A DNA stretch of 64,000 nt from Planctomycetota bacterium. GTDB lineage: Bacteria > Planctomycetota > Phycisphaerae > Phycisphaerales > SM1A02. Shown here one piece after another: positions 1 through 64,000 of the stretch. Each line of letters begins with the position of its first letter. Positions within the stretch are counted from its first letter, which is position 1. Both the position numbers and the translations under genes were made by a program. The stretch lies in the NCBI GenBank assembly GCA_024226535.1, contig JAAELP010000193.1, positions 2,706 through 66,705 on the forward strand, given 5' to 3'. The notes beneath the pieces were generated by a model. That model made no database searches. It saw only the letters and a list, made by a program, of their open reading frames with translations, and was not told where the DNA came from.

Positions 1-1335
1 GACGTCCTGGAACGCTCCGAGCCGGTGCACGATCCACTCGGCGCCGGCAGCGCGTACGAGCGCCGTGCACAACGGAGGCACGTGCAACCACGCCGCGACG
101 GTGAGTAGGACCGCCAGGAGCCAGACCATCTCGCGTCGCCGACCCACGAGCACCATGGCCGAGCACGCCATCGCTGCCAGGAGCACGCCGAGTCCACGTC
201 GTCCGGTGAAACCGCGGCCGAACTTGTGCATCACCCAACCGTTGTCGAACACCTTCAAGCGGCCGGAGACCTTGATCCGGGCCTTGCGGGCTTGCCGCTG
301 CTCCCTGGTCTCCTCCGCCCGCGACGGGCGATCCCCCCCGGCGGCGATGCCCGAAGCCGGGTGATGCGCCGTGGTCGCGTAGGTGACCACGGGGAACGGG
401 GCGGCGATCGCGAACGCCGCCACGCACAGCAGCGCGGCGCGACGGTGCTCGGCCCGGCGCCACCACTGGATCACCGCCCACACCGTGAACACCGGCGCGA
501 TCGTCATGGCGACGAAGACGGCGTAGATGGCGTGCGTCTGGGCGACGACGAGCATGACCGCCGCGATGGCGATCGCGCGGTTGCGGTCCGGCCCGTCGAC
601 GATCGTGCGCACGACGCACCCGAGCAGCACCGGCACCAGGAACCACGGCGCGAGCTGGTTCGGGTAGAGCATGAAGGTCACCGGACCGCGGCTGCCGAGC
701 ACGAACAGCGCGGCGACCCACGCCGCGGCGCGGCTCCGGAAGATCGCCCACCCTGCGTACCAGGCCCCGGAGACCACGAGCGCCTTGGCCGCGGCGAGGC
801 TGCTGAACCACGTCACGAGCGGATCGGTGCGCGTCGCCTGGGCGGCGCTGGCGAGCAGCGCGTGGATCAGGTTCGTGTGATACGACGGATAGAAGAAGTC
901 GCCGCCGATGAACGGATCGCGGTTCGAGAGCCCCTGCTCGAGGAGGAACCGCACGCGGGCCACGTGCACCACGGCGTCGGCGCCCAGGATCGACCCGACC
1001 CGTGCCGAGAGCACGAGGTCCCCGAGAACGATCGCGATCTCGAGGCCGAGCACGCCGAGCGCGAGGCCGGCCACCTCGCCCCAGCGGCGCTGCACCGCGA
1101 GGTCGACGACGCCCCACAGCACGAGGCCGCCGGCCGCCAGCGTGAGCAGCGCCAGCGGCACGCCGAGCACGTACCCCGGAATCGCCACCACCGACAGCGC
1201 CGCCGCCGCCGCCACGAACGAGAGGGCCAGCGCCGACATGAAACCGCTCTGCACGCCCTCGGGATCGACGCGGCGCGCCAGCGCGTAGCCCGGGATCAGG
1301 AGGCTCGTCCAGTAGACGAGAACGAGGATGCTCAC
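1..1335 (-). CDS. polytopic integral membrane protein, function unknown (runs off left window edge; C-terminal part missing)
   Basis: Absent from the ORF track because it has no stop inside the window. The minus-strand reading from GTG at 1335..1333 stays open to position 1. It translates as VSILVLVYWTSLLIPGYALARR...LSFVAAAAALSVVAIPGYVLGVPLALLTLAAGGLVLWG...TFMLYPNQLAPWFLVPVLLGCVV..., with many hydrophobic spans. The overlapping + ORF 226..1365 is an Arg/His/Asp-rich shadow. Confidence 0.6.
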   Translation of the reverse strand, partial: MSILVLVYWTSLLIPGYALARRVDPEGVQSGFMSALALSFVAAAAALSVVAIPGYVLGVPLALLTLAAGGLVLWGVVDLAVQRRWGEVAGLALGVLGLEIAIVLGDLVLSARVGSILGADAVVHVARVRFLLEQGLSNRDPFIGGDFFYPSYHTNLIHALLASAAQATRTDPLVTWFSSLAAAKALVVSGAWYAGWAIFRSRAAAWVAALFVLGSRGPVTFMLYPNQLAPWFLVPVLLGCVVRTIVDGPDRNRAIAIAAVMLVVAQTHAIYAVFVAMTIAPVFTVWAVIQWWRRAEHRRAALLCVAAFAIAAPFPVVTYATTAHHPASGIAAGGDRPSRAEETREQRQARKARIKVSGRLKVFDNGWVMHKFGRGFTGRRGLGVLLAAMACSAMVLVGRRREMVWLLAVLLTVAAWLHVPPLCTALVRAAGAEWIVHRLGAFQDV

Positions 1336-1424
1336 GAAGCCTCTCCGTCGACTACGGCTACGTGACCCCGCCGACGAACCGGGTCACGTCGAGCGGCTCA
1401 CCGTGCTCGTCGCCTCCGTGTGGA

Positions 1425-4400
1425 TCAGGGACACGCCCCCCAGGCGCCGATGATGACGAGAATATCCGCAAAGTCCACCGCGCCGTTGCCGTTGAGGTCC
1501 TCCGGGCAGCCCGGGCACGGTCCCCACGCCCCGATGACGGCGAGGATGTCGCCGAAGCCGACGTCGCCGCTGCCGTCGATGTCGCCCACGCACTCGCACT
1601 CATCGGCGATCCCGTTGCCGTTGACGTCGGTGAGGATGCCCTCGTCGATGTCGCAGTCGTCGGGCACGCCGTTGTCGTTGCAGTCGAGGGGGAAGGTCCC
1701 GTCGAAGCCGGCGGCGCGGACCATGGCGTCCCATCCCGGGTTCTGGATGGGGGTGACGGCACCGCCGGACGTCAGGTCGTTGGGGTCGATGAAGCCGAAG
1801 CCGTCGAAGAGGAACATCTCGCCGTCCGGCTCGCTCGTGTCCACCGCGGCGGGGGCCGTGTTGAACATGTCGTCGAAGATCACGCCGACGAAGAACGACG
1901 TGCCCGCGGGGCCGACGAACGTCGGGACGATCGGCTCGACGTTGAAGATGTTCGTGTTCACGTTCTGCGTCACCGTGTCGACGGACGCGAGCACCTGCGC
2001 GTCGGGGATGTCACCGTCGCCGTTCGGATCGCTCCAGACGTACAGGGTGGCGGGCTGATTCGTGACCGTGTTGCCCCAGGCGATCTCGATGGCGCTGATC
2101 CACTCGCTGCCCGGCTGCACGGTGAAGTGGTTGAGCCAGCCCATGACCACGGGGGAGACGAAGCCGATGTTCTGGTCCTTCGTCCCGTCGTCCCACAGGT
2201 ACGTCTGCGACAGCTCCGGGTCGCCGAGCTGGCACTCGTCGGGGATTCCGTCCGGCTGGCAGTCGTCGCTGGTGCCGAGCAGGATGTCGAGGCCGTCGAG
2301 GATGCCGTTGTTATTGCAGTCCTCGCACTCGTCGGGAATGCCCGACCCGTCCGTGTCCGCGCTCGTGCCGGAGGCGATGTCGCACCCGTCGGGCACGCCG
2401 TTGCCGTTGCAGTCGCCGAGCGTTTCGAGCTGGCAGTCGTCGGGGGCGAGGTCTCCGTTGCAGTCGTTGTTGACGAGCTGGCATTCGTCGGGGACGCCGT
2501 CGCCCTGGCAGTCGAGGCTCGTGCCGCCGGCGATGTCCAGGCCGTCCGGGGTCCCGTTGCCGTTGCAGTCCTCACACTCGTCCGGCACGCCGTTCCCGTC
2601 GACGTCTTCACTCGTGCCGGCGTCGATGTCGCAGAGATCGGGAATCCCGTTCAAGTTGCAGTCGCCCTGCGTGCCGAGCATGCGCGCCCGGATCAGCCAG
2701 TGACCCGGGAACAGGATGTCGTCGATCGTCCCGAACTCGGCCGCGCTGGCAAGGTCGTTGGGGTCGATCGGACTTCCGTCGCCGACGATCCAGCTCTGCC
2801 CGAAGTTGCTCCCCTGCGTGTCCATGGCGGCGGGGAAGTCGTTGGCGGTCACGGGCATCATGAAGCCCACGAAGAAGCGCGTGTTGGCCGGCCCGAGGTC
2901 CAGGTCGGTGACGTCGATCGTGAGGAAGACGTCCAGCTCCTGGACCACGTACTGGCCGGACCACAGGGCCTGGGCGTCCGTCGGGTCGCCGTCGCCGTTC
3001 GGGTCGCTCCACACGTGCACGTCCACCGTCGTTCCGAGGGGCATGAACACGAACATGACGTCGATCGCGTCGATGATCGACACGCCGGGCTCGACCGCGA
3101 ACATGTTGAGCCACGCCATGAAGGGGCCGCCGTTCGTGCGCACGCCGAACTCGGCCCCTCCGTCGTCGTATGACAGCACGACGTCCTCCCCCACCTGGCA
3201 TTCGTCGGGGATGCCGTCCGGCTGGCAGTCGTCGCTGGTCGCGGCGGCGACGTCGCACGAATCCACGACCCCGTTGCCGTTGCAGTCCTCGTCGGCGAGC
3301 TGGCACGCGTCGGGGACCCCGTCCCCGTCGCAGTCGTTGTCGACGAGCTGGCACTCGTCGGGAATGCCGTCGCCCTGGCAGTCGGGGCTGGTGCCGCCGG
3401 CGATGTCGCAGCCGTCGGGCGTACCGTTCTCGTTGCAGTCGGGATCGCACTCGTCGGGGATGCCGTTGGCGTCGCAGTCTTCGCTGAAGCCGGTGGCGAC
3501 GTCGCACTCGTCCGGCTCCCCGTTGCCGTTGCAGTCGGCCATGACGGGGCTTCTGAGCAGACGCAGGACGCGGAGCGCGCCGGCCGTGATGCGCAGCTCG
3601 TCGATCGCCCCCTTCAGGTGCTGGTTGACGTTGCCGGCGGCGTTCGTGTGCGCGCCCACGATCAGCGGGCCGGTGTTCGCGAAGAATCCCGGCGGGACGA
3701 CCGCGATCGTCTCGAACATGCCGTCGCGACCGAACCGCACCTCGCCGGTGTCCGCGTCGTAGGTCACGCTGACGGCGTGCCAGTCGAGATCCGAGATCTC
3801 CAGGTTCGAGGTCACCCCCCACGTCTGCGTGCCCGTGCCGAAGGTGACGAGCAGCTCGCGCCCGGTGAACCCGGACGTCTTGCCGAAGTTCTGGTCGAGA
3901 CCCGAGGAGAGGTTGCCCGACTGCACGAGCACCGAGTAGTCCGAGACGTCGCCGCTGGACGCGATCACCTTCTTCTGGAGCAGGTACTGACGCTGGCCCG
4001 TGCCGCTCGTGTCCGAGAGCTGGTCGAGCCGGACCCACGCCTCGATCGTGAAGCTCTCGCCGGCAAGCGTCAGGAGCCCTCCGGGATCCGTCACCTCGAT
4101 GAGACCGTCCGTGAACTCGATGGCGAACGTGTTGGGCTCGCCGGTCTGGGGAACGGGATCGACGGGCACGTCGGTGGTCGGGGCGACGGCCGCCGCTATG
4201 CCGTCGAGACCGTTGGGGCCGGAGTCGACGATGACGCCGCCGAGGTCCTCGAAGCGCCAGTATCCGACCGGGACCGGCGGCACGATGTCGCACTCGTCGG
4301 GCACGCAGTTCCCGTCGCAGTCGGTGCTCGTGCCGGCGAGGATGTCGCCGACGTCGGGGATGCCGTTGCCGTTGCAGTCCTCGCCGCAGACGTCGGGGTA

Positions 4401-5057
4401 GCCGTCGTCGTCGGTGTCGGCGAGGGGGCTGAGCGCGCTCATGGGCACGACCTCGCGTGGGAGCCCCGGCGCCTCCCACTCCAGCCGGGCCTCGGCCCCA
4501 CCGCCGGCTTCGAAGTAGTCCATCTGGAACAGGTATCGCTCGCCGCCGACGAGAGCGATCGCGCCCGACCATTCGGTCGGCGACTGATCGTGCCACTCGT
4601 CGATGAGCAACGCCTCGTCGATCCAGAGCCGCACCCCGTCGTCGGTGGTGGTGTAGAAGGTGTACGTGCCCGAGACGGGCGCCGTGATCGCGCCGGTCCA
4701 GCGCACCGTGAACTCGTCGTCCGGCAGGGCGGCGTCCGGCGATCCGTTGCCCCAGTTGAAATCGATGACGTCGTCGAACCGCACGAGCACACGTTCGCTG
4801 AAGCTGCCCGCGCCGGACTCGCTCACGTAGTACTGGCCGGTCAGACCGCCCGGGGCCAGCGCCTCGCAGGCGTCGAGGATGCCGCTGTCGTCGCAGTCGG
4901 CGCAGGGCTGGCACTCGTCGGGCACCGCGTCGCCATCGCAGTCCATCGACGTGCCGGTGGCGATGTCGATGGCATCGTCGATGCCGTTGCCGTTGCAGTC
5001 GATGATGCCGGTGCCCGTCACGATCGCGAGGACGAGGACAGGCAACACGGTCAGCAC
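1425..5057 (-). CDS. giant secreted modular protein: PA14 + LamG/ConA-like + about 20 Cys-bracketed Ca-type repeats + two copies of an unassigned ~170-aa domain + C-terminal double dockerin-like module
   Basis: In-frame part of track ORF 1425..5222. PA14-like segment GLTGQYY..FTVRWTG..YTFYTTTDDGVRLWID..YFEAGGGAEARLEW (~4467-4847). LamG-like segment YWRFED..FTIEAWVRLD..LDWHAVSVTYD..GAIDELRI (~3585-4265). Tail GDIDGSGDVGFGDILAVIGAWGPCPGCPEDLNGNGAVDFADILVIIGAWGACP. Start placed at GTG 5057 (VLTVLPVLVLAIVTG hydrophobic leader) because the 55 upstream codons are Arg-rich and overlap the paralog's 3' end. The start is uncertain. Confidence 0.85.
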   Translation of the reverse strand: MLTVLPVLVLAIVTGTGIIDCNGNGIDDAIDIATGTSMDCDGDAVPDECQPCADCDDSGILDACEALAPGGLTGQYYVSESGAGSFSERVLVRFDDVIDFNWGNGSPDAALPDDEFTVRWTGAITAPVSGTYTFYTTTDDGVRLWIDEALLIDEWHDQSPTEWSGAIALVGGERYLFQMDYFEAGGGAEARLEWEAPGLPREVVPMSALSPLADTDDDGYPDVCGEDCNGNGIPDVGDILAGTSTDCDGNCVPDECDIVPPVPVGYWRFEDLGGVIVDSGPNGLDGIAAAVAPTTDVPVDPVPQTGEPNTFAIEFTDGLIEVTDPGGLLTLAGESFTIEAWVRLDQLSDTSGTGQRQYLLQKKVIASSGDVSDYSVLVQSGNLSSGLDQNFGKTSGFTGRELLVTFGTGTQTWGVTSNLEISDLDWHAVSVTYDADTGEVRFGRDGMFETIAVVPPGFFANTGPLIVGAHTNAAGNVNQHLKGAIDELRITAGALRVLRLLRSPVMADCNGNGEPDECDVATGFSEDCDANGIPDECDPDCNENGTPDGCDIAGGTSPDCQGDGIPDECQLVDNDCDGDGVPDACQLADEDCNGNGVVDSCDVAAATSDDCQPDGIPDECQVGEDVVLSYDDGGAEFGVRTNGGPFMAWLNMFAVEPGVSIIDAIDVMFVFMPLGTTVDVHVWSDPNGDGDPTDAQALWSGQYVVQELDVFLTIDVTDLDLGPANTRFFVGFMMPVTANDFPAAMDTQGSNFGQSWIVGDGSPIDPNDLASAAEFGTIDDILFPGHWLIRARMLGTQGDCNLNGIPDLCDIDAGTSEDVDGNGVPDECEDCNGNGTPDGLDIAGGTSLDCQGDGVPDECQLVNNDCNGDLAPDDCQLETLGDCNGNGVPDGCDIASGTSADTDGSGIPDECEDCNNNGILDGLDILLGTSDDCQPDGIPDECQLGDPELSQTYLWDDGTKDQNIGFVSPVVMGWLNHFTVQPGSEWISAIEIAWGNTVTNQPATLYVWSDPNGDGDIPDAQVLASVDTVTQNVNTNIFNVEPIVPTFVGPAGTSFFVGVIFDDMFNTAPAAVDTSEPDGEMFLFDGFGFIDPNDLTSGGAVTPIQNPGWDAMVRAAGFDGTFPLDCNDNGVPDDCDIDEGILTDVNGNGIADECECVGDIDGSGDVGFGDILAVIGAWGPCPGCPEDLNGNGAVDFADILVIIGAWGACP

Positions 5058-7843
5058 GCTCCCCAACTGGCGATGATGATGAGAATGTCCGCGAAGTCCA
5101 CCGACCCGTTGTCGTTGAGATCCTCCGGACACGAGCCGCACGGCCCCCAGGCGCCGATGACGGCGAGGATGTCGCCGAAGCCGACGTCGCCGCTGCCGTC
5201 GAGGTCGGCCGGGCACTCGCACTCGTCGGGAATGCCGTTGACGTTCGCGTCGTGCTCGAGCACGCCGTCGGAACCGACCGCATGCACCAGGAAGTCGCTA
5301 TTGCCCCAGTTCAGGCTGACCCCCGCCCCGAGGTCATTCAGATCGAGCGAGCCGGAGGTGTCGTAGAAGATCCATCCCAGCCCGTCCGTCGGCTCGTCGC
5401 GATCCAGCGCAATGAAGCAAGCGCTGCCGTAGATGTCGTCGAAGTGCACGCCGACGAAGAACGCTGTTCCCACCGGCCCGACATAGGTCGGCGGAATCGG
5501 CACCACGTTGAGATTATCGAGGGGAGAGTCGATCTTCATCGTTCGCGTGTCGACCGTGATGATGACCTGGGCATCGGTGGGATCCCCGTCCCCGTTGGGG
5601 TCGGTCCACAGGACGACTTCGGCCGGCAGATCCGGAAAGGTGTCGCCCCACACGACCTCGATGGCGGAGATCCACTCGCCGCCCGCCTGGACGGTGAATG
5701 GGTTCATCCACGCAAACTCGAGGTCTGTTCCTCCGATGAAACAGAGATTCCCTTCCTGGACGCCGTCGTCGAGCGCGTAGGTCATGGACGTGACCGGCTC
5801 GCCGAGCTGACATTCATCCGGAACACCGTCGCCGTCGCAGTCGTCGCTCGAGCCCAGGAGGAGGTCCAGCGAGTCGACCAGGCCGTTGCCGTTGCAATCC
5901 TCGCATTCGTCCGGCACGCCCGAGCCGTCCGTGTCCACGTCGTAACCGGATGCGATGTCGCACGCGTCGAGGATCCCGTTGTCGTTGCAGTCATTGCCCT
6001 CGAGCTGGCAGTCATCGGGGACGCCGTCACCATCGCAGTCGTTGGCCGTCACCTGGCACTCGTCGGGGACGCCGTCGGCCTGGCAATCCGCGCTCGTCCC
6101 GCCGGCGATGTCGAAACCGTCGACGATGCCGTTGTCGTTGCAGTCCTCGCATTCGTCCGGGACGCCGTTGCCGTCGAGATCCTCGCTGGTCCCGACCTCG
6201 ATGTCGCAGTCATCAGGATTGCCGTTGCCGTTGCAGTCGGTTCCGTCACCACGCATCTGGGCGCGGATTATGAAGACGTTGCCGAACAACAGGTTGTTGA
6301 CCGTGCCGAACTCAACCGCCCCGGCGGAGAGATCGTTCGGGTCGATGGGAGCGTTGGACCCGACGCCCCAACTCCGGTCGGGCACGGGGACCCCCTCGAT
6401 GTCCAGCGCGGCGGGGAAGTCCTGGTCCGTCATCGACACCGTAAAGCCGACGAAGAAGCTCGCGCCGGTATCACCCACCTCGACGTCGGGAACGGCGATC
6501 TGGCTCAGTGAGCTGGTCTGCTGCACGGTCGCCGAATCCGACCACAGAACCTGGGCGTCGGTCGGATCACCGTCTCCGTTCGGGTCGGTCCACACGTACA
6601 CGCCGACCTGCGTCCCCAGGGACATGATGCCGAACTCCACCTCGATCCCCTCCACGGTTCCGGCCCCGTCGACGACGTTGAAGCGGTTGAGCCACGCCAT
6701 GTACGTCTCGTCCGCACGCCAGGCGATCCGCGCAAAGCCGCTGTCGTGGAAGAGACCGATCGCCTCGTCGAGCTGGCACTCGTCGGGGATGCCGTCCGGC
6801 TGACAGTCGTCGGACGTTGCGCCCGCGATGTCACATGCGTCGGCGATCCCGTTGCCGTTGCAGTCGGGGTCGCACTGGTCCGGGATCCCGTTGCCATCGC
6901 AATCGTTCCCCACGAGTTCGCACTCATCGGGCGCACCGTTGCCGTCGCAGTCGGCGCTCGTACCGTCGGCGACGTCGCACCCATCCGGCACGCCGTTGCC
7001 GTTGCAATCTGCCATCTCGTAGCTTGCCAGCAGCTGCCCGTCCGGCATGAAGTCGTCCACGATCCGAAGCTCGTCGATCGCCCCCTTCAGGTGCTGGTTG
7101 ACGCTGCCGGAGACGTTCGTGTGCGCGCCGATGATCAGCGGGCCCACGTTCGCGAAGAACCCCGGCGGGGATACCGGGATCGTCTCGAACATGCCGTCGC
7201 GACCGAAACGCACCTCCCCAGCCACGGCGTCGTAGGCCACGCTGACGGCGTGCCAGTCGAGATCCGAGATCTGGAGGTTCGACGTGACCCCCCACGTCTG
7301 CGTGCCCGTGCCGAAGGTGACGAGCAGCTCGCGCCCGGTGAACCCGGATGTCTTGCCGAAGTTCTCGTCGAGTCCCGACGAGAGGTTGCCCGACTGCACG
7401 AGCACCGAGTAGTCCGAGACGTCGCCGCTGGACGCGATCACCTTCTTCTGGAGCAGGTACTGGCGCTGCCCGGCGCCGCTCGTGTCCGAGAGCTGGTCGA
7501 GCCGGACCCACGCCTCGATGGTGAAGCTCTCGCCGGCGAACGTGAGCAGCCCCCCGGGATCCGCGACCTCGATGAGCCCGTCCGTGAAGTCGACGGCGAA
7601 CGCGTTGGGCTCGCTGGTCTTCGGGACGGGATCGACGGGGACGTCGGTGATCGGGGCGATGCTCACCGCCAGTCCGTCGAGGCCGTTGGGGCCGGAGTCG
7701 ACGATGACGCCGCCGAGGTCCTCGAATCGCCAGTAGGCGAGCGGCTCGATGACCGCGAGGTCGATGGCGTCGTCGATGCCGTTGCCGTTGCAGTCCGCGG
7801 GAACAGCCATCGCGAGAGCGAGCAGCGTGTACGGGAGGATCAT
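5051..7843 (-). CDS. giant secreted paralog: LamG/ConA-like + Cys-bracketed Ca-type repeats + two copies of the unassigned domain + double dockerin-like tail (no PA14)
   Basis: Track ORF, 930 aa. Short leader MILPYTLLALAMAVPA. LamG segment (~7058-7738) is nearly identical to that of 1425..5057. Tail DLDGSGDVGFGDILAVIGAWGPCGSCPEDLNDNGSVDFADILIIIASWGAC. Confidence 0.85.
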   Translation of the reverse strand: MILPYTLLALAMAVPADCNGNGIDDAIDLAVIEPLAYWRFEDLGGVIVDSGPNGLDGLAVSIAPITDVPVDPVPKTSEPNAFAVDFTDGLIEVADPGGLLTFAGESFTIEAWVRLDQLSDTSGAGQRQYLLQKKVIASSGDVSDYSVLVQSGNLSSGLDENFGKTSGFTGRELLVTFGTGTQTWGVTSNLQISDLDWHAVSVAYDAVAGEVRFGRDGMFETIPVSPPGFFANVGPLIIGAHTNVSGSVNQHLKGAIDELRIVDDFMPDGQLLASYEMADCNGNGVPDGCDVADGTSADCDGNGAPDECELVGNDCDGNGIPDQCDPDCNGNGIADACDIAGATSDDCQPDGIPDECQLDEAIGLFHDSGFARIAWRADETYMAWLNRFNVVDGAGTVEGIEVEFGIMSLGTQVGVYVWTDPNGDGDPTDAQVLWSDSATVQQTSSLSQIAVPDVEVGDTGASFFVGFTVSMTDQDFPAALDIEGVPVPDRSWGVGSNAPIDPNDLSAGAVEFGTVNNLLFGNVFIIRAQMRGDGTDCNGNGNPDDCDIEVGTSEDLDGNGVPDECEDCNDNGIVDGFDIAGGTSADCQADGVPDECQVTANDCDGDGVPDDCQLEGNDCNDNGILDACDIASGYDVDTDGSGVPDECEDCNGNGLVDSLDLLLGSSDDCDGDGVPDECQLGEPVTSMTYALDDGVQEGNLCFIGGTDLEFAWMNPFTVQAGGEWISAIEVVWGDTFPDLPAEVVLWTDPNGDGDPTDAQVIITVDTRTMKIDSPLDNLNVVPIPPTYVGPVGTAFFVGVHFDDIYGSACFIALDRDEPTDGLGWIFYDTSGSLDLNDLGAGVSLNWGNSDFLVHAVGSDGVLEHDANVNGIPDECECPADLDGSGDVGFGDILAVIGAWGPCGSCPEDLNDNGSVDFADILIIIASWGAC

Positions 7844-7928
7844 CGGAGCCTCATCTCTCTCCCCCCCGAGATGCGCGCAGGAACAGCGCTAGTCGAACAC
7901 ATCGAATTCTGACGATCGTCGGCCTCGA

Positions 7929-8324
7929 CTACGACGGGCACGGGCCCCACGCGCCGATCACGACCAGGATGTCGGCGAAGTCCACCTGGCCGTTGTTGTT
8001 GAGATCCTCGGGGCATCCGGCACACGGTCCCCACGCGCCGATGATCACGAGGATGTCGGCGAAATCGACGTCACCGTTGCCGTTCAGGTCCGGCGGGCAG
8101 GTGGCCGAGGTGCCGATGCCGGCGTGGACGGGTCTGAACCGGTAGTCGTCGTTGACGGGGAGCTGGGTGTCGGCGGAGCGGGCCGAGTGAAGGTCGCCCG
8201 TCTGGGCGTCCTTGGCGATACCAAAGCCCGCCGGCGCGAGTACGAGTGTGAGCACCGTCAGGAGCGTGGCCACCGCCGCACCCAGACCGACGAACTGCTT
8301 CTCACGGATCGACTTGGGGTCCAT
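7929..8324 (-). CDS. small membrane-anchored/secreted protein consisting essentially of a double dockerin-like module
   Basis: Track ORF, 131 aa. Hydrophobic N-terminal span GLGAAVATLLTVLTLVLAPAG, then DLNGNGDVDFADILVIIGAWGPCAGCPEDLNNNGQVDFADILVVIGAWGPCPS. Confidence 0.7.
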   Translation of the reverse strand: MDPKSIREKQFVGLGAAVATLLTVLTLVLAPAGFGIAKDAQTGDLHSARSADTQLPVNDDYRFRPVHAGIGTSATCPPDLNGNGDVDFADILVIIGAWGPCAGCPEDLNNNGQVDFADILVVIGAWGPCPS

Positions 8325-8487
8325 CGCACTTCCTCCTACCAGACGATGTCGAGTCTAACGGCCGACGCCGCCGGCCGCAACGGGTTTTCAAAAACTTCCC
8401 CGGAATCCCCGGTCCGGCCCCGTCAACCGTCTGGATACCCCTCTCAGACACGATTTTGGAGATCGGGCCCGTGGCCGTATCCTGCCC

Positions 8488-9396
8488 TTGATGACTGCCG
8501 GGACCGAGCACGAGGCCGGAACGCAGGGCCCACCCCCCGCCCGGGTGCCCCCCGCTTCCGCTTCTTGGCGACGACCCCGGCCCCGCTGGAGCAGCCGGCT
8601 CTCGGCCCCCCTCCGCTGCCTGCCGGATTTTCTCGTCATCGGGGCCCAGCGGTCGGGGACGACCTTCCTGTTCCAGGAGCTCTCGCGCCACCCCGCCGTG
8701 TGGATGCCGCCGTGCAAGGAGTGCCACCACTTCACGGCGCGGATGCGGTCCAGCCTGTGGTATCGGGCGTTCTTCCTCACGCGGGCCGCCCGGCGCCGCC
8801 GGGAGCGGGCGTGCGGCCGGCCGGTGCTCGTGGGCGAGGGGACGCCGTACTACCTCGTTCACCCGGCCGTACCGGCGCGGGTGGCCCGGCTGCTTCCGGC
8901 GGCGCGGCTCGTGGTGCTGCTGCGCGACCCCGTCGAGCGCGCGTACTCCCACTACCGGCACGAGATCCGGTACGGCCGCGAGCACCTGAGCTTCGAGGAA
9001 GCGCTCGATGCCGAGCCGCGGCGCATCGCCGGCGAACGCGAGCGTCTCGCGCGATCGCGCTTCGCGGCGAGCCCGGCGTACCAGCAGCACTCCTACGTGG
9101 AGCGCGGGCGGTACGCCGAGCAGCTCGAACGGTGGTTCGCCCACTTCGACCGATCGCAGGTGCTCGTCGTCTTCTCCGAGCATCTCTACGCCGATCCCGC
9201 ATCGACGACGGCGCGCGTCGAGGAGTTCCTCGGCCTGCCGCCGGGACCGGAGCAGGCGGCGACCATCCCGAACCCGGGGCTCGAGCTGGGCCCGATGGCG
9301 GACGAGACGCGCCGCCGGTTGCGCGCCGAGTTCGCCGAGTCCGACCGCGCGCTGGAACGGCTGCTCGGCGTGGGGGTGCCGTGGCCGCGGAGCTGA
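8488..9396 (+). CDS. sulfotransferase (Sulfotransfer_1-like; resembles heparan-sulfate N-/3-O-sulfotransferase type)
   Basis: PAPS 5'-phosphosulfate loop FLVIGAQRSGTTFLFQELSRHP and 3'-phosphate motif LLRDPVERAYSHYRH. Confidence 0.85.
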   Translation: MMTAGTEHEAGTQGPPPARVPPASASWRRPRPRWSSRLSAPLRCLPDFLVIGAQRSGTTFLFQELSRHPAVWMPPCKECHHFTARMRSSLWYRAFFLTRAARRRRERACGRPVLVGEGTPYYLVHPAVPARVARLLPAARLVVLLRDPVERAYSHYRHEIRYGREHLSFEEALDAEPRRIAGERERLARSRFAASPAYQQHSYVERGRYAEQLERWFAHFDRSQVLVVFSEHLYADPASTTARVEEFLGLPPGPEQAATIPNPGLELGPMADETRRRLRAEFAESDRALERLLGVGVPWPRS

Positions 9397-9412
9397 TCGT
9401 CCGGGTCGTTGC

Positions 9413-9907
9413 TCAGGGGCACGGCCCCCATGCCGCGATGACCACGAGGATGTCCGCGAAGTCGACGGCGCCGTTGCCGTTGAGATCCTCGGGGCATCCT
9501 CCGCACGGTCCCCACGCCCCGATGTGCTGCCGCTGGCCGGCGCCGCTCGTGTCGCTCACGTGATCGAGCCTGACCCACGCCTCGATCGTGAAGCTCGCGT
9601 CGCCGAAGCTCAGAAGACCCGTCGGATCGACGACGTTGAAGCGGCCGCCCGACGCGGTGCTCTGCCAGTTCAGGTCGAGCGACTGCGTGTTCAGCGCGCC
9701 GGTGCCGGGCACGGGATCGACCGGGATCTCCGCGATCCGGAACGGCAGCGCGTTGAGCGTGCCGTCGAGACCGTTGGGCCCGCTGTCGACGACCGTCGTC
9801 CCGCCCGCGCCCTCGAAGCGCCAGTACGCCGTCTCGACGGCGTTCGCCGCGGTGGTGAGACCGCCGAGAACGATCGCGCCCGTCCCGATGACTGTCCAGA
9901 TACGCAT
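9413..9907 (-). CDS. mini family member: signal peptide + N-terminal half of the LamG domain fused directly to one dockerin-like repeat
   Basis: Track ORF, 164 aa. AYWRFEGAGG..FTIEAWVRLDHVSDTSGAGQRQ is followed immediately by HIGAWGPCGGCPEDLNGNGAVDFADILVVIAAWGPCP. Confidence 0.7.
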   Translation of the reverse strand: MRIWTVIGTGAIVLGGLTTAANAVETAYWRFEGAGGTTVVDSGPNGLDGTLNALPFRIAEIPVDPVPGTGALNTQSLDLNWQSTASGGRFNVVDPTGLLSFGDASFTIEAWVRLDHVSDTSGAGQRQHIGAWGPCGGCPEDLNGNGAVDFADILVVIAAWGPCP

Positions 9908-9935
9908 GCTGTTTCCCTCCTACCGCCAAGGCAGT

Positions 9936-10145
9936 TCAGCAGTCTCCCCACAACGACAGCAGCACGCCGATGTCGCTGATCCCGACGACGCCGTCGCCGT
10001 CGAGCTCCACCTGGATCACGTCGCCCCCAACGGCGACGTCGACGGCTCCCTGGACGGACGGAAAGTGATCCGGCACGATGATGGTCCCGGCCGTCGCGAC
10101 GTCGCAGACCGCGAGCAAGGCGAGTGATGAGATCATCCGTCTCAC
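9936..10145 (-). CDS. small secreted protein with a single degenerate dockerin-like C-terminus
   Basis: Track ORF, 69 aa. Leader MRRMISSLALLAVCDVATA; ends DGDGVVGISDIGVLLSLWGDC. Its GTG start overlaps the upstream GT2 stop by 4 nt (10142-10145), suggesting coupled translation. Confidence 0.5.
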   Translation of the reverse strand: MRRMISSLALLAVCDVATAGTIIVPDHFPSVQGAVDVAVGGDVIQVELDGDGVVGISDIGVLLSLWGDC

Positions 10146-11149
10146 GATTCACCTCCTGACACCTGGTGGGGCTCCTCCGCGCGCTTCCGAAGCAGGTACG
10201 CGAGCACGCCGTGCGTCATGCCGACGCCGCGCCAGACGGCGCGCACGGCGCTCATGCCGGCGAAGAGCACATGGCTCAGGCGCCCCGTGCGGCGCACGAT
10301 GGCGGTCGTCATGGGGATCTGCGTGACGAGCAGCAGGCCGAGGAGCACCACCGGCGTCCACCGCGCATACGGCACCACCGCCAGCGGCAGCGACGCGAGC
10401 AGGGCCATCGCGAGCATCGGCTGCACGTGATCGAGGGCGTTGCTGTACGAGTTGTGCCCCGCCCGACCCGGGTGCTCCAGGTGCAGCCAGACGCGCCAGT
10501 AGCCCTGTTGCCGCTGGGTCCTCAGGTACGAGCCGAGCCGCTGCTCGTGATAATGATCGACCCGGGAGCGCGCCTCGAAACGAAGACGGCCGCCGGCATC
10601 GCGGGCCCGGAACGACAACTCGGCGTCCTGGGCCTTCAGGTAGCGCTCGTCGAAGCCGTCGAGGTCCGCGAGCACCGAGCGCCGGTACAGCACGTTGAAC
10701 GTCGCGAGGAAGTCAACCTCCTCGCCCATGGCCAGGTGCCGCTGGACGATCTCCTCGTGGATGAGGCACGGGAGCAGGCTGTCCGCGTTCGCGTTGCCGT
10801 ACGTCCCGCTCACGGCGGCCACGTCCGGCGCCTCCAGGTGCCCGACGAGGTGCTCCAGGGCGTCGGGCGCCGCGACGCAGTCGGAGTCGACGAACCAGAC
10901 GAGGTCCCCGCGCGCCGCCCGCCAGCCGAGGTTCCGGGCGGAGCCCGCGCCGGACCCGGTTCCCGCGAGCACCGTCACCGGATGACGGCCCGCGATCGCC
11001 GCCGTGTCGTCGGTGGAGCCGTCGTCGACGAAGATGATCTCCTCCAGGGGCGATCCCGGCCGCGCGCCGATCGCGACGATCGCCGCGAGGCACGCCTCGA
11101 TCGTCGCGGCGCAGTTCCGTCCCGGGATGACGGCGCTCACCGTGCTCAT
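10142..11149 (-). CDS. family 2 glycosyltransferase with C-terminal membrane helices
   Basis: VIPGRNCAATIEACLAAI..IIFVDDGSTDDT..SARNLGW..WFVDSDC, followed by hydrophobic C-terminal spans. ATGA overlap with the upstream gene at 11146-11149. Confidence 0.85.
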   Translation of the reverse strand: MSTVSAVIPGRNCAATIEACLAAIVAIGARPGSPLEEIIFVDDGSTDDTAAIAGRHPVTVLAGTGSGAGSARNLGWRAARGDLVWFVDSDCVAAPDALEHLVGHLEAPDVAAVSGTYGNANADSLLPCLIHEEIVQRHLAMGEEVDFLATFNVLYRRSVLADLDGFDERYLKAQDAELSFRARDAGGRLRFEARSRVDHYHEQRLGSYLRTQRQQGYWRVWLHLEHPGRAGHNSYSNALDHVQPMLAMALLASLPLAVVPYARWTPVVLLGLLLVTQIPMTTAIVRRTGRLSHVLFAGMSAVRAVWRGVGMTHGVLAYLLRKRAEEPHQVSGGES

Positions 11150-13014
11150 TCCCGGACCTCCCTTCGGGCTTCCGACTCCTCGAGCCAGCGGCGTGCGCCG
11201 TCGTGCCCCGGGTCCGCGTCGAGCGCGCCGCGGTACGCGGCGGCGGCGGCGTCCATCCGGCCGAGCCGGAAGTGCGTGTTGCCGACGTTGTAGAGCGCCG
11301 ACGCGAGCAGGGCCTCGTCACGCGCGGCGCGGGCGAGCCGCGCGCCCTCCTCGAACGCCGGGATCGCCTCGTCGAAACGCTCCGCCTCCGTGAGGGCGTT
11401 GCCCAGCGCCAGGTAGGCCCCGGCGCTCGGCGCACGCTCGATAGCGCGCCGGTACGTCTCCACCGCGTCCTCCGGGCGCCCCGCCCGCCGGAGCGTGTCC
11501 GCCAGTTGGAGCAGCGCATCGGGACGCCGCAACTGCGGGGCGGCGACCTCCAGGTAGCGAAGCGCCTCGCCGAACCGGCCGGCCTCCGCGAGCGCGGATC
11601 CGTAGTTGAGCTCCGCGAGCGCGTCCCCCGGGCGCTCGGCCACGACCGCGCCGAGCACGTCGATCGCCTCGTCGATTCGCCCCGCCTCGTGCAGGGCGAC
11701 GCCGAGATTGACACGAGGCCGGCGGTGATGCGGCACCTGCTCGGCCGTCTTCGTCCAGAGCGCCAGCGGCGTGCGATAGTCGTGGTTGCGCACGATCGAG
11801 CGGGCCCCGAGGGCCGTCGTGGCCGCGACGAGGACCACCGCCCCGACGACCGCCGCCCGCGAGGGCCCGACCAGCCGCGGGGCCAACCACGTGAAGCCGG
11901 CGACCGCGAGCACCGCGAGCGCCGCCAGCGGCAGGTACATCCGGTGCTCGGCCGCGAGATCACGGATGGGCACGAAGCTCGAGGTCGGCGCGAGCCAGAT
12001 GAAGAACGCGGCTCCCGCGAAGGCGATCGGCCGACGGCGCCACGCGCCGACCACGGTCACCACGGCGGCGGCGGTGAGCAGCGCGCCGGGGATCACGACT
12101 TCGCGCGCCGTCGTCGCCGCCGGCCAGCCGGGGTCGATGCACAGCGAGCGGGGCCACGCCGCCAGCGCGACGTAGTGCACGATCACCCCCGCCTGCGTGA
12201 CGAAGTACTCCAGCGGCGTGACCTGCGCCACCCCGAAGCCCGCCGAGGGCGTTCCCGCGTCACCGGGCGCCCCGAAGATCGCCGCGAGCGTTCCGGTCGG
12301 AACCAGCACGAGCCACGTGCACGCGAGCGCCGCGTGGAGCGCGCCGCGCCGCCGCAGCGCCGCGCGCCACGACGACGAGACGACGATCCCGTCGAAGACC
12401 AGGGCGAGCACCGGCGCCACGACCATCGTCGGCTTGGCCCCCATGCCCAGCGCGCACGCGACGATCGCGACGGCCCACCACCGGGCCCCGCGCTCCGCGC
12501 GACCGGCGCGCAGCACCGCGTACAGCACGACGAACATGGCCAGCGCGGCCAGCACCTCCGACCGCTGGATCACGTAGGTCACCGACTCCGTCTGGAGCGG
12601 GTGCACGACCCACAGCAGCGCGGCGGCGAAGCCGATCGTGGTCGCGCCGCGCCGGCGGGCGACCACCCGGCGGACGAGGCCGAACAGCACGCAGGCGGCC
12701 GCGACGTGCAGGAGCACGTTCACCGCGTGGTAGCCGCGCGGGTCCAATCCCCCGAGTGCGTGGTTCGCCACGAGCGTCGCGGTCGTCACCGGGCGCCGAT
12801 CGCCGCGGAACAACTTTCGCAGGTCGCCCGACAGCTCGCCGGAGCGCTCGACGATCTGCGGCACGTCGTCGAAGACGAATGCCGCCGGAATCGCGTTGGC
12901 GTACACCGCCAGGCCGGCGACGACGATCACGACGTGCAGGATGAGGATCGATCGCCAGTCCCCGCGCCGGGGATCGCGGCCATCCCCCGGCATTGCCGGA
13001 GGCGCCTCGGTCAT
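11146..13014 (-). CDS. TMTC-like GT-C fold glycosyltransferase: multi-pass membrane domain + C-terminal TPR repeats
   Basis: YANAIPAAFVFDDVPQIV..RPVTTATLVANHALGGLDPRGYHAVNVLLH matches the FVFDD / RP..L / GYH..N..LH signature of TMTC (DUF1736) proteins. At least 9 hydrophobic spans. TPR-like C-terminus (NLGVALHEAGRIDEAIDVL.., YLALGNALTEAERFDEAIPAF.., LYNVGNTHFRLGRMDAAAAAYRGAL). Start moved to ATG 13014, which forms an ATGA overlap with the stop of 13011..14273. Track ORF extends to 13128. Confidence 0.8.
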   Translation of the reverse strand: MTEAPPAMPGDGRDPRRGDWRSILILHVVIVVAGLAVYANAIPAAFVFDDVPQIVERSGELSGDLRKLFRGDRRPVTTATLVANHALGGLDPRGYHAVNVLLHVAAACVLFGLVRRVVARRRGATTIGFAAALLWVVHPLQTESVTYVIQRSEVLAALAMFVVLYAVLRAGRAERGARWWAVAIVACALGMGAKPTMVVAPVLALVFDGIVVSSSWRAALRRRGALHAALACTWLVLVPTGTLAAIFGAPGDAGTPSAGFGVAQVTPLEYFVTQAGVIVHYVALAAWPRSLCIDPGWPAATTAREVVIPGALLTAAAVVTVVGAWRRRPIAFAGAAFFIWLAPTSSFVPIRDLAAEHRMYLPLAALAVLAVAGFTWLAPRLVGPSRAAVVGAVVLVAATTALGARSIVRNHDYRTPLALWTKTAEQVPHHRRPRVNLGVALHEAGRIDEAIDVLGAVVAERPGDALAELNYGSALAEAGRFGEALRYLEVAAPQLRRPDALLQLADTLRRAGRPEDAVETYRRAIERAPSAGAYLALGNALTEAERFDEAIPAFEEGARLARAARDEALLASALYNVGNTHFRLGRMDAAAAAYRGALDADPGHDGARRWLEESEARREVRE

Positions 13015-14273
13015 GACGGGGCCTCGGGGAGCGGGTACTCGTACGTGATCGTCGACGGCACGTACGGGAAGTCCATCCGCAGCCGGTACACGTCCATCCG
13101 ATCGGCGTCCCAGCCCAGCGACCCGCACACGTGGCGGACCATCTTCTCGTAGCGCGGCACGTCGCGCGTGCGCAGCACGCTCGGGCCCGACCCGAGGTAC
13201 TCGACCTGCTCGTGGATCGGCAGCCGATCGCGGTCCGACCGCAGCGTCGTGTACAGCGGGCGCCCGGCGAGCTCACCGTAGAGACGCGCCTGGGGCGCGA
13301 CGCGACCGTAGAGGTCCGCGGGCACCAGGTGGTCGAAGACCACGGTTCGACACGGCGTTCGTAGCTCGAGGTTCTGCGCGAGGATCCGGTTCGATTCGGC
13401 GCGATACCTCGGCATGACGGAACGCACGACCTCGCCGGTGAAGCACGTCACGGCGCCCTCGTTCCCCAGCGGCCCCGAGCCGACCTCGTCCTCCACGGTG
13501 CCGTCCTCAAGGATGCGCCTCTGCACTTCGGTCCGCGAGGTCGAGGAGAAATCGTGGAGGAGCGGGGCGCAGCCCGCCTTCGTGTCGTCGATCGCCTCGC
13601 GCTCGACGGGAATGGGCCGGCCGAGGTCGTCGGTCGGCCGCCAGCGCTCGATGACCCAGGAGCGGTCCGGGCGCAGGCGTCGCAAGCCCACGGACCCGAA
13701 GATCACGGCGGCGTCGAGCATGACGCCGTCCTGATTGGGGTTCACGATCACGGCGCGCATCATCGCGCGGGCCTGCACGCCCCAGATGAAGCTCGTCGCC
13801 TGGAAGCCGTCACGGCGATACAGGAGTTCGACGTCCCGGCCGTTCTCGGCCGCGAGCCCGGCGAGGATCATCTCGAACGTCTCCCGGTCACCGGCGTGCC
13901 GGGCGACGATCTCGTCGAGATTCGCCAGGGCCGTTCGGACCGCGGCCAGCCGCTCGGTCGAGACCCCGTGCCGCTTCGCGGCGGACAGGATCTTCTCGAC
14001 GGCGCCGGCACCCGGGATGCGCTGGAAGATCACGACCGGGTCGGTGCTCTCCATGATCTTGGCGAGCTTCCACGCGAGCGTCTTGTGGAGGCCGAGCGAC
14101 TTGGCGATCTCGTACGGCCGCTCGGTGGGCTCGGGCACGGTGCCGACCGCGTCCACGAACGCGTCCTGCACCCGCAGGAGGGCGTTGTGCGCCAAGGCCC
14201 CGACGCCCGCGTCGGCCGGGGTCGCGGGTCGGGATGGAATCGTCGAAGCCACGTCCCTCAACCCTATCCACAA
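13011..14273 (-). CDS. hypothetical protein, family not recognised (possible N-terminal HTH-like segment)
   Basis: Track ORF, 420 aa, with balanced, protein-like composition and no low complexity. ERPYEIAKSLGLHKTLAWKLAKIM looks helix-turn-helix-like. TTG start at 14273; alternative GTG at 14252. Confidence 0.65.
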   Translation of the reverse strand: MWIGLRDVASTIPSRPATPADAGVGALAHNALLRVQDAFVDAVGTVPEPTERPYEIAKSLGLHKTLAWKLAKIMESTDPVVIFQRIPGAGAVEKILSAAKRHGVSTERLAAVRTALANLDEIVARHAGDRETFEMILAGLAAENGRDVELLYRRDGFQATSFIWGVQARAMMRAVIVNPNQDGVMLDAAVIFGSVGLRRLRPDRSWVIERWRPTDDLGRPIPVEREAIDDTKAGCAPLLHDFSSTSRTEVQRRILEDGTVEDEVGSGPLGNEGAVTCFTGEVVRSVMPRYRAESNRILAQNLELRTPCRTVVFDHLVPADLYGRVAPQARLYGELAGRPLYTTLRSDRDRLPIHEQVEYLGSGPSVLRTRDVPRYEKMVRHVCGSLGWDADRMDVYRLRMDFPYVPSTITYEYPLPEAPS

Positions 14274-14354
14274 TCAGCCGCACCGAGAAGTAGGTAATCT
14301 GGGTTTTTGGAACCGCCCCCAAAAACGGTCTTGCCCAGTTCGACACCGGCCCGC

Positions 14355-15596
14355 TCACAGCCCGGGGAGGGCACCGGAACCCCCCGCCAGGCCCTCGTAG
14401 CGGGCCACCAGGACGTCGGCCAGCCTCTCCGTGTCGAACCGCTCGAGCGCCGCCGCCCGGCCCGCCGATCCGAGCCGGCCGGCGAGGTCGGCATCCTCGA
14501 GCCGGGCGATCCGCTCGGCCATCGCCTCGACGTCGTGCTCGTCGACCAGCCAGCCGGTGACGCCCTCGTCGACCTGGTGGGGAATGCCCGCGTGCCGGGT
14601 GGCCACGACCGGAAGCCCCGACGCCATCGCCTCCAGGATCACGGTGGGCGTGCCCTCCTCGTCGCCGTCCGACGCGCGGACGCTCGGGGCGATCAGCGCG
14701 TGCGCGCCGGCCATGAGCGCCGGCACGTCCTCGTGCCCGACGGCGCCGGCGAAGTGCACGGCATCGGCGATCCCCAGTTCGTCGGCGAGAGCGCGGAGTT
14801 CGCGGTCGAGCGGACCGTCGCCCGCGATGTGATAGGCGACGGGCAGCCCGCGGGCGCGGGCGAGGGCCACCGCGCGCAGCCCGTCGGCGAAGCCCTTCTT
14901 CTCGACGAGACGCCCCACCGACAGCAGTCTCAACGGTGGGCGCGGCGGCGCGTGCCCGGTGGGCGTGAAGCGCCGGCAGTCGACGGCGAGCGGGTGGACG
15001 TCGAGCTGCTCCGGCTTCGCCCCGAGCGCCTCGAGGCGGTCGCGCATCACCGGGTCGAGCGCCAGCACGAGCGCCGCGCGGTCGAACAGCCTGCGGTAGA
15101 CGTCGCCGCCGCGCTCCTGCGGGTACCGCGTCACGTCGTGCCCGTAGAACGTGGCCACGAGCGGTCCGCGCAGCACGCCCAACTCGTGCAGCATCGCCCC
15201 CGTGACCCCCGCCGGTCCGAAGTGACAGTGCACCGCGTCGAAGCGAGGTCGATCGAGCAGCGGCACCGCGGCGTGGAGAGCGGCGAAGGACAGCGCGTAC
15301 CGGCCGAACCGCAGCGGGTTCAGGGCCCGGCCGACGATCCGCGGGTGACACCAGGCGTGCCGAGCGGCGAGGGCCAGGCCGCTCAGGGTGCGGGGGAGCC
15401 GCGCCGTGGCGAGCGGCGGCTGCGGGCGCCAGTGCGACGCGAGACGCTCGCGGGCGGCGTCATCGACGGCCCCGGCCGGCGTCGGCGGGGCGAAGATGGC
15501 CAGCTCGTGCCCGCGCTCGAGCAGCCCCTCAAGCTGGCCGAGGACGTACGGCTGGTGGCGGCGGGGGAAGTCAGGGACGAGAATCGCGATCTTCAT
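14355..15596 (-). CDS. GT-B fold glycosyltransferase (GT4 family, WcaL-like)
   Basis: MKIAILVPDFPRRHQPYVLGQLEGLLERGHE at the N-terminus. C-terminal EEGTPTVILEAMASGLPVVATRHAGIPHQVDEGVTGWLVDE (E-x7-E region). Start moved to ATG 15596; track ORF begins at 15641. Confidence 0.85.
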   Translation of the reverse strand: MKIAILVPDFPRRHQPYVLGQLEGLLERGHELAIFAPPTPAGAVDDAARERLASHWRPQPPLATARLPRTLSGLALAARHAWCHPRIVGRALNPLRFGRYALSFAALHAAVPLLDRPRFDAVHCHFGPAGVTGAMLHELGVLRGPLVATFYGHDVTRYPQERGGDVYRRLFDRAALVLALDPVMRDRLEALGAKPEQLDVHPLAVDCRRFTPTGHAPPRPPLRLLSVGRLVEKKGFADGLRAVALARARGLPVAYHIAGDGPLDRELRALADELGIADAVHFAGAVGHEDVPALMAGAHALIAPSVRASDGDEEGTPTVILEAMASGLPVVATRHAGIPHQVDEGVTGWLVDEHDVEAMAERIARLEDADLAGRLGSAGRAAALERFDTERLADVLVARYEGLAGGSGALPGL

Positions 15597-15655
15597 CGGC
15601 CACGCCGCCCCGTCGATGACACCCGGAAGACACCACGCCACGCAGTGCCGGCCCC

Positions 15656-16468
15656 ATGACCCCCCCCATGACCCCCCCGATCATCATCACCGGAATGCAC
15701 CGCTCGGGCACATCGCTGCTGGCGAGCATGTTCTACCACGCGGGGCTCCATCTCGGTGACCGGCTGCTGCGCCCGGCTCGCGCCAATCCGCGAGGCTACT
15801 TCGAGGACGTGGAGTTCATCGCGTTCCACGACGACGTGCTGCGGCGTCTGGGAACGACGTTCTACCTGGAGCCCGAGCCGAACGGCCCGGTGCCGGCGCC
15901 CTGCCGCGAGCGCGCCGAGGAGATGATCGCCGCGCGGGACGACCGCCCGGCGTGGGGATGGAAGGACCCGCGCACCACGCTGTTCCTGGACTTCTGGCGC
16001 GAGCTGGTCCCGGACGCTCGTTTCGTCTTCGCGTACCGGAGCCCCGCGGAGGTCATCGATTCGCTTCGGCGCCGCGGAGACGCCGAGCTCCAGCGCCGAT
16101 ACCCGGGCGCGCCGTTCCTCGAGCGTTTCGGCGTCCCGCGGTACCGCACGCGTCGCGCGCTGGAGCTCTGGTGCTCGTACAACGAGCGCATCGTCTCGTT
16201 CGTCGAGCGGGATCGCGCGCGATGCCGCCTCGTGCGCTTCGACGCCCTCGCCGAGGTCGTCGGCCCCCTCGTCGACGAGCTCTGCGACGACGGAGTGCCC
16301 CTGCGCCGCGATGCCGACGTCGCGTCCGTCGTCGATCCGAAGCTGGGCGCCGTCGCGCCGCCGCCGGCACTGGCGCGGACCTGCGCCCGCGACCGCCGCG
16401 CGGCGGATCTCATGCGGCGGCTCGACGCCCTCATGGCGTCGACCGCGCCGGGGGGAGGCTCGGCATGA
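15656..16468 (+). CDS. sulfotransferase (Sulfotransfer_3-like)
   Basis: PAPS loop IIITGMHRSGTSLLASMF. Later FVFAYRSPAEVIDSL is a 3'-PB-like motif. Duplicated ATG-A-polyC start (see findings). Confidence 0.8.
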   Translation: MTPPMTPPIIITGMHRSGTSLLASMFYHAGLHLGDRLLRPARANPRGYFEDVEFIAFHDDVLRRLGTTFYLEPEPNGPVPAPCRERAEEMIAARDDRPAWGWKDPRTTLFLDFWRELVPDARFVFAYRSPAEVIDSLRRRGDAELQRRYPGAPFLERFGVPRYRTRRALELWCSYNERIVSFVERDRARCRLVRFDALAEVVGPLVDELCDDGVPLRRDADVASVVDPKLGAVAPPPALARTCARDRRAADLMRRLDALMASTAPGGGSA

Positions 16469-16473
16469 GCCGC

Positions 16474-18024
16474 TCATGGATCGCCGGCATCGGACTCGCC
16501 GCGCGTCGGCGCGGCCCCGGCCCGCCGGGGAACGAGGTGCCGCGCCGTGACGACCATGGCGGCGATCCTCCGGCGCCCGCCCGGCACGACGAGCCAGCCC
16601 AGCGCGTACCCCGCGGCGAACGTCGCCAGCAGCACCACGAGCGCGAACGCGTGCGGGCCGTCGGGACCGAGCCGAACGGCCACGGGCACGCTCACCGCCG
16701 CCGCCACGGACGACGCCACCGCGATGCGCCACGTCGCGGTGACGATGTCGCTCACCTGCACGAACGTGCCGCGCAGGCAGTAGAGGATCGCGGGAATGCG
16801 GAGCGTGCACGCGGTGATGCTCAGCGCCGCCGCCACGCCCACCGCGCCCCAGCGCAGACCGATGAGGTACGCGGCCACCACGCAGAACGCCCGGAACAGG
16901 TGCCAGCGGAACTGCCGGTCCGACCGGCCCAGCGGCACGTACACCCAGCTCGTGGCCACGTTGACGGACGCGAGCAGGGCCGCCGGGGCGAGCGCCTTGA
17001 AGATCGGGATCGCCGCGTCCCACTGGTCGCCGAGCAGCGTGGGCACGAGATGATCGGCCGCGATGAGACCGGCGAGCACGGCGGGGAACGACACCGCCGC
17101 GATCGCCTCGAGCCCGCGCCGGTAGAACAGGCGGTAGCGGTCCGGGTCGTCCTGCAATCGGCTCAGCGTGGGGATGGCGACGTGGGTCAGCGGGAAGTTG
17201 AGCTGCGCGATCGGCATGAGCAGGATCCGGTGCGCGTGGGCGTAGTACCCGGTCGCGGTCGCGCCCAGCACGCGTCCGATCAGGATCCGGTCGAGGTTCC
17301 GCGCGATCGTGCCGATCAGGTTGGTGCCGGTGAGGTAGGCGCCGAAGCGCACCATGGGCGCGAGCCCCTCCGACCGGCGCGGACGTCCCGGCCGCCAGTC
17401 GCAGGCGAGCCAGTACCCCGCCGCCCGCAACAGGGCCATGGCCAGCGTGAGCACGACGAGTGCCCAGTAGCCGGCGCCGAGCGAGGCGGCGACGATGGCG
17501 GCGGCGATGCCCCCGGCCGTCGCCGCCACGGTGATCGCGGACAGCGCCGTGAAGCGCATCCGGCGGCGCAGCAAGGCATGATGCTGCGTGGACAGTCCGG
17601 TGACCACGAAGGCCGCCGACAAGACGGCGGTGACCGCCGCGAGTTGTGGCTCACCGTAGAACCAGGCGACCGGGTAGGCGATCGCCACGCCGACGGCGGC
17701 CGCGGCGACGCCGACGGTGGCGTTGATCCAGAACAGCGCATTGACCTGGTCGTCGGTGACGTCCGTCTGCTGAACGGTCGCCTGCGGCAGGCCCAGCTCG
17801 GCGAAGTTCGCGATGAAGGCGACGAACCCCGCGGTCATGGCGATGAGCCCGAAGTCGTCGGGTGTCAGCAGGCGGCCGAGCACCGCCGCGGACACCACCC
17901 CCAGCAGCACGGTGACTCCCTGCGCCACCAGCACCGCGGCGCCGCTGCGCACGGAACGCCCCGGGAGATCCAGGTGCAGGTCGTCCGTGCGCAGCGCGCT
18001 CGGCGTCTCCCGCTCGCGCGTCAT
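16474..18024 (-). CDS. polysaccharide flippase, Wzx/PST family (MOP superfamily)
   Basis: About 12-14 hydrophobic spans. N-terminal GAAVLVAQGVTVLLGVVSAAVLGRLLTPDDFGLIAM is typical of Wzx-type transporters. Start at ATG 18024 (MTRERE); alternative at 18054. Confidence 0.8.
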   Translation of the reverse strand: MTRERETPSALRTDDLHLDLPGRSVRSGAAVLVAQGVTVLLGVVSAAVLGRLLTPDDFGLIAMTAGFVAFIANFAELGLPQATVQQTDVTDDQVNALFWINATVGVAAAAVGVAIAYPVAWFYGEPQLAAVTAVLSAAFVVTGLSTQHHALLRRRMRFTALSAITVAATAGGIAAAIVAASLGAGYWALVVLTLAMALLRAAGYWLACDWRPGRPRRSEGLAPMVRFGAYLTGTNLIGTIARNLDRILIGRVLGATATGYYAHAHRILLMPIAQLNFPLTHVAIPTLSRLQDDPDRYRLFYRRGLEAIAAVSFPAVLAGLIAADHLVPTLLGDQWDAAIPIFKALAPAALLASVNVATSWVYVPLGRSDRQFRWHLFRAFCVVAAYLIGLRWGAVGVAAALSITACTLRIPAILYCLRGTFVQVSDIVTATWRIAVASSVAAAVSVPVAVRLGPDGPHAFALVVLLATFAAGYALGWLVVPGGRRRIAAMVVTARHLVPRRAGAAPTRGESDAGDP

Positions 18025-18131
18025 CGCGAGCGTCTCCGGCGGGCCGGGGCACATGGGCGGGTTTCCAGGCGGGGGGAGGTCACGCGGCGGTCATGGTACC
18101 GGGCGCGACCATTTACCATGAGCGAGCGGAC

Positions 18132-19046
18132 ATGACCGATGCCCCGAGACAAGTCGAGTCCGACGGAGATCGCGTGGAGCGTCTCGCCTCGAAGCCGATC
18201 CTGATCGTCGGCGCCCCGCGGAGCGGCACGACCTGGGTCCAGCGCCTGCTCCTCGGCGACCCGCGCTGCTGCGGGAGCCAGGAGTCCCACTTCTTCGTCA
18301 CCTTCGGGCGCGTCCTGGGGGACTTCGACGACAAGGCCGGGCGCGCGCGCCCGCACGGCCTCGCCTGCTACTGGAAGCGGGCCGATCTCGTGGCGGAGCT
18401 GCGGCGGCTCTGGGGCCGCTCGGTGGGGACGCTGATCGAGCGGAGCCCCGCCGCCGAGATCCTCGTGGAGAAGACGCCCGACCACGCGTGCTGGCTGGAC
18501 GTCATCGACGAGATCCTCCCGTCCGCGCGGATCGTGCACGTGGTGCGCGACAGCCGCGCCGTGTGCGCCTCGCTCCTGCACGCGAGCCGGCAGCCTTGGG
18601 GCGGGCCGTGGGCGCCGTCCACGGCGGGCGCCGCCGCGGCGAAGTGGCGCGAGCACGTGGAGGCCGCCGAGCGCTCGGGGGCGCGGCTGGGGAGCGAGCG
18701 CTTCATGCGCCTGCACCAGGAGGACCTGCACGAGGATCCCCCGCGCGAGATGGGCCGGCTCTGGCGTTTCGCCGGCCTCGAGGTCGAGCCCGCCCGGCTC
18801 TCGGCCATCGCCGACGCCGCCGCGAAGCCCGGCGGCCCCGCGTTCGAGATGACCGGTGAGCTCGAGGGGGCCGCCGGGCCCGAGCCGGACGGCTTCGCGC
18901 GCGGCGGCGCGCCGAACCGCTGGCGGCGCGAGCTCGGCCCGTGGCAGCGCTGGGTCATCTGGCGCGAGACCGCCGCCGCCATGCGCCGCCTCGGCTACGA
19001 CCGGAGCGGCCGCGCGCGCGGCGGCGTGACGGAGACGACGGAGTGA
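18132..19046 (+). CDS. sulfotransferase (Sulfotransfer_3 / tyrosylprotein-sulfotransferase-like class)
   Basis: ILIVGAPRSGTTWVQRLLL (5'-PSB) and IVHVVRDSRAVCASLL (3'-PB). Start at ATG 18132 inside track ORF 18093..19046. Confidence 0.8.
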   Translation: MTDAPRQVESDGDRVERLASKPILIVGAPRSGTTWVQRLLLGDPRCCGSQESHFFVTFGRVLGDFDDKAGRARPHGLACYWKRADLVAELRRLWGRSVGTLIERSPAAEILVEKTPDHACWLDVIDEILPSARIVHVVRDSRAVCASLLHASRQPWGGPWAPSTAGAAAAKWREHVEAAERSGARLGSERFMRLHQEDLHEDPPREMGRLWRFAGLEVEPARLSAIADAAAKPGGPAFEMTGELEGAAGPEPDGFARGGAPNRWRRELGPWQRWVIWRETAAAMRRLGYDRSGRARGGVTETTE

Positions 19047-19936
19047 GCGCCGTGCCACGAGTCTCCGTCATCATGATCGTCCTCGACGGCGAGCGCTTCC
19101 TGCCCGAGGCGCTCGACAGCGTCGTCGCCCAGACGATGCCGGACTGGGAGCTGGTCATCGTCGACGACGGATCGACGGACCGGACCCCCGAGATCGCCGG
19201 GGCGCTCGCGGCCCGGGAGCCCGAGCGCGTGCGCGTGGTGACGCACCCCGACCGCACCAACCGCGGCATGAGCGCGTCGCGCAACCTCGGCGTGCGCGAG
19301 AGCCGCGGTGCCTACGTCACGTTCCTCGATCACGACGACGTCATGATGCCGGAGAAGCTGCGCGAGCAGGCGGCGCTGCTCGACGACCACCCCAACGCCG
19401 CCGCCGTCTTTGGCCCCAACCTGCTCTGGCGATCGTGGGATCCCGGCGCCGGCGACGAGCCGGACGAGATCCAGACGCTGGACCTGCCCACCGACCGCGT
19501 CGCACCGCCTCCGGGCCCGCTGCCGTCGTACCTGGCGAGCAGCGCGGCCACGCCGCTCGGCTTCATGATCCGGCGCACCGCGTTCGACGACGTCGGCGGA
19601 TACGAGGAGACGTTCCGCGGCATGTACGAGGACCAGGTCTTCCAGGCCAAGCTCTACCTCGACCATCCCGTGTACGTCTCGAGCCGGGTGTGGATCCGGT
19701 ACCGGCGGCACCCGGACTCGTGCGTCATCCGGACGTTCCGGGAAGGCGGTCAGCTCCTCGCCCGCCGTCGCTTCCTGCACTGGCTGCGCGACCATGTCGC
19801 GAGCCGGCCCGTCGCCGATGCCGAACTGCGACGGCTGATCCGGGAGGAGCTGCGACGGACGGGCCGCGCCCGCGCGACCTGGCTCGTGCGGCAGGCGCGC
19901 AACCGGATCGCGAGGTTCCTCGGTCGCGGTTCGTGA
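19043..19936 (+). CDS. family 2 glycosyltransferase
   Basis: VSVIMIVLDGERFLPEALDSVVAQT..LVIVDDGSTDRT..SASRNLG..TFLDHDD. GTG start at 19043 overlaps the upstream stop (GTGA). Confidence 0.85.
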   Translation: MSAVPRVSVIMIVLDGERFLPEALDSVVAQTMPDWELVIVDDGSTDRTPEIAGALAAREPERVRVVTHPDRTNRGMSASRNLGVRESRGAYVTFLDHDDVMMPEKLREQAALLDDHPNAAAVFGPNLLWRSWDPGAGDEPDEIQTLDLPTDRVAPPPGPLPSYLASSAATPLGFMIRRTAFDDVGGYEETFRGMYEDQVFQAKLYLDHPVYVSSRVWIRYRRHPDSCVIRTFREGGQLLARRRFLHWLRDHVASRPVADAELRRLIREELRRTGRARATWLVRQARNRIARFLGRGS

Positions 19937-19943
19937 GCGCGGG

Positions 19944-20882
19944 TCACGTACGCCCGGCGAGGGCGTCGTCGAGCGTTCGTTGCGGCGACCAGCCGAGCGT
20001 CTCACGGATGCGCCGGTTCGAGTAGCGCCACGGCCGGCAGCGCGCCGCCAGCTCGCGGCGGGCGAGAAGGCCGGTCGCGCCGAGGAGACGGAGCAGGGTC
20101 CAGGGGACCGGCACGAGGAACGGCGCCGGATCGCGTTGGCGGCGGATTCGCCGCGCGTATTCGAGTTGCGTGGGTGTCTCGTCGTCGACGATGTTGAGCG
20201 CGACGCCGCGCACGTCGTCGCGCTCCGCCGCGATGACGATGGCGTCGGCGCAGTTCTCGACGTACGTCAGGGGCAGCGGCGCCCGCGTGCCCATGAGGAC
20301 CCACAGGCGCGACGAGAGCGCGCGGCCCAGCCGCCACGTCCACAGCCGCTCCGGGCCGTACACGACGCCGGGCCTGAGGATCAGCCAGTCGATCCCGGCC
20401 GCCGCCGCCCGATCGACCATGAGCTGCTCCTGCTCGAGCTTCGCGTGGCAGTAGGCGCCTCGCTGCTCGGGGTGGGGCTCCAGGGGCGAGGTCTCGTCGA
20501 TGATCCCGTCGCCCCGCGGCCTCGCGTAGTCGTAGACCGCGATCGAGCTGACGCCGACGAGGCGGCGCGCGCCCGCGGCCTCCATCGCGTCGAGGAGGTG
20601 CCCGGTGCCGGTGACGGTGGACGCGAACTGCTCGTCGCGGCTGCCAGCCATCGCCGCCGCGAGGTGCACGACGACGTCGACGTCGGCGAGGTGACCGTCG
20701 AGACCGTCACGATCGCGCAGGTCGTGGCGGACGATCTCGATGCCGGCGTCGTTCGACCGGTCGAGCGCCGCGGTATCCGCCGTGGGGCGCACGAGCGCGC
20801 GCACGCGATGCCCGCGTCGCAGCGCCGCCGCGGCGGTCGAGCGGCCGATGAACCCACGGGCTCCGGTGACGAGCATGCGCAC
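19944..20882 (-). CDS. NAD-dependent sugar epimerase/dehydratase (extended SDR)
   Basis: MRMLVTGARGFIGRS Rossmann motif and catalytic YCHAK (YxxxK). Confidence 0.85.
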   Translation of the reverse strand: MRMLVTGARGFIGRSTAAAALRRGHRVRALVRPTADTAALDRSNDAGIEIVRHDLRDRDGLDGHLADVDVVVHLAAAMAGSRDEQFASTVTGTGHLLDAMEAAGARRLVGVSSIAVYDYARPRGDGIIDETSPLEPHPEQRGAYCHAKLEQEQLMVDRAAAAGIDWLILRPGVVYGPERLWTWRLGRALSSRLWVLMGTRAPLPLTYVENCADAIVIAAERDDVRGVALNIVDDETPTQLEYARRIRRQRDPAPFLVPVPWTLLRLLGATGLLARRELAARCRPWRYSNRRIRETLGWSPQRTLDDALAGRT

Positions 20883-20974
20883 GCGGCGTCTCCTCGTCGC
20901 GCAGGATACGGTACGATTCGTCCGCGCGTGGCGATCGGCGCCCGACGGCGTACGCGGGACCGCGAGGACCGGGC

Positions 20975-22168
20975 ATGAACACCGCCATCATCGGCTGCGG
21001 CTACGTCGCCGACTTCTACGCGACCAACGCCCGGGCCCACCCCGACGTCGCGATCGCGGGCGCGTACGACGCCTCGCCCGAACGCGCGAAGGCGTTCGGC
21101 GCCCACTTCGACGTCGCGACCTACGAGTCGCTCGACGCGGTGCTGGCCGACGGATCGGTCGAGCTGGTGCTCAACCTGACGAACCCGCGCTCCCACCTCG
21201 AGGTGACCAGGGCGTGCCTGGAGGCGGGCAAGCACGTGTACTCGGAGAAGCCGCTCGCGATGGACCTCGACGGCGCCCGGAGCCTCGCCGCCCTCGCAGC
21301 CGAGCGCGGCGTGCGTCTCGGGTCGGCCCCGTGCAGCGTGCTGAGCAACCCGGCCCAGACCGCGTGGAAGGCGATCCGCGACGGCGCGATCGGACCGGTG
21401 CGCCTGGTCTACGCGAGCTTCGACGAGGGGCTCGACGCCCCGCGGCGCCGTCCGTGGACCTGGACGAGCGTCTCCGGCGCGCCGTGGCCGGCGCAGGACG
21501 AGTTCGAGGTCGGCTGCACCTTCGAGCACGCCGGGTACGTGCTCACGTGGCTCGCGGCGTTCTTCGGTCCGGCCCGGCGCGTGACGAGCTTCTCGTCGTG
21601 CCTGGCCGCGGACAAGGGGATCGCGGTGGACGCGATGGCCCCCGACTTCTCCGTCGGGTGCCTCGAGTACGACGGCGGCATCGTCGCGCGCGTGACGTGC
21701 GGGCTCACCGCCCCGCGCGACAAGTCGCTCGTCGTCGTCGGGGATGACGGCATCCTCGTCCTGAACGATCTTCGCGACGAGCGGGAGCCGGTCTACATTC
21801 GGCGCGAGTCGGCGACGGGCGCAGTCGGCCGGGCCGAGCGCGCGCTGCGCTGGCTCCAGGCCCGCACCCGACCGCTCACCGGCTGGGTGCCATGGCCGCG
21901 CGCCCCGTGGACGCTGCACCGCCGCTTGCCCGACGCGCTGGGGACGCCGGTGCACCCGGCCGGTCGGGGCAAGCCCGTGGACTTCCTGCGCGGCGTGCAG
22001 GACATGGTCGACGCGATCCGGAAGGACCGGCCGCACCGCTTGTCGGCGGAGCTTGGCGTGCACCTCGTCGAGCTGATCGACGCGCTCCAGTTCCCGGAGC
22101 GGGGCGGCCACCACCGGGCGATCGAGACGACGTTCCCCGCGATCCCGCCGCTGCCGGCGGGCGGGTGA
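20975..22168 (+). CDS. Gfo/Idh/MocA-family NAD(P)-dependent oxidoreductase
   Basis: MNTAIIGCGYVADFYA Rossmann start and the EKPLAMDL motif. Confidence 0.85.
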   Translation: MNTAIIGCGYVADFYATNARAHPDVAIAGAYDASPERAKAFGAHFDVATYESLDAVLADGSVELVLNLTNPRSHLEVTRACLEAGKHVYSEKPLAMDLDGARSLAALAAERGVRLGSAPCSVLSNPAQTAWKAIRDGAIGPVRLVYASFDEGLDAPRRRPWTWTSVSGAPWPAQDEFEVGCTFEHAGYVLTWLAAFFGPARRVTSFSSCLAADKGIAVDAMAPDFSVGCLEYDGGIVARVTCGLTAPRDKSLVVVGDDGILVLNDLRDEREPVYIRRESATGAVGRAERALRWLQARTRPLTGWVPWPRAPWTLHRRLPDALGTPVHPAGRGKPVDFLRGVQDMVDAIRKDRPHRLSAELGVHLVELIDALQFPERGGHHRAIETTFPAIPPLPAGG

Positions 22169-22171
22169 TCG

Positions 22172-22879
22172 TCACCCCGCGCGGTCGAACATCGCGCCGT
22201 GGGGCCCGCCCGCGAAGTGCTCCCGCAGGGCGTCGTGGTTTGCGAGCACGCGCGACAGGTCGTCGTCGGTGTTCTTCACGACCTCGCTCGCGAGCGGCGC
22301 GGGCGGCACGTCGAGGAAGGCCATTATCTCGGCGAGCCGGCCCTCGGGGTCGGTCAACAGGTCCTCGTAGCAGAGCGCCAGCCGGGGAAGCTCGAGCGTG
22401 TCGGCGAACGCCGCGAGGCGCTCCCGGAGTTCGCGGCACTCGTCCAGCTCCCGCTCCAGGTCGGCGGGCTCCAGCTCGAACGGCGGGAGCGCCGCCGTGT
22501 CCCGGCTCCGGTTCCAGCGCCCGGTCCGCTCGTGCAGGCGGCGCGCGTTGATCGTGGACACGGCCAGCTTGATCGTGTTGCGACGATCGAGCACGACCAC
22601 GCGCACGCCCCGCTCCTGCAGCAGATGCCGGAACGCGTCCAGGTCCCAGACGTCCTTCAGCTTCGTCTTGAAGCCCCGCGCGAGCACGCCGCCGCGCCGC
22701 CGGCGCCCGTAGAACCGCTCGATCCACCCGCGCTGGCTCCGTGGGGACCGGCGCACGAGCCGCTCGCCCTCGGCCTCGATCGCCGGGTGGGAGTCGAGGC
22801 ACGAGATGAGCCAGGAGCTTCCCGTGCGTCCCGGGAAGAGCACGACGAAGGGCGTCGGGTTGACCGGCGGCATACCCAT
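22172..22879 (-). CDS. sulfotransferase (NodH/Stf0-like class)
   Basis: FVVLFPGRTGSSWLISCLDSHP (5'-PSB) and VVVLDRRNTIKLAVS (3'-PB-like). Start at ATG 22879 (MGMPPVN). The 141 upstream codons of track ORF 22172..23302 are low-complexity. Confidence 0.75.
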   Translation of the reverse strand: MGMPPVNPTPFVVLFPGRTGSSWLISCLDSHPAIEAEGERLVRRSPRSQRGWIERFYGRRRRGGVLARGFKTKLKDVWDLDAFRHLLQERGVRVVVLDRRNTIKLAVSTINARRLHERTGRWNRSRDTAALPPFELEPADLERELDECRELRERLAAFADTLELPRLALCYEDLLTDPEGRLAEIMAFLDVPPAPLASEVVKNTDDDLSRVLANHDALREHFAGGPHGAMFDRAG

Positions 22880-23035
22880 GAAGCTACCGTATCCTCTTCC
22901 CCATGGCTTCGCCCCCGGCATTGATCGATCCGGACCGGCCCTCGGCCCTCGGCCGCCGGCCGCCGGCCACCCCTGGCTCACCGCTTCCGAGCGCTCGCGG
23001 GCCGCGCGATCGACCGGCCGCGCGGCCGACGGCGC

Positions 23036-23692
23036 CTGCACCTGATCCACATCGGGAAGACCGGCGGCACGGCGCTGAAGTACGCGCTGTCCGGTCATCG
23101 CCGGACGCCGGAGATCCGGATCGTCGTGCACACGCACCATGTCGCGCTCCGCGACGTGCCGCCCGGCGACCTGTTCATGTTCTTCGTCCGTGATCCGATC
23201 AGCCGATTCGCCAGCGCGTTTCGCAGCCGGCAGCGGCAGGGACGGCCCCGGTACCACACGCCCTGGAGCGAGGAAGAGCGGTGCGTCTTCGATCGCTTCC
23301 ACTCACCCAACGAGCTCGCGCACGCCCTCGCGTCCGACGACGCGGCGCGGCGCGCCGAGGCCGAAGCGGCGATGCGCGCGATCCGGCACGTGCGGACGTC
23401 GTACTGGGACTGGTTCGGCAGCGAAGCGGTGTTCCGCGCACGGCTGTCCGATCTCTACTTCGTCGGCTTCCAGGAGACGTTGCCCGAGGACTTCGCGGCG
23501 CTTCGCGCGAAGCTCGGGCTGCCGGACACGGTGACCCTGCCGGAGGACGACGTCGCCGCGCACCGGACGCCGCTCGACGTCGACGTGCACCTCGACGAGG
23601 ACGCGCAGGCGATCCTGCGGCGCTGGTACGAGAAGGACTGCGCGTTCGTGGGTCTCTGCCGCGAGATCGCCGACCGTCCGGCGGCCTGCTAG
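23036..23692 (+). CDS. sulfotransferase (Sulfotransfer_2-like; HS 2-O/6-O-type motifs); start codon unresolved, possibly non-canonical or 5'-damaged
   Basis: The track ORF starts at GTG 23126, but the same frame upstream encodes the PAPS loop LIHIGKTGGTALKY (23042-23083). 3'-PB motif FFVRDPISRFASAF lies downstream. There is no ATG/GTG/TTG in frame between the stop at 22922 and 23126, so I placed a provisional CTG start at 23036. Confidence 0.6.
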   Translation: MHLIHIGKTGGTALKYALSGHRRTPEIRIVVHTHHVALRDVPPGDLFMFFVRDPISRFASAFRSRQRQGRPRYHTPWSEEERCVFDRFHSPNELAHALASDDAARRAEAEAAMRAIRHVRTSYWDWFGSEAVFRARLSDLYFVGFQETLPEDFAALRAKLGLPDTVTLPEDDVAAHRTPLDVDVHLDEDAQAILRRWYEKDCAFVGLCREIADRPAAC

Positions 23693-24621
23693 CGTTCCTC
23701 GAGATACTCGCGGTAGAAACGGCCCGCCAGGCCCTCGACGAGACCGCGCCCCCAGGCGAGCCAGCAGCGCCCGCGCACGCGGGTCGCGTGCCCCGCTACG
23801 GCGCCGGCGAGCAGCACGCCGGCGCCGAGGAGCATCCAGACCACCGCCTTGGCGGCCACGAGCGGATACGCGACGACCGCCGGGCGGAGATCGCGCTCGA
23901 TGAGCGCCGTCGTCATCCCCGTGCGCCGATGACGGCGCACCAGCCACCGCGCCGTCATCCGCTCCGCGGGAACGAGATCCTCGACCACCGCCTCGTCGGC
24001 CCACGCGATCGACGCCCCCGCGGCCCGCAGGCGACGGAAGAAGTGCACGTCCTCCCCGCCGATGAGCCCGAACCGAAGGTCGACGCGCGTCGCTGTGGTC
24101 CGGAGGCACTCGGCGCTCATGAGCACGTTGTTCGTGAAGGCGCTCGCGCGGGCCGATCCCGTCGGCGCCGAATGCGGTGCGAAGAAACGACCGCGCTCGA
24201 GCCAGGCGGGCGGCGGGTGCTCGTAGATCGGTGCGACCGGCCCGGTGACGACCTCCGCGCCGGCTCGGCGCTGCACCTCCAGGAGGCTCGCGAGCCAGGC
24301 GCCGGTGGCGACGCTGTCGTCGTCGATGAAGGCGATGAAGTCGTGGTCGACGATCGCGTGCTCGATGGCTCGATTCCGGGGCGCGGCGAGCCCGCGCTCC
24401 GGCTCCGCGAGGCAGACGATCTCGAACGGGTACGCGTCGGGCACCGCGGCGCAGATCTCCGCCGGGCGCGTGTCCTGCGGATCGTTGTTCACCACGACCA
24501 CCGTGACGCGCGGGGCCGGGTCGGGCAGCGCGAGCGCGCCGAGGCTCTCCAGGACGCGCGCCAGGCCCTCGGCCCGGTGGAACGTCGAGATGCACACGGC
24601 GATGCGGGGCGTTCGGCTCAT
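23689..24621 (-). CDS. family 2 glycosyltransferase
   Basis: MSRTPRIAVCISTFHRAEGLARVLESL..VVVVNNDPQD..APRNRA..FIAFIDDDS. ATG 24621 forms an ATGA overlap with the upstream stop. Confidence 0.8.
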   Translation of the reverse strand: MSRTPRIAVCISTFHRAEGLARVLESLGALALPDPAPRVTVVVVNNDPQDTRPAEICAAVPDAYPFEIVCLAEPERGLAAPRNRAIEHAIVDHDFIAFIDDDSVATGAWLASLLEVQRRAGAEVVTGPVAPIYEHPPPAWLERGRFFAPHSAPTGSARASAFTNNVLMSAECLRTTATRVDLRFGLIGGEDVHFFRRLRAAGASIAWADEAVVEDLVPAERMTARWLVRRHRRTGMTTALIERDLRPAVVAYPLVAAKAVVWMLLGAGVLLAGAVAGHATRVRGRCWLAWGRGLVEGLAGRFYREYLEER

Positions 24622-25535
24622 GTGCGCACGCGGTATTCCTGGTGCCGGAACCCGACCATCCCCGCCAGCAGACCGAACGCCCGCGCCCAGTCCTCCCCGG
24701 CGAAGAGGAACGCCGCCCGCCCGCGGGCCGGCAGCGAGAGCAGCCGCAGGGCACCGCGGGCCACGTACCTCGCCGCGCGCCAGGGAAGACGCCGAAGCGC
24801 CGCCCCGAGGCCATCGAGATCGCGCTCGATGTAGGCATCGGTGCCGCCGATCCTCAGCGACCGGCGCAGGATCCAGCCCGTCGTGAGCCGGGCGGCCGGC
24901 ACCCACTCGTAGGCGATCGCCGCGTCGGCCCACACGATGCGGAACCCCGCGCGGCGCACCCGGCGGAAGAAGTGCGTGTCGCTGCCTCCGCAGTGCGCCA
25001 TGCGCTCATCGAAGTTCGGCTGCACGGCCCCGAAGACCTCGCGCCGGGTGAGCACGTTGTGCGTGTATGCGAACGGGCGCTCCGCCCCGGTCTCGTACCG
25101 GAGCAGGTCGAACGCCCCGCTGCGGACGAGCCACGTCGGCGCCTCGGCGGGGAAGCGGGGGACGGCCGGGCCGGTGACCACGTCGGCGCCGGTCTGCGCC
25201 TGCACGGCGAGCAGCTCGGCGAGCCACCGCGGATCGACGGTCTCGTCGTCGTCGACGAAGACGATGAAGTCGGTGGTCTCCGCGGCGCGGGCGACCGCCG
25301 TGTTGCGCGCGAAGGGAATGCCGCGCCGCGCCTCGGTCTCGTAGCGGAGCGATCCCGGCAGCGCGTCCGCCGACCGGGCGCACAGCGCCCGGGCCCGCTC
25401 GTCGGGATCGTTGTCGACCACGAGCACTTCGACTTCGGGAGTCACCTCCGAGAACTCCAGCTCGGAGATCGACGCCAGCAGGCGCTCGAGCCCTTCCGGT
25501 CGGTTGCACGTGATGATGCAGATCGTGACGTGCAC
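24618..25535 (-). CDS. family 2 glycosyltransferase (tandem paralog of 23689..24621)
   Basis: VHVTICIITCNRPEGLERLLASI..VLVVDNDPDE..FARNTA..FIVFVDDDE. GTG start chosen at 25535. The alternative ATG 25571 would overlap the divergent gene's start. Confidence 0.8.
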   Translation of the reverse strand: MHVTICIITCNRPEGLERLLASISELEFSEVTPEVEVLVVDNDPDERARALCARSADALPGSLRYETEARRGIPFARNTAVARAAETTDFIVFVDDDETVDPRWLAELLAVQAQTGADVVTGPAVPRFPAEAPTWLVRSGAFDLLRYETGAERPFAYTHNVLTRREVFGAVQPNFDERMAHCGGSDTHFFRRVRRAGFRIVWADAAIAYEWVPAARLTTGWILRRSLRIGGTDAYIERDLDGLGAALRRLPWRAARYVARGALRLLSLPARGRAAFLFAGEDWARAFGLLAGMVGFRHQEYRVRT

Positions 25536-25569
25536 GGCTCGACACTCCCGACTGGTACTATAGATCGCC

Positions 25570-26604
25570 ATGTCCGGTGTGCCAATGATTTCGGTGATGG
25601 TGCCGACGTGCAACCGCAGCGCCATGACGCGCCGATGCCTCGACGCCCTCGCGAAGCAGACGCATCCGAACGTCGAGATCGTCGTCGTCGACGACGCATC
25701 GACCGACGACACGCCGGCGATGATCGATGCCTTTCGCGCCGAGCATCCCGACCTGAACCTGCTCGTGCTGCGCAACGACGAGAACCTGGGGGCCAACGCG
25801 AGCCGCAATCTCGGCGTGCAGGCGACTTCGGGCGACTTCGTCGCGTTTCTGGACAGCGACTGCATCGCCGAACCGGGCTGGCTCGAGCAGCTCCTGCGGG
25901 GGTTCGACGACGAGCGGGTTGGCGCCGTCACCGGGCTCGTGCTCGATCCGCCGCCGCGCAACGTCTACGACCTGACGTTCCGGGGCACCCACCGCGTCGC
26001 GAAACGCGGCCCCGCGCGGCGGCTCGTCGCGGGCAACTTGTGCGTGCGGCGCACGCCGCTGCTGGCCGCCACGTGGGACGAGCACGCCGAGCGCCCCCCG
26101 CGGCTCGACGACGGGCGTCCCGACGTCACCTTCTCCGGCGCGTGCGACGAGGAGGGGCTCGGCGTCGCCCTGCGGGCGGCGGGATGGACCCTGCTCGCTC
26201 GCCCCGAGGCCGTCGTCCTGCACGAGCATCACTACGACCGGCGGTCGTTCTTCCGGCAGGCGTACCACGGGGGGCGCGCCGCGGCCGAGTTCGTGCACCG
26301 GTACCGCCTCCCGCCGCGCCTCGACATGGCCCCGTTCCTCGTCGCCTACGGGACCCTGCCCGTGGCGCTGGCGCTCGTCCCGTGGCTCGGGTGGTGGCCG
26401 CTCGCCATCCCCGCGCTCGCCTTCGCGGCGGCGCTCGCGGCGATCACCTACAACGATCTCGCCCGCAAGGGCAAGACGCCCTGGCAGACGATCCGGTCGT
26501 TCCCCGTGCTCGTGGCTTACTACCACGTGCGGCTGTTCGGGTACGTGGGCAAGGGGCTGTCGCTGCGCCTCAGCCGGCGCCCGCCGGCCAGATCAGTGGC
26601 ATGA
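25570..26604 (+). CDS. family 2 glycosyltransferase with C-terminal membrane helices
   Basis: ISVMVPTCNRSAMTRRCLDALAKQT..IVVVDDASTDDT..ASRNLG..AFLDSDC. Hydrophobic C-terminus. Alternative start at ATG 25585. Confidence 0.8.
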   Translation: MSGVPMISVMVPTCNRSAMTRRCLDALAKQTHPNVEIVVVDDASTDDTPAMIDAFRAEHPDLNLLVLRNDENLGANASRNLGVQATSGDFVAFLDSDCIAEPGWLEQLLRGFDDERVGAVTGLVLDPPPRNVYDLTFRGTHRVAKRGPARRLVAGNLCVRRTPLLAATWDEHAERPPRLDDGRPDVTFSGACDEEGLGVALRAAGWTLLARPEAVVLHEHHYDRRSFFRQAYHGGRAAAEFVHRYRLPPRLDMAPFLVAYGTLPVALALVPWLGWWPLAIPALAFAAALAAITYNDLARKGKTPWQTIRSFPVLVAYYHVRLFGYVGKGLSLRLSRRPPARSVA

Positions 26605-28009
26605 CGAACAGCACGTAGACGAGCGCGATGGCGATCTGGATCGCCGCGAAGACCGCGGCCTTCGCGATGAAGCCGGCGAAGGTCAGCTTGATCTCGTACT
26701 TGTGGATGATCGTGACCGCCACGAGCGTGGAGGCGGAGCCGATCGGCGTGAGGTTGCCGCCGAGGTTCGCGCCGAAGATCACGGCCCACCAGAGCGGGTC
26801 GCCGGGCGGGCGCACCGAGCCGTCAGCGAGCGGCATGCCGACGAGGATCTTCGCGAGCATCGCCGCCAGCGGGATGTTGTCGGTGACGGAGCTGGCCGCG
26901 GCGGCGGAGACGAGCAGCGTGCCCGGCGCCAGGACCCCGGGCAGCTCGATCAACGGCGTGAGCCCGCGCCCGATGAGCGCGAGCACCTGCGCGTGCTCGA
27001 GCACGTTGATGAACGCGAACAGCGCCGCAAAGAACCCCAGCAGATCCCAGTCGATCGCCTGGTAGAACCGGTTCACCTCGTGCTTGTAGCGCACGAGCAT
27101 GATCGCCGCGAACATGAGGGCGACGAAGCCCATGCCGAGGTCGTCGAGCAGCGGGCACAGCGACGTCGTGGCGATCGTCACGATGAACAGCACGAGCATG
27201 GCGGCGCCGAACCAGAAGAACCCGGGGCTCGTGATCCCGTCGCGCTCGTCGAACCCCGCGACGAGGCTCGCCGCCTCGGCGCGTTCCTCGGGCGTCGCGA
27301 GGCTGCGGATGCCGAAGACCCGTGCCCCGAGCAGGATCGTCACGACGGTGGCGACCACCACGAACGCAATTGCCCGCACGCAGAAGTCCACGAACGTGAT
27401 GCCGGCGGCGGTCCCCACGATGATGTTCGGCACCGAGCTGATCAGCGTGAGCAGCCCGCCGATGTTCGTCAGCAGGCCCTCCACGAGCAGGAAGCCCAGC
27501 AGGAGGTTCCCCTTGCCGAGCTTCTTCAGCGACACGCCGGAGAGCGAGCCCACGATGACCATCGCCGTGACGTTGTTGAGCACGGCGGAGAAGACGACGG
27601 TCATGATCCCGTAGCACCACAGCAGGCGGACGGGATCGCCCCCCGACGCCTTGGTCAGCCGGATCGCGACCCAACTGAACAGGCCGCTCTTGGACGTCAC
27701 GTCCACGAACAGGCTCGAGCCGAGGATGATCGCGAGCACGCCCCAGTCGATGCCGGGGATGTACACGGGCAGCGACACGTCGTGCCCGAGGATCGCCACC
27801 GTCTGGCGCTCGATGATCCCGAACGCCTCCGCGAGGATCAGCGCGACGCCGGCAAACAGGCCGACGATCAGCGACTTCTTCGCGTGCAGCTTCTCCTCGA
27901 GCGCGAGGCACACGATCATCGCCACGAGCATCCCCGTGAACAGCAGCGTGACGCCCGTGTGCACCTCGTGCTCGACCGTCTCGGACGCGAGTGTCAGCAA
28001 CGGGTCCAC
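26570..28009 (-). CDS. ArsB/NhaD-superfamily ion permease
   Basis: Track ORF, 479 aa, hydrophobic throughout with more than 10 spans. General resemblance to NhaD/ArsB/CitMHS-type permeases. GTG start lies 1 nt after the USP gene stop. Confidence 0.75.
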   Translation of the reverse strand: MDPLLTLASETVEHEVHTGVTLLFTGMLVAMIVCLALEEKLHAKKSLIVGLFAGVALILAEAFGIIERQTVAILGHDVSLPVYIPGIDWGVLAIILGSSLFVDVTSKSGLFSWVAIRLTKASGGDPVRLLWCYGIMTVVFSAVLNNVTAMVIVGSLSGVSLKKLGKGNLLLGFLLVEGLLTNIGGLLTLISSVPNIIVGTAAGITFVDFCVRAIAFVVVATVVTILLGARVFGIRSLATPEERAEAASLVAGFDERDGITSPGFFWFGAAMLVLFIVTIATTSLCPLLDDLGMGFVALMFAAIMLVRYKHEVNRFYQAIDWDLLGFFAALFAFINVLEHAQVLALIGRGLTPLIELPGVLAPGTLLVSAAAASSVTDNIPLAAMLAKILVGMPLADGSVRPPGDPLWWAVIFGANLGGNLTPIGSASTLVAVTIIHKYEIKLTFAGFIAKAAVFAAIQIAIALVYVLFVMPLIWPAGAG

Positions 28010-28010
28010 C

Positions 28011-28850
28011 TCACAGCATCAGCAGCGGAATGCGCCGCAACTCCACCGCCAGCGGATACGCCAGCCCGTGCATGGCGAGCTGGTCGTCTTCCTTCGTGTT
28101 GAGCACGAGCAGGTCCACGCCGTGACGCTCCACGAGATCGCGATGCTCGCGGAGATGGTGACCGAGAACGACGACCTCGTCGATCGTGAGGTCGAGCCCG
28201 TGTTCCTCGAGCCCCGCCCGGCACGACGCGACGTAGTCCCGCGGCTCCTTGAGAAGCTGCTCGGCGATGAGCTCGCGGGCGACGTCGGTGTCGATCTCCG
28301 GGATCTTCGAGATCACGTCGATCGTGCGCTCGAACAGCGCCTCGTCCTCGACGTGGGTGAGCAGGAGCAGACCCCCCGGATCCACGAAGCTCGCCGCCCA
28401 GTTCACGAGCCGGTGGTCACCCGTGAGGTGATCCGTGATCGCCATGACCTCGCGCGCTTCCCATGTCTTCGGCTCGGCGGCCTGCGGGTGCGGCAGCACC
28501 ATCACGGGCACCGCCGTCGCCTGCGTGAGCACCTCGACGTGCGTTCCCAGCGAGAACGGCCAGCCCTTGCCCGTCTGGAGACGCCGGTGGGTGCAGATCA
28601 GGTCGGGGCGATCGCCCTCGACGATCTGCATCAGCTCCGACTCGCGCGAGAAGTCCGTGTCGGCCCGCAGCTCCCACCGCGGCTCGGCAAGCCCCGCGAG
28701 GAAACCGCGCACGCGCTCCGCGAAGAGCGCGGCCTCCCCCGCGTCGAGATCGGTGACGATGAGCACCGAGCCGATCGTGACGCGCTCGAAGACGAACGGC
28801 TCCTTCGACGCGGACCGGAAGACACTCTCGAACTGATCGACGTTCGTCAT
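28011..28850 (-). CDS. tandem universal stress protein (UspA-family) domains
   Basis: Two repeated alpha/beta units, each ending with a USP-like segment (...DLICTHRR...VLTQATAVPVMVL and ...VDLLVLNTKE...LAVELRRIPLLML). Confidence 0.75.
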   Translation of the reverse strand: MTNVDQFESVFRSASKEPFVFERVTIGSVLIVTDLDAGEAALFAERVRGFLAGLAEPRWELRADTDFSRESELMQIVEGDRPDLICTHRRLQTGKGWPFSLGTHVEVLTQATAVPVMVLPHPQAAEPKTWEAREVMAITDHLTGDHRLVNWAASFVDPGGLLLLTHVEDEALFERTIDVISKIPEIDTDVARELIAEQLLKEPRDYVASCRAGLEEHGLDLTIDEVVVLGHHLREHRDLVERHGVDLLVLNTKEDDQLAMHGLAYPLAVELRRIPLLML

Positions 28851-28865
28851 CGCTACACTACGACC

Positions 28866-29414
28866 ATGGCCTCAAGTCCCCGGCGCGTGATCCTGGCCGG
28901 CACTCCCCTCGTCATCGCCGTGATTGTAGTGTGGACGACGGAGAGCATCGGCGGCCCGCTGGCCGCCGGCCTGCTCGTGGGCGCGGGCGTCCTCGGCATC
29001 GTGATCTTCCTGCTCGGACGCCCGCGGGAGCGGGGGCCGCTCGTCGAGCCCGACGACATGTCGCGGATCAGCGACGAGCGGCGGCGCGAGCTCATGCGGG
29101 GCACCAGCCTGTTCCTGCGCGAGATGAAGTACCGCTACTCGGTGCGGCTCGACACCCGCGAGGCGGTCGACCGCCGCTGCTTCTCGGCGGAGGTCAACTC
29201 GATCCGCCTCGGGTTCATCCCGGCCGTGGTCACCGACAACTCCAACGACCGGCAGGGTCTCGGCTTCGTCGCCTTCGTCCACGACGGCAACCGCTGGCGC
29301 GGCCCGGGGCTCCCCTGCCCCGCCGACCAGGCCCAGGCCGTCCAGCACGCGGCGCGGTGCGTCTCGCCCCTGGCAACAGAAGAGGAAACCCACTGGGAGG
29401 GGTTGAACCCCTGA
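28866..29414 (+). CDS. small membrane protein, function unknown
   Basis: ATG 28866 inside track ORF 27651..29414. Two N-terminal hydrophobic spans (LAGTPLVIAVIVVWT, LAAGLLVGAGVLGIVIFLL) followed by a soluble domain with normal composition. Confidence 0.55.
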   Translation: MASSPRRVILAGTPLVIAVIVVWTTESIGGPLAAGLLVGAGVLGIVIFLLGRPRERGPLVEPDDMSRISDERRRELMRGTSLFLREMKYRYSVRLDTREAVDRRCFSAEVNSIRLGFIPAVVTDNSNDRQGLGFVAFVHDGNRWRGPGLPCPADQAQAVQHAARCVSPLATEEETHWEGLNP

Positions 29415-29418
29415 CCCT

Positions 29419-29501
29419 GGGTGCCGTGGTCTTGCCGAAGGCAAGGCCGCGTTCGTGCGACCAGGGCACGCGGCCTTGGCTACGCCAAGACCACGGCACC
29501 C
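29419..29501. repeat. REP/MITE-like nested-hairpin palindromic element, copy 1
   Basis: Left arm GGGTGCCGTGGTCTTGCCGAAGGCAAGGCCGCG, then a 17-nt spacer, then right arm CGCGGCCTTGGCTACGCCAAGACCACGGCACCC. The arms are inverted complements and each arm contains its own small hairpin. A second copy lies at 37906..37992. Confidence 0.8.
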
Positions 29502-30511
29502 ATCGCATGGCGCAACCGTTTGATCACCCCGGCCGGGTCGTCGGCCGCGCAGACGGCCGCGCTGACGGCGACGCCCCGCGCGCCGGCCGCGACGAGCTCG
29601 GGCACGTTCTCCGGCGTGATGCCGCCGATCGCCAGGTGCGGCAAGCCACCGGACGCGACGTATTCGCGCAGGTAGTCGGGGCCGACGATGACCGGCTTGT
29701 CCTTCGTCGCCGACGGGAACATCGGTCCCACCCCGCAGTAGTCCGCGCCGTCGGCGAGCGCCTGCCGCGCCTCGGCGATCCGTGACGTGCTCACGCCGAC
29801 GATGAGCCGGCCCGCCGCGAGGCGACGCACGTCCGAGCACGGCAGATCGGTCTGCCCGAGATGAACACCGTCGGCACCGGCGAGCAGGGCGATGTCGGGA
29901 CGGTCGTTGACGATGACCGCGCTGCGCCCCGCGACGAGCGCGACGATCTCGCGCACCCGATCCAGCAACGCGCGATCGTCCAGGCCCGGTTCGCGCACCT
30001 GGATGCAGTCCGGCTCGCTCCGGGCAACCGCTTCGGCGACTTCGCGCCACGGACGCCCGGCGCACGACGCCTCGCCCAGGATCACGCAGACGCGCCACGG
30101 CGGACGCCGCCCGGCCCCCAGCGCCTCCAGCAGCCGCCGCTCGAGGTCGTACCCGCGATACCGCAGGGCCTCGACCGAGGCCGCGACGTTCGCGTCGATC
30201 GTCTTGGCGTATTCCTCGATCGCGCGGAGGGCCTCGCCGAGGCGTCGACCGGCCGCCACCGCGACGGACGCGACGCCGCGGCGGGTGCGTTCGCCGTCGG
30301 TGGTGATCCGTGTGCCGACGTCGCCGCTCACGTCGCGATCGGCTCCGGCGTCGAGCAACGGCTCGACCGCGGCGGCGAGATCGTGCCGCAACGTCTTGAG
30401 CCCGGCCGTGAGCGGGGCGTCGTCGAGGATGAAGCGCGCCGCCTCCTCCATCACGCGCAGCGCTTCGCGAGCACGATTCGAGTTCGCGTCGATGATGCGC
30501 AGAACGGACAC
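29480..30511 (-). CDS. thiE: thiamine-phosphate synthase with ~130-aa N-terminal helical extension
   Basis: C-terminal ThiE core ..IQVREPGLDDRALL..VIVNDRPDIALLAGADGVHLGQTDL..VGVSTS..ADYCGVGPMFPSATK..LAIGGI. GTG start at 30511 (VSVLRIIDANSNRAREALRVMEE). The track ORF extends spuriously to 31165. Confidence 0.85.
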   Translation of the reverse strand: MSVLRIIDANSNRAREALRVMEEAARFILDDAPLTAGLKTLRHDLAAAVEPLLDAGADRDVSGDVGTRITTDGERTRRGVASVAVAAGRRLGEALRAIEEYAKTIDANVAASVEALRYRGYDLERRLLEALGAGRRPPWRVCVILGEASCAGRPWREVAEAVARSEPDCIQVREPGLDDRALLDRVREIVALVAGRSAVIVNDRPDIALLAGADGVHLGQTDLPCSDVRRLAAGRLIVGVSTSRIAEARQALADGADYCGVGPMFPSATKDKPVIVGPDYLREYVASGGLPHLAIGGITPENVPELVAAGARGVAVSAAVCAADDPAGVIKRLRHAMGAVVLA

Positions 30512-30569
30512 GGCACGCAATGGTAGAACAACGGTACACTCCCCGTCCCCCTGATTTGCGGAGCCATCC

Positions 30570-32039
30570 ATGTTCACATCGATCCGTGTCGCATCCGGCC
30601 GTTCGCCCGTCACCGTGGTGGGGGTCTTCGCCAAAGCCGAGGGGGCGCCGCGCGGCACCGGCCTCGATGCCCGCGGGCGCGCCCGCGTCGCCGACGCGAT
30701 TGCCACGCCCGGGTTCCGGGGAGACGCCGGCGAGATGCTGGCCACGCCCGGCGGCGAGCTCGTCGTCGGCCTCGGCAAGAAGGAAGAGCTGAAGACCGAG
30801 ACGCTCCGCACGGTCGGCGGCCGGCTCGCGCGTCGACTCGACCGGATGAAGGCTCGCGCGGCCCGGCTCGAGGTCACCGCGGGCATCCCGGCGAAGGTCG
30901 CGCGCGCCCACGACGTGGGACGGCTGCTCGGCGAAGGGCTCGGGCTCGCGAACTGGCGCGTGGACTTCTTCGACGGCAAGGCGACACGCACGCCGGCGGC
31001 GCGTCCTGCGCTCTCGGTGACCGCCTCGACGAACGACGTCCGCGCCGGGCTCCGCGAGGGTCTCGTCCTCGCCGCCGCCGCCAACGAGGCCCGCCGCGTG
31101 GCCGCGACGCCGCCGAACATCTGCAACCCGCCGTGGATCGCGCGCGAGGCACGGCGCCTCGCCAAGGCGCACGGGCTGACGTGCCGCGTGATCAGCTACG
31201 CGGAGGCGAAGAAGCTCGGCATGGGCGGCATCGTCAACGTCGGCAAGGGCTCGGCGGCGAAGCCGTGCATGGTGATCCTCGAGCACAAGCCGGCCCGCGC
31301 GAAGAAGGGCGTGAAGGTCGCGCTCGTCGGCAAGACGATGACCTACGACACCGGCGGCTACTCGCTGAAGATCTCCAACTCGATGAAGGGGATGAAGTAC
31401 GACGGCAACGGCGGGTGCGCCGTGCTCGGCACGATGCTCGCGCTCGCGGACCTGAAAGTGCCGGTGCACACCGTCGGGCTCCTGCCGGCGGCGGAGAACA
31501 TGGTCGCCGCCGACAGCTACCGGCCCGACGACATCATCAGCATGTACAACGACGTCAGCGTCGAGGTCACGAACACCGACGCGGAGGGCCGACTGATCCT
31601 CGGCGACGCCCTCGCGTACGCGTGCAAGCGTCTGAAGCCGACGACGATCATCGACACCGCGACGCTCACCGGCGGCGTGGTGGTCGCGCTCGGCAAGTGG
31701 TCGGCGGGCCTGTTCTGCAACGACGATCCGCTGCGGCGCCGGATCGAGGAGGCGGCCGACGCGACGGGCGAGCGCGTCTGGACGCTGCCGCTCTGGGAAG
31801 AGCACCGCGACTTCATGCGGGCCAAGCACGCCGACATCTGGAATTCCGGCCCGAAACGCGACGGCCACCCGATCCAGGGCGCCGCGTTCCTGAGCTACTT
31901 CGTCGACGATGAAATCCCGTGGGCGCACATCGACATCGCCGGCGTCAGCGACGTGGATTCGAACACGCCGCTCCACGTGGCGGGACCGACGGGCTTCGGC
32001 GTGCGCCTCTTGACGGAAACCGTGCGGAGTTATTGCTGA
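30570..32039 (+). CDS. pepA: leucyl aminopeptidase (M17)
   Basis: VGKTMTYDTGGYSLK and the hallmark NTDAEGRLILGDALAYA. Confidence 0.9.
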   Translation: MFTSIRVASGRSPVTVVGVFAKAEGAPRGTGLDARGRARVADAIATPGFRGDAGEMLATPGGELVVGLGKKEELKTETLRTVGGRLARRLDRMKARAARLEVTAGIPAKVARAHDVGRLLGEGLGLANWRVDFFDGKATRTPAARPALSVTASTNDVRAGLREGLVLAAAANEARRVAATPPNICNPPWIAREARRLAKAHGLTCRVISYAEAKKLGMGGIVNVGKGSAAKPCMVILEHKPARAKKGVKVALVGKTMTYDTGGYSLKISNSMKGMKYDGNGGCAVLGTMLALADLKVPVHTVGLLPAAENMVAADSYRPDDIISMYNDVSVEVTNTDAEGRLILGDALAYACKRLKPTTIIDTATLTGGVVVALGKWSAGLFCNDDPLRRRIEEAADATGERVWTLPLWEEHRDFMRAKHADIWNSGPKRDGHPIQGAAFLSYFVDDEIPWAHIDIAGVSDVDSNTPLHVAGPTGFGVRLLTETVRSYC

Positions 32040-32072
32040 TCAATCCGGAATGCGGAATCCGGATTGAATCGG

Positions 32073-32540
32073 TCAACAAGGCGCTTCCCGACTCTTCAGA
32101 CGCCCCGCCTCGATCGCCGTGATCTTCTCCACACGGCGCGCATGCCGTCCACCCTCGAAGTCGGCATCGAGGAACGCATCCACGATGGCGCACGCCTCGT
32201 CCGGCGTGAGGCGATCGGCGGCGAGACAGAGTACGTTCGCGTCGTTGTGCCGGCGTGTCATCTCCGCGGCGGTCGTGTCAACGGCGAGGGCTGCCCTGAT
32301 CCCGTCGACCTTGTTCGCGGCCATCGACATGCCGATCCCGCTGCCGCACACGAGCACGCCGCGGTCCCAGTCGCCACGCGCGACCGCGGTCGCCACGGCA
32401 AAGGCACCATCGGGGTAATCACAGGACGACCCGTCGCACGGTCCGAGCACGCCCGCGTCGTGCCCCCGGCTCTCCAGGTGCTCGGTGAGCCGTGCCACGA
32501 CGTCACATCCGCGATGGTCAGACCCCAGCGCGATCTTCAT
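32073..32540 (-). CDS. rpiB: ribose-5-phosphate isomerase B
   Basis: MKIALGSDHRG..GVLVCGSGIGMSMAANKVDGIRAA..RRHNDANVLCL. Confidence 0.9.
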   Translation of the reverse strand: MKIALGSDHRGCDVVARLTEHLESRGHDAGVLGPCDGSSCDYPDGAFAVATAVARGDWDRGVLVCGSGIGMSMAANKVDGIRAALAVDTTAAEMTRRHNDANVLCLAADRLTPDEACAIVDAFLDADFEGGRHARRVEKITAIEAGRLKSREAPC

Positions 32541-32991
32541 GGAACAACACCTCGCGCAAACGCAGTGGAATGATCTCCCGGAACCGCTTCGCCAGCCGGT
32601 CGTAGGCTGCCTGCTCCTGGCCGATCGGGTCCGGCGTATTGCCGTCGGGATCGAGACGCTGGATCTTCTCGACCTGCTCCGGCTCGTCGGCCACGAGCGA
32701 CCGGGCCGTGGCGACGTGCTCCACGCTCATCGCGAACACCGCCTCGGCCCCACGGATCATCTCGGCCGTGAGCGGCCTGGAGCGGCCGCCGAGGGTCATC
32801 CCCATCTCGCCCACCGCCTGCACGGCCTTGGGCGATACGGGCTCGCCGCCCCCGGTCATGGCCCCGGCGGACACCGCCAGGCACTGCTCGCCGGCGTCGG
32901 CCAGCTCCCGGTCCATCCAATCCTGGGCGATGGCCTCGGCCATGGGGCTGCGGCAGGTGTTGCCCGTACAGATGAACAGGACGGTGCGCAC
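32518..32991 (-). CDS. low-molecular-weight protein-tyrosine phosphatase / ArsC-like phosphatase
   Basis: Active-site loop VLFICTGNTCRSPMAE (C-x5-R-S). GTG start at 32991 chosen just upstream of the P-loop; track ORF starts at 33066. Confidence 0.8.
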   Translation of the reverse strand: MRTVLFICTGNTCRSPMAEAIAQDWMDRELADAGEQCLAVSAGAMTGGGEPVSPKAVQAVGEMGMTLGGRSRPLTAEMIRGAEAVFAMSVEHVATARSLVADEPEQVEKIQRLDPDGNTPDPIGQEQAAYDRLAKRFREIIPLRLREVLFHEDRAGV

Positions 32992-33206
32992 GCCGGTCTC
33001 CACGGCTCGAAACCGCCGGTGGTCGAGCCCTGCGGGATGGTATGCGATCTCCCCGGGGCACAACACCCGGACGGGCTTCGATTACCCTCTCCCGCCGATC
33101 GGGGCAATCGTCCTCGCCATAGATCCCGCTTTTGAGTTATCTTGATTGCGAACCGCAGTTGGTTCACGCGCATTGAGACACGGCGCCCGGGCGCCCGGAG
33201 TCCGAG

Positions 33207-33794
33207 GTGGAATTCGTTCGAGAATCAGAGGTCCTCCCGCTGCTCACCTCACACGGGATCACGTCCGCCGCAGTGGACGAAGATCGCGTGTACCTGCAGA
33301 TGGGGGATGAACCCAACACGGTCCGCGTGCACCTGACCACACCCGATGCGGCGGCCGAGCCCCACGAGGGCGCCCGTGTCGTGCAGGTCGGCTCCGATCA
33401 GCTCGTCGAGGCGATCGACAGCATCATCCACAAGCTGCACTTCGGGCAGCTCCTGCTCATTCCCGTGGGCAAGTGGCGGCACCTGTTCGACACCGTTGCG
33501 TTCGACCTCGCCGACAACGAGGACTGGCAGGCGGTGGACACCGCCGCCACCGTCGAGCTGAACACACGCGACCCGCTGCTCTGCGAGTCGGCCGACTTCC
33601 AGATGGTCATCGCGTTGACGCGGTCCTTGCTCACGAACGCCGATAGTCCGGAGCAGGGATTGTTCATGACCACCACCGCCGCGCCGGTGCTCCTGGAGAT
33701 CGTCCCCGAGGGCGCCGTCCGCGTGTCGATCGGCAACGCCGCGATGGCCGACGAGGTGGCCGGGGCCCTCGACGGCAGCGCGCTCGGTAGCTGA
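33207..33794 (+). CDS. hypothetical acidic protein
   Basis: Track ORF, 195 aa, GTG start. Balanced non-repetitive composition; no recognised motif. Confidence 0.6.
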   Translation: MEFVRESEVLPLLTSHGITSAAVDEDRVYLQMGDEPNTVRVHLTTPDAAAEPHEGARVVQVGSDQLVEAIDSIIHKLHFGQLLLIPVGKWRHLFDTVAFDLADNEDWQAVDTAATVELNTRDPLLCESADFQMVIALTRSLLTNADSPEQGLFMTTTAAPVLLEIVPEGAVRVSIGNAAMADEVAGALDGSALGS

Positions 33795-33934
33795 GCAACG
33801 GGGACCCAACACCGATCGACCTGGGTCATTCCGTCCGCAAGGACCGTCGGACGAAATCACTTTCGTGTCCCCGACTTCGGCGTTGATTTGCCCCGGCGGC
33901 CGGCCGATAAGGGAGGGGCCAGGGAGGATCGACC

Positions 33935-34549
33935 ATGCGCGTTCAGCTCGACGACACCCCGCACGCGACCGGCGCCGACACGATCGGCCAGGCGATCGAC
34001 GAGGCGGCGGCGCTCGCGCGTCACGAGGGCCGGCTCGTCGTCGAGGTGATCGTGGACGGCAGTAGCTGGACGCCACTGCAGCTCGAGAACCGCGAACTGC
34101 GCGGCGGCACCGCCGACGAAATTCGGTTCATCAGCGCCTCGGTGGCCGAGCTGGTGCGCGAGACAATGGCCGAGGCCTCGTCCATGCTCGCCGATGCCGA
34201 CACCCACCAACGGACGGCGGCCGAGCACCTCCAGGCCGACCAGCGCCAGCAGGCGATGGAACATCTCGGAACGGCGCTCGACGCCTGGCGTTCGGTGAAC
34301 GAGGCCGTGATCGGATGCGCCGATGTGCTCGACGTCGACCTCAGCCGGCTCGGTCCCGACGGCGGGGTGAGCGTGCTCGAGCACGTGCGCGGACTCGAGC
34401 GGAGGCTCCACGAGGTTCGAAACGCGTTGGAGAACGACGATCCCGTCGGGCTTGCCGATACGCTTCTGTATGATCTCCCCACGGTCGTCACCGACTGGCA
34501 GGAGGTCCTCCAGACGCTGCGTCGCGAGGCCGCCGAGAAGGAACACTGA
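33935..34549 (+). CDS. hypothetical protein (predicted mostly helical)
   Basis: Track ORF, 204 aa. GGAGG-rich stretch just upstream of the ATG. No recognised motif. Confidence 0.6.
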   Translation: MRVQLDDTPHATGADTIGQAIDEAAALARHEGRLVVEVIVDGSSWTPLQLENRELRGGTADEIRFISASVAELVRETMAEASSMLADADTHQRTAAEHLQADQRQQAMEHLGTALDAWRSVNEAVIGCADVLDVDLSRLGPDGGVSVLEHVRGLERRLHEVRNALENDDPVGLADTLLYDLPTVVTDWQEVLQTLRREAAEKEH

Positions 34550-34551
34550 AC

Positions 34552-35247
34552 ATGCCGGCCGTCTCCCGCCCCAAGCAGATCGACGTCCTCATGGAGAAGG
34601 CCAGCAAGGCCCTCACGAAGACGGACTACTTCGAGGCCGAGGAAATCGCGGCCCGGGCGCTCGGGATGGCCCGGGACGCCCGCGACTTCGAGCGCATGGC
34701 GAGGATCATCCTGCCCCTCCAGGAGGCGCGACGCCAGCGTACGCTCCAGGCCCTCGACGCCGGGACCATCACGCTCCCCGACGCTCCGGTCGCGGAGGAT
34801 GCGGTGATCGAGCCCGGGTGCTACCTCATCCAGCCCCCACAGGTCGGTGCCGACGCGCGACGGCTGCGGCTGCGGGCCATCCAGCGGCGGATCCCGGTCG
34901 CCGTCGTGTGCCGCGAGCCGCTCACGCAGATCCGGCTCTACCCGATCGTCGCGATCGCCCCCGGCGTGACCGTGCGCACGAAGATCGACCCCCCCGCCGA
35001 TCCGGAGGCCCCGGATCTGGAGTGGTTCGTCGGCGCGATGAACGAGTTGGGCGAGTTCGCCGTCGAGAGCCTCGATCAGGCGTTGACCACGATCCGCCGG
35101 CTGGACGCCCTACTCGGGCGGCTCGAGGCGATCCCCGAGAGCGAGAAGCTCCACCAGGCGCTCGAGGAGACGTGCCGCCTCGCCGCGAGCGAAGAGCAGG
35201 CCGACGGGGAGGCTCCCCCTCGAACGCCGCGCCGAACCCGTCGCTGA
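34552..35247 (+). CDS. hypothetical protein
   Basis: Track ORF, 231 aa, starting 2 nt after the previous stop (operonic). No recognised motif. Confidence 0.6.
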   Translation: MPAVSRPKQIDVLMEKASKALTKTDYFEAEEIAARALGMARDARDFERMARIILPLQEARRQRTLQALDAGTITLPDAPVAEDAVIEPGCYLIQPPQVGADARRLRLRAIQRRIPVAVVCREPLTQIRLYPIVAIAPGVTVRTKIDPPADPEAPDLEWFVGAMNELGEFAVESLDQALTTIRRLDALLGRLEAIPESEKLHQALEETCRLAASEEQADGEAPPRTPRRTRR

Positions 35248-35271
35248 CCGATCGAGGTCTCGGTCTCGCGA

Positions 35272-35541
35272 TCAGTATTCCCGGTAGCCCTGGTCCCGCT
35301 CCCGGGCCTTTTCCTTGTCGGATTCGTTGCCGATCACGTACCCGGCGCCGGCGCCGACCGCCGTGCCGATCACCGTGGCTCCGGTGTCGCCGCCGATGGC
35401 CTGGCCCGCGAGCGCTCCGAGCCCGGCCCCGATCAGGGCGCCGGACTGGGCGTCGTTCTCGCAACCGATGGAAAGACCTGCGGCCCCGACCAGCGCGACC
35501 ACGGCTCCGAGCATGCGAACGTGAGACCTGTGGGTATTCAT
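35272..35541 (-). CDS. small glycine-zipper lipoprotein
   Basis: Lipobox-like AAGLSIGC, then a Gly-zipper GALIGAGLGALAGQAIGGDTGATVIGTAVGAGAGYVIG. Confidence 0.65.
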   Translation of the reverse strand: MNTHRSHVRMLGAVVALVGAAGLSIGCENDAQSGALIGAGLGALAGQAIGGDTGATVIGTAVGAGAGYVIGNESDKEKARERDQGYREY

Positions 35542-35730
35542 GCTGAACCTCCGTCGTTTCGAGTCGTGGGAAGCGCTGCCTGTGCGGCTGGCCGGACGCT
35601 GCCGGTCCCCATCGCTATTATGACCCCGCCGCCCCGTCGGTAGTCCCCATATTCTTCCGATGGATCCCCCAATATCCGCCGACTACACGAGCAGGGTCCC
35701 CCTGAGGGACCCGGGACGAGGTTCTCACCG

Positions 35731-36624
35731 ATGGCGATCCAGACCAGGCTCCAGACCCGCTTCGTCGTGCAGAGGCTCTTCGCGGTCGTCATCTGCCTCG
35801 TCCTCGGGCTCTGGGGCGTGTACGACTACATGGTGAAGATCCCCGCCCAGACCCGCGCCCACGCGCGGGGGCAGGTCTTCCCCCTCGTCAAGGCGGCGCT
35901 GGAGGCACCGCTGGATTCACCGACCCGGATGGACACGATCAAGACGGCGGTGACGGTCGTCCAGGAGGCACAGGCCGAACTGCTCGACATCACGCTCGAT
36001 CAGAACCTCACCCGCGAGCAACTGCTCGCGGCCATCGAGGGCATCAAGGAATCCACCGATCAGCAGTGGCTCGCGATCCTCGCCATCTTCAAGACGGCGC
36101 TCGCCGAGACCGCGCAGCGCACGGCCACCCAGCCGCCGACGGACGCCATCACGCTCGCGTTCAAGCTCGCCGAGGCGGGGAACAACGCGGTGGCGAACAT
36201 CCCGCCACCCGGGGGATTCGATCGCGCGACGCAGTGGATGTTCATGCTCTGTCTCCCCTTCGCGCCGTACTTCCTCTGGGGCCTGCTCCAGGCGCGCCGG
36301 CGCAGCTTCCGGCTCGACGACGACGGCACGCTGCACGCGCCCGGCGAGACGTGGCCGCGCGAGGAGATCGACGACATCGACATGGGCCGGTGGATGGCCA
36401 AGTCGGTCGCCTGGGTCGTCCACACGGACGGTCGCCGGCTGAAGCTCGACGACTACCTCCACCGCAACGTCCACCTCATCGTGGGGGCCCTCGCCTCCGA
36501 GCGCTACCCGAGGGAGTGGGACGCCGAGGCCAAGCGGCTCGGGGCCGGCGAGGAGGAGGGCGAGGGGGACGCTCCCGCCGCACCGGCCGAGCACCCGGCC
36601 GAAGCGTCCACCCCCGAAGGATGA
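35731..36624 (+). CDS. membrane protein, function unknown
   Basis: Track ORF, 297 aa. Two hydrophobic spans (LFAVVICLVLGLWGVY; WMFMLCLPFAPYFLWGLL) flank a helical domain. Confidence 0.6.
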   Translation: MAIQTRLQTRFVVQRLFAVVICLVLGLWGVYDYMVKIPAQTRAHARGQVFPLVKAALEAPLDSPTRMDTIKTAVTVVQEAQAELLDITLDQNLTREQLLAAIEGIKESTDQQWLAILAIFKTALAETAQRTATQPPTDAITLAFKLAEAGNNAVANIPPPGGFDRATQWMFMLCLPFAPYFLWGLLQARRRSFRLDDDGTLHAPGETWPREEIDDIDMGRWMAKSVAWVVHTDGRRLKLDDYLHRNVHLIVGALASERYPREWDAEAKRLGAGEEEGEGDAPAAPAEHPAEASTPEG

Positions 36625-36690
36625 CCGAACGGATCGCCGGATGAAATCGGCCGGCCCCTCTCCCCACAAAGCTCCGGGAGAGGCCCCCCG

Positions 36691-37101
36691 ATGACCATCG
36701 CCATGCACGCTCAGCCGCCGCACGTCGAACCCGTCTTCCAGAACGCCGTCCGGCTCCGGCAGGACGGCCTTCCGACCCACGAGCGGCACTACGCGATGTG
36801 GATGCACCTGTCGCCGCTCGTGGCCTTCCTCGTTCTCGGCCCGCTGGCGCTCGCCGCCCCGCTCGTCATGTGGCTCATGCGGAAGGACACGTCGCCGTTC
36901 GCCGACGACCACGGCAAGGAAGTCGTCAACCTGTCGATCACCGGCGCGATCGTGACGTTCCTCGCGTGGATCCCGGTCATCGGCTGGTTCGGCGCTCCCA
37001 TCTGGATGATCGTGGCGATCATCAGCATCATCCGCGGGTCCATGGCCGCCACCAACGGCGAGTACTTCCGCTACCCGCTGACGTGCCGGTTCATCAGCTA
37101 G
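36691..37101 (+). CDS. DUF4870-like small membrane protein
   Basis: HERHYAMWMHLSPLVAFLVLGPLALAAPLVMWLMRKDTSPFADDHGKEVVN.. and the two-TM layout resemble the DUF4870 family. Confidence 0.6.
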   Translation: MTIAMHAQPPHVEPVFQNAVRLRQDGLPTHERHYAMWMHLSPLVAFLVLGPLALAAPLVMWLMRKDTSPFADDHGKEVVNLSITGAIVTFLAWIPVIGWFGAPIWMIVAIISIIRGSMAATNGEYFRYPLTCRFIS

Positions 37102-37136
37102 CGACCCACGGAACGCCGCCGCTACACTAATGACCC

Positions 37137-37892
37137 GTGGCGCTTCTCGAGGTTCGACAGCTCATCAAGAGTTACTCCGGCCGCCGCGTCGTGGACGAGG
37201 TGAGCTACGACGTCGATGCCGGTGAGATCGTCGGCCTGCTGGGACGCAACGGAGCCGGCAAGACGACGTCGTTCCGCATGACGATCGGGATGATCACGCC
37301 GGAGGCGGGGCGCGTGAACTTCCGCGGTCAGGACGTCACCGCGCTGCCGATGTACCGGCACGCGCTGGCGGGGATGGGGTACCTCAGCCAGGAACCCAGC
37401 GTCTTCCAGCGTCTGTCGGTCGAGAAGAACCTGCTGGCGATCCTCGAGACGCAGCGGCTCAGCCGGGCCGACCGCAAGCGTCGCACCGGCGAGCTGCTCG
37501 AGCAGTTCGGCCTCTCCCACAAGTCGAAGGACCTCGCGAACACGTGCTCCGGCGGCGAGCGTCGTCGCCTGGAGATCGCGCGAGCCCTCGTGACGAAACC
37601 GCGGCTCATGCTGCTGGACGAGCCGTTCGCAGCCGTCGATCCCCACACCGTCGAGGAGCTCCAGGGCGAAGTGCGCACGCTCGCCTCCAACGGGATCGCG
37701 ATGCTCGTGACCGACCACAACGTCCAGCAGACGCTCCGCATCTGCGACCGGGCGTACATCATCCACGAGGGACGCAACCTGCGCGAGGGCACGCCCCGCG
37801 AGATCATCAACGACCGGATGGTCCGCGACGCCTACCTCGCGTCGACCTTCCGCGGCGACGAGTTCGACCCGGAGCCCGCGCTGGCGAAGTAG
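37137..37892 (+). CDS. lptB: LPS export ABC transporter ATP-binding protein
   Basis: Walker A GRNGAGKTT; YLSQEPSVFQRLSVEKNLLAILE; signature CSGGERRRLEIARAL; Walker B LMLLDEPFAAVDP; C-terminal ..INDRMVRDAYLASTFRGDEF, typical of LptB. Confidence 0.85.
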   Translation: MALLEVRQLIKSYSGRRVVDEVSYDVDAGEIVGLLGRNGAGKTTSFRMTIGMITPEAGRVNFRGQDVTALPMYRHALAGMGYLSQEPSVFQRLSVEKNLLAILETQRLSRADRKRRTGELLEQFGLSHKSKDLANTCSGGERRRLEIARALVTKPRLMLLDEPFAAVDPHTVEELQGEVRTLASNGIAMLVTDHNVQQTLRICDRAYIIHEGRNLREGTPREIINDRMVRDAYLASTFRGDEFDPEPALAK

Positions 37893-37905
37893 CGCACCCC
37901 CGACC

Positions 37906-37992
37906 GGGTGCCGTGGTCTTGGCCGGAGGCCAAGGCCGCGTGCCAGGGGCGCCCAACATCGCGGCCTTGGCTTCGCCAAGGCCACGGCACCC
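37906..37992. repeat. REP/MITE-like nested-hairpin palindromic element, copy 2
   Basis: Left arm GGGTGCCGTGGTCTTGGCCGGAGGCCAAGGCCGCG, then a 19-nt spacer, then right arm CGCGGCCTTGGCTTCGCCAAGGCCACGGCACCC. It begins 14 nt after the lptB stop. Confidence 0.8.
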
Positions 37993-38120
37993 TGCCCCGC
38001 CCGATAATGCGATTCGATTCTCGCGTCGGGCTCAACCCTAAGAACCGGTGCTCCGATCCGTTGAGTGGTGGGGCGCGGCGATCGGCGCCGCGTCCCGTCG
38101 CCAAGCCCGGAGCACCAGCC

Positions 38121-39302
38121 ATGCGCCATTCCGTAGCCCTTGCCCGCCTCCTCCCCGTCGTCGCCGTCCTCGCCGCGGCGGCCCCCGCCCTCGCCGGGGT
38201 CAAGCTGATCACGCTGCCCGCCCGGGAGCGCGTGGAGATCCAGCTCGACCACGGCTCGGCGACGCTCGTCGAAGAGGAGCGTGTCGTCCCCCTCGCCGCC
38301 GGCGTCAACGACGTCGTGTTCGCGTGGGCGAACACGAGCATCGACCCCGGCACCATCCAGCTTCGGTGCCTGACGAACCCGGATCAGATCAAGATCCTGT
38401 CCGTCTCCTACCCGCCGAACGAGAACGCGCTGACGTGGCAGGTCGCCTCCCCGCGCGCCGGCTCGGCGCGGATGCGCATCAGCTACCTCATCGGCCGGCT
38501 CGACAAGACCTTCGCGTACCGAGCCACCGCGAGCAACGACGAGCGGACGCTCACGCTCCGGCAGTACATCCACCTCCACAACCGCGCCAACGAGCGCTTC
38601 GGCACCGCCGGCATGTGGGCCGGCTTCGGCGAGCGGCTCGAGCGCCCCATCGACGTCAACGAGACGAAGCGCCTGCTCTCGGCGAAGTTCAGCGACGTGC
38701 CCGTCACCAAGAGGTACACCGCCGACCTCGCCGGGTTCGGCTACCTCGACGCCGGGAAGAAGCAGCTTCGCATCCCCATGCACTACGAGCTTCGCAACGA
38801 CGCCGCCGGCGGGCTCGGGGCGTTCGCCCTGATGCCGGGCAAGGCGCGGATCTTCCAGGACGACGGCCGCGGCACCGTGGCGTTCCTCGGCGAGGACTGG
38901 GCCGCGTTCACGCCGCGGGGCGACGAGGTGCGGTTGTTCCTCGGCGTCTCCAAGGACATCGTGGTCACACGCACGATCGATCGCCGCGAACGCGAGCGCG
39001 TCATGGGACAGCTCCACGACTACGACGTGATCGTCAAGTACGAGATCGAGAACTTCAAGGACCAGTCGGTCGTGCTCGACCTCGCCGAGTCGATGCCCGG
39101 CGTGCGAGCGGAGATTCACGGGAACACCGGCCGGCAGGTCGAGTGGAAGCTCGGCCGTGAGAGCACGCTCGGGGCTGCCGACGCCAAACGCTCCACCGCC
39201 GACCGCCCCGTCTTCCACGTCACGCTGCCGCCGCGCGGCGACGACGAGAAGGCGAAGAAGATCGTGCACCGCCTGCACGTACACATCAAGAACGAGTGGT
39301 GA
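38121..39302 (+). CDS. secreted DUF4139-like protein
   Basis: ATG 38121 inside track ORF 37908..39302. Signal peptide MRHSVALARLLPVVAVLAAAAPALA. KLITLPARERVEIQLDHGSATLVEEERVVPLAAGVNDVVFAWANTSIDPGTIQL resembles the DUF4140/DUF4139 N-terminus. Confidence 0.7.
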   Translation: MRHSVALARLLPVVAVLAAAAPALAGVKLITLPARERVEIQLDHGSATLVEEERVVPLAAGVNDVVFAWANTSIDPGTIQLRCLTNPDQIKILSVSYPPNENALTWQVASPRAGSARMRISYLIGRLDKTFAYRATASNDERTLTLRQYIHLHNRANERFGTAGMWAGFGERLERPIDVNETKRLLSAKFSDVPVTKRYTADLAGFGYLDAGKKQLRIPMHYELRNDAAGGLGAFALMPGKARIFQDDGRGTVAFLGEDWAAFTPRGDEVRLFLGVSKDIVVTRTIDRRERERVMGQLHDYDVIVKYEIENFKDQSVVLDLAESMPGVRAEIHGNTGRQVEWKLGRESTLGAADAKRSTADRPVFHVTLPPRGDDEKAKKIVHRLHVHIKNEW

Positions 39303-39361
39303 TCGCCGCCCGCCCGCCCCGTCGCCCCTCTCCTTCCGAACCCCTTCCGAGGACGAGCTCG

Positions 39362-40780
39362 ATGATCCACCGCCTCCACCATCTCCCGCTCCTGCTCGCC
39401 ACCACCGTGACCGTCACCGCCCTCGGCCGGCCCGCCGCCGCCGACAACATCGACGTCTCGACGATTCCCGGGCGCGACTCCGTCCAGCTCACGATCTACA
39501 ACAGCGAGGACCTGACGCTCGTGCGCGAGACACGGCACGTCACGTTCCGCAAGGGGCTCAACCCGATCCAGTTCTCGTGGGCGAACACGCTCATCGATCC
39601 CACGAGCGTCGAGCTGCGATTCAAGACGCATGCCGACGACCTGGACATCCTCGACGCGACGTTCCCCCACGATCGCCCGCAGATGCTGTACTGGAACGTA
39701 CGCAGCGCTCTCGACGGCGACGCCGAAGTGGAGATCACCTACTTCACGAGCGGCATCACGTGGGCCGCGGACTACGTCTGCATCGCCGACAACGGCGAGG
39801 ACCGGATGTCCTTCGAGGGGTTCGTGCGGATCACGAACAACTCCGGCGAGGACTACGCCGACGCGCAGGTCCGGCTCGTCGTCGGCGAGATCAACCTCGT
39901 CGAGAAGGTCGCCGAGCTCGCCCGGCGCGGCATCATCTCCGAAGAGGAGAAGGCCGCCTACTTCGCCCGGTCCCGCAAAGTCCGAGACTTCGCCGACGAC
40001 GCGCGGGAGGAGCTTTCCGTGGCGGCCGGGGCGAGGATGTCGGCCGCGCCCCAGGCTCCGAAGGAGATCATCAAGGAAGGGCTCTCCGAGTACTTCATCT
40101 ACACGATCGAGGGTACGGAGACGGTCCGGAACACCTGGTCGAAGCGCATGCGCCTGTTCGACGGTGCGAAGATCCCCTTCGACATTCGCTACCGCTACCG
40201 CCCGCGGGAGTACGGCGACCAGCTCGCACGGCTCTTCATCCTCCGCAACGACACCGCCAGCGGCCTCGGCAGCACGCCCCTGCCCGACGGCATCGTGCGC
40301 CTGTTCCGCGACAACGGCCGCAACGGGCTCTCGTACCTGACCGCGTACCAGACGAAGTACGTGCCCATCGGCCAGGAGATCGAGCTGAACCTCGGCGCCG
40401 ACCGGAACGTCGTGCACGAGCGCGTGCGTCTGCGGAGCTGGCGCGACTCGTTCTGGTTCCGCGACACGAAGGGCAAGCGGTACTTCAGCCCCGACCAGGG
40501 ACACGTGGTCCAGCAGAACTTCCCCGTCGCGGGGTGGCACGACAACGAGCAGTGGATCGAGCGCTTCCGCAACGATCGCGATCAGCCGATCGAGATCGAG
40601 GTGCGCCGCAGCTTCGACGGCCACGTGACCGTGGACACCGACGACGACGCCACCAAGCATGACTACCGAACGGTGCAGTTCACGACCACCGTCGGCGCCA
40701 ACGGCGCCGGCGCGCTCGACTACGAGATCACCTACCGGCAGGGAATCAGCCGGAAGCAGGAGAAGGTGGAGCTTCGGTAG
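39362..40780 (+). CDS. secreted DUF4139-like protein (paralog of 38121..39302)
   Basis: ATG 39362. Signal HHLPLLLATTVTVTALGRPAAA. QLTIYNSEDLTLVRETRHVTFRKGLNPIQFSWANTLIDPTSVEL..ITWAADYV..VRITNNSGEDYADAQVRLVVGEINL. Confidence 0.7.
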   Translation: MIHRLHHLPLLLATTVTVTALGRPAAADNIDVSTIPGRDSVQLTIYNSEDLTLVRETRHVTFRKGLNPIQFSWANTLIDPTSVELRFKTHADDLDILDATFPHDRPQMLYWNVRSALDGDAEVEITYFTSGITWAADYVCIADNGEDRMSFEGFVRITNNSGEDYADAQVRLVVGEINLVEKVAELARRGIISEEEKAAYFARSRKVRDFADDAREELSVAAGARMSAAPQAPKEIIKEGLSEYFIYTIEGTETVRNTWSKRMRLFDGAKIPFDIRYRYRPREYGDQLARLFILRNDTASGLGSTPLPDGIVRLFRDNGRNGLSYLTAYQTKYVPIGQEIELNLGADRNVVHERVRLRSWRDSFWFRDTKGKRYFSPDQGHVVQQNFPVAGWHDNEQWIERFRNDRDQPIEIEVRRSFDGHVTVDTDDDATKHDYRTVQFTTTVGANGAGALDYEITYRQGISRKQEKVELR

Positions 40781-40804
40781 CGCGCACAGTCGGGTGAGCA
40801 GAGC

Positions 40805-41452
40805 TCAGGCGGTCCACCGCGCAACGTGCGCGCCGATGCCCTCCATCATCTCCTCGGTCACCTCGTCCACCTCCCGCGAAGCGTCCACCACGAGGAACGA
40901 CTCCGGCCGCTCGGCGGCCTGCGCGAGGTAGCCGGCGCGCACGCGCCGGTGGAACTCGACGCCGCGCTGCTCGATGCGGTCCAGCAGAGGGCTGAGGCGG
41001 CTGGCCGCGACGCGCTCGTCCACGTCGAAGATCACGGTCAGGTCGGGCCAGCGGGCCCCGATGGCGAACCGCCCGACCTCGAGGATGTCCGCCCGCTCGA
41101 TCCCCCCGGCCGTGCCCTGGTACGCCAGGGTGGAGCTGATGAACCGGTCCGCGAGCACGAGGGCGCCGCGCTGGAGCGCCGGACGCACCGTCTGCTCGAC
41201 GAGCTGCGCGCGGCTCGCCATGTAGAGCAGCATCTCGCAGCGGAGGTCCATGTCGTGGTTCGCCGGGTCCAGCAGCACGTGCCGGATCTGCTCTCCGATC
41301 GACGTTCCACCCGGCTCGCGCACCTCGCAGACCTCGAGCCCCGCCTCCCGGCAGCTCGCGGCGAACCGCCCGAACTGCGTCGACTTGCCCGAGCCGTCGG
41401 GGCCGTCGAAGACGAGGAAGCGTGCGGCGAGATGATCGAACCAATCTGGCAT
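40805..41452 (-). CDS. tmk: thymidylate kinase
   Basis: FLVFDGPDGSGKSTQ P-loop; REPGGT; ADRFISSTLAYQG. Start at ATG 41452. Confidence 0.9.
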   Translation of the reverse strand: MPDWFDHLAARFLVFDGPDGSGKSTQFGRFAASCREAGLEVCEVREPGGTSIGEQIRHVLLDPANHDMDLRCEMLLYMASRAQLVEQTVRPALQRGALVLADRFISSTLAYQGTAGGIERADILEVGRFAIGARWPDLTVIFDVDERVAASRLSPLLDRIEQRGVEFHRRVRAGYLAQAAERPESFLVVDASREVDEVTEEMMEGIGAHVARWTA

Positions 41453-41551
41453 CGGGCGGACTATGCGCTGCCGGGGTCGCCTTGGCAAGTGCCCTTCTTC
41501 GCTCAATCCCCTTCGTCGACCTCGCCGCATACTCTAGAATGCGCCTCAACG

Positions 41552-42094
41552 ATGCGCATCGATCTTCGAGACGAGCACCGGCAACGGATCGGACGGATCC
41601 ACGTGGATCCGGCGCTGCGTCCAACGCGGGTGACGGTGACGGGGACCGGACGCGAGGTCTTCCTCGAGTGGGACATCGCCATCGACGACGGCGGTCACGT
41701 GCGGCGCTGCGTGGCGTGCGGCTGTCCGGATCTCTTCCGCGAGAAGGTCTTCCCGCAGGTGACGGGGATCGTCGTCGTCCTCGCGTTCGCGCTGGCCGTG
41801 ATCGGCGCGCTGGGCTTCGCCACGACACCCCCGATGCTCGTGGCCATGGGCATCGTCTTCGTGCTCGACGTCGCGATCCTGCTCTTCGCGCGGCGACGGC
41901 TCATCTGCTACCGCTGCCGGACGTCGTATCACGGCGTGTCGATCGCGCGGTATCACCGCCCATGGGATCGCGCAACCGCCGACCTGTACCCGCGGATCGC
42001 GGCCCCGGTCGCGGAGCGGGCCGGGCGGGCGGCGGCGAAGCCGCGGCGCCGCGCCGAGATGCGGAAGACCCGACCGACGAGGCCCGTCGCATGA
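41552..42094 (+). CDS. small membrane protein with two CxxC pairs (zinc-ribbon-like), function unknown
   Basis: ATG 41552 inside track ORF 40826..42094. RRCVACGCPD...two hydrophobic spans...LICYRCRTSY. Confidence 0.55.
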   Translation: MRIDLRDEHRQRIGRIHVDPALRPTRVTVTGTGREVFLEWDIAIDDGGHVRRCVACGCPDLFREKVFPQVTGIVVVLAFALAVIGALGFATTPPMLVAMGIVFVLDVAILLFARRRLICYRCRTSYHGVSIARYHRPWDRATADLYPRIAAPVAERAGRAAAKPRRRAEMRKTRPTRPVA

Positions 42095-42756
42095 TCGCCA
42101 GGGGCGCGCTCATCCTGCTCGGCGGAGGCGGGCACGCCTGCGTCGTCACCGACGCCGCCACCGCATCGGGATGGTCGGTAGCGGGGTTCCTCGACGACCG
42201 CAGCGCCGCCGATACGACGGCGGCGAGGGACCTTCGTCACCTCGGACGGATCGAGGATCTCGTCGACGCCGAGGGCGGCGAGCCGATCGGCGTGGAGTTC
42301 CACGTCGCCATCGGCGACCCGACGAGTCGCCGCCACGTGCTCGAGCGCGCCCGCGTGCTCACCGGTCGCGGCGGAACCACGATCGTCCATCCGAGCGCCA
42401 TCATCTCGCCGTCCGCCGTCGTGGCCGACGCCGCGTTCATCGGGCCCCTCGCGGTGGTGAACGCCGGCGCGCGGATCGGGCGCGGGGCGATCGTCAACAG
42501 CGGCGCGATCGTGGAGCACGACTGCGTCGTCGGCGCATTCAGCCACGTCGCACCCGGTGCGATCCTCGCTGGATCGGTGCGTGTGGGCGCCGCGGTCCTC
42601 GTGGGCGTCGGGGCGACGGTGCGACCAGGCATCACGATCGGCGACGAGGCCGTGCTCGGCGCCGGGGCCGTGGCCGTGACCGATATTCCCACCCGTTGCC
42701 GGGCGTTCGGCGTTCCCGCCCGGCCGCGAACGACGGTCGCTCAAGGCCCGGGCTGA
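42091..42756 (+). CDS. NeuD/PglD-family sugar acetyltransferase (left-handed beta-helix)
   Basis: N-terminal LILLGGGGHACVVTD Rossmann-like domain, then hexapeptide repeats (IGRGAIVNSGAIVEHDCVVGAFSHVAPGAILAGSVRVGAAVLVGVGATV). ATG 42091 overlaps the upstream stop (ATGA). Confidence 0.8.
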   Translation: MIARGALILLGGGGHACVVTDAATASGWSVAGFLDDRSAADTTAARDLRHLGRIEDLVDAEGGEPIGVEFHVAIGDPTSRRHVLERARVLTGRGGTTIVHPSAIISPSAVVADAAFIGPLAVVNAGARIGRGAIVNSGAIVEHDCVVGAFSHVAPGAILAGSVRVGAAVLVGVGATVRPGITIGDEAVLGAGAVAVTDIPTRCRAFGVPARPRTTVAQGPG

Positions 42757-42775
42757 TTCCGACGACGTTCGCGAT

Positions 42776-43198
42776 ATGCCCCGATTCTCCCTCGCGTGCG
42801 CGGGCCTCCTCCTGGCCGTCCTCGGCGGCTGCGGCTCCGAAGAGATGTCGATCAACGAGGAAGCCAAGACGCTCAAGGACCTGCCCGGCCGGGGCGAGGC
42901 GGCCCGCGATGGCGACATCGTCTGCATCGACTTCCGCGTCGTCGTTCCCGACGAGGACGACGACGACCTCATTCCCAAGGGCACGGAGGTCCTGTACGGG
43001 GAGAACTTCTGCTTCACGCTCGGCGCCGGCGCGGTGATCGCGGGCGTGGACGAATCGGTGCCCGGCATGCAGATCGGCGGACGCCGCATCATCATGTGCC
43101 CGCCGCACATGCACTGGGGCCGCGGCGGCTACGGGAACGGGGCGATTCCGTCGAACACGTCGCTGCTGCTCGATCTCAAGCTGCATTCGATCGAGTAA
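42776..43198 (+). CDS. FKBP-type peptidyl-prolyl cis-trans isomerase lipoprotein
   Basis: Lipobox LAVLGGC. FKBP core DGDIVCIDFRV..FTLGAGAVIAGVDESVPGMQIGGRRIIMCPPHMHWG..IPSNTSLLLDLKL. Confidence 0.85.
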   Translation: MPRFSLACAGLLLAVLGGCGSEEMSINEEAKTLKDLPGRGEAARDGDIVCIDFRVVVPDEDDDDLIPKGTEVLYGENFCFTLGAGAVIAGVDESVPGMQIGGRRIIMCPPHMHWGRGGYGNGAIPSNTSLLLDLKLHSIE

Positions 43199-43206
43199 CG
43201 TCCGCG

Positions 43207-44151
43207 TCAGCCCGCGTACACCGGCGTCAGCTCCTCGCGCACACGCTCCAGGAGCGTCTTCGTGGCGCGGATGCCCTCCGGCTCGGTGTGCTTCGTACCC
43301 TCGTACTCGATGCCGACGTACCCGCGGTAGCCGGCGTCGAGGACGATGCGCATCATCCGCCGGTAATCGGTCTGGACTTCGTTGCCGTCGGCGTCGAACT
43401 CGTGGGTCTTGGCGCTCACGGCCTTGGCGAACGGCATGAGCTCGGTCACGCCCTGGTAGCGGTCGTACCAGTCGTCCTCGCCGACGCGGAAGTTGCCGAA
43501 GTCCGGCAACGTGCCGCAACGCGGGTGGTCGACCCGCTCGATGACGCTCGCGAGCCAGGCGCCGTTCGAAGAGAGCCCGCCGTGGTTCTCGACGATGACG
43601 TTGATGCCGTGGGTGTCAGCGAACTCGGTCAGCGTACGCAGACCGTCGGCGGCCAGCCCGCGCTGCTCGTCGGGCGCGCCACTGGACTGGGCATTCACCC
43701 GGATCGAGTGGCAGCCGAGGTGCTTCGCCGCCTCGACCCACCGGTGGTGGTTCTCGACGGCGGTGCGCCGGGCCGCGGTGTCAGGGTCACCGAGCGCGCC
43801 CTCGCCGTCCACCATGATCAGGAGGCTCCGCACGTCGTGATCGGACGCGACGCCCGCAAGCTCGTCCAGGAACGCCGTGTCCGTCGCCTTGTCCTTGAAG
43901 AACGAGTTGACGTACTCCACGGCGCCGATGTCGTAGTCGGTGCGTGTCACGCGCGGGAAGTCCAGCGCCGTCAACTCCCCAGCGAACAACGCCCGGTGCA
44001 AGGACCACTGCGCCAACGAGATCTCGTACACCGGTTCCGCTCCCTGCTTCGTGTCCCGTTCCGTCTTCTTCACGCGCCGGCCGCACCCGCCGAGCGTGAC
44101 CGCGCCGGCCATCGTCGCCAGGGCGCCGCGAACGAACACTCGTCGCTTCAT
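43207..44151 (-). CDS. exported xylose-isomerase-like TIM-barrel protein (sugar phosphate isomerase/epimerase family)
   Basis: [23 protein letters not shown] (Tat/lipoprotein-like signal). ..[36 protein letters not shown] 44151 overlaps the alaS stop (ATGA). Confidence 0.8.
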
Positions 44152-47033
44152 CCCAGCACGCTCCCCGCGAACTCCCTCGCCGCCGCGACGGCCTCCGGCA
44201 CCTTCGCCGGGTCCTTGCCTCCAGCCTGCGCCTTGTCCGGCTTGCCGCCGCCTCCCCCACCACACACCTTGGCCGCCTCGCGGACCCAGTCCCCCGCCTT
44301 CAGCCCGCGCTTGATCATCGCCTTTGGTACCGCGGCCGCGATCGCGACCTTGCCCTCCGCCTCGTCCGGCGCGAACAGCATCGTCGCCGCCTCCGGGCAC
44401 TTCGCGCGGATGACGTCCATCGCCGACAGGAGCGTCTCCTTGTCGCCGCCGTCGATCGCCTCGACGATGACTTCCGCCGCCGCACGCTCCGCGATCGCCC
44501 GTGCCTGCTCGACGACGTCGCCGCGAGCGGCGCCCTGGGCCTGCTTGCGGATTTCCTTGACGCGCGTGCGCAACGTCTCCACGCGTCCGGCGAGCCGATG
44601 ACGCGCCGTAGTGCCAAGGTGCAGGTGCTCGATCTGCCCGCCGATCTCGTCGAACAGCCCCGGCAGCGTCGCCTCGTCCGCCGCCTCGGCCTCGGCGATC
44701 CGTTCCTCGTACGCGCCGGCGGCCATATCCGCCGCGACCGCCGCCGGTCCCGTCCACGCGAGGATGCGCCGGATGCCCGTGGCGAGCGACTGCTCCTTCT
44801 CGATCACGAACCGCGTCGCTTCGTCGGTGGCTCCGAGATGGGTCCCGCCGCAGAACTCGACGGAGTGGTCGAACCACGCCTCGTTCTCCGGGTCGGCGAC
44901 GAGCGTCTCGACGGGCTGCCCGATGCTCACGACGCGCACCGGGTCCGGGTAGCGCTCGCCAAACACCGCCCGCACGCCGTGGATCCGCTGCGCCTGCTCG
45001 AGCGGCGTGTCCGCCGCGTACACGTTCATCGCGCGCCCAATCGCGGCGTTGACCAGCTCCTCGACGCGGGCGACCTCCTCCGGTGTCATGGCATGCGAGT
45101 GCGTGAAGTCGAAGCGGAGTCGCGGCGGCGCGACCTCCGACCCGCGTTGCTCCACGTCGTCGCCGAGCACGGCGCGGAGCGCGTGGTTGAGCAGGTGGGT
45201 GCCGGTGTGGTTCATCATCGTCGGCCGCCGGCGATCGCGGTCGACGACGACTCTGACCTTGTCCCCGACGGCGAGCCGGCCCTCGACGCAGCGCCCGATG
45301 TGAAGCACGTAGCCGCCGACCTGGTGGGTGTCGTCGATCTCGAACCGGCTGTCGCCGGTGGATGGTGTTCCCCCACCCCCACGCGTGGCCGAAGCCCCGA
45401 GGTCAAACACGTCGGTCAGCATGCGGCCCCGGTCCCCGACCTGGCCACCCGACTCCGCGTAGTGGTTCGTGCGATCGAGGATCACCGCCACGCGCCGCCC
45501 CTGGCCCGCATGCTGGTCGAAGTCCGTGCTGTTCCAGATCGCCTTCACCGTCGCCGACACGGGGCGGCCGCCGAACTTGTCGTCGTCGCGCGTGGGCCGC
45601 ACGTTCAGGCTCTGGAGGCTCTCGAGCGCGTTCGGGGGCAGCGAGATCTCGTCGGACGCGGACGCGCCGGCCCGCGAACGCTCGCGGGCCTCGGCCATGC
45701 GTCGCTCGTAGCCCGCCTCGTCGACGGTCATGCCGCGCTCCTCGGCCATGACCCGCGTGAGGTCGATCGGGAACCCGTAGGTGTCGTGCAGCCGGAAGGC
45801 ATGCTCGGCCGTGATCACACCGCCACGCCCGCCGGAATCGGTCGCCGCCCCGTCGAACAGCTCCAGCCCTCGGTCGAGCGTGCGCAGGAAGCTCTCCTCC
45901 TCGTCACGGATGATGCCCGCGACACGGTCGGGGTTCTTCGCCAGCTCGGGATACGCGCCGGCGAGCGACTCGACCACCGCGGGAACGAGATCGCAGAGCA
46001 GCGGCCCGTCGATCTCCAGCGTCTGGTGGGCGTGACGCACGGCCCGGCGCAGGATGCGGCGCAGCACGTATCCACGATCCTCGTTGCCGGGCGGGCACCC
46101 GTCGGTGATCGCCATCGTCAGGCAGCGGACGTGATCGGCGATGACGCGGTAGGCCTCGTCGACGGGATCGTCGAACCGTCCCTGGTACGGGTGCGCGCCG
46201 GTATGCGTCGAGATCGCGCGGAAGATCGGCGTCCACAGGTCCGTGTCGTAGTTGCTGCGCAGACCCTGGAGCACGCGCACGAGACGCTCGAGCCCCATGC
46301 CCGTATCCACGTGCCGCGCCGGCAGCGGCATGAGCGTGCCGCCATCGCCCCGGTTGAACTGGATGAACACGAGGTTCCAGATCTCCACGACCTCGTCGTG
46401 TTCCTGGTTGACGAGCGTCGCGCCGTCCACGCGGGCCCGATCCTCGTCCGGACGTCCGTCGTAGTGAATCTCGCTGCACGGACCGCACGGCCCCGTCTCC
46501 CCCATCTCCCAGAAGTTGTCCTTGCGATCCCACCGGCTGACGCGTTCGGGCGCCACGTGACGGAGCCAGCACGACTCCGCCTCCTCGTCGGCATCGAGTC
46601 CGTCGTTCGCGTCGCCTTCGAAGACGGTCACGTAGAGCCGTTCGGGGTCGATGCCCCAGACCCCGGTGAGCAGCTCCCAGGCCCACTCGATCGCCTCTTC
46701 CTTGAAGTAGTCGCCGAAGGACCAGTTCCCGAGCATCTCGAAGAACGTGTGGTGGTAGCTGTCCTTCCCGACGTCCTCGAGATCGTTGTGCTTGCCGCCG
46801 GCGCGGATGCATTTCTGGCTGTTGACCGCGCGCGTGTACGGCCGCGTGCCCCGGCCGAGGAAGACGTCCTTGAACTGGTTCATCCCCGCATTGGCGAACT
46901 TGAGCGTGGGGTCGTCCCGCGGAACGACCGAGCTGGACGCGGCGAAGGCGTGGCCATGCCGCTCGGCGAAGAAGTCCAGGAACTCCTGTCGGATGCGGGC
47001 GGCGGTGCGGAGGGCGGAGGCGGACTCGGGCAT
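44148..47033 (-). CDS. alaS: alanine--tRNA ligase
   Basis: [66 protein letters not shown]. Start at ATG 47033 (residue 95 of track ORF 44148..47315; the upstream codons read through a repeat). Confidence 0.95.
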
Positions 47034-47058
47034 GGGAGGCGTAGTGTAGAGATTGCAG

Positions 47059-47154
47059 GGATGGCGGGGATGGCGGGGATGGCCGGGATTGCGGGGATGG
47101 CGGGGACGGTGGGGGGATCGTGGGGCGTCCGGCGGCGGCGGCGGTGGTGGTGGC
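47059..47154. repeat. G-rich tandem repeat: about 6 units of 9-mer GGATGGCGG (47059-47112, decaying to 47124), then (GGC/GGT)8 (47131-47154)
   Basis: Read directly: gga tgg cgg / gga tgg cgg / gga tgg ccg / gga ttg cgg / gga tgg cgg / gga cgg tgg / ggg gat cgt ggg .. ggc ggc ggc ggc ggt ggt ggt ggc. It lies in the alaS-tpiA divergent intergenic region. Confidence 0.85.
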
Positions 47155-47214
47155 CGGGGGGGTGAGGGTCCGCTATCCTGTGCGGTTCGCCCGATCCCGA
47201 GCCGGAGTTGCGCC

Positions 47215-48033
47215 GTGACCGCACGTATGCCCATCGTTGGCGGTAACTGGAAGATGAACACCGATCTCGCCTCGGCCGTCGAGTTGGCCGAGGACGTCGT
47301 CGCCGGCTGCGGCACGATGGTCGAGTCGTGTGACGTCGCGATGTTCCCGCCGTTCCCCTATCTCCAGGCGGTCGGACGAGCCCTCGGACACCACGGGCTC
47401 GTGCTCGGCGCCCAGGACGTCTACCCGAAGCCCGACGGCGCCTTCACCGGCGAGGTCTCCACGGCGATGCTGCTGGACCTCCACGCCGAGATGGTCCTCG
47501 TGGGCCACTCCGAGCGACGGCACGTCATCGGCGAGCGTGACGACCTGATCGCCGCCAAGCTCACCACCGCCCTCGCCGCGGGCCTCAAGGTCGTCCTCTG
47601 CATCGGCGAGACGAAGGAGCAGCGGACGGCGGGCACCACCCGCGACGTGCTGAACACGCAGCTCACGGCAGGCCTGGGCACCGTCGACGCCGACGGCATG
47701 CGCGACGTGATCATCGCCTACGAGCCGGTGTGGGCGATCGGCACCGGCGAGACCGCGACGCCGGAAGACGCCGAGAGCGAGCATGCCTTCGTGCGCGAGC
47801 GTCTCGCGGAGCTCTACGACGCGGACATCGCCGACGCTACGCGGATCCAATACGGCGGCTCGGTCAAACCCAATAATGCCGAGGAGCTCATCGCCGGCCC
47901 GAACATCGACGGCTTCCTCGTGGGAGGCGCGTCGCTCAAGGCCGATGACTTCCTGGCGATCATCCGCGCCGCCGCGGCTACCGCCGACGCCGGATCTTCC
48001 GAACGCTCGTACCGCGAGGCTCGCAACGCATGA
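47215..48033 (+). CDS. tpiA: triose-phosphate isomerase
   Basis: PIVGGNWKMN; VLVGHSERR; AYEPVWAIGTG; YGGSV. GTG 47215 is preceded by GGAG at a suitable spacing; alternative ATG 47227. The track ORF start at 47053 reads through the G-rich repeat. Confidence 0.9.
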   Translation: MTARMPIVGGNWKMNTDLASAVELAEDVVAGCGTMVESCDVAMFPPFPYLQAVGRALGHHGLVLGAQDVYPKPDGAFTGEVSTAMLLDLHAEMVLVGHSERRHVIGERDDLIAAKLTTALAAGLKVVLCIGETKEQRTAGTTRDVLNTQLTAGLGTVDADGMRDVIIAYEPVWAIGTGETATPEDAESEHAFVRERLAELYDADIADATRIQYGGSVKPNNAEELIAGPNIDGFLVGGASLKADDFLAIIRAAAATADAGSSERSYREARNA

Positions 48034-48494
48034 CCGTCACCTTCTTCGTTCTCACGCTCCTGTTCATCCTCGTGTCGTCGGCGATGATCCTGATCATCCT
48101 CGTGCAGCGCGCCCAGGGCGGCGGCCTCGCCGGCGCGTTCGGCGGCGCCGGCGGTGGCAGCACCGACACCGTCTTCGGCGGTCGCGTGGGCGATGCCCTG
48201 ACCTGGGCGACGGTCGTCGCCTTCATCCTCTACTTGTCCTTCGCGGTGATCCTGAACCGCGTCTCGCCGACGGGAACCGCTCCCATTCCGCCGCCGGGCA
48301 CGGCGGTGACGACGCCTCCGGCCGAGGGCGCCGACCCGCTGGCCACGCCCCAGGACGGCGAAGCGGAAGACACCACGGTGCCGTTCACGATCACGCCGAC
48401 CGTCACCCCCGTGGATCCGGCCGCGGCACCGACCGTCACTCCCGTGGATCCGGCCGCGGCACCGACCGGCGAAGGCGGCGGCACGCAGCCGTAA
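48030..48494 (+). CDS. secG: preprotein translocase subunit SecG with Pro/Thr-rich C-terminal extension
   Basis: MTVTFFVLTLLFILVSSAMILIILVQRAQGGGLAGAFGG..second TM WATVVAFILYLSFAVIL. Conserved tpiA-secG adjacency with ATGA overlap. Confidence 0.85.
   Translation: MTVTFFVLTLLFILVSSAMILIILVQRAQGGGLAGAFGGAGGGSTDTVFGGRVGDALTWATVVAFILYLSFAVILNRVSPTGTAPIPPPGTAVTTPPAEGADPLATPQDGEAEDTTVPFTITPTVTPVDPAAAPTVTPVDPAAAPTGEGGGTQP
48396..48461 (+). repeat. tandem 33-nt duplication inside the secG tail (PTVTPVDPAAA x2)
   Basis: ccgaccgtcacccccgtggatccggccgcggca is followed by ccgaccgtcactcccgtggatccggccgcggca, with a single mismatch. Confidence 0.85.
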
Positions 48495-48516
48495 CCAACC
48501 GGCGAGGGGAGCGGCC

Positions 48517-49404
48517 ATGATCCGTTCGATGACGGGATTCGGCGGAGCGTCGACGCAGGTCGACGGCGCGCACTACGCGCTGGAGATCCGCACCCTCAAC
48601 AACCGCTACTTCAAGGCGCAGGTTCGTCTGCCCGACGAGCTCCAGGGCCTGGAGGCCGAGCTGGAAGCGGCGATGTCGCGGCGTATCAACCGCGGCAGCG
48701 TCGTGCTCGCGGTGCGCTTCAGCGACACCTCCGCGGAGGCCGCGGCGCGGATCAACCCCGCGGTCATCGAGCGCTACCTCGAGCAGATGCACGCGGTGAA
48801 GGGAGTCGATCATGGCTCCACGCACATCGACATCGGCTCGCTGCTCGCCCTGCCCGGCGTGCTCATGACCGATCCCGACGAGGGCCGCATCGAGCGCTCG
48901 CGCGACGTGCTGCTGCCCCTGCTCAGCGAGGCGATCGACAAGCTCGTCGCGATGCGCGACCGCGAAGGCGAGGTGCTGCACGTCGAGTTGCACCGCCATT
49001 GCAGGCTCATCGCCGACCACCTCGAGGTGGTCATCGAGTGCGTCCCTCGCATCATCGAGCAGTACCAGCAGAAGCTGCACCAGCGCATGAAGACCCTGCT
49101 CGCCGACACCGGCGCCGCGGTGCGGGAAGAGGATCTCCTGCGCGAGGTCGCCGTGTTCGCCGAGCGCTCCGACATCGCCGAGGAGGTCGCCCGGCTCCAG
49201 GGCCATCTCGAGCAATTCGCCCAGATCATCGACTCCCCCACCGCCGAGCCCACGGGTCGCACGCTCGACTTCATCGCCCAGGAGATGCTTCGCGAGGCGA
49301 ACACGATCGGCAGCAAGTGCCTCGACGTGGAGGTCTCCCGCCGAATCGTCGAGATCAAGGGCGGGATCGACCGCATCAAGGAGCAGGTTCAGAACGTGGA
49401 GTAG
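48517..49404 (+). CDS. yicC: YicC-family stress-induced protein
   Basis: MIRSMTGFG hallmark N-terminus. C-terminal DIAEEVARLQGHLEQF..GRTLDFIAQEMLREANTIGSK. Confidence 0.85.
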   Translation: MIRSMTGFGGASTQVDGAHYALEIRTLNNRYFKAQVRLPDELQGLEAELEAAMSRRINRGSVVLAVRFSDTSAEAAARINPAVIERYLEQMHAVKGVDHGSTHIDIGSLLALPGVLMTDPDEGRIERSRDVLLPLLSEAIDKLVAMRDREGEVLHVELHRHCRLIADHLEVVIECVPRIIEQYQQKLHQRMKTLLADTGAAVREEDLLREVAVFAERSDIAEEVARLQGHLEQFAQIIDSPTAEPTGRTLDFIAQEMLREANTIGSKCLDVEVSRRIVEIKGGIDRIKEQVQNVE

Positions 49405-49483
49405 GGCCACTCCCCCGGGGGGCGATAACGACAAAAGAGCCACGACTCTGGCCCCGCGGCGGGTCCGGGTTATTCTGAACCAC

Positions 49484-50641
49484 GTGAAGCGCCGTACGTC
49501 CAAGTCCAGTCTGCGGTCCCCGGAAGCCCCGCCGCGGGAGAGGGTCGGATCGCAGGCGGAGCCGCACCTCGGGTCCGTCGTCGACGACGATCCTCGTGGC
49601 CGCGACCGTTTCGACGGTCCGGAGCTGGCGATCGTGCTGAGTCACTACGACCTCGGCGTGATTCACAGCATCAAGGAGTTCCTGCGCGGCTCGCGTCGCT
49701 CGCCCAAGGTGCGTATCACGAGCGGGCACGGGCGCTACCTGCTCAAGCGGCGGGCGGCGGGACGCGACGACCCCGAGCGCGTCGCGTTCGCGCACGATCT
49801 CCAGCGACGCCTCGAGCGCGAGCAGTACCCGGTCGCGGGGCTCATCCCCGTCCTTGGCAGCCACGCGTCGATGCTCCGCTGGGGCGGGCACGTCTACGAG
49901 ATGTTCCACTTCGTGGAGGGGACCCGCGACGACCAGTCCGAAGCGGCCGCCGCCGAGGCGGGGCGCGCGCTCGGGCGCCTGCACAGGATCATCGCCGACT
50001 ACCGGCACGGCGATCCGCACCCCGACGGAACCTACCACGATGCGTTCGGCATCGATGCCGCGCTGCGCCGCATCCCCGAGGTCGTGGGCGCGCGCAACCC
50101 GGCCGTGTCGCACGAGGCGATTGCGTCGATCTGCTCGCATCTCGGGGAGGCGTACCACCACGCGGCGGAGCGCGCCGAAGCGGCGGGTCTCGGCACGTGG
50201 CCGCAGCGCGCGATCCACGGCGACTGGCATCCCGGCAACCTGCTGTTCCTCGACGGGCGCGTGGTCGGCGTCATCGACTTCGACTCGGCGCGCATGGCAC
50301 CGCGGCTCATCGACGTCGCCAACGGTGCGCTCCAGTTCTCGATGATCATGAACGACCCCGACGAGCCGGATCGCTGGCCCGACGGCCTGGACGTCAAGCG
50401 GATGCGGGCCCTGCTCGCCGGCTATGATCACGAGTCCGACGCGGCGATCACGCCGGGTGAGCGCGAGGCGCTGCCGTGGCTGATCCTCGAAGCACTGATC
50501 CTCGAGAGCGTGATCCCGATCGCGGACACGGGTCGCTTCGCCCGGCTCGACGGTGCGGCATTCCTGCGGATGACCGAGCGGAAGGTGCGGTGGCTGAAGC
50601 CGCGAACGGCGAAGCTCGTCGAGTTCCTCGGCGAGCAGTGA
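49484..50641 (+). CDS. phosphotransferase-family kinase (APH / homoserine-kinase type II-like)
   Basis: Catalytic loop IHGDWHPGNLLF and VIDFDSA. Confidence 0.75.
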   Translation: MKRRTSKSSLRSPEAPPRERVGSQAEPHLGSVVDDDPRGRDRFDGPELAIVLSHYDLGVIHSIKEFLRGSRRSPKVRITSGHGRYLLKRRAAGRDDPERVAFAHDLQRRLEREQYPVAGLIPVLGSHASMLRWGGHVYEMFHFVEGTRDDQSEAAAAEAGRALGRLHRIIADYRHGDPHPDGTYHDAFGIDAALRRIPEVVGARNPAVSHEAIASICSHLGEAYHHAAERAEAAGLGTWPQRAIHGDWHPGNLLFLDGRVVGVIDFDSARMAPRLIDVANGALQFSMIMNDPDEPDRWPDGLDVKRMRALLAGYDHESDAAITPGEREALPWLILEALILESVIPIADTGRFARLDGAAFLRMTERKVRWLKPRTAKLVEFLGEQ

Positions 50642-50656
50642 GAAAGGTGAACGAGC

Positions 50657-51793
50657 GTGAGCGCTGTCGGCCATCCTGAACACGGAGCTTCGTCCCGCGG
50701 TCGCCGACCGCGTAGGTGGCTCGTGACAGCGGCGCTCGTCGCGGGCCTCGGTGCGACAGCCGTGCCGGCGGCGGCGCAGATCCCGACCCTGCCCGATCTC
50801 GATCGCAAGGAGCTGCGAGGACGCGTCGGACCGCTCGCCGTCCCCCGGATCCTCCCGAGCCCCGAGGAGTTGCGGGACGTCGAGATCGACCCGGAGCTGC
50901 GACGACTCGTGGACCAACTCGACGATCCGTCGTTCGATCGCCGCGAGGAGGCGACGCTCCAGTTGCTCTCCGAGCCCCTGGACGTGCGCGACCTCTGCTC
51001 GCTGCTCGAGGAGCCGGAGTTGAGCGCCGAGCGGCGCTACCGCCTCCTCGACGTGCTCCGCTGGCAACTCCGCTCGCGGCCGCGCGGCGCCCTCGGGATC
51101 CAGATGATGTGGCGGCAGAACACGCCGAACGAGCCCGGCGCCGTCGAGATCGTCCGGCTCCTTCCCGGACTGCCCGCCGAGCAGGTGCTCCTGCCCGGCG
51201 ACAAGATCACCCACGTCGACGGCCACGAGCTGTTCTACCAGGACGACCTCATCGTCATCGTCCAATCGAAGAAGCCGGGAGAGGCCGTGCGTCTCAACCT
51301 GCTCCGGCAGCGGCGCGACACGGAGGGAAATCTCGTCACCGTGGACGGGCGTGTCGCCTACGACCCGGTGGCGACCGAGCTTGGACTCGGCTCGGCGGAG
51401 AAGCTGCGCGACCCCGAAACCGGCATCATCACCCCCGCCGGGGCCGTGGACGAGGAACGCGTGAAGGAAGCGCTGATCGCGTCGTGGCGGTATGCCCCGC
51501 AGGCGCACGCGGTCGAGGTGATCACCGGCCGCGACGCGGACCTGCTCGCCCGCCAGACCCGCGAAGGGACGGTCGATGCCGAGGTCGAGAGCCACCCGGA
51601 GATCCAGGCGCTCCGCATGGAGCGCAGCCTGATCGACCGCGGCCAGCTCCGCCTCAACATCGAGCGCCGCCGCCGCTGGCAGCTTCGCCTCGAGGACGTC
51701 CTGCGCCGCGCCGAGGATCCGACGGCCACGGTCGAAGAACGTCGCCTGCTGGAACGCGTGGGCGAGCGGATGGAAGAGTTGATTCGACCGTAG
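50657..51793 (+). CDS. secreted PDZ-domain protein
   Basis: Signal RRPRRWLVTAALVAGLGATAVPAAAQ. PDZ-like GALGIQMM..GAVEIVRLLPGLPAEQVLLPGDKITHVDGHEL..QSKKPGEAVRLNLLR. Confidence 0.65.
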   Translation: MSAVGHPEHGASSRGRRPRRWLVTAALVAGLGATAVPAAAQIPTLPDLDRKELRGRVGPLAVPRILPSPEELRDVEIDPELRRLVDQLDDPSFDRREEATLQLLSEPLDVRDLCSLLEEPELSAERRYRLLDVLRWQLRSRPRGALGIQMMWRQNTPNEPGAVEIVRLLPGLPAEQVLLPGDKITHVDGHELFYQDDLIVIVQSKKPGEAVRLNLLRQRRDTEGNLVTVDGRVAYDPVATELGLGSAEKLRDPETGIITPAGAVDEERVKEALIASWRYAPQAHAVEVITGRDADLLARQTREGTVDAEVESHPEIQALRMERSLIDRGQLRLNIERRRRWQLRLEDVLRRAEDPTATVEERRLLERVGERMEELIRP

Positions 51794-51843
51794 GCAACAC
51801 CCGGGGCGCGTCGCGGTTTCTTTGGGGACTTCGACTGCGCAAT

Positions 51844-52459
51844 GGGAGACCTACCGCTGCGCCGGCGTCCTGCCGGCTCCGCTGACGGTTGGGCGGTTGC
51901 GCAAGGCAGCACCATGCACAGTTGGACGTCCGTGCTTCGACGCCGCGTCCTGCGGCTCACTCACGGAGTCCTTGGGCCGCCAAACCCGCGGGCATCCTGC
52001 CCGCTCGTGCAGGGACGTTCGGGCGTGGGTTTGGGCTATATGAGGCAGCTCCTCCGGAGCTGCGGGATTGCGCGGCGACCGCCCGCGTCCTGCGGGCTCG
52101 GTTGGTCGTGGTTCGAGCCCAAGGCGCGCATCGCGCGGGCTCAGCAATTGAAGCAAGCCGTGCACGGACGCACGGCGCAGCGATTGCCCCGCCGCGCCGT
52201 GCAGGAGGCGGCAGGACGCCGCCGGGTTTGCACCACCCCTGCAGCCCGTAGGGCTGCACTCAGATAGAGACGGCACCGTCCAGACGGCCTTAACAGAGCT
52301 GGCAGGATGCCAGCGTCTATGAGCACGCAAGAACTTCCCTGCATGAGCCGCAGGACGCGGCGTCGAAGCACGAGCGTCCAACCGTGCAAGGTGCTACGTA
52401 GCGCAACGTCCCAACCGTCAGCGAAGCCGGCAGGACGCCGGCGCAGCGGTCGGTCCCCC
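51844..52459. repeat. 616-bp hairpin-rich inverted-repeat mosaic (116-nt outer arms 51844-51959 and 52344-52459)
   Basis: The arms are reverse complements with about 12 mismatches in my hand alignment. There are eight short hairpins with loop GTCCT/ATCC (left half) or AGGAC/GGA (right half). No credible ORF. Confidence 0.8.
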
Positions 52460-52516
52460 GCGCTCCCGATCCAGACACTCGACCCACAACGGTTCCGAGT
52501 AAGGTACGCGCAGCCC

Positions 52517-53155
52517 ATGGTCAACGAAGCAGCCGACGTCGCGGACCGAATCCACCACCGAGTGCGAACTCGCAACCGCGAACTGCTCCTCGAAGCGGCG
52601 CTCGAGATCGGCATGGGCGTCGTGTTCGCCGCGCTGACGTTCGGGTTCGTGTTCTGGATCTCGTTCCTGCCCGCGTTCTTCCTCGCGCCGTCCTTGGGCA
52701 TGAAGGGCTGGCAGGTCGCGTTGATCGTCACCGGCATCTTCGCGCTGGCCACGTCGTTTTCGGCGTGGCGACGCGTCGATCCGCTGGCGGAGCTGAACCC
52801 GCTCACCGAAGCGCAGATGCGGATGACGCTCATCAGCCTCGCCTCGCCCCACGTTCTCTACTTCAGTCCCCGCCATGCCACCGCCGGTGCCGCCCTCGTG
52901 CTGCTCGCGGGGCCGGTCGGCGTGTTCCGCGGGCTCGGCACGTGGGCCCACCGGCTGCGCAGCGACGCGGCGATGATCCGCGACGCCGCCTCGCTCCTCG
53001 GCAACGTCGCCAACGACGGCCTGCCCGCGGAGGACGTGCCCAATCCCGCCGCCGCGTTGCTGCTGAGACGCCTTGCCCTGCTGAAGGTCGTCGGGCATGA
53101 GCAGTCGGTGGTGCTTCTGTCCACCGAGAAGGGACGAGCGCTGCTCACCCCATGA
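52517..53155 (+). CDS. membrane protein, function unknown
   Basis: ATG 52517 inside track ORF 52307..53155; the upstream part reads through the repeat arm. Hydrophobic spans GMGVVFAALTFGFVFWISFLPAFFLAP, WQVALIVTGIFALATSF and AGAALVLLAGPVGVF. Confidence 0.55.
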   Translation: MVNEAADVADRIHHRVRTRNRELLLEAALEIGMGVVFAALTFGFVFWISFLPAFFLAPSLGMKGWQVALIVTGIFALATSFSAWRRVDPLAELNPLTEAQMRMTLISLASPHVLYFSPRHATAGAALVLLAGPVGVFRGLGTWAHRLRSDAAMIRDAASLLGNVANDGLPAEDVPNPAAALLLRRLALLKVVGHEQSVVLLSTEKGRALLTP

Positions 53156-53564
53156 GCAGCACCGTGATCGCGCCGACGAGGCCGACGACCAGCGTGATCA
53201 CCGCCACGATGAACGCGAGACGCGCCGCGGACGGAAGATGACCGAGCGGCGTCAGCGGGAGGTCGTCGGCGCGGCCCCCGACGTCGACCTCGTCCCAGTC
53301 GAGGTCCACGGTGTCTTCGTCATGGCGGGCGACGGTGGCTCGCGCGGTCTCGATGTCGGCGTAGCGCACCGAAACCGGCACCCCCGACGCGGGCGGGCGG
53401 AAGGCGACTCCCTCCGTCGGCGATGAACTGTCCATCACCACCGCCTCGATGCCGGCGCTCTCCAGCACCGCCACGAGCACGCCCGCCTCGAAACGCGTCT
53501 CCTCCGTGCGAAGCAGGACGAGGTCCTCCGGGCGCGGCTCGGGAAGCTCCTCCGGAACGGTCAC
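53145..53564 (-). CDS. DUF2007-like small protein with C-terminal membrane anchor
   Basis: GTG 53564 overlaps the upstream stop (GTGA). LVLLRTEETRFEAGVLVAVLESAGIEAVV resembles DUF2007. C-terminal TM LAFIVAVITLVVGLVGAITVLL. Confidence 0.55.
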   Translation of the reverse strand: MTVPEELPEPRPEDLVLLRTEETRFEAGVLVAVLESAGIEAVVMDSSSPTEGVAFRPPASGVPVSVRYADIETARATVARHDEDTVDLDWDEVDVGGRADDLPLTPLGHLPSAARLAFIVAVITLVVGLVGAITVLLMG

Positions 53565-54901
53565 GCGGGGTCTTCCCGCAGGCGCTCGATGAGCTGGCCC
53601 AGCGCCTCCAGATCGCTCGGCCCGTAGGCCCCGTAGGGCGTCACCACGCGCCAGTCGGAGATCGCGTCGCGCTCGATCCACTCGACGTCGCCCTTGCTCA
53701 GGCGCTTCACGGTGAGCGGCTGGTTCACCAGGCACGCCTCGACACGCTGGTCGTCGAACTGCGAGATCTCGAACCACAGGTGCTCGCGGCTGGAGGGATC
53801 GTCCTCGCTCGGGAAGCCGGCCTTCACCCCGAACCGGACCGGCACCGAGGTCCGCTCGCCGCCGCCGGCTTCGAACGCGGTCCGCAGATGCCCCCACTCG
53901 GCGCGGGCCATCCTCGCCTGCCGCTTGGTCGCGCGCTCCGTGAGGTAGACCCCCGCCTCGTCACGCGCCAGACTCTGCACGACCTCGATCGGGCAGACCC
54001 AGAGTTTTCGGTACGCGCCCTGCGGCTCGGCGGCGCAGATCACCGCCCGCGCGCCGGCGTGCTCCTCTTCCCGATCGGACATCCCGCCGGCGGCGCCGGG
54101 CGGTACGAACGGTGCGACGGCGTCCCACGGCTGGAGGCTCACGGCAAGGCCGGTGCCGATCTCGTACGGCGCGCCCGGCGCGGGAAGGGCGCCATCCAGC
54201 GAGAGCGCAGCCACGCCGTTGAGCAGATCCGCGGCCGCCTGGGCGAGGTCCGACGGCACCTCCAGCAGTTCCAGCTCCGGCGCGCCGCAGCGCCAGAGCC
54301 CGTGCGTGTGCAACCACACGGTGCGCTGCGCCGGCTTCGACCCGGGCACCGTCTCCACCGCCTCGATCGCCCAGAGCACCTCTGCCGGTGGATCCATCTC
54401 GCCGCACGAGAACAGCTCGTGCAGCGTGTCGCGCAGGTACCATCGCGTGGTGTTGATGTCGAGGACGGCCGACACGTCGGTCAGCGCGCACGCGAAGATC
54501 TGCATGAGGCGCCCGAACTCGCGGAGCGGGTCGGTCTCGTCGAGGATCGTCTCGGTACCGACGACCCACCCGCACCCGCGCGTCGCGGTCTCCGGGAGCG
54601 CATCGTCGGGATCGCGCGCGGGTTCGACCCAGAGCACGACCGGCGCGCCGATGCCGGGCACCGTGCACGCCACGCCCCAGGCGATGTCCGAGTCCTCCTC
54701 GGTCAGCTCCAGCTCCTCGATGATCTGCACTTCACCGCCGAAATGCTCGACGAGGAACCGAACGATCCGATCACGCTCCGGCGGCGTCTCCTCCGGCCAG
54801 AGCCCGACGAGGCTCGTCGGCTCCGGGACTTCGAGGTGCCAGGGATCGGCGTTCAGGGAGGACGCGGCGCCAGCGGTCGTCGCTGCGGGTTGATGGGCCA
54901 T
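53561..54901 (-). CDS. hypothetical protein with DUF2314-like C-terminal domain
   Basis: C-terminus EHLWFEISQFDDQRVEACLVNQPLTVKRLSKGDVEWIERDAISDWRV resembles DUF2314. Start at ATG 54901 (MAHQPAAT); alternative at 54961. Confidence 0.6.
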   Translation of the reverse strand: MAHQPAATTAGAASSLNADPWHLEVPEPTSLVGLWPEETPPERDRIVRFLVEHFGGEVQIIEELELTEEDSDIAWGVACTVPGIGAPVVLWVEPARDPDDALPETATRGCGWVVGTETILDETDPLREFGRLMQIFACALTDVSAVLDINTTRWYLRDTLHELFSCGEMDPPAEVLWAIEAVETVPGSKPAQRTVWLHTHGLWRCGAPELELLEVPSDLAQAAADLLNGVAALSLDGALPAPGAPYEIGTGLAVSLQPWDAVAPFVPPGAAGGMSDREEEHAGARAVICAAEPQGAYRKLWVCPIEVVQSLARDEAGVYLTERATKRQARMARAEWGHLRTAFEAGGGERTSVPVRFGVKAGFPSEDDPSSREHLWFEISQFDDQRVEACLVNQPLTVKRLSKGDVEWIERDAISDWRVVTPYGAYGPSDLEALGQLIERLREDPA

Positions 54902-54914
54902 GCGGCATGATATG

Positions 54915-55232
54915 TCAGCCGCAGCGGACGAGCAGAACGGGCAGGAGCACGGCGACCGCAAGCACGAGCAGCACGAGCAGCACGAGCGTGAGATGCCGAT
55001 CGGATCGATGCCGCCGATGCGCCAGGGCGGTGTCGAACTCCTCCTGCTCCCCGATGATCTCGGCGAGCACGTCCTGGAGGTCCGCCCAGTCCTCCGGCCT
55101 GACCTCGATTGCCAGCTCGTCGCGAACGCGCACGTCGAATTCCATCGCCTGGATGCTCGTGGCGAGGGTCGCGGCCTGCTCTGGATCGTCCGCGGTGTGC
55201 AACGTGCGCCACCGCTGATCGTCGGGCGTCAT
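54915..55232 (-). CDS. small tail-anchored protein, function unknown
   Basis: ATG 55232 inside track ORF 54915..55463. Soluble acidic N-terminal part, then TM LTLVLLVLLVLAVAVLLPVLLV. Confidence 0.45.
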   Translation of the reverse strand: MTPDDQRWRTLHTADDPEQAATLATSIQAMEFDVRVRDELAIEVRPEDWADLQDVLAEIIGEQEEFDTALAHRRHRSDRHLTLVLLVLLVLAVAVLLPVLLVRCG

Positions 55233-55312
55233 ACCCTGAGTATACGGACGGTTCGCGCAATCCCAAGAGAAACCCCTCCGTGGCCCTCCGTGACTCCCCG
55301 AAATGCAAGGTC

Positions 55313-55867
55313 CTACATCAGCGCAAACGACGCCACCTCGCGGTGCTCCGCGCCGGTGGGCAGCAGCACGCTGCGCATGAGCCGGACCTCCTCGACCGGG
55401 AACGCCGGCTCGTCGAGCGGGTCGTCGAGGGCGTCCATCCTCGCCGGCGCGCGGAAGCGGCACACCGTCAGATGCGGCAGGAAGCGATCGGCCGAGTCGC
55501 GGCGCGGGTCGTGAGCCAGACGCGTCACGAGACGGCGCTTCAACTCCATCAGCGACCCCGGCGCGTCCGTCTCGACCGCGACGAGACGCTTGGGACCACG
55601 ACGCGGAAGCGTGATGAGACGCAGCGGAACGAGCGACACGGCGCGGAGGCCGCTCACGGAGCGCTCGACGGACTCGATGATCTCGTCGACCTTCTTCGGC
55701 GGCATGTCGCCGATGAACTGCATCGTGAGGTGCACCTGCTCCGGCGTCGTCGTCCGGTGCGGCGGCAGGTCCTCGGGCAACCGGGCGAGGAGACGCGGGG
55801 CCACGGTCGCCGGCGGGTACACGGCGACGAACAGACGCACCGTCTTCCGTGGGCCGGTCTTCGTCAT
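55313..55867 (-). CDS. thpR: RNA 2',3'-cyclic phosphodiesterase (2H family, LigT/ThpR)
   Basis: Two H-x-T motifs, HLTMQF and HLTVCRF, at the expected spacing. ATG 55867 overlaps the ccsA stop (ATGA). Confidence 0.8.
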   Translation of the reverse strand: MTKTGPRKTVRLFVAVYPPATVAPRLLARLPEDLPPHRTTTPEQVHLTMQFIGDMPPKKVDEIIESVERSVSGLRAVSLVPLRLITLPRRGPKRLVAVETDAPGSLMELKRRLVTRLAHDPRRDSADRFLPHLTVCRFRAPARMDALDDPLDEPAFPVEEVRLMRSVLLPTGAEHREVASFALM

Positions 55868-57639
55868 GCGTAGCTGTGCAGGCCGGAGATCGTGAAGTTG
55901 ATGACGATCCAGTTGAAGAGCATCACGACACATCCCGCGATGGCGAGCAGCGCCGTCCACAGGCCCTTGTCGCGCACCTGGATCCGCGTGTGGACGAGCA
56001 GCAGGAAGATGATGAACGTGTTGAGGGCGAAGACCTCCTTCGGGTCCCACCCCCACGGCCGCCCCCAGGAGTGGTCGGCCCAGATCGCGCCCATCACGAT
56101 GCCCGCCCAGAGCAAGATGAAGGCAAGCTCGAGGACGATCATCGTCGTGCCGTCGAGGACCTGGCCGAACGTCGTACGGGGCCGGTCGAGCGCGGAGCCG
56201 CCCCCGGGGTTCGACATGATCAGCGATCCGGCGCCACCCACGCGAGCGTACTCGTCCCCGCCTCCGCCCTGGCCTCGGAGCGCCCCCGACGCGCGGTAGA
56301 CCAGGTACAGCACGGCGGAGATCGACGCTATGAAGATCAGCGCATAGCTGAAGATGATGATGTTCGTGTGGATGTAGAGCCAGACGTCGTGCAGGACGGG
56401 CATCGTGTTGTTGATGTCGGCGCTGATCTCCAGCGGCAGGAAGTGCGGCACCATCAAGGCGAACATCGAGGCCGCCGCGCTGCCGAGCGCCAGGAGCGAA
56501 CGCACCGGCGTGCGCCGCAGCAGCACTTCCAGGAGCAGCGCGAAGCAGCCGCCGAACCAGGCCGCGGTCGTGATCGCCTCGAACATGTTCGTGTTCGGCC
56601 ACCGCCCGGCCACGTACCAGCGCAGCAGGACCGCCACCGTGTGCAAGAAGAAGGCGACGACGAACATCCCGAGGCCCAGCCATCGCGCGCCTCGCCACCG
56701 GTACACGACGTGCAGGATCAGGGGGACCAGGGCGAGGCAATAGAGCATCCACACCCACGTCAGGTTGTTCATGACGAAGTACCGGCGCTCCCACCTGAGC
56801 TTCGCGGCGGCCGGGTAGAGCTCCTCGTTCACCCGCGGCAACAGGCGGGCGATCCGGGCGGCGGCGGCGTTCACGGTCATGGCGTCGCCGGCCCGCCAGG
56901 CTCCGATCAGCTCGTCCCACGCGCCGGTCAGGTCGCGTCGCAGCTCGCTGTCGGGGATCCCGGGAGCGGCGCCGAACTCGTCGAGCGTGAGCCACAGCTC
57001 GCTGAACGCTCCGGAGACGGGTGGCACCACGCGGAGGTTCGCGCGGAGCAGTCCGTGGTCCCTGGCGGCGAGCCCGGTCTCGATCATGCGCACGAAACGG
57101 GCACTCGTCATGAGGTTCGCGTCCAGCCGTCCGAGCAGCGCGACGACCTTCGCGTCCATGAGCATCGGCTCGGAGAGAAGGCCGGTTCGGCGGAAGCACT
57201 CCACACGCTCCTCGAGCTGCCCAATCATCTCGGTGGTCCGGGCGGCGCGCATCGCCTCGACTTGCTCGCGTATCGACGCCTCGAGCGTGTCGGCGATCTG
57301 CGCGCGGATGACCCGGCTCTTGACGTAGATGATGTCGGCATCGACGTACGCGTCAGGCCGGATCATGAGATCGAGATACGTGACCGTCGCCGGCTGGCCG
57401 CGGTAGGAGCGCGGGCCCGTGATGAGGCTCATCGTCTCGCGCGCGAACGACTCGAAGGTCTTCACCCGCCCGTCGCGGTACACGGCGATCGTGGCGAACG
57501 GCGTGAGGTCGAGCTTCGCGACGAACGCGTCGTGGTCGCGCTCCGCGGGAGCGGGCGGCGCGGCCGGAGCGGTCATCTGCGCGGGCGCGGCCGCCGCGAG
57601 CGCGAGCAGAGCGATCGCGATGGCGAGGGCACGGATCAT
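55864..57639 (-). CDS. ccsA: System II cytochrome c biogenesis protein CcsA/ResC with long N-terminal periplasmic extension
   Basis: Trp-rich heme-handling motif WADHSWGRPWGWDPKEVFAL. Multiple TM spans. Signal MIRALAIAIALLALAAAAPAQ. ATG 57639 overlaps the resB stop (ATGA). Confidence 0.85.
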   Translation of the reverse strand: MIRALAIAIALLALAAAAPAQMTAPAAPPAPAERDHDAFVAKLDLTPFATIAVYRDGRVKTFESFARETMSLITGPRSYRGQPATVTYLDLMIRPDAYVDADIIYVKSRVIRAQIADTLEASIREQVEAMRAARTTEMIGQLEERVECFRRTGLLSEPMLMDAKVVALLGRLDANLMTSARFVRMIETGLAARDHGLLRANLRVVPPVSGAFSELWLTLDEFGAAPGIPDSELRRDLTGAWDELIGAWRAGDAMTVNAAAARIARLLPRVNEELYPAAAKLRWERRYFVMNNLTWVWMLYCLALVPLILHVVYRWRGARWLGLGMFVVAFFLHTVAVLLRWYVAGRWPNTNMFEAITTAAWFGGCFALLLEVLLRRTPVRSLLALGSAAASMFALMVPHFLPLEISADINNTMPVLHDVWLYIHTNIIIFSYALIFIASISAVLYLVYRASGALRGQGGGGDEYARVGGAGSLIMSNPGGGSALDRPRTTFGQVLDGTTMIVLELAFILLWAGIVMGAIWADHSWGRPWGWDPKEVFALNTFIIFLLLVHTRIQVRDKGLWTALLAIAGCVVMLFNWIVINFTISGLHSYA

Positions 57640-59900
57640 GACGACTCCCCCGCGGCCACGGCGTCGTACACGCGGTCCTGACGGCGTCGCTTGATCACCG
57701 GCTTCACGTAGAACGCCCAGATCATGCCCAGCACGGAGAGGCAGCACCCCGCGAGTTGCACGAGCACGCCCTGCCGGTTCCCGACCCCGAGCACGGTGTA
57801 GTTGAGGCCGGGCGATCCCGGATCGTCGCGCCCACGCGACACCACCGGCGGATCCCAGAGGCTCTGGAAGAACCAGAAGCCGTCGCGCTCGCTCGGCGCG
57901 TTCACGCTGACCTCATCGAGGGCCGTCCACGAGTCGCCGTCCTGGAAGCGGATCACGCTCGTCCAGTCGCGGATGCTCGTGCTGGTCCCGGTGTACCCGC
58001 CGATGTGCGTGCTGACGCGGAAGTCGTCGAGGACCACCGGCGCGGGCAACGGATGGCGAGCCCGCGCGTACAGGATCTCGATCGCGCGACCATCGGGAAG
58101 CGGGACGACGGACGGACGGTAGAGGAAGCGCGCGAGCACGTCCTCCGGTCGATCGAACGCGTACCGGTGGAAGAGCAGCCAGCGCTTGTCGGCGCCGCCG
58201 GCGGTCGGCACGCTCACGCGCACCATGCGCATCGCGCCCATGAAGTCCATATCGCGGTCGCGCCGGGCGCGGGCGACGATCGTCGGCCGGGTCTCGGTGT
58301 AGCTGTGGGCGGTGAACTGGCGGACGGTCAGCGTGAGCCCGGGACGGATCGGGATCGGCGTGCCGATCTCCACGTCCTCGATCGCGGGGGCGCCGCGCGG
58401 GCCGGGCCGGATCAACCGAACGTCTTCATCGCCGGGACCGCCCACGATCGCGAACCCCGGGCGCGCCCCCGGTATGTACGTCACCTCGATGTTGTCGTCG
58501 ATCGAACGGCCCTGAGCGTGCTCGGCCAGACGTTCTCCCGGCGCGAGGTCGCGGGTGAGACGCGGATCGTCGAAGACCCACCGCGTGAACGTTCGCTCGC
58601 CGTTGGAGATCTCCAGGATCGCGACCGACATCGTGTGGTCCTCGATGGGGAGATCGTCCTGGAAGGACATCACGCGGTACGCGTACGAGGTTCCCTCGAT
58701 GGCGTTGAACGGCGCGCCGGTTCCGGTGGCGGTAATCGGCGCGTCGCGCGTGATGTCCTCGTCGGCGAGCCGGACGCGAAGCATGGGCGGGGCCACCGCG
58801 AGCATACTCTCGACCTGCGCCTCGTCGGACACCCAGTGCAGCGACAGGGCGCCGCGCAGGACCGAGTTGTTGCGCGGATCGAAAGCGATGAGCTGAATGT
58901 CCTGCTCGCGCCCGCGGTCGCCGGCGAGGCGCACGGAGACCGCCGGATCGAGCCGGTCGCCGCCCATCCGCCGCTCCGTCCTCAGGGAGGCGTAGCGCAG
59001 GTAGTCGGTGATGCGGATCGTCACGTCCGCGAGCGGATCGTCGGGGTCGACCGCGGGCACCTCGATGTCGAGCGGGCGCGGCGACGGAAGCTCGTCACCA
59101 TCCGACGCCCACACGGCATCGGGAAAGGCGATGTGGTCCTTGAACCGCGGAAGATCGTCGATGGGCCGCGCGTACCACGTGTCGGTGCCGGCTTCGCGAA
59201 CGTACAGCGCGGCGCTGCTCACGACGTAGAAGTGATCCCGGGGGGCGTACGCGAGCGAGAGCGACAGGTCCTCGGTGATCTGTGGGGCGCCGTCGATCAG
59301 GTCGCGGGTGTACGACCCGGCCGGGCTCCGCACGGCGACCGAGACCTTGTAGGCCCTCTTCCCCGCGTCGGCGCCGGAGAGAAGCTCCCACTCCGGCGAG
59401 ATCGAGGCGATTCGAAACGTCCACGCGTCGGCGCCGCTTCCGACGATCGTCGCGTTCCCCGGCGTCGCGACCATCGACGCCGGCTCGTGACCGGGCACCT
59501 CGATGAGCACCTGCCGCCGCGCGACCGGCACGTCGCCCTCGACCTTCGTGCCGAAGTACCAGACGCTGCCGAGCGCGAGCACGATGATCCCGGTGTGGAT
59601 CATCCACACGCCGAGGTTCACGAGGTTGAGCGGGACGCGCCGGATCGTGGCGACCACGAGGTTCACGCAGATCAAGGCGATGAGCAGGTCGAACGGCCAC
59701 CAGTGGAACCACTCGAACTCGCTGATCTCCATGAACTCGCGGACCGGGACCCACGCGTCGGGCCGAAGCAGGAACGGGTACTCGAGCATCCCCGGTCCGA
59801 TCGGCGCTCCGGCGGAGCCGATGGCCGAGTACACGAACAGCAGCGCGAGCAGGACGAGGCCCAGGCGAATGCTGCTGAAGAGATCGACCAGTCGGGCCAT
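57636..59900 (-). CDS. resB: System II cytochrome c biogenesis protein ResB/Ccs1 (enlarged periplasmic domain)
   Basis: MARLVDLFSSIRLGLVLLALLFVYSAIGS N-terminus typical of ResB. TM pair, then a large soluble domain, then a C-terminal TM VLVQLAGCCLSVLGMIWAFYV. Start at ATG 59900. Confidence 0.8.
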   Translation of the reverse strand: MARLVDLFSSIRLGLVLLALLFVYSAIGSAGAPIGPGMLEYPFLLRPDAWVPVREFMEISEFEWFHWWPFDLLIALICVNLVVATIRRVPLNLVNLGVWMIHTGIIVLALGSVWYFGTKVEGDVPVARRQVLIEVPGHEPASMVATPGNATIVGSGADAWTFRIASISPEWELLSGADAGKRAYKVSVAVRSPAGSYTRDLIDGAPQITEDLSLSLAYAPRDHFYVVSSAALYVREAGTDTWYARPIDDLPRFKDHIAFPDAVWASDGDELPSPRPLDIEVPAVDPDDPLADVTIRITDYLRYASLRTERRMGGDRLDPAVSVRLAGDRGREQDIQLIAFDPRNNSVLRGALSLHWVSDEAQVESMLAVAPPMLRVRLADEDITRDAPITATGTGAPFNAIEGTSYAYRVMSFQDDLPIEDHTMSVAILEISNGERTFTRWVFDDPRLTRDLAPGERLAEHAQGRSIDDNIEVTYIPGARPGFAIVGGPGDEDVRLIRPGPRGAPAIEDVEIGTPIPIRPGLTLTVRQFTAHSYTETRPTIVARARRDRDMDFMGAMRMVRVSVPTAGGADKRWLLFHRYAFDRPEDVLARFLYRPSVVPLPDGRAIEILYARARHPLPAPVVLDDFRVSTHIGGYTGTSTSIRDWTSVIRFQDGDSWTALDEVSVNAPSERDGFWFFQSLWDPPVVSRGRDDPGSPGLNYTVLGVGNRQGVLVQLAGCCLSVLGMIWAFYVKPVIKRRRQDRVYDAVAAGESS

Positions 59901-59943
59901 GGGCCCATCGTACGGCCTGTCCGGCGGAGCCGAGTTCCGTCGT

Positions 59944-61275
59944 TCAGCGGATCTGGATCGGGCCTTCCATCTGGAGCTTCCGGCGGCGCTCGATACGCAG
60001 GATGCGGATGGGGAGGATCGTCCCCGGCTCGACCCCGTCCAGCAGCCGGCCCAACTCCTCCACGGACGACACGTAGCGCCGGCCGATGGCGAGGAGGATG
60101 TCGCCTTCCACGACACCCGCCTCGGCCGCGGGACCGCCGGGCTGCACGCGGTCGATCCGAAGACCGGTCGTGCGGCGACGGCCCTCGAAGGCGACCAGCC
60201 GCACGCGCGCGCCGAGCTTTTCCTGCCCCAGCGCGACGCCGTCGGGGGCGGGCCGCGCCGCGAGCTCGAGACGCGCCTGGACCGTGCGCCCGCTGCGCCG
60301 AAGCGTGAGGTTCAGCGCGTCGGTCGGACGGCACGGGAGCAACGCGATGTCGAAGTCGATGCCTTCCCGCACCGGTTCGTCGTCGATCGCCAGCAGCACG
60401 TCGCCGGCGACGATTCCCGCCTCGTCGGCGGGTGAACCGTTCCGCACCTCGGTGACCCGCGGTTCGGCGAGGCTGTCCACGACCAGCCCGCTCACGATGC
60501 CGTTGCGCCGCTCGACGTCGAGCAGCTCGGGGAGCACCTCGCGGAGCTGGTCCACCGGGATCGCGAACCCGATGTTCTGTGCATCGCCCCGGATCGCGGA
60601 GTTGACGCCGATCAGCTCGCCGACCGCGTTCAGCAGCGGGCCTCCGGAGTTGCCGGGGTTGATGCTCGCGTCGGTCTGGATCAGGCCGCTGAACGTCAGG
60701 TCCCGTGAGACCTGGATGTCGCGTTCGCTCGCGCTCACGACCCCGGTCGTCACCGTCTGCTGGTACCCGAGCGGGTTGCCGATCGCGATCACGGTCTCGC
60801 CGACCATCAGATCGTTGCTCCGACCCAGCTCCAGCGTCGGCAGCGATTCGTCGGCGTCGATCTTGAGGATGGCGAGGTCCCGGCTCGCGTCGGAGGCGAT
60901 GATGCGAGCGTCGTAGACCCGGTCGTTCCCGAAGATCACCTTCCGCTCCGTCGTGCGAGCGACGACGTGGGCGTTGGTGACGATGTACCCGTCGGGGTGG
61001 ATCACGAAGCCGCTACCGACGCTGTGCACCCGCCGCTCGCGGGACCGCCGCTGCGGCATCTCGAAGAACTCGTCGAAGAAGCTGTCGAAGGGCGACCGGC
61101 TCCGGACGCTGACGATCTCCGTGGCCGAGATGCTGACCACGGCATCCCGGGCCTCCTCGAAGACCTCGACGACCGGCGTGCGCCGGAGCCTCCGGTCGGC
61201 GGCCTGGTCGGCGGCCACGGGGACGCCGGCGGTGGCGACGATCAGAACGGCGAGCATCACGTGGGACGTGCGCAT
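59944..61275 (-). CDS. htrA: HtrA/DegP-family periplasmic serine protease with two PDZ domains
   Basis: Catalytic triad contexts TNAHVV, RDLAILK and GNSGGPLLN. Two PDZ-like segments. Start at ATG 61275. Confidence 0.9.
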   Translation of the reverse strand: MRTSHVMLAVLIVATAGVPVAADQAADRRLRRTPVVEVFEEARDAVVSISATEIVSVRSRSPFDSFFDEFFEMPQRRSRERRVHSVGSGFVIHPDGYIVTNAHVVARTTERKVIFGNDRVYDARIIASDASRDLAILKIDADESLPTLELGRSNDLMVGETVIAIGNPLGYQQTVTTGVVSASERDIQVSRDLTFSGLIQTDASINPGNSGGPLLNAVGELIGVNSAIRGDAQNIGFAIPVDQLREVLPELLDVERRNGIVSGLVVDSLAEPRVTEVRNGSPADEAGIVAGDVLLAIDDEPVREGIDFDIALLPCRPTDALNLTLRRSGRTVQARLELAARPAPDGVALGQEKLGARVRLVAFEGRRRTTGLRIDRVQPGGPAAEAGVVEGDILLAIGRRYVSSVEELGRLLDGVEPGTILPIRILRIERRRKLQMEGPIQIR

Positions 61276-61414
61276 GTGGCCTCCTGGGCTGTGTTTCAGG
61301 GCCCCGTCGGTCAGATGCGCGGCGACGGCGGATCTGACGGGGTGGGATGATAGGGACCCGTCCGGGGGGCGGGGCATTCCGTGCGGGGCACGGACACGGA
61401 CGCGGGCACGGACC

Positions 61415-62275
61415 CTACTTCGAGTAGTCGAACACCCCACGCCCGGTCTTGTTGCCCAGGTGACCCGCCGCGACGAGTTGGCGGAGCAGCGGGCACGGGA
61501 AGTACTTTTCGCGGCCCAGCTCCCGGAACAGCACCATCATGATGTCGCGGCAGACGTCGAGGCCGATGAAGTCCGCGAGACGCAGCGGCCCCATCGGGAA
61601 GTTGCAGCCGAGCTTCATGATCTCGTCGATGTGCTCGGGCTCGGAGACGCCTTCCATCCAGGCGTAGAACGCTTCGTTGATCATCGGCATGAGCACGCGG
61701 TTGGAGACGAACCCCGCGCGGTCGTTCGCCGGCACCGGTGTCTTACCCATCCGCTCGGCGAGCGCGATCGTGCGCTGCACCGTCTCGTCGCTCGTGGCGA
61801 GACCGCGAATGACCTCCACGAGCTTCATGACCGGCACCGGGTTGAAGAAGTGCATGCCGATGACGCGGTACGCCTGGTCCTCGACCTCGGCGGCGATGTC
61901 GGTGATCGAGATCGACGACGTGTTCGTCGCGAGGACGACGTCGTCGCCGAACACCTCGAGCATCTGCAAGAAGATCTTCTTCTTGAGCACGATGTCCTCG
62001 GACGCGGCCTCCACGACCCAGTCGGCGTCCTTCGCGGCGCTCATCTCGGCGTCGTAGACGATCCGAGCGGCGGCCGCGTCCGCGTCCTCACGCGTCATCC
62101 GACCCTTCTCTACGCCACGGTCGAAGGTCTTGCGGTGATACGCGCGGGCACGATCGAGCTGCTCGGTGCTGACGTCGATCTGGAAGGCGTCGATACCGCT
62201 CGTGGCGGCGTTCATCGCGATCCCCGATCCCATCGTGCCCGCGCCGATCACGGCGATGCTTCGAACCTCGGCCAT
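61415..62275 (-). CDS. hbd: 3-hydroxybutyryl-CoA / 3-hydroxyacyl-CoA dehydrogenase
   Basis: IAVIGAGTMGSGIA Rossmann motif; ATNTSSISIT; GMHFFNPVPVMKLVEV; PMGPLRLADFIGLD. Start at ATG 62275. Confidence 0.9.
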   Translation of the reverse strand: MAEVRSIAVIGAGTMGSGIAMNAATSGIDAFQIDVSTEQLDRARAYHRKTFDRGVEKGRMTREDADAAAARIVYDAEMSAAKDADWVVEAASEDIVLKKKIFLQMLEVFGDDVVLATNTSSISITDIAAEVEDQAYRVIGMHFFNPVPVMKLVEVIRGLATSDETVQRTIALAERMGKTPVPANDRAGFVSNRVLMPMINEAFYAWMEGVSEPEHIDEIMKLGCNFPMGPLRLADFIGLDVCRDIMMVLFRELGREKYFPCPLLRQLVAAGHLGNKTGRGVFDYSK

Positions 62276-62306
62276 GGCGTCTCCTCCGCAAAAGAAAGGG
62301 AGACCG

Positions 62307-62335
62307 ACGATGCCAGAAGTGCGCGAAGGTGTCAA
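62307..62335 (-). promoter_or_regulatory. possible sigma70-like promoter for hbd
   Basis: The minus strand reads TTGACA (62335..62330), a 17-nt spacer, then CATCGT (62312..62307). The -35 is perfect but the -10 is weak, and promoter rules for this lineage are unknown to me. Confidence 0.25.
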
Positions 62336-62356
62336 CCGAGGGCGCGCCGAGCGCGC

Positions 62357-62394
62357 GAAAACAGGGCAGGCTCCCCCCCACCGAGCCTGCCCTG
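62357..62394 (-). terminator. intrinsic terminator downstream of 62427..63161
   Basis: Perfect 12-bp stem CAGGGCAGGCTC / GAGCCTGCCCTG (62362-62373 / 62383-62394) with a 9-nt C-rich loop. On the minus strand it is followed by TTTT (62361..62358). Confidence 0.6.
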
Positions 62395-62426
62395 CGAATG
62401 ACGTGTGCCGGTTGTCGGTCGGCGCG

Positions 62427-63161
62427 CTACTCGGGAACCACGGGATCGGTCACGCGCACTGTCGCGCTCAGCGAAGCGCCGTCCCACGGGCAGAAGCTGA
62501 ACGCGCCGCTCAGCTTCTCGGTGCACTTCGGACAACTGTGCTTGGGAAGGATGGACCCCAGCGGCAGACGCCACTGAAGCTCCTCGTGACCGAGGACCAC
62601 CGAGAAGTTGCCGCGCTGCTTCGGCTGGACGATGGGTTTCTCCGTCTCGCCGTTGGCGGGGAAGAAGAAGAAATGCAGGTTCTCGCCCATCGGTCCGAGG
62701 ATGTTCGCAATCGCCGGCTTCATCATCTGGAGCAGGTTGCGGGCGTCGGCCTTGACCTTGTCGTCACCGAGCGGACGGTGGGTGTGCCCGTGCACGTCGC
62801 GAAGCTGGATCGTCGAGCGCACGTCCGTCTCGCTGCGGTAGTCCACGCCACCGAACGGCCCGAGCGTGCCGTCCACGGCCGCGACGACCGTGTACCCGCG
62901 GAGGGTCTCGACGATCTGGTCGATGTCTCGCTGGGCAACCGTCGGGTCCTCGCCCATGCTCGCCTGCCAGAACTCAGACGGGATCCACCAGACCATCGCC
63001 ATCCGGTTGGGATCGCCGGACATGATCTGCGTCTCGTTCATGAGCTCGTTGAGATCGATCTTGAAGGTCTGCTTCGAGTCCGCGGTCGCGGGACCGGCAA
63101 CGAACAACGCCGCCGCCGCGAGCGCCATGAGCGAGCGACGATTGAACATGCTCCACGCCAT
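62427..63161 (-). CDS. secreted hypothetical protein
   Basis: Track ORF, 244 aa. Signal MFNRRSLMALAAAALFVAGPATA. Normal composition. C-terminal CPKC..C PW segment (zinc-ribbon-like). Confidence 0.6.
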   Translation of the reverse strand: MAWSMFNRRSLMALAAAALFVAGPATADSKQTFKIDLNELMNETQIMSGDPNRMAMVWWIPSEFWQASMGEDPTVAQRDIDQIVETLRGYTVVAAVDGTLGPFGGVDYRSETDVRSTIQLRDVHGHTHRPLGDDKVKADARNLLQMMKPAIANILGPMGENLHFFFFPANGETEKPIVQPKQRGNFSVVLGHEELQWRLPLGSILPKHSCPKCTEKLSGAFSFCPWDGASLSATVRVTDPVVPE

Positions 63162-63353
63162 CTGGTTCTCTCCCCTGTTGAGTGCAGGCCGACCCGGGAG
63201 CGAGCCGCTCCTGCGCGCCGGACCTCCTCACCATCGGCGCAGCGATCGCGCGCGTTGCCCGCGGAGCGCAAAACCGTGGTGATGTCGTGCTTCCCTGACC
63301 CGTGCAGCCCGGTGGGCCGATAAGAGCCGCCGGCACCGGCGGCGCGGGCGTGG

Positions 63354-64000
63354 TTATCCGCCCCAGCTCATCAGGTCGGGACCGGTGTAGTGGGCGAGCG
63401 GACGGATGATCCGGTTGTTCGCGTGCTGCTCCATGACGTGCGCGCACCAGCCGGTCACGCGGCTCGCCACGAAGATGGGCGTGTACTGCGGTACGGGAAT
63501 GCCCATCACGAAGTAGGTCATGCCGCAGGGGAAGTCCACGTTCGGGTGGATGCTCTTCTGCTCGAGCATGATCTTCACCACGGCGTCACCGAGGTCGAAC
63601 CACTTCTTCAACTCCGGACCTCCGCGCTCCGCGACCTGGAGCCCCCATCCCCGGAGGATGCCCGCGCGGTGATCGCCTTGCTTGTAGACGCGATGCCCGA
63701 AGCCCATGAGCTTGCGCTTCTCCTCGAACGCGCGATCCATGAACTGCTGCACCGTCCCGCCGCCGGCGACGAAGACGTCGATCTCCTTGAGCATCTCCAT
63801 GGCCATCTCGTTCGCGCCGCCGTGCAGCGGGCCCTTCAGGGCGCCGATCGCGCCGCAGACGGCCGAGTGCATGTCCGCCATCGTCGAGGCGATGACGCGG
63901 CCGCTGAACGTCGACGCATTGAAGTCGTGCTCGGCGTAGAGAACGAGCGAGACGTCCATGACCTTCGCGTTCAGCTCCGCCGGCTGCTTGCCCGTCATGC
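63354..64000 (-). CDS. gltA: citrate synthase (N-terminal part lies beyond the right window edge)
   Basis: GFGHRVYKQGDHRA hallmark; HGGANE; ..RIIRPLAHYTGP. The reading frame remains open to position 64000. Confidence 0.9.
   Translation of the reverse strand, partial: MTGKQPAELNAKVMDVSLVLYAEHDFNASTFSGRVIASTMADMHSAVCGAIGALKGPLHGGANEMAMEMLKEIDVFVAGGGTVQQFMDRAFEEKRKLMGFGHRVYKQGDHRAGILRGWGLQVAERGGPELKKWFDLGDAVVKIMLEQKSIHPNVDFPCGMTYFVMGIPVPQYTPIFVASRVTGWCAHVMEQHANNRIIRPLAHYTGPDLMSWGG

Follow-up and report, generated by a model that had tools for sequence, protein, structure and literature searches.

In the window, the whole 64-kb stretch of DNA that was analysed, all five minus-strand ORFs P0001 to P0005 terminate in the same tail, as seen in their translations. 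The source genome is a 5.2-Mb draft of 526 contigs with 95% completeness and 6.5% contamination. The following features were located (positions of the window):

1425..5057 (open frame to 5222), minus strand: P0001, with PA14, LamG, Cys-rich repeats, two domains of about 180 aa and the tail
1428..1604, minus strand: dockerin module of P0001, two repeats, four Cys, residues 1207-1265 of the long frame
5051..7843, minus strand: P0002, a paralogue of P0001, with LamG, Cys-rich repeats, domains of the P0001 type and the tail
5054..5227, minus strand: dockerin module of P0002, two repeats, four Cys, unit HMM scores of 55.5 and 51.0 bits
7929..8324, minus strand: P0003, a mini protein of 131 aa, with a hydrophobic N-terminal segment, a linker of about 35 aa and the module
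7932..8108, minus strand: dockerin module of P0003, two repeats, four Cys, the copy used for AlphaFold2
8488..9396, plus strand: sulfotransferase gene (Pfam) between P0003 and P0004
9413..9907, minus strand: P0004, a signal-peptide-like N-terminus and the first about 100 aa of LamG, fused in frame to the tail
9416..9526, minus strand: truncated module of P0004, one HMM unit, 61.7 bits
9936..10145, minus strand: P0005, an ORF of 69 aa, hydrophobic at the N-terminus and with a single degenerate repeat
9939..10007, minus strand: degenerate single repeat of P0005, E-L-D-G-D-G-V-V-G-I-S-D...W-G-D-C

The C-termini, GAWGACP in P0001, ASWGAC in P0002, GAWGPCPS in P0003, AAWGPCP in P0004 and SLWGDC in P0005, each directly followed by the stop codon, were exactly those quoted in a first-pass annotation, which had described five tandem minus-strand genes with one or two tail repeats each. 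Two full repeats were present in each of P0001, P0002 and P0003. The five genes share one strand, but the row is broken by the plus-strand sulfotransferase gene. The GC3 values of 0.84-0.91 in all five frames were coding-like. The mini protein P0003 is encoded directly upstream of the two giant LamG proteins P0002 and P0001 (the latter with PA14), and the order P0003-P0002-P0001 was conserved in the related metagenome contig L042. The tail genes of the window adjoin glycosyltransferase or glycan-synthesis genes and sulfotransferase genes.

The likely start of P0001 is the GTG at 5057, though the open frame extends further; the gene overlaps its upstream neighbour by 7 nt, as it does in contig L042. 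Pfam domains were found in P0001 (PA14, 6e-26; Laminin_G_3, 1e-10) and in P0002 (Laminin_G_3, 1.6e-9). Both proteins have the same Cys-rich repeats, which read D-C-N-G-N-G-x-P-D-x-C, and share the domain of about 180 aa, which had no family assignment. A classical positively charged signal-peptide n-region was absent from both. Orthologues were present for P0002 (932 aa, in contig L042) and for P0003 (P0118, on a metagenome contig, 131 aa, 78% identity, syntenic). The translation of P0003 agreed with its earlier description as little more than an anchor and the module. The tail of P0004 (GC3 0.90) consists of the last 7 residues of repeat 1 and the full repeat 2, so that Cys 2, 3 and 4 are kept and Cys 1 and the first calcium loop are missing; comparison with the translation of P0002 indicates a deletion derivative. 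P0005 (GC3 0.87) and the GT2 gene upstream of it share 4 nt. Its repeat scored 14.5 bits (E 0.086 genome-wide) with an HMM of the genome's own repeats and was matched by neither Pfam nor NCBIfam models; P0005 is a marginal member of the tail family.

The tail is a dockerin-fold module of about 58 residues, predicted to bind calcium, with two loop-helix F-hands from an internal duplication. The gathering cut-off of Pfam Dockerin_1 (PF00404, 22.9 bits) was passed only by the tails of P0003 (29.9 bits) and P0001 (28.0 bits), while the tail of P0002 fell narrowly below it (22.4 bits) and that of P0004 reached 17.1 bits. In 259 ungapped modules of the genome, calcium-loop position 1 was Asp in 100% and position 12 in 97-100%, position 3 was D, N or S in 96-97%, position 5 was D, S or N in 98-99%, and position 9 was D, N or G. 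The tails of P0001 to P0004 fit this pattern. An AlphaFold2 model of the P0003 module (pLDDT 94.6) consisted of two helices with a loop before each. When it was compared with the PDB using Foldseek, the first 14 matches, all with a probability above 0.1, were dockerins, the best being 2y3n_B (TM 0.82, rmsd 1.6 Å, probability 1.00); owing to the small size of the domain, even the best E-value was weak (5.9e-3). The dockerin-like nature and F-hand loops proposed earlier were supported by the conserved loop residues and by the two tails above the Pfam cut-off. Canonical EF-hand models (PF00036, PF13499) gave 10-19 bits against cut-offs of 25-30, and the AlphaFold2 model had no entering helix before the loops, so that this assignment was rejected.

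Genome-wide, 298 stop-to-stop ORFs carried the module, and in 273 it was C-terminal, no more than 12 aa from the stop; about 25 copies were internal and followed by other domains. Given this number of carriers, the tail pattern is well above chance. Signal-peptide-like N-termini were found by a crude heuristic in 82% of the carriers, compared with 39% of control ORFs, and the carrier genes were clustered, with 70 adjacent pairs where 22.6 were expected. According to Pfam, the cargo of 60 sampled carriers included subtilases, M12B, C25 and M28 peptidases, FG-GAP, beta-helix, haem peroxidase, multihaem cytochromes, LamG and CBM96. Tail ORFs of at most 200 aa numbered 27. Of 201 genomes sampled from the phylum, only 7 had the module, whereas within the family the tail was expanded in 17 of 18 sister genera (18 of 19 genomes with the source genome included), so that the tail is largely lineage-specific, as had been suggested. 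One complete genome of the family had zero tails.

Among NCBIfam models, only NF041540 ('GC-type dockerin domain-anchored protein', dockerin_GC) matched the tails of the window, which are a four-Cys variant of this GC-type dockerin, typical of a Phycisphaerales-like family. The scores were 15.9 bits for P0001, 17.3 for P0002, 21.9 for P0003 and 13.4 for P0004; the two-repeat tails, at 16-22 bits, were below the cut-off of 29 bits, which five other ORFs of the source genome passed. The model therefore overlooks nearly all copies of the four-Cys variant in annotation. In a sister genus, at least 150 copies passed NF041540 in each of two complete genomes, and these tails were of a two-Cys form (pattern C--C). 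Both forms have two F-hands at the C-terminus, a final Cys and a matching Cys before loop 1, and, within the same Planctomycetota order, both are borne by a variety of exported proteins, with copy numbers of tens to hundreds in each genome. The tails of the window differ in having four Cys instead of two, the extra inner pair flanking the linker, in their helices (F-[AG]-D-I-L-x-V-I-G-A-W-G-P-C, compared with I-F-D-F-L-A-F-Q-N-x-F-x-A-G-C in the sister genus) and in having G-x-C in place of the literal Gly-Cys dipeptide. A literature search found no paper on the NF041540 family.

The terminal Cys, which had been regarded as foreign to dockerins, is the hallmark of this curated model. Its reported invariance held within the five ORFs of the window but not genome-wide, where it was missing from 58 of the 273 C-terminal modules. 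A role as a special end signal was not supported: genome-wide, it co-occurred with a Cys three residues ahead of the first calcium loop, as would be expected of a structural disulfide; the window modules with two full repeats (P0001, P0002 and P0003) also have this Cys. By strict patterns, 256 modules included 166 with CCCC, 47 with -CC- and 15 with C--C, and losses by repeat (CC-- and --CC) numbered zero. This occupancy speaks for a pair of disulfides, C1-C4 on the outside and C2-C3 on the inside, and the terminal Cys is thus probably a structural staple and not a sorting signal. With looser windows, Fisher tests gave p values of 2e-28 for C1 and C4 and 1e-16 for C2 and C3, with paralogues that are not independent. 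A tree built from the 42 non-Cys columns had almost no supported branch, so that a phylogenetically controlled test of the co-occurrence was powerless. Internal copies of the module retain the fourth Cys, and genes for DsbA-like thioredoxins were present in the source genome. About 14 single-repeat tails retain both flanking Cys, and for these the two-disulfide scheme must assume dimerisation. The co-occurrence provides a concrete structural prediction of two clamping disulfides and would account for the earlier puzzle of the terminal Cys.

Cellulosomal type I dockerins (PF00404; PDB 1OHZ_B, 2VN5_B, 2Y3N_B) resemble the tail in the duplicated 22-residue segment, the F-hand loops and the antiparallel helices, and also in being C-terminal on many enzymes of one organism with highly uniform paralogues. 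Unlike in cellulosomes, no scaffoldin with cohesin repeats was found in the source genome and the cargo is non-cellulolytic; the tail also has predicted cysteine staples, and the host is a Gram-negative-type planctomycete and not a Firmicute. PEP-CTERM/exosortase-type tags are likewise short C-terminal tags common to many exported proteins of one genome, but the tail is a folded domain, predicted to bind calcium, with neither a transmembrane helix nor a basic end. Membership in the PEP-CTERM, LPXTG or type IX CTD classes was rejected, as the AlphaFold2 model is an alpha-helical module and no hydrophobic and basic end is present.

No receptor emerged from the searches; an attachment role is suggested by the analogy with cellulosomal dockerins and by the uniformity across paralogues. 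Our main reading, with a probability of roughly 55%, is that the calcium-loaded, disulfide-locked dockerin-fold module is a shared attachment handle of exported proteins. After Sec export, the module would fold round two Ca2+ ions. The outer disulfide would tie its two ends together by joining the near-terminal Cys to the Cys that lies three residues ahead of loop 1, and the inner disulfide would shut the short inter-repeat linker. The nearly uniform module could then act as a common non-covalent handle for attachment or assembly, holding many enzymes and adhesin-like proteins on a receptor in the envelope that they share. For most family members this receptor would be something other than a recognisable cohesin.

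A more specific version, which we put forward tentatively and consider possible at best, is that the four-Cys module serves as the handle of a display system that works without cohesins and is specific to one uncultured Phycisphaerales family, with a candidate envelope receptor. Candidates for the receptor are P0003-type tail-only membrane proteins, by dockerin-dockerin pairing, or a sulfated glycan. Cohesin-less dockerins are common in genomes, and their function has been a question since they were first catalogued. Such a display system, if real, would hang several per cent of the proteome on an envelope receptor and would be a new answer to what 'orphan' dockerins bind.

The module might also have no protein partner, serving either as an autonomous element for Ca2+-dependent folding or stability or as a domain that binds an acidic or sulfated envelope glycan via calcium. 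Many bacteria reportedly have dockerins without cohesins (Peer et al. 2009, cited in PMC6461901), and glycosyltransferase and sulfotransferase genes lie beside the tail genes of the window, although gene neighbourhood by itself is weak evidence. This explanation is unlikely, as a stability element need neither be so uniform among 270 unrelated cargo proteins nor sit so consistently at the protein end.

A C-terminal sorting or secretion signal, which a dedicated machine for export or attachment would recognise and which would be cleaved or covalently processed at the terminal Cys or close to it in the style of PEP-CTERM, LPXTG/sortase or type IX CTD systems, would fit the strictly C-terminal position in 273 of 298 carriers with diverse exported cargo, and the NCBI name of the related model NF041540 includes 'anchored'. 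The PEP-CTERM HMM had a single match in the genome, outside the five genes, and as that tag is nearly unused, another may fill its role. However, neither a transmembrane helix nor a basic tail follows the motif, the proteins stop 0-3 residues past the fold, about 25 copies are internal with domains downstream, and the predicted fold is a protein-binding module. Furthermore, the 58 terminal copies without the last Cys mostly lack the first one as well, and this joint loss accords with a structural pair and not with a processing site. A sorting signal is rather improbable for these reasons, and the earlier suggestion of a sorting tail in place of a true dockerin was not borne out.

The first-pass annotation had seen no cohesin-like partner in the window, and the cohesin HMM search of the window was also empty. 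A PF00963 search of the source genome gave nothing above the cut-off; the following ORF came close, with 21.9 bits against 24.1:

G000:C108:739-1395: P0209, cohesin-fold ORF with a signal peptide, a domain of about 135 aa and the tail

The P0209 profile matched cohesin 6kg8_A (E 1.5e-5), and all of the 50 best PDB matches to its AlphaFold2 model were cohesins, though the model was of moderate quality (pLDDT 71.8). Seven orthologues keep the same architecture. In a classical cohesin-dockerin system the tails would dock on P0209, which has the tail itself and could therefore chain or cross-link other carriers. Such a 'planctosome', with cohesins, dockerins and M12B peptidases, was proposed for Nemodlikiaceae, another Phycisphaerae family (Andrei et al. 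2019; PMC6461901), in a purely computational model that depends on cohesins in anchoring and adaptor proteins. The source genome is similar in its Phycisphaerae host, its dockerin-bearing M12B-type peptidases and other non-cellulolytic proteins, its large proteins with thrombospondin-type-3-like repeats and, in P0209, a protein joining dockerin and cohesin. It differs in that the sole cohesin-fold gene is sporadic in relatives and that no anchoring scaffold was found, but a repetitive scaffold protein could be missing from the draft assembly. P0209 is a single copy without a paralogue, compared with about 270 dockerins, and shows no obvious anchor for membrane or wall. Its gene was found in 2 of the 19 family genomes searched, the source genome and one of 18 sister genera, and not in the sister genus whose genomes each have at least 150 NF041540 tails; set against the tail in 18 of the 19, this argues against a cohesin as the general partner and makes docking on P0209 quite improbable.

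Homotypic dockerin-dockerin pairing, in which P0003 and other membrane-anchored mini proteins made up of little but the tail would serve their own operon as anchors for the adjoining large tail-bearing proteins, would fit the conserved gene order in L042, the 27 short tail ORFs and the single-repeat tails with both flanking Cys, which would need the F-hand of another chain, but it is very doubtful. The hydrophobic N-terminus of P0003 might be nothing more than a signal peptide that is cleaved off. We know of no precedent for such pairing as an anchoring mechanism.

About 270 exported proteins with one uniform module would amount to several per cent of the proteome, a footprint such as a major system organising the cell surface would be expected to leave. 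The search for the receptor of the proposed handle is framed by the cohesin-fold gene, which was not found in most tail-bearing relatives, by the tail-less complete genome of the family and by the sister genus with the two-Cys form.

Translation of the five minus-strand frames reproduced all C-termini quoted in the first-pass annotation. GC3 was 0.84-0.91 in all five frames, as in real genes, and the G+C content of the window is about 70%. The genes had been described as five tandem genes; all five are indeed on the minus strand and carry the tail, but the row is broken by a plus-strand sulfotransferase gene.

1425-5057, minus strand, tail gene P0001
5051-7843, minus strand, tail gene P0002
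7929-8324, minus strand, tail gene P0003
8488-9396, plus strand, sulfotransferase gene inside the row of tail genes
9413-9907, minus strand, tail gene P0004
9936-10145, minus strand, tail gene P0005
10142-16468, glycan-synthesis genes (GT2, TPR membrane protein, GT4 and a second sulfotransferase), upstream of the tail genes

P0001, P0002 and P0003 are closed by two copies of C-P-x-D-L-[ND]-G-[NS]-G-x-V-[DG]-F-[AG]-D-I-L-x-[VI]-I-[GA]-A-W-G-x-C, together referred to as the module. P0005 contains a single degenerate copy, which scored 14.5 bits (E 0.086 over the full set of genome ORFs) with a repeat HMM derived from the genome itself, and appears to be a marginal member of the set.

In the comparison with the dockerin HMM suggested in the first-pass annotation, the tails of P0003 (29.9 bits) and P0001 (28.0 bits) passed the Pfam Dockerin_1 cut-off of 22.9 bits, while P0002 reached 22.4 and P0004 17.1 bits. 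The only NCBIfam match to the tails was NF041540 ('GC-type dockerin domain-anchored protein'), with 15.9-21.9 bits at a cut-off of 29 bits. The AlphaFold2 model of the P0003 tail, calculated from an alignment with 42 other tails of the window and the genome (40 genome paralogues), covered residues 73-131 of the protein and had a pLDDT of 94.6; it is built from two units of a loop plus a helix, with four short bridge segments. Dockerins made up the first 14 PDB matches to this model (all with a probability >0.1); the best was 2y3n_B (TM 0.82, rmsd 1.6 A, 56 columns), followed by 2ozn_B, 3kcp_A and others, with E-values that were weak because the domain is tiny. The calcium-ligand positions were 96-100% conserved in 259 ungapped modules. 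From the HMM scores, the model, the PDB matches and the ligand conservation it follows that the tail has a genuine dockerin fold in which the F-hands are intact, and the dockerin reading of the first-pass annotation was thus borne out. The module is a four-cysteine variant of the GC-type dockerin, specific to the family. Membership of the EF-hand families was rejected, as the scores were far below the EF-hand cut-offs and there is no entering helix.

The source genome (G000; 5.2-Mb draft, 526 contigs, 95% complete, 6.5% contamination) was searched with the repeat HMM in a six-frame ORF scan, and the module was present on 298 ORFs. It was located at most 12 residues from the stop in 273 of them, with two repeats in 248 of the 273; the placement was internal or otherwise atypical in about 25 of the 298. 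A chance or low-complexity artefact is ruled out by the 298 ORFs being spread over many contigs with coding-like GC3. According to a crude heuristic, 82% of the 5'-complete carriers had a signal-peptide-like N-terminus versus 39% of 2,450 control ORFs (odds ratio 7). P0001 and P0002, with short hydrophobic N-termini lacking a basic n-region, did not pass this heuristic. Carrier genes formed 70 adjacent pairs versus 22.6 expected (maximum of 2,000 permutations, 38), in runs of up to 6. In the genome census proposed in the first-pass annotation, the carriers are clustered and enriched for signal-peptide-like N-termini. Pfam searches of 60 random carriers identified as cargo the enzymes subtilase, M12B reprolysin-like, C25 and M28 peptidases, haem peroxidase, glucose dehydrogenase and arylsulfotransferase, as well as FG-GAP, beta-helix, MtrC-like and c7 cytochromes, CBM96 and LamG. 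Several internal modules are followed directly by a small four-cysteine motif, G-A-C-C-x(2,4)-G-x-C-x(6,8)-C, to which no family was assigned (for example G000:C155:47592-48926, C313:12931-14910 and C490:14390-19801).

The usual C-terminal tag of planctomycetes is PEP-CTERM. Its model gave one match in the genome versus 273 C-terminal dockerin tails, and among the C-terminal tags of the source organism the dockerin module seems to predominate. A reading of the tail itself as a PEP-CTERM-like tag was rejected, since it has neither a TM segment nor a basic end.

The terminal cysteine had been called invariant; it was missing from 58 of the 273 terminal modules genome-wide, which end in ...N-W-S/T-G. 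The four cysteines were designated C1 to C4: C1 precedes loop 1 by three residues, C2 follows W-G-x in repeat 1, C3 precedes loop 2, and C4 is the terminal cysteine.

Strict cysteine patterns (C1 to C4) of 256 two-repeat modules
Pattern, number of modules
CCCC, 166
-CC-, 47
C--C, 15
-CCC, 10
C-CC, 5
CCC-, 5
other patterns, 8

The patterns CC-- and --CC occurred in none of the 256 modules. With looser windows the Fisher p was 2e-28 for C1 versus C4 and 1e-16 for C2 versus C3, the paralogues not being independent. On the best tree of the 42 non-cysteine columns the partner cysteine followed in about 80% of the pairings (control pairs C1/C2 and C4/C3, about 10%), but almost no branch of this tree was supported, and the phylogenetically controlled test is for this reason without power. 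C4 is retained in internal modules, and in a sister genus the tails of the NF041540 type have the pattern C--C.

Because the two helices of a dockerin run antiparallel, the stretch that follows helix 2 is a neighbour of loop 1, and the stretch that follows helix 1 is a neighbour of loop 2. In the P0003-tail model, the positions of the bridge segments (residues 13-14, 27-28, 41-42 and 55-56) are consistent with this geometry. An outer disulfide C1-C4 would tie the two ends of the module together, and an inner disulfide C2-C3 would span the linker of 2-6 residues; in the numbering of the P0003-tail model the predicted pairs are C4-C57 and C29-C32. DsbA-like genes were found in the genome. The best explanation for the 'odd' terminal cysteine is that it forms one half of a disulfide clamp. 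About 14 tails of the genome have a single F-hand, still with a cysteine on both sides (C-P-W-D-L-N...W-G-P-C-P; for example G000:C77:20421-22889, C434:19800-20984 and C358:17138-18295). Such single-repeat tails fall outside the two-disulfide scheme unless they pair with another chain, as in a dimer.

P0004 lacks C1 and keeps C2-C4, so that its module cysteines are odd in number. In this protein the first 100 or so residues of a LamG domain are followed in frame by the last seven residues of copy 1 and a complete copy 2. It is an in-frame LamG-to-dockerin deletion derivative of a third paralogue, since the N-terminal part shares only about 60% identity (by eye) with P0002.

With the cohesin HMM no match above the cut-off was obtained anywhere in the genome. 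The lone sub-threshold match was P0209 (G000:C108:739-1395, locus L001/L103; 218 aa), located outside the window and composed of a signal peptide, a cohesin-like domain of about 135 aa and its own four-cysteine dockerin tail, an architecture common to seven orthologues. The P0209 family profile matched cohesin 6kg8_A (E 1.5e-5), and the top 50 PDB matches of the AlphaFold2 model (pLDDT 71.8) were all cohesins, with E-values down to 1e-9. P0209 is a real cohesin relative and the genome's sole cohesin-fold ORF; neither phmmer nor a cohesin-only HMM revealed a cohesin paralogue among all genome ORFs. With the cohesin-only profile a counterpart was found in one of the 30 relatives searched besides its own genome (one of 18 sister genera), and none in the sister genus carrying NF041540 tails. 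Of the 18 other genera of the family, 17 were matched by the tail profile, each 2 to 147 times (at most 150 matches scored per genome). P0209 cannot be the general receptor of the tails. A predicted complex of its cohesin-fold domain, a window tail and two Ca scored 0.01, which speaks neither for nor against binding. We infer that the tail serves as a shared attachment handle.

Among 1.84 billion proteins the tail profile matched 44,691 representative clusters at E <=1e-3 and 9,840 at 1e-10. The named relatives were MAGs labelled Phycisphaerales, Phycisphaerae or Planctomycetota, some 'uncultured Isosphaeraceae' and two Latescibacterota. Only 7 of 201 sampled genomes of the phylum had a match at E <=1e-8. 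NF041540 gave at least 150 matches over its cut-off in each of two complete genomes of the sister genus, which can probably be cultured; this kind of module is therefore known and curated. A literature search found no paper on the 'GC-type dockerin' family, and the nearest concept in print is the 'planctosome', put forward on computational grounds for a different family of Phycisphaerae (PMC6461901). G218, a complete 3.8-Mb genome of the same family, had no match to the tail profile or NF041540 and is a natural negative control for a comparative-genomics search for the receptor. Three families of the order (f2, f4 and f88) are likewise without the tail. The public metagenome proteins P0007, P0008 and P0010 have 8-17 stretches matched by the tail profile in one chain. 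They are multi-dockerin proteins and may perhaps act as scaffolds.

Large parts of P0001 and P0002 contain two further kinds of repeated sequence.

1425-7843, minus strand, dozens of Cys-rich repeats D-C-N-G-N-G-[IV]-P-D-x-C-[DQ] (P0001 residues about 60-130, 560-680 and 860-1000; P0002 residues about 280-350 and 530-660)
5051-7843, minus strand, duplicated domain of about 180 aa (P0002 residues about 350-535 and 690-870), with two matching copies in P0001

The Cys-rich repeats recall thrombospondin type 3 calcium-binding repeats and were matched by no Pfam model. The domain of about 180 aa has the signature W-L-N-x-F...V-W-[ST]-D-P-N-G-D-G-D-P-T-D-A-Q-V...F-F-V-G; in P0002 it had no Pfam match, and its best ESM Atlas score, 0.86, was below a meaningful level.

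The tail genes of the window are surrounded by genes for glycan synthesis (two sulfotransferases, GT2, TPR membrane protein and GT4). Overlaps of 4 nt occur among P0005, GT2 and the TPR gene, P0005 overlapping GT2 by 4 nt. The most likely start codon of P0001 is the GTG at 5057 rather than a start at 5222. The additional 55 codons of the long frame are an Arg-rich read-through of the P0002 tail in another frame, and the 7-nt overlap of P0001 and P0002 was likewise called in the related metagenome contig L042.

Follow-up and report, generated by a model that had tools for sequence, protein, structure and literature searches.

A conserved glycan-assembly island with several sulfotransferases in an uncultured planctomycete: a probable locus for a multiply sulfated surface glycan

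A glycan-assembly island, conserved in related contigs and no shorter than 26 kb, is present in an uncultured planctomycete of the Phycisphaerae type, the source being a MAG. It lies in the stretch of 64,000 nucleotides analysed here (hereafter referred to as the window), which has a G+C content of ~70%. Its most likely product, judged from the gene content, is a surface glycan O-sulfated at several positions, which would be flipped by Wzx and finished by membrane enzymes carrying TPRs; we hold this reading to be probable. Such a multiply sulfated surface sugar chain would be of a type barely studied in bacteria. An earlier note had read the region as a sulfated-glycan island, and the gene set, the motifs and the co-conservation bear this out, while the 'GAG-like' product, the five active enzymes, the 'NodH/Stf0-like' and 'TMTC-like' labels and the supposed rarity of sulfotransferases did not stand as worded.

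Genes were called on the basis of third-position GC; the island genes show a strong coding bias (GC3 0.84-0.96), keep their catalytic motifs and, except for the sulfotransferase (ST) gene ST5, are all intact. The features are as follows.

1..1335, minus strand: polytopic membrane protein, N-terminal 445 aa, running off the left edge of the window
1425..5222, minus strand: giant acidic secreted protein; PA14 91 bits, Laminin_G_3 42 bits; CNGNGIPDECD repeats of the Ca-binding type
5051..7843, minus strand: second giant LamG/Ca-repeat protein; Laminin_G_3; dockerin-like C-terminus, the same as in the 1425-5222 protein
7929..8324, minus strand: small signal-anchored protein with two dockerin-like modules; Dockerin_1 27 bits
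8488..9396, plus strand: ST1, heparan-sulfate 3-OST/NDST-like branch; PF13469 62 bits, PF00685 60 bits
9413..9907, minus strand: dock2, derived from a giant LamG protein by internal deletion, with the LamG N-terminus joined to the dockerin-like C-terminus
10142..11149, minus strand: GT2a; PF00535 98 bits; C-terminal membrane helices
11146..13014, minus strand: GT-C-type enzyme, polytopic with about 10-11 TM and C-terminal TPRs; PMT_2-related via homologs
13011..14252, minus strand: unk420, conserved cytoplasmic protein lacking a Pfam match, with a helical N-domain and a beta-sandwich
14355..15596, minus strand: GT4; PF00534 125 bits, PF13439 57 bits; divergent from ST2
15656..16468, plus strand: ST2, Sulfotransfer_3-type; PF13469 39 bits
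16474..18024, minus strand: Wzx (MOP/PST flippase); PF13440 289 bits; 12 TM in a TM scan
18093..19046, plus strand: ST3, Sulfotransfer_3 / TPST-like; PF13469 115 bits
19043..19936, plus strand: GT2b; PF00535 111 bits; GTG start at 19043
19944..20882, minus strand: SDR NAD-dependent epimerase/dehydratase (sugar-nucleotide tailoring); PF01370 111 bits
20975..22168, plus strand: Gfo/Idh/MocA oxidoreductase (sugar dehydrogenase type); PF01408 89 bits
22172..22879, minus strand: ST4, divergent sulfotransferase; PF13469 35.7 bits
22903..23692, plus strand: ST5, Sulfotransfer_2-type, frameshifted after about codon 13; PF03567 34 bits for the body
22936..22949, plus strand: 7-bp tandem duplication; CGGCCCT stands at 22936-42 and is repeated at 22943-49
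23689..24621, minus strand: GT2c; PF13641 66 bits; one C-terminal TM
24618..25535, minus strand: GT2d; PF00535 73 bits
25570..26604, plus strand: GT2e; PF00535 122 bits; C-terminal membrane helices in a TM scan

The left edge had been placed at 8488 in the earlier note. The island reaches the start of the window, where an ortholog of a TPR membrane protein occupies 1-1335, and the giant PA14/LamG proteins therefore sit within it. GT2e forms the right-hand end; in the related contig L088 it is followed directly by a 182-aa gene and thiE. Strands alternate across the island to give about ten transcription units, so that operon structure gives no reason to assume co-expression.

All five putative PAPS-type sulfotransferases scored above the Pfam gathering score (PF13469, PF00685, PF03567) and retain both PAPS-binding motifs (5'-PSB and 3'-PB). 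Every motif quoted previously was recovered, and the 5'-PSB, catalytic and 3'-PB motifs do not vary among orthologs. ST1 carries the PAPS loop GAQRSGTT, a Glu in GEGTPYY that aligns with the 3-OST catalytic Glu, and the 3'-PB motif LLRDPVERAYSHY; its orthologs are 45-60% identical with invariant motifs. Its best PDB match is the bacterial enzyme 3rnl (E 9e-23), followed by 3-OST-3A1 (E 8e-18), and it alone resembles the sulfotransferase domains of heparan-sulfate 3-OST/NDST (E 8e-18 to 2e-13). ST2 (GMHRSGTS, GWKDPRT, AYRSPAEVIDS) and ST4 (GRTGSS, GFKTKLKD, VLDRRNTIKLAVS) likewise have orthologs with invariant motifs, at 48-87% and 54-79% identity, respectively; the 'NodH/Stf0-like' label given to ST4 is weak, the NodH structure 9vki matching at E 0.13. 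ST3 (GAPRSGTT, VEKTPDH, VVRDSRAVCAS) has orthologs of 57-86% identity and matches 2z6v (E 6e-8), 4gox (E 1e-7) and TPST2 (E 1.4e-5). Pairwise BLAST between ST1-ST5 gave identities of at most 27%, mostly not significant, which argues against recent common ancestry, and the five are thus not redundant duplicates. A TM scan revealed no TM or signal segment in any of them, which supports their being soluble cytoplasmic proteins and fits the PAPS requirement.

ST5 (HIGKTGGT, FVRDPISRFAS) is frameshifted in the present assembly, leaving four intact sulfotransferases of the five previously counted as active. Its start had been placed at 23036, which is a CTG; the true ATG at 22903 is out of frame because of the 7-bp tandem duplication, and the body frame has no ATG, GTG or TTG before the PAPS-binding loop. 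Removal of one copy restores an ORF of 260 aa. The duplication is missing from L088, the DNA alignment placing a 7-base insertion on the window side, and the intact orthologs in L088 and L090 are 262 aa and 279 aa long, the latter beginning MASPP. Since the body is still intact past the shift, the lesion is either recent or an assembly artefact.

The genes recur together in six related contigs of Phycisphaerae type (L064, L065, L068, L088, L089 and L090), which share the ST set at 48-92% identity, four to five STs being detected in five of the six. In this comparison of synteny, of the kind proposed earlier, the orthologs of ST1-ST4 (48-87% identity) stay together with those of Wzx, the GTs, SDR and Gfo across rearrangements. 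L088 and L090 are collinear with the window (Wzx 92% and 87% identical, respectively); the other four are rearranged at about 50-63% identity and keep ST1-ST4, GT4, GT2a-e, Wzx, SDR, Gfo, unk420 and the GT-C gene, with one additional ST in L089. HMMs of the five ortholog sets were also run against 63 Wzx-centred loci of other species (908 kb). They recovered five ST ORFs in the window, none in 51 of the 63 other loci, one in the remaining 12, and two or more in none. The ST density of the window is far above this background; the statement that such loci rarely encode even one ST was too strong, 12 of 63 having one.

The five GT2 enzymes, the GT4, Wzx, the SDR and the Gfo/Idh/MocA oxidoreductase of the earlier note were all confirmed by Pfam. 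Against NCBIfam, Wzx scored 240 bits with the MOP flippase model (under its 273-bit cutoff) and 184 bits with TuaB. Several gene pairs are conserved: the divergent GT4/ST2 pair is common to all six relatives, and ST3 is followed by GT2b, the two genes sharing 4 bp (GTGA) at the ST3 stop, an order kept in L064, L068, L088, L089 and L090. GT2c, with orthologs in L065, L068, L088, L089 and L090, is a paralog of GT2d (40% identity in pairwise BLAST), whose own orthologs are 62-77% identical. Orthologs of the SDR show 48-84% identity in L088, L089 and L090, and those of the Gfo/Idh/MocA oxidoreductase 63-86%. The joint recurrence of the orthologs in the related contigs supports the reading of the genes as one coherent sulfated-glycan locus.

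When all called window genes were scanned with Pfam, Wzy, PCP and OPX were not detected, nor was a priming phosphoglycosyl transferase or cysC/cysDN, as noted earlier; the six related islands (21 kb at most) also showed no Wzy, PCP or OPX. The earlier note took the pathway to be either spread over several loci or something other than a classical Wzx/Wzy system, and the lack of Wzy, PCP and OPX and of a priming transferase, in the window as in the relatives' islands, fits that view. A 'GAG-like' product found no support: GAG synthase, UDP-glucose dehydrogenase, C5-epimerase and N-deacetylase are absent, and ST1, the single heparan-sulfate-ST-like enzyme, matches a bacterial protein best.

Two polytopic TPR proteins are conserved in the island. 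The 1-1335 gene has a GTG start at 1335, no internal stops and a GC3 of 0.93; it is 54% identical to an 815-aa protein of L089 over residues 1-449 (tblastn). Full-length orthologs have about 815 aa, about 10 TM and C-terminal TPRs, and lie between GT2a and ST3 in L064, L065 and L089; a DUF6541 match is weak and sub-threshold (E 8.6e-5). The start of the GT-C gene (ATG 13014) is fixed by P0071 (100% identical, 622 aa), whose precomputed list contains PF13231 (PMT_2); that model was also matched by the N-domains of six of 13 homologs (best E 2e-8). The window protein has TPR matches in Pfam and an AF2 pLDDT of 89, and falls below the threshold for PMT_2. No GT-C match emerged from a PDB-sequence profile search or from Foldseek, the latter being swamped by TPR hits. 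In its FVFDD loop, D49 is invariant and D50 nearly so. Thus, 'TMTC-like' describes the architecture; DUF1736 was not found and PMT_2 is reached via homologs only.

The GT-C gene is translationally coupled to unk420 (ATGA overlap) and overlapped by 4 bp by GT2a, the last gene of the unit, which has TM-like segments at 242-285 and orthologs 67-81% identical that always follow the GT-C gene. unk420 adjoins the GT-C gene in L064, L065, L068, L089 and L090, is 100% identical to P0001 (413 aa), belongs to a family of 3084 representative clusters and has an AF2 pLDDT of 90.9, with no PDB fold match above a TM-score of 0.28. In relatives the unit is adjoined by a small GT2 and DUF2304 pair, which we take to resemble a polyprenyl-phosphate-sugar synthase module.

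In the window and in L064, L065, L068 and L090, PA14/LamG proteins are found within the island or adjoining it. The 1425-5222 gene, which probably starts downstream of 5222, encodes a dockerin-like C-terminus and has orthologs of 50-58% identity adjoining the island in L064, L065 and L068. The 5051-7843 protein has a 65% identical ortholog in L064, and in L090 the LamG proteins come after GT2a. The 7929-8324 protein has one TM-like N-terminal segment and orthologs in L064 and L068; dock2 matches, through its residues 1-143, the N-terminus of a complete LamG gene of L090 (953 aa) at 72% identity. These PA14/LamG proteins are not Ser/Thr-rich, and they may lie where they do simply because of clade synteny.

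In the pathway that we propose, for which we infer the substrate, the order of steps, the acceptor and the product, the SDR and the Gfo/Idh/MocA oxidoreductase would tailor a nucleotide sugar, and GT4 and several GT2 enzymes would assemble a hetero-oligosaccharide on polyprenyl-phosphate on the cytoplasmic side of the membrane, with priming by an enzyme encoded elsewhere. Four or five unrelated soluble PAPS-dependent STs would each modify a different hydroxyl of the lipid-linked intermediate, in the cytoplasm because PAPS is available there. Wzx would then flip the sulfated unit, and the PMT_2-related GT-C enzyme (with the coupled unk420 and GT2a) and the 1-1335 protein would complete it in the periplasm, the two TPR-bearing polytopic proteins standing in for the classical Wzy/PCP/OPX set. 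We modestly favour a transfer of the glycan to acceptors on the cell surface, for instance the Ca-binding PA14/LamG proteins embedded in the island, over export as a free polymer.

A classical Wzx/Wzy exopolysaccharide or capsule of the synechan type, with Wzy, PCP, OPX and priming functions elsewhere and the TPR proteins accessory or unrelated, is a possible though less probable alternative. Wzx is WzxC/TuaB-like, six GTs suit a repeat unit, in synechan, too, OPX is encoded away from the cluster, and the ST clusters of cyanobacteria are frequently incomplete (PMC8205485); against this, the six related islands also lack Wzy, PCP and OPX, and the two polytopic TPR proteins are co-conserved in the island instead. 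It is rather unlikely that two separate pathways are merely co-located, with unk420/GT-C/GT2a (and GT2/DUF2304 in relatives) forming a PMT/GtrB-type single-sugar module for periplasmic proteins and the Wzx, GT and ST genes making an unrelated sulfated glycan. In its favour, the block is tight and translationally coupled, its gene order stays the same although it shifts in position from one relative to another, and more remote homologs of unk420 are found outside glycan loci (L067); however, the block lies within the ST island in each of the six relatives (53% identity or more) and is flanked on both sides by ST genes.

That some or all STs act on non-glycan substrates, such as Tyr of secreted proteins (ST3 being TPST-like), lipids or small molecules, appears improbable, since every ST sits among GTs, ST-GT gene pairs are conserved, and PKS, NRPS and lipid-synthesis genes are absent from the island. 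The solved relatives of ST3, which include TPST1/2, the polyketide-associated 4gox and CurM (4gbm) and the uncharacterised 2z6v and 2zq5, speak for such substrates, and ST acceptor specificity is rarely fixed by sequence alone. Least probable is an island decaying or inactive in the present genome, with the ST5 frameshift as its first sign: the 7-bp duplication and the deletion derivative dock2 would agree with it, but the intact remaining ORFs, with their GC3 and conserved motifs, and the intact ST5 body past the shift do not.

The GT-C enzyme shares with TMTC1-4 and PMT protein O-mannosyltransferases (GT-C) an N-terminal domain of about 11 TM followed by extracytoplasmic TPRs, an acidic first-loop motif and PMT_2 homology in family members (PMC7801869); unlike in TMTC1-4, the DUF1736 loop was not detected and PMT_2 stays below the Pfam threshold, the likeness being one of architecture. 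Pontiella sulfatireligans F21, also of the PVC superphylum, makes a sulfated GAG-like exopolymer and has a putative sulfated-GAG cluster that is likewise rich in GT2/GT4 and includes an ST and a TuaB/Wzx-type flippase; unlike the island, it has only one ST and carries an aminotransferase and a methyltransferase (PMC7356697). Sulfation measured in the exopolymers of the strains of that study was mostly N-sulfation (PMC7356697), whereas the island lacks an N-deacetylase or aminotransferase. The wps-1 EPS cluster of the non-cyanobacterial Actinoplanes missouriensis has two STs of different families, one heparan-sulfate-ST-like as is ST1, with a complete Wzx/Wzy/Wzz set and, unlike the island, no GT-C/TPR proteins (PMC13390465). 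The synechan cluster xss of Synechocystis PCC 6803 (two STs, eight GTs, Wzx/Wzy), like related cyanobacterial sulfated-EPS clusters, resembles the island in joining a Wzx flippase and many GTs with PAPS-type STs from different subfamilies, in the presumed sulfation of a lipid-linked unit in the cytoplasm and in export machinery that is partly off-cluster (PMC8205485). It encodes Wzy, PCP and the XssQRS regulators, none of which was found in the island, and two STs against the five (four intact) of the island (PMC8205485). On gene content, the island is best described as a variant of the synechan-type sulfated-polysaccharide cluster, differing in its two TPR polytopic proteins, a conserved unknown protein, the embedded PA14/LamG proteins and its phylum, Planctomycetota.

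Genes were called by third-position GC; the window is ~70% G+C and its raw ORF lists were mostly noise. All five of the PAPS-type sulfotransferases (ST1-ST5) proposed in the earlier note exceed the Pfam gathering scores (27 and 22 for the ST1-ST4 matches, 22 for the ST5 match to PF03567).

Sulfotransferases of the island and their Pfam matches
8488-9396, + strand, ST1: PF13469 62 bits, PF00685 60 bits
15656-16468, + strand, ST2: PF13469 39 bits
18093-19046, + strand, ST3: PF13469 115 bits
22172-22879, - strand, ST4: PF13469 35.7 bits
up to 23692, + strand, body of ST5: PF03567 34 bits

Both PAPS-binding motifs are present in all five enzymes and conserved across their orthologs. The 5'-phosphosulfate-binding loop, defined as G-x-x-K/R-S/T-G-T/S-T/S close to the N-terminus, reads GAQRSGTT, GMHRSGTS, GAPRSGTT, GRTGSS and GKTGGT in ST1 to ST5, respectively, and varies among the orthologs only by R/K, G/A and S/T swaps (ST1 orthologs carry K for the R of the window). 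The 3'-phosphate-binding motif, defined as R ... S on the strand-helix following the central sheet, reads LLRDPVERAYS, AYRSPAEVIDS, VVRDSRAVCAS, VLDRRNTIKLAVS and FVRDPISRFAS in the same order and is likewise conserved among the orthologs of each enzyme. In comparisons with PDB sequences, ST1 matched a bacterial sulfotransferase (3rnl, E 9e-23) and heparan-sulfate 3-OST-3A1 (E 8e-18), the Glu of its GEGTPYY stretch aligning on the catalytic Glu of 3-OST. The solved relatives of ST3 are 2z6v and 2zq5 (uncharacterised), the polyketide-associated sulfotransferases 4gox and CurM (4gbm), and TPST1/2; no significant solved relative was found among the PDB sequences for ST2, ST4 and ST5, the protein-A matches of ST4 being dismissed as low-complexity noise. 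The five share at most 27% pairwise identity over partial alignments, mostly non-significant. A scan for membrane or signal segments found none in any of them, which fits cytoplasmic PAPS-using enzymes.

ST1-ST4 are intact and translatable; ST5 is not. Its start had been placed at 23036, where the codon is CTG, and no ATG, GTG or TTG precedes the essential loop, HIGKTGGT, in the frame of the ST5 body. A non-canonical CTG/ATC start was considered at first and dropped once a close relative, contig L088 (Wzx flippase 92% identical), revealed a frameshift. ST5 of L088 has 262 aa and the N-terminus MASPPVKPDPDRPS; the ATG at 22903 of the window encodes MASPPALIDPDRPS in a frame that differs from that of the ST5 body. 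When the two DNA sequences are aligned, the window carries an insertion of 7 bp, which forms a perfect tandem repeat of CGGCCCT (22936-42 and 22943-49), and this duplication (22936-22949) shifts the reading frame after about codon 13. As assembled, the frame opened by ATG 22903 runs through 96 nonsense codons to a stop, and removal of one CGGCCCT copy in silico regains a 260-aa ORF. The gene is also intact in contig L090 (Wzx 87%), where it begins MASPP, and most of 19 metagenomic relatives start canonically 8-25 codons ahead of the loop equivalent to HIGKTGGT. The window holds four intact sulfotransferases and one that is very recently disrupted or mis-assembled; the duplication could reflect a real, recent conversion to a pseudogene, variation between strains or a fault of the assembly.

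The start codons of ST4 (-) and ST5 (+) lie 23 bp apart (22879-22903; 30 bp in L088), so that divergent promoters, if any, would fall within the coding regions. The ST5-like gene of the related contig L064 (3-650, -) also has no ATG, GTG or TTG upstream of its PAPS loop, which only CTG and ATA codons precede, and its ORF opens where the LamG gene before it stops. Members of the ST5 family also occur on unrelated metagenome contigs (L071-L073, L077, L078 and L086), apparently mostly from soil, usually immediately 3' of an ST2-like sulfotransferase; an ST1-like neighbour was seen in L080. Sulfotransferase pairs seem to be a recurrent module outside this clade.

The further components named in the earlier note, namely five GT2 glycosyltransferases (GT2a-e), one GT4, a Wzx flippase, an NAD-dependent epimerase/dehydratase (SDR) and a Gfo/Idh/MocA oxidoreductase, were all borne out by Pfam or NCBIfam matches. 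Wzx matches PF13440 with 289 bits and has 12 TM-like segments; its score for the NCBIfam MOP flippase model (240 bits) is below the curated cutoff of 273. The island genes lie on alternating strands in about ten transcription units, and embedded among them are two giant PA14/LamG proteins (1425-7843) and two small dockerin-like proteins. The right end at GT2e (26604) stands, GT2e of L088 being followed directly by a 182-aa gene and thiE. The left end does not lie at 8488: a gene at 1-1335 (-), with a GTG start and a GC3 of 0.93, is truncated by the window edge; its full-length ortholog (54% identity) encodes 815 aa, with 10 TM segments and TPRs at the C-terminus. Orthologs of this protein in the relatives are found inside the islands, between GT2a and ST3, and the island therefore extends leftward past position 1 and ends at 26604.

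A CitMHS/ArsB-type transporter and a Usp-domain gene lie at the right edge (26570-28850). The transporter occupies the same place in L090, where the Usp position is beyond the contig end, and both genes are absent in L088. The idea that the pair serves the island in sulfate uptake was rejected, since the matches are to ArsB/CitMHS only and L088 lacks the pair at this position. A hopanoid-type reading was also rejected, the NCBIfam scores for HpnA, HpnB and HpnI being far under the cutoffs. The remaining called genes are housekeeping genes by Pfam scans (e.g. alaS, tpiA, secG, tmk, thiE, cytochrome c assembly and HtrA). A low-molecular-weight phosphotyrosine phosphatase (PF01451) is encoded at 32518-33066 (-), 6 kb right of the island; with no partner tyrosine kinase (Wzc) in the window, a tie to polysaccharide export is not indicated.

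Relatives were fetched with Wzx and unk420, a gene without a Pfam match at 13011-14252 (-), as queries, and the closest named ones are Phycisphaerales and Phycisphaerae MAGs. The sulfotransferase/glycosyltransferase/Wzx gene set recurs in six related contigs. L088, which covers only GT2e to GT4 up to the contig end, and L090, which covers the whole set, are collinear with the window at 73-92% identity, with four sulfotransferases (ST2-ST5) detected in each. The other four (L064, L065, L068 and L089) are rearranged, at ~48-63% identity, and carry ST1-ST4, GT4, GT2a-e, Wzx, SDR, Gfo/Idh/MocA, unk420 and the polytopic TPR membrane enzyme termed GT-C (11146-13014, -). An ST5-like gene (37% identity) is present in L064 and one further sulfotransferase (PF13469, 27 bits) in L089. 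Small units survive the rearrangement: GT4 and ST2 as a divergent pair, GT2b behind ST3 and overlapping its end by 4 bp, and the order unk420, GT-C, GT2a. L089 also encodes a methyltransferase (592-1560) and a 444-aa protein (1606-2940) with no Pfam match and no TM segment, apparently beta-propeller-like by its sequence pattern; both are absent from the window.

The background frequency of such enzymes was estimated by running HMMs of the five ortholog sets on 63 Wzx-centred loci (908 kb) of other species. No sulfotransferase was detected in 51 of the 63 loci, one in 12 and two or more in none; the same HMMs found five in the window, four to five in five of the six related loci, and two in the stretch of L065 that was fetched. 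The Wzx-centred scan of GTDB species genomes, which served solely as this background set, returned relatives of at most 45% identity and no synteny.

As the earlier note had stated, Pfam scans of the called genes found no Wzy, PCP (Wzz/Wzc), OPX (Wza), priming transferase or PAPS-synthesis gene in the window. The Wzy, PCP and OPX families are also absent from the listed genes of the six related islands, as are priming phosphoglycosyl transferases of the WbaP/WecA type. The description of the product as GAG-like was not upheld: neither a GAG synthase nor a UDP-glucose dehydrogenase, N-deacetylase or C5-epimerase appears among the Pfam/NCBIfam matches, and GT2a (10142-11149) matches chondroitin synthase only as GT2 enzymes in general do (E 1.7e-8 over 100 residues).

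The start codon of the GT-C gene, ATG 13014, forms an ATGA overlap with the stop of unk420 upstream, and the gene encodes a protein of 622 aa, identical to the database protein P0071. The protein comprises ~10-11 TM segments (10 by hydropathy) followed by TPRs, with TPR Pfam matches at 470-642, and a conserved FVFDD loop with an invariant Asp; its AF2 model is all-helical (pLDDT 89). The enzyme had been called TMTC-like, and the TM/TPR layout agrees with this. PMT_2 (PF13231) is matched by six of 13 homologs (41-61% identical; best E 2e-8) and appears in the precomputed domain list for P0071, but the N-domain of the window protein is unmatched at E <= 1, and DUF1736 (PF08409), the hallmark of TMTC proteins (PMC7801869), was found neither in the 13 N-domains nor in the precomputed lists. 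In the search for a GT-C fold like that of ArnT, PMT or the OST catalytic subunits, phmmer with the full protein returned TPR matches only, the best 50 Foldseek matches of the full-length model were likewise TPR matches, and a profile of the N-domains matched no PDB sequence. On these sequence features the product is treated as a putative PMT_2-related GT-C/TPR enzyme and not as a member of the TMTC family.

The translationally coupled unk420 product (413 aa) belongs to a family of 3084 representative clusters, uniformly ~410 aa long, for which there is no Pfam model. Its AF2 model (pLDDT 90.9) consists of a helical N-domain and a beta-sandwich, and Foldseek found no fold match among solved structures (TM-score <= 0.28); the weak beta-sandwich likeness to Ost1/ribophorin I and LTA4H, within that score, was not taken as homology. 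Only the subclade of at least 53% identity lies in a sulfotransferase island, a 35% homolog being located elsewhere. In the relatives, a small GT2 and a DUF2304 gene adjoin the unk420/GT-C/GT2a unit, a pair that may form a polyprenyl-phosphate-sugar donor module for the GT-C enzyme, as in GtrB/ArnC/Ppm-type systems.

The PA14/LamG proteins are predicted Ca-binding surface proteins. In the window and in L064, L065, L068 and L090 they adjoin the island or are embedded in it, and this adjacency suggests that the glycan product may be attached to, or interact with, them. The giants are Asp/Gly-rich (~13% Asp) and not Ser/Thr-rich. They contain many CNGNGIPDECD repeats of Ca-binding type. The giants and the two small proteins, which together occupy 1425-8324 and 9413-9907, have in common a dockerin-like module at the C-terminus, GAWGPC..CPEDLNGNGxVDFADILVVIGAWGPC. 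The ORF at 9413-9907 derives by internal deletion from a LamG gene whose full-length form (953 aa) is present in L090.

In the pathway proposed here, the GT4 and GT2 enzymes would build a lipid-linked intermediate on the cytoplasmic side, and the sulfotransferases would sulfate it there, ahead of flipping by Wzx, because PAPS is cytoplasmic and the sulfotransferases are soluble; the same logic of cytoplasmic sulfation has been proposed for synechan (PMC8205485). The retention of five unrelated sulfotransferases as orthologs, and not as duplicates, would imply different acceptor positions. The lack of Wzy, PCP and OPX in the window and the related islands, together with the conservation of two polytopic TPR proteins that may act in their stead, points to a non-classical periplasmic stage, and the GT-C/TPR enzymes, unk420 and the PA14/LamG proteins suggest a non-Wzy end-stage. 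A bolder reading, which we think improbable, would make the island a bacterial 'proteoglycan' system, in which Wzx flips a polysulfated oligosaccharide assembled on a lipid carrier, and GT-C enzymes that are TMTC-like and bear TPRs transfer it to the giant Ca-binding PA14/LamG surface proteins encoded alongside; the ~3,000-member unk420 family would supply such enzymes with a cytoplasmic partner not recognised before. If true, Phycisphaerae would be coated with sulfated glycoproteins comparable to the proteoglycans or mucins of eukaryotes.

Planctomycetota, with their large families of sulfatases, are known to consume sulfated glycans of algae (PMC4807772). A conserved island with four to six sulfotransferases of different lineages indicates, at the level of gene content, that a marine planctomycete clade probably also produces multiply sulfated glycans, which bears on where the sulfated polymers of marine organic matter and of biofilms come from. 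Anammox granules have been reported to contain sulfated GAG-like material, its producer not identified (as cited in PMC7356697). In practical terms, the predicted soluble bacterial sulfotransferases of the island form a compact set, each having a glycosyltransferase as its genetic partner, and could serve as regiospecific tools for animal-free sourcing of heparin-like or other sulfated glycans.

The literature search found nothing linking sulfotransferases with Phycisphaerae and, for sulfated-glycan synthesis in Planctomycetota, returned only a review of the fucoidans of brown algae. In papers as recent as 2021-2026, cyanobacteria are still said to be the only bacteria with sulfated polysaccharides (PMC8205485, PMC13390465), and for the synthesis of these polymers in bacteria there is a single model dissected genetically, synechan, beside a few candidate clusters. 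The window resembles the synechan-type cluster for sulfated EPS in combining sulfotransferases, multiple glycosyltransferases and Wzx in one locus. However, the synechan xss cluster has two sulfotransferases, eight glycosyltransferases and Wzx/Wzy/PCP (PMC8205485), whereas the window has five sulfotransferases and no Wzy or PCP was found in it; the XssQ/R/S-type regulators that are a feature of synechan do not adjoin the island, no STAND or two-component genes being present among the window's called genes. Against the same five, Actinoplanes wps-1 has two sulfotransferases (PMC13390465) and the Pontiella F21 cluster one (PMC7356697). The island follows the logic of the known clusters (glycosyltransferases, sulfotransferases and Wzx); what is new is its unusually large and diverse sulfotransferase complement, its phylum, for which such biosynthesis had not been described, and its different end-stage apparatus.

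Follow-up and report, generated by a model that had tools for sequence, protein, structure and literature searches.

Five open reading frames on the minus strand (9413..14273) are the subject of this analysis of a 64-kb window, a stretch of MAG contig from an uncultured Phycisphaerae-related planctomycete (Table 1). The hypothetical protein and GT-C genes overlap by 4 nt (ATGA, 13011-13014), as do the GT-C and GT2 genes (ATGA, 11146-11149) and the GT2 gene and a 69-aa frame (GTGA, 10142-10145); after a 28-nt gap that contains a GGAGGG Shine-Dalgarno sequence, a 164-aa frame opens with the ATG at 9907. This layout, as first described in the initial annotation, was confirmed from the sequence. 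According to gene tables of related loci (numbered L001 onward), both overlaps joining the hypothetical protein, GT-C, and GT2 genes are repeated in L001, L018, L002/L003, and L013, and the GT-C-to-GT2 overlap is also found in L004 and L014; GT2 and the gene after it overlap by 4 nt in L018 and are separated by 3 nt in L001. Because the overlaps recur, the junctions are more than chance. Terminators separating the enzyme genes from the secreted-protein genes had been proposed as evidence against a single operon; no terminator-like site was found between operon genes, and the sole minus-strand match (12019-12007) lies within the GT-C gene. The arrangement supports one tightly coupled, conserved unit.

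Table 1. Features of the locus, in window coordinates
Position	Strand	Feature	Basis or remark
1..1383	-	Polytopic membrane protein, cut by window edge	tblastn homology to membrane/TPR protein
1425..5222	-	PA14 + LamG/Ca-repeat protein, ~1200 aa, double dockerin tail	PA14 6.1e-26, Laminin_G_3 1.3e-10
5051..7843	-	Secreted LamG/Ca-repeat protein, 930 aa, double dockerin tail	Laminin_G_3 1.6e-9; two tail repeats
7929..8324	-	Small signal-anchored protein, 131 aa, complete double dockerin	PF00404 27.1 bits (cutoff 22.9)
8488..9396	+	Sulfotransferase	PF13469 1.3e-16, PF00685 2.4e-16; convergent with remnant genes
9413..9907	-	Probable in-frame internal-deletion remnant, 164 aa	Parent: LamG/Ca-repeat/beta-helix/dockerin gene, at least 953 aa
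9936..10145	-	Probable in-frame internal-deletion remnant, 69 aa	Collinearity with L001; parent: ~1047-aa beta-helix (NosD)/LamG/dockerin gene
10142..11149	-	GT2 glycosyltransferase, 335 aa, 2-3 C-terminal hydrophobic helices	PF00535 6.8e-28
11146..13014	-	Putative GT-C-type membrane glycosyltransferase with C-terminal TPR domain, 622 aa	TPR matches, FDD, PMT_2 in homologues
13011..14273	-	Conserved hypothetical protein, 413-420 aa	~70 homologues
14301..14328	-	AT-rich hairpin, 28 nt (CCGTTTTTGGGGGCGGTTCCAAAAACCC)	Conserved; between GT4 and hypothetical protein genes
14355..15641	-	GT4 glycosyltransferase	Glycos_transf_1 3.1e-36, Glyco_transf_4 3.8e-15; directly upstream of operon
15656-16468	+	Sulfotransferase	Pfam
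16474-18054	-	Wzx flippase	PF13440 6.5e-86
18093-19046	+	Sulfotransferase	Pfam
18941-19936	+	GT2	Pfam
19944-20882	-	NAD epimerase	Annotation carried over from collinear L001 gene
20975-22168	+	GFO/IDH/MocA oxidoreductase	Pfam
22172-23302	-	Sulfotransferase	Pfam
23126-23692	+	Sulfotransferase	Pfam
23689-24933	-	GT2	Pfam
24618-25961	-	GT2	Pfam
25570-26604	+	GT2	Pfam

The flanking sulfotransferases mentioned in the initial annotation are five genes spread around the unit across 8.5-23.7 kb. No signal peptide is apparent on inspection of their translations, in contrast to the secreted dockerin-tailed proteins (here, tail proteins). No Wzy, priming transferase, or export protein was identified. A PpgS/DUF2304 pair and any flippase are listed as absent from the window, which does carry the Wzx flippase annotated at 16474-18054.

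Enzymes and conserved elements of the module

TPR families match the GT-C protein at 1e-16 to 1e-21 across aa ~410-620. Among 46 homologues, the FDD motif (D49, D50) is invariant and a loop at D352/E356/R358 is conserved, with H357 nearly invariant. PMT_2 (PF13231) was matched in 3 of 15 homologues of the N-terminal domain, at best with 4.9e-11, and a precomputed PMT_2 listing exists for the protein itself; a live Pfam scan of its N-terminal domain returned no match at all, DUF1736 included, and comparison with PDB sequences, by profile search as well, returned none. An AF2 model (pLDDT 88.4) predicts ~11 membrane helices followed by the TPRs, which swamped the Foldseek matches and left the GT-C fold without structural confirmation. 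Judged from sequence, the protein is TMTC-like, as originally called: it has the FDD motif, weakly resembles PMT_2, and ends in TPRs, but it lacks the DUF1736 signature that TMTCs carry.

The adjacent gene, correctly called a GT2, has as its best NCBIfam models an MftF-like family (1.8e-41) and EpsD (2.9e-26), both below cutoff, and its orthologues lie directly 3' of the GT-C gene in every related locus. The product of 1..1383 is 55-61% identical (tblastn) to the products of L002 7805-10240 and L004 10673-12442, the former of which carries TPRs, and has a weak DUF6541 match (1.3e-4) spanning ~400 positions; it is possibly a second GT-C-like enzyme. In the wider clade, this membrane/TPR protein (811-844 aa) is translationally coupled to the GT2, probably the ancestral arrangement.

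The first gene of the operon, initially labeled an orphan, has ~70 homologues of ~410 aa, all in Planctomycetota/Phycisphaerae. It has no Pfam, NCBIfam, or PDB sequence match, and none of the ~70 homologues has a Pfam domain. The start chosen by NCBI lies 7 codons later, yielding 413 aa, and by inspection the sequence has no obvious signal peptide or transmembrane segment. The protein comprises a helical N-terminal domain and a beta-rich C-terminal domain (AF2 pLDDT 90.5), and the best Foldseek matches of the model in the PDB reached a TM of only 0.27. Upstream, the 28-nt hairpin is identical at L001 8686-8713 and conserved at 27 of 28 positions in L018, while the intergenic flanks diverge. 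Its centroid fold has a 10-bp stem, and related motifs occur upstream of the module in L002, L004, L013, and L014; the hairpin may have a regulatory role or act as a boundary at the operon's 5' end.

Dockerin-tailed proteins and the two small reading frames

The dockerin tail was confirmed on intact paralogues (PF00404, 28.5 and 27.1 bits). Orthologues of the 131-aa protein (126-129 aa) lie within the clusters of L002, L003, L004, L013, and L014, one with 78% identity occurs in the protein collection, and this ~130-aa protein is kept in every locus with sufficient flank. A 957-aa gene in L014 resembles an orthologue of the 930-aa protein. The ~1200-aa protein, which probably starts inside the listed frame, matches the PA14 domain of RsgI3 (6qe7) at 5.9e-60 and, in its last 71 aa, Dockerin_1 at 1.7e-6; it has orthologues in L002, L003, L013, and L014. 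The modules of the family (PA14, LamG, and NosD-type beta-helix) are carbohydrate binding or carbohydrate active, and no Ser/Thr-rich linkers or acceptor regions were found in the tail proteins. All tail genes of the window are confined to 8.7 kb adjoining the cluster, and at least 10 family members lie on other contigs of the MAG.

The 69-aa and 164-aa frames, initially taken for a small dockerin-tailed protein and a LamG-dockerin mini protein, are instead probably nonfunctional remnants of large genes gutted by in-frame internal deletions, with a truncated fold and one of two dockerin repeats kept in each. The window and L001 are collinear at 81-86% nucleotide identity apart from two large gaps, which fall precisely at the small frames, and the parent genes of both are intact in the syntenic loci L001 and L018. 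The 69-aa frame (NCBI GY715_10065) joins the ~45 N-terminal aa of a 1047-aa protein, translated full length in L001, to its 23 C-terminal aa; the signal peptide, a stub of the beta-helix cap, and the final dockerin repeat are thereby preserved. Window 23028->10009 aligns with L001 1->12823 and window 10014->9521 with L001 15758->16256, a break implying that ~2934 bp (978 codons) are missing relative to L001; the mapped junction has 3-6 bp of microhomology. The 164-aa frame equals the first ~129 aa of the product of L001 15867-18725 plus one terminal dockerin repeat, retaining the signal peptide and the first half of LamG. Its aa 27-129 are 55% identical to aa 36-130 of the paralogue at 5051-7843, and its aa 129-163 are 80% identical to the last 35 aa of that paralogue. 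The dN/dS values of the remnants (0.31-0.50, not ~1) indicate that they are recent or still constrained.

The sequence being a MAG contig, with a tail region repeated among paralogues and with both small proteins singletons in a 15-billion-protein collection, the deletions could be assembly or binning artifacts or minority population variants in an organism with full-length genes. This is improbable, as the 5' breakpoints lie in unique sequence, the first junction shares far fewer bases than an assembler k-mer spans, both joins preserve the frame and yield tails that fit the family consensus, and the collinearity of the flanks is perfect.

Related loci and the role of the tail proteins

Among related loci, all 7 informative ones have tail proteins adjoining the cluster, arranged in three gene orders (an eighth, L018, is too short to show the tail); none of 11 control loci has them. 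The controls belong to more distant organisms, and phylogeny therefore confounds this test of co-occurrence, which the initial annotation had proposed. The conserved core order is hypothetical protein, GT-C/TPR, GT2, and then the second membrane/TPR protein. In the window and L001, a block of tail proteins sits between the GT2 and membrane/TPR genes, which are directly coupled in other loci. A PpgS-like GT2 (NF058614, 1.3e-66) and DUF2304 adjoin the module in L002-4, L013, and L014; in L002, L003, L013, and L014, tail proteins lie downstream of and co-directional with this pair, and in L004 they are located within the cluster. Linkage of enzyme and tail genes is persistent, but direct GT2-to-tail coupling is limited to the closest clade (window, L001, and L018). 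L001 has intact tail proteins but a GT-C whose most conserved loop has been lost by deletion or frameshift.

The reading we prefer, with a probability of about one-half, takes the region as the distal operon of a sulfotransferase-rich, Wzx-type surface or exopolysaccharide locus producing a sulfated glycan, the module as a glycosylation system acting outside the cytoplasm, and the tail proteins as exoproteins. The module would consist of a cytoplasmic hypothetical protein, an ~11-TM GT-C with a presumably periplasmic TPR domain, and a membrane-anchored GT2. It would require a polyprenyl-phosphate-sugar donor, formed on the cytoplasmic side when a GT2 attaches the sugar to the lipid carrier; this GT2 could be the adjacent 335-aa enzyme or, in relatives, the neighboring PpgS-like GT2 with its DUF2304 partner. 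The GT-C would transfer the sugar in the periplasm, most likely to the glycan made by the locus itself or to some other part of the envelope, and the tail proteins would be Ca-dependent, surface-docked, lectin-like or glycan-processing exoproteins that bind, organize, or modify that glycan. Carbohydrate modules without Ser/Thr-rich linkers favor glycan binding or processing over a role as glycosylation substrates, and would explain co-location without such a role. Against this reading, TPR domains in the periplasm more typically recognize proteins (as in TMTC) than glycans, which favors a protein acceptor; tail genes co-directional with and downstream of glycosylation genes, in three orders, also fit an enzyme-substrate relationship.

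The initial annotation had suggested from the coupling that the tail proteins are substrates. In a modest form of this proposal, the GT-C/TPR protein would use a GT2-supplied lipid-linked sugar to O-glycosylate them. TMTCs have been assigned protein O-mannosyltransferase activity (PMC7801869), an enzyme-plus-substrate operon has precedent in Pgf (PMC12041528), and the three coupled lineages, the co-directional or in-cluster tail genes beside PpgS/DUF2304, and the contrast with control loci all agree with this proposal. We nonetheless consider it doubtful. The unit is tight and conserved, but the two directly coupled genes named as substrates are gutted in the window while the enzymes are intact, with the reverse in L001; direct coupling is derived; more distant GT-C/TPR paralogues occur in housekeeping contexts without tail neighbors; and the genome-wide spread of the family, the lack of Ser/Thr-rich acceptor regions, the missing DUF1736, and the distance of the control organisms weigh against it as well. 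Every one of these objections extends to a proteoglycan-like version, in which the GT-C primes tail proteins and the flanking glycosyltransferases and sulfotransferases extend and sulfate the glycan into a sulfated glycoprotein surface layer. Five sulfotransferases, many glycosyltransferases, two GT-C-like/TPR proteins, and secreted Ca-binding proteins in one locus, in an association conserved across related loci, are circumstantial evidence for it, but the Wzx flippase suggests a polysaccharide built from lipid-linked repeat units, a pathway that does without a protein core, and sulfotransferases without signal peptides most simply sulfate lipid-linked or nucleotide-level intermediates. We regard this version as very unlikely.

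It is also unlikely that the genes have no functional link and are neighbors by descent, shuffled within a family-level clade, the tight junction having arisen by insertion of a block into the operon. All module-plus-tail loci share at least 50% protein identity and so represent one clade, the tail block of the window and L001 interrupts an otherwise coupled gene pair, members of the family are scattered through the genome, and losses are tolerated (two tail genes in the window, the GT-C loop in L001). However, the association survives three gene orders, two of which place tail genes and the glycosylation genes next to them on one strand, the window's tail genes all lie beside the cluster, the ~130-aa dockerin protein is never lost where flanks suffice, and lectin-type domains make a glycan link plausible.

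Compared with known systems, the PpgS-like GT2/DUF2304 beside the module in relatives mirrors mycobacterial PpgS/Rv3632, which supplies the GT-C Rv3779, a modifier of a polysaccharide (PMC3485146); three-component GT-C glycan modification is widespread (PMC11127046). The Streptococcus mutans Pgf operon encodes adhesins together with the enzymes that glycosylate them, namely a GT2, an epimerase, and two GT-C enzymes (PMC12041528); the window likewise combines GT2s and an epimerase with two proteins of the GT-C-like/TPR type. With Pgf and the sulfated GAG-like EPS clusters reported from PVC bacteria (PMC7356697), the earlier suggestion that nothing of the kind had been described was too strong.

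Translational coupling and the enzymes of the module

Five minus-strand ORFs in the window, which has a GC content of ~70%, form a chain that runs from a hypothetical protein through a TPR-bearing GT-C and a GT2 to two short ORFs with dockerin repeats. The successive junctions read ATGA, ATGA, and GTGA, and the ATG of the last ORF is preceded by a 28-nt spacer with GGAGGG. The NCBI annotation agrees (GY715_10060 to GY715_10080, on a 68-kb MAG contig labeled "Planctomycetes bacterium"), and the ORFs and 4-nt overlaps described in the initial annotation stand, with exact coordinates. The overlaps are not due to chance, because they recur in related loci: the full chain from hypothetical protein to GT-C to GT2 was also found in the two syntenic metagenome loci closest to the window (L001 and L018) and in members of a wider clade (L002/L003 and L013), and the GT-C-to-GT2 overlap was present in L004 and L014 too. 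No intergenic terminator-like hairpin was found among the five genes, and a sigma-70 promoter scan gave no match, an outcome expected for this phylum.

Between the hypothetical protein and the gene upstream of it is an AT-rich 28-nt hairpin, CCGTTTTTGGGGGCGGTTCCAAAAACCC. The element was 100% and 96% conserved in L001 and L018, respectively, while the flanking sequence diverged, and kindred motifs (TTTTCAAGAACG and TTCCAAAAAC) occurred upstream of the module in L002, L004, L013, and L014. The hairpin could act as a promoter, an operator, or a boundary.

Positions of the features discussed, in the window and in related loci
Feature	Position	Strand	Remark
Hypothetical protein	Window 13011-14273	minus	
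GT-C/TPR enzyme	Window 11146-13014	minus	from ATG
GT2	Window 10142-11149	minus	
69-aa ORF	Window 9936-10145	minus	
164-aa ORF	Window 9413-9907	minus	
28-nt hairpin	Window 14301-14328	minus	
28-nt hairpin	L001 8686-8713; L018 680-707		
~130-aa dockerin protein	Window 7929-8324	minus	
~130-aa dockerin protein	L002 2102-2491; L004 4113-4502; L013 8283-8663; L014 7419-7808		
PpgS-like GT2 + DUF2304 small membrane protein	L002 2540-3696; L004 6620-7692; L013 8838-9898; L014 7876-9023		
Polytopic membrane protein	Window 1-1383	minus	cut by window edge; weak DUF6541 match, 1.3e-4
Fifth sulfotransferase	Window 8488-9396		
Upstream block	Window 14.3-26.6 kb		GT4, Wzx flippase, four GT2s, epimerase, GFO-type oxidoreductase, four sulfotransferases
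GT-C orthologue (P0004)	L001 10001-11683		
Three hypothetical-family paralogues	L009 9356-19935		
759-aa FGE-sulfatase + PA14 + BNR_2 protein	L004 1692-3971	minus	amid tail-protein genes

The hypothetical protein had been called an orphan, wrongly, as its family has about 70 members of roughly 410 aa each, all in Planctomycetota. Searches of Pfam, NCBIfam, and PDB sequences gave no match. Its AlphaFold (AF2) model (pLDDT 90.5) combines a helical N-terminal domain with a beta-rich domain, and Foldseek against solved structures returned nothing above a TM of 0.27; weak matches (TM of ≤0.27) to the beta-sandwich of ribophorin I/Ost1, a component of oligosaccharyltransferase complexes, and to the LTA4H N-domain were not taken as homology. 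A profile scan of genome contigs, built from a 14-sequence alignment, yielded eight distant loci with homologues at 23 to 42% identity, which were used only as controls. These homologues had unrelated gene contexts, and GT-C/GT2 module or tail genes were present in none of the eight loci. On one Phycisphaerae contig (L009), three paralogues 30 to 34% identical to the window protein lie inside 10 kb, with no GT-C or GT2 neighbors detected. The locus defines a conserved hypothetical family that is translationally coupled to a GT-C in the close clade and has a confident predicted fold without a convincing structural relative.

The 622-aa protein encoded next is a probable GT-C. Clear TPRs occupy aa ~410 to 620, and the membrane domain is a multi-helix region with a confident AF2 model (pLDDT 88.4), in which ~11 membrane helices were read from secondary structure together with Arg-rich loops. 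An acidic F-D-D motif, with D49 invariant and D50 nearly invariant in sets of 46 and 15 homologues, follows the first long helix of the model (residues 16 to 41), and the positive-inside distribution of Arg residues suggests that it lies in the first extracytoplasmic loop after TM1. The loop around D352/E356/R358 was also conserved in homologue alignments, with H357 nearly invariant. A Pfam scan of the window N-domain (aa 1 to 405) gave no match, even at an E value of ≤5; PMT_2 (PF13231) matched 3 of 15 homologous N-domains (38 to 76% identical; best match, 4.9e-11) and is listed as precomputed for this exact 622-aa protein. A profile of the N-domain had 0 matches to PDB sequences, the full sequence matched PDB entries through its TPRs only, and all Foldseek PDB matches of the full model were TPR driven. 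[quoted passage not shown] The enzyme is therefore best described as a probable GT-C that is TMTC-like in architecture yet outside the TMTC family. TMTCs (GT105 type) move mannose from a polyprenyl-phosphate-mannose donor onto Ser/Thr in folded protein domains.

More than 5,900 GT-C/TPR homologues were retrieved, and the locus is a tractable way into this very large, uncharacterized family of bacterial TPR-bearing GT-Cs. Two more distant paralogues that were examined both lay among housekeeping genes. The L018 orthologue is intact; that of L001 lacks the counterpart of window residues ~284 to 367 and has its DLAAEHRMYLP motif out of frame, and judging from these lesions it is probably inactive. 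The tail proteins of L001 are intact despite this damage.

The adjacent 335-aa protein is a GT2 (Pfam, 6.8e-28) with hydrophobic helices at its C terminus, for which the best models were MftF/EpsD-like and below cutoff. In L002 to L004, L013, and L014, all of the wider clade, a PpgS-like GT2 (polyprenyl-P-GalNAc synthase model NF058614; 1.3e-66, below the 370-bit cutoff) is paired with DUF2304 and is divergent from the module. No such pair was found in the 64-kb window, and no lipid-linked monosaccharide flippase (GtrA, MATE, or similar) was found among the Pfam-scanned window ORFs. The polytopic membrane protein at the window edge may be a second GT-C-like enzyme. Its orthologues in L002, L013, and L014 are 811 to 844 aa long, end in TPRs, and show translational coupling to the GT2, as does the L004 orthologue, which is cut by the contig end; this DUF6541-like membrane/TPR protein had only a 0.2 match to O-antigen_lig.

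Dockerin-tailed proteins and deletion remnants

Three tail proteins are encoded downstream of the enzymes: one of 131 aa, conserved and with a double dockerin, one of 930 aa with LamG, and one of ~1,200 aa with PA14 and LamG. Where tested, the Dockerin_1-type tails of intact proteins scored above the Pfam threshold (PF00404; 28.5 bits for the last 71 aa of 1425-5222 and 27.1 bits for 7929-8324; cutoff, 22.9), with two tandem Ca-binding F-hand repeats apiece in these two ORFs and in 5051-7843. The NCBIfam "GC-type dockerin" model (NF041540) was rejected for the tails, with sub-threshold scores of 13 to 16 bits against a cutoff of 29. The PA14 domain of 1425-5222 (minus strand; aa 126 to 266) matched that of the Clostridium thermocellum anti-sigma factor RsgI3 (PDB 6qe7) at 5.9e-60. 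Scans of the large window ORFs turned up no cohesin domain. Ser plus Thr made up 9 to 15% of the tail proteins overall, the richest 30-aa stretches (0.33 to 0.37) lay inside folded beta-domains, and no Ser/Thr-rich linkers or disordered acceptor regions were found.

The most constant tail-bearing member is the ~130-aa protein, which combines a signal anchor and an LPVNDD(Y/F)RF motif with both dockerin repeats complete. Wherever a related locus extends far enough, this conserved gene lies within the glycan cluster. At least 10 further tail proteins are encoded elsewhere in the MAG, on contigs other than that of the window, and the dockerin-tail family is genome-wide rather than locus specific. 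Small secreted proteins from these contigs are numerous (P0196, P0199, P0205, P0212, P0214, and P0224) and consist of a signal peptide followed by a short region and an entire double dockerin; GY715_00355 is a minimal 85-aa protein of signal peptide and dockerin only.

The 69-aa and 164-aa ORFs, the "mini proteins" central to the initial annotation, are instead deletion remnants. BLASTN of the window against L001 matched 23028->10009 to 1->12823 (81 to 86% identity) and 10014->9521 to 15758->16256 (83%), and from these two collinear stretches it follows that ~2,934 bp (978 codons) is missing from the window. In L001, the missing stretch is the body of a 1,047-aa protein with a NosD-type beta-helix, a LamG domain, and a double dockerin. 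The 69-aa ORF consists of the first ~45 residues of that protein joined in frame to the last 23, across 3 to 6 bp of microhomology. Past position 9521, a second protein, at least 953 aa long, is interrupted near residue 129 and resumes in its last dockerin repeat, a deletion that about halves the LamG domain of the 164-aa ORF. The reading of this ORF as a genuine LamG mini-protein was ruled out, as it stops halfway through the Laminin_G_3 domain of its paralogues and orthologue. The beta-helix gene of L018 overlaps the GT2 by 4 nt and is intact over at least 256 aa, so that only this genome, or its assembly, has the deletions.

Each remnant retains one of two dockerin repeats, and in the 69-aa ORF the first loop Asp was replaced at the deletion junction, giving ELDGDG; a Pfam scan of the two ORFs gave no match. 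Two in-frame deletions have a probability of 1/9 by chance. Compared with L001, dN/dS was 0.31 to 0.50 for the remnants and 0.20 to 0.35 for the enzymes, values that are not decisive between recent loss and continued constraint. The idea that small tail proteins are remnants in general was also ruled out, since the 131-aa protein, like several others encoded in the MAG, is conserved and has its double dockerin complete. Two cautions follow: short ORFs beside enzymes can be in-frame deletion remnants, and a tight operon does not by itself reveal the substrates of its enzymes.

Gene order in related loci and the likely acceptor

The Wzx encoded upstream of the module (PF13440, 6.5e-86) is of the repeat-unit flippase type. 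No Wzy, PGT (priming transferase), PCP, or OPX was recognized in window scans, and the remaining window genes are housekeeping genes. Orthologues in L002/L003, L013, and L014 were 51 to 57% identical. In these loci, one strand, divergent to the module, encodes the PpgS-like GT2, DUF2304, a ~129-aa dockerin protein, PA14-LamG, and LamG, the terminal LamG gene being seen only in L014, and the other strand encodes the hypothetical protein, GT-C/TPR, GT2, membrane/TPR protein, a sulfotransferase, another GT2, and onward. The membrane/TPR protein there overlaps the GT2 by 4 nt, which means that the tail-protein block separates this pair in the clade formed by L001, L018, and the window. A third gene order, without the hypothetical protein, was found in L004, where the 759-aa FGE-sulfatase protein hints, from its domain content, at sulfated-glycan turnover in the same neighborhood. 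The association between the GT-C gene and the tail-bearing family, which the initial annotation had proposed to check, was seen in 7 of 7 module loci with enough flank and in 0 of 11 controls, which came from more distant organisms, so that phylogeny confounds the comparison.

Pairing of a GT2 with a GT-C would mark a system that glycosylates outside the cytoplasm and draws on a lipid-linked monosaccharide, a reading that the PpgS-like GT2 and DUF2304 of relatives reinforce. The Wzx/sulfotransferase setting favors a glycan as the GT-C acceptor, and by analogy so do sulfated EPS clusters of the PVC group, which combine a GT-C-like protein with an Und-P-sugar GT2 (PMC7356697). The simplest account of the co-location is that tail proteins would bind or process the glycan of the locus at the cell surface, as suggested by their PA14, LamG, and beta-helix modules and by their having no Ser/Thr-rich linkers. 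We give this reading, a glycan locus with lectin-like exoproteins, a probability of about 50%.

The initial annotation had read the co-encoded tail proteins as the substrates of the GT-C. Its coupled unit and its link between tail proteins and the locus held up, and its two key proteins did not. By analogy with TMTC, the predicted periplasmic TPR domain favors a protein acceptor, as do the persistent secreted-protein neighbors and the Streptococcus mutans Pgf operon (PMC12041528); the same missing Ser/Thr-rich linkers argue against glycosylation of the tail proteins, which we regard as unlikely. Far less probable still is a proteoglycan-like system, in which two GT-C/TPR proteins would O-glycosylate Ca-binding PA14/LamG dockerin proteins, including the ~130-aa one, from lipid-linked sugars, flanking GTs and five sulfotransferases would elaborate the glycan into a sulfated glycoprotein surface layer in Phycisphaerae, and the pathway would gain a new cytoplasmic component in the 413-aa hypothetical protein. 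If the link between enzymes and tail proteins is functional, an uncultured marine Phycisphaerae clade couples a sulfated-glycan pathway to dockerin-anchored lectin-like proteins, and such an organized, Ca-dependent glycan-protein surface matrix would represent a route unstudied in bacteria.

Comparison with known systems

Three-component extracytoplasmic glycosylation uses a polyprenyl-P-sugar GT2, a flippase, and a GT-C, as in Gtr O-antigen glucosylation and GT136 pentofuranosylation (PMC11127046) or mycobacterial PpgS/Rv3632/Rv3779 (PMC3485146). As in these systems, the GT-C is encoded beside a membrane-anchored GT2 within a polysaccharide locus, and relatives of the module add a PpgS-like GT2 and DUF2304. 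Unlike them, the GT-C has TPRs where theirs has a C-terminal domain that binds carbohydrate, the module has two further members, a cytoplasmic hypothetical protein that is conserved and another membrane/TPR protein, and the window has neither a recognized dedicated flippase nor the PpgS pair.

Eukaryotic TMTC1-4 are O-mannosyltransferases of cadherins in the GT-C/PMT clan (PMC7801869). The window enzyme resembles them in its predicted N-terminal domain of ~11 TM helices, in an acidic motif (FDD here) that would lie in the first loop outside the cytoplasm, in the long loop preceding TM8, and in C-terminal TPRs predicted to be noncytoplasmic, but it is a bacterial protein within a polysaccharide operon, has no DUF1736 match, and has no sequence match to any solved GT-C.

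The initial annotation considered the arrangement undescribed, yet a locus of enzymes with secreted proteins is already known. In the S. mutans Pgf operon, PgfS (GT2), PgfE (epimerase), and PgfM1/PgfM2 (GT-C) are encoded with the adhesins Cnm/CbpA/CnaB and glycosylate these same-cluster adhesins (PMC12041528). Both loci combine a GT2, two GT-C-like membrane proteins, an epimerase, and secreted surface-protein genes. The locus described here differs in its Gram-negative-type, periplasmic setting, in the TPR domains of its enzymes, in candidate substrates without Ser/Thr-rich disordered regions, and in its additional Wzx and five sulfotransferases.

The literature searched gave no description of a module of hypothetical protein, GT-C/TPR, GT2, and second membrane/TPR protein, or of how it stays associated, across a Phycisphaerae clade, with lectin-like proteins that bear dockerin tails. 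A PVC counterpart is the putative sulfated GAG-like exopolysaccharide cluster of Pontiella (PMC7356697), which likewise joins GT2 and GT4 enzymes and PF13469-type sulfotransferases to an Und-P-sugar GT2 and a membrane protein of GT-C-like type; five sulfotransferases, TPR-bearing GT-Cs, and conserved dockerin-tailed lectin-like proteins are not reported there. Non-cellulosomal cohesin/dockerin systems of Planctomycetes, the hypothetical "planctosome" (PMC6461901), are a further counterpart, with which the tail proteins share type I dockerin-like double Ca-binding repeats at the C terminus of secreted, non-cellulolytic Planctomycetota proteins. In contrast to the planctosome, the cargo here is PA14, LamG, and beta-helix rather than peptidases, no cohesin was found in the large window ORFs scanned, and the tail genes belong with a locus for glycan biosynthesis. 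Each of the building blocks is of a known kind, namely, three-component GT-C glycosylation, PVC sulfated EPS, non-cellulosomal dockerins, and the enzyme-plus-substrate operon represented by Pgf.
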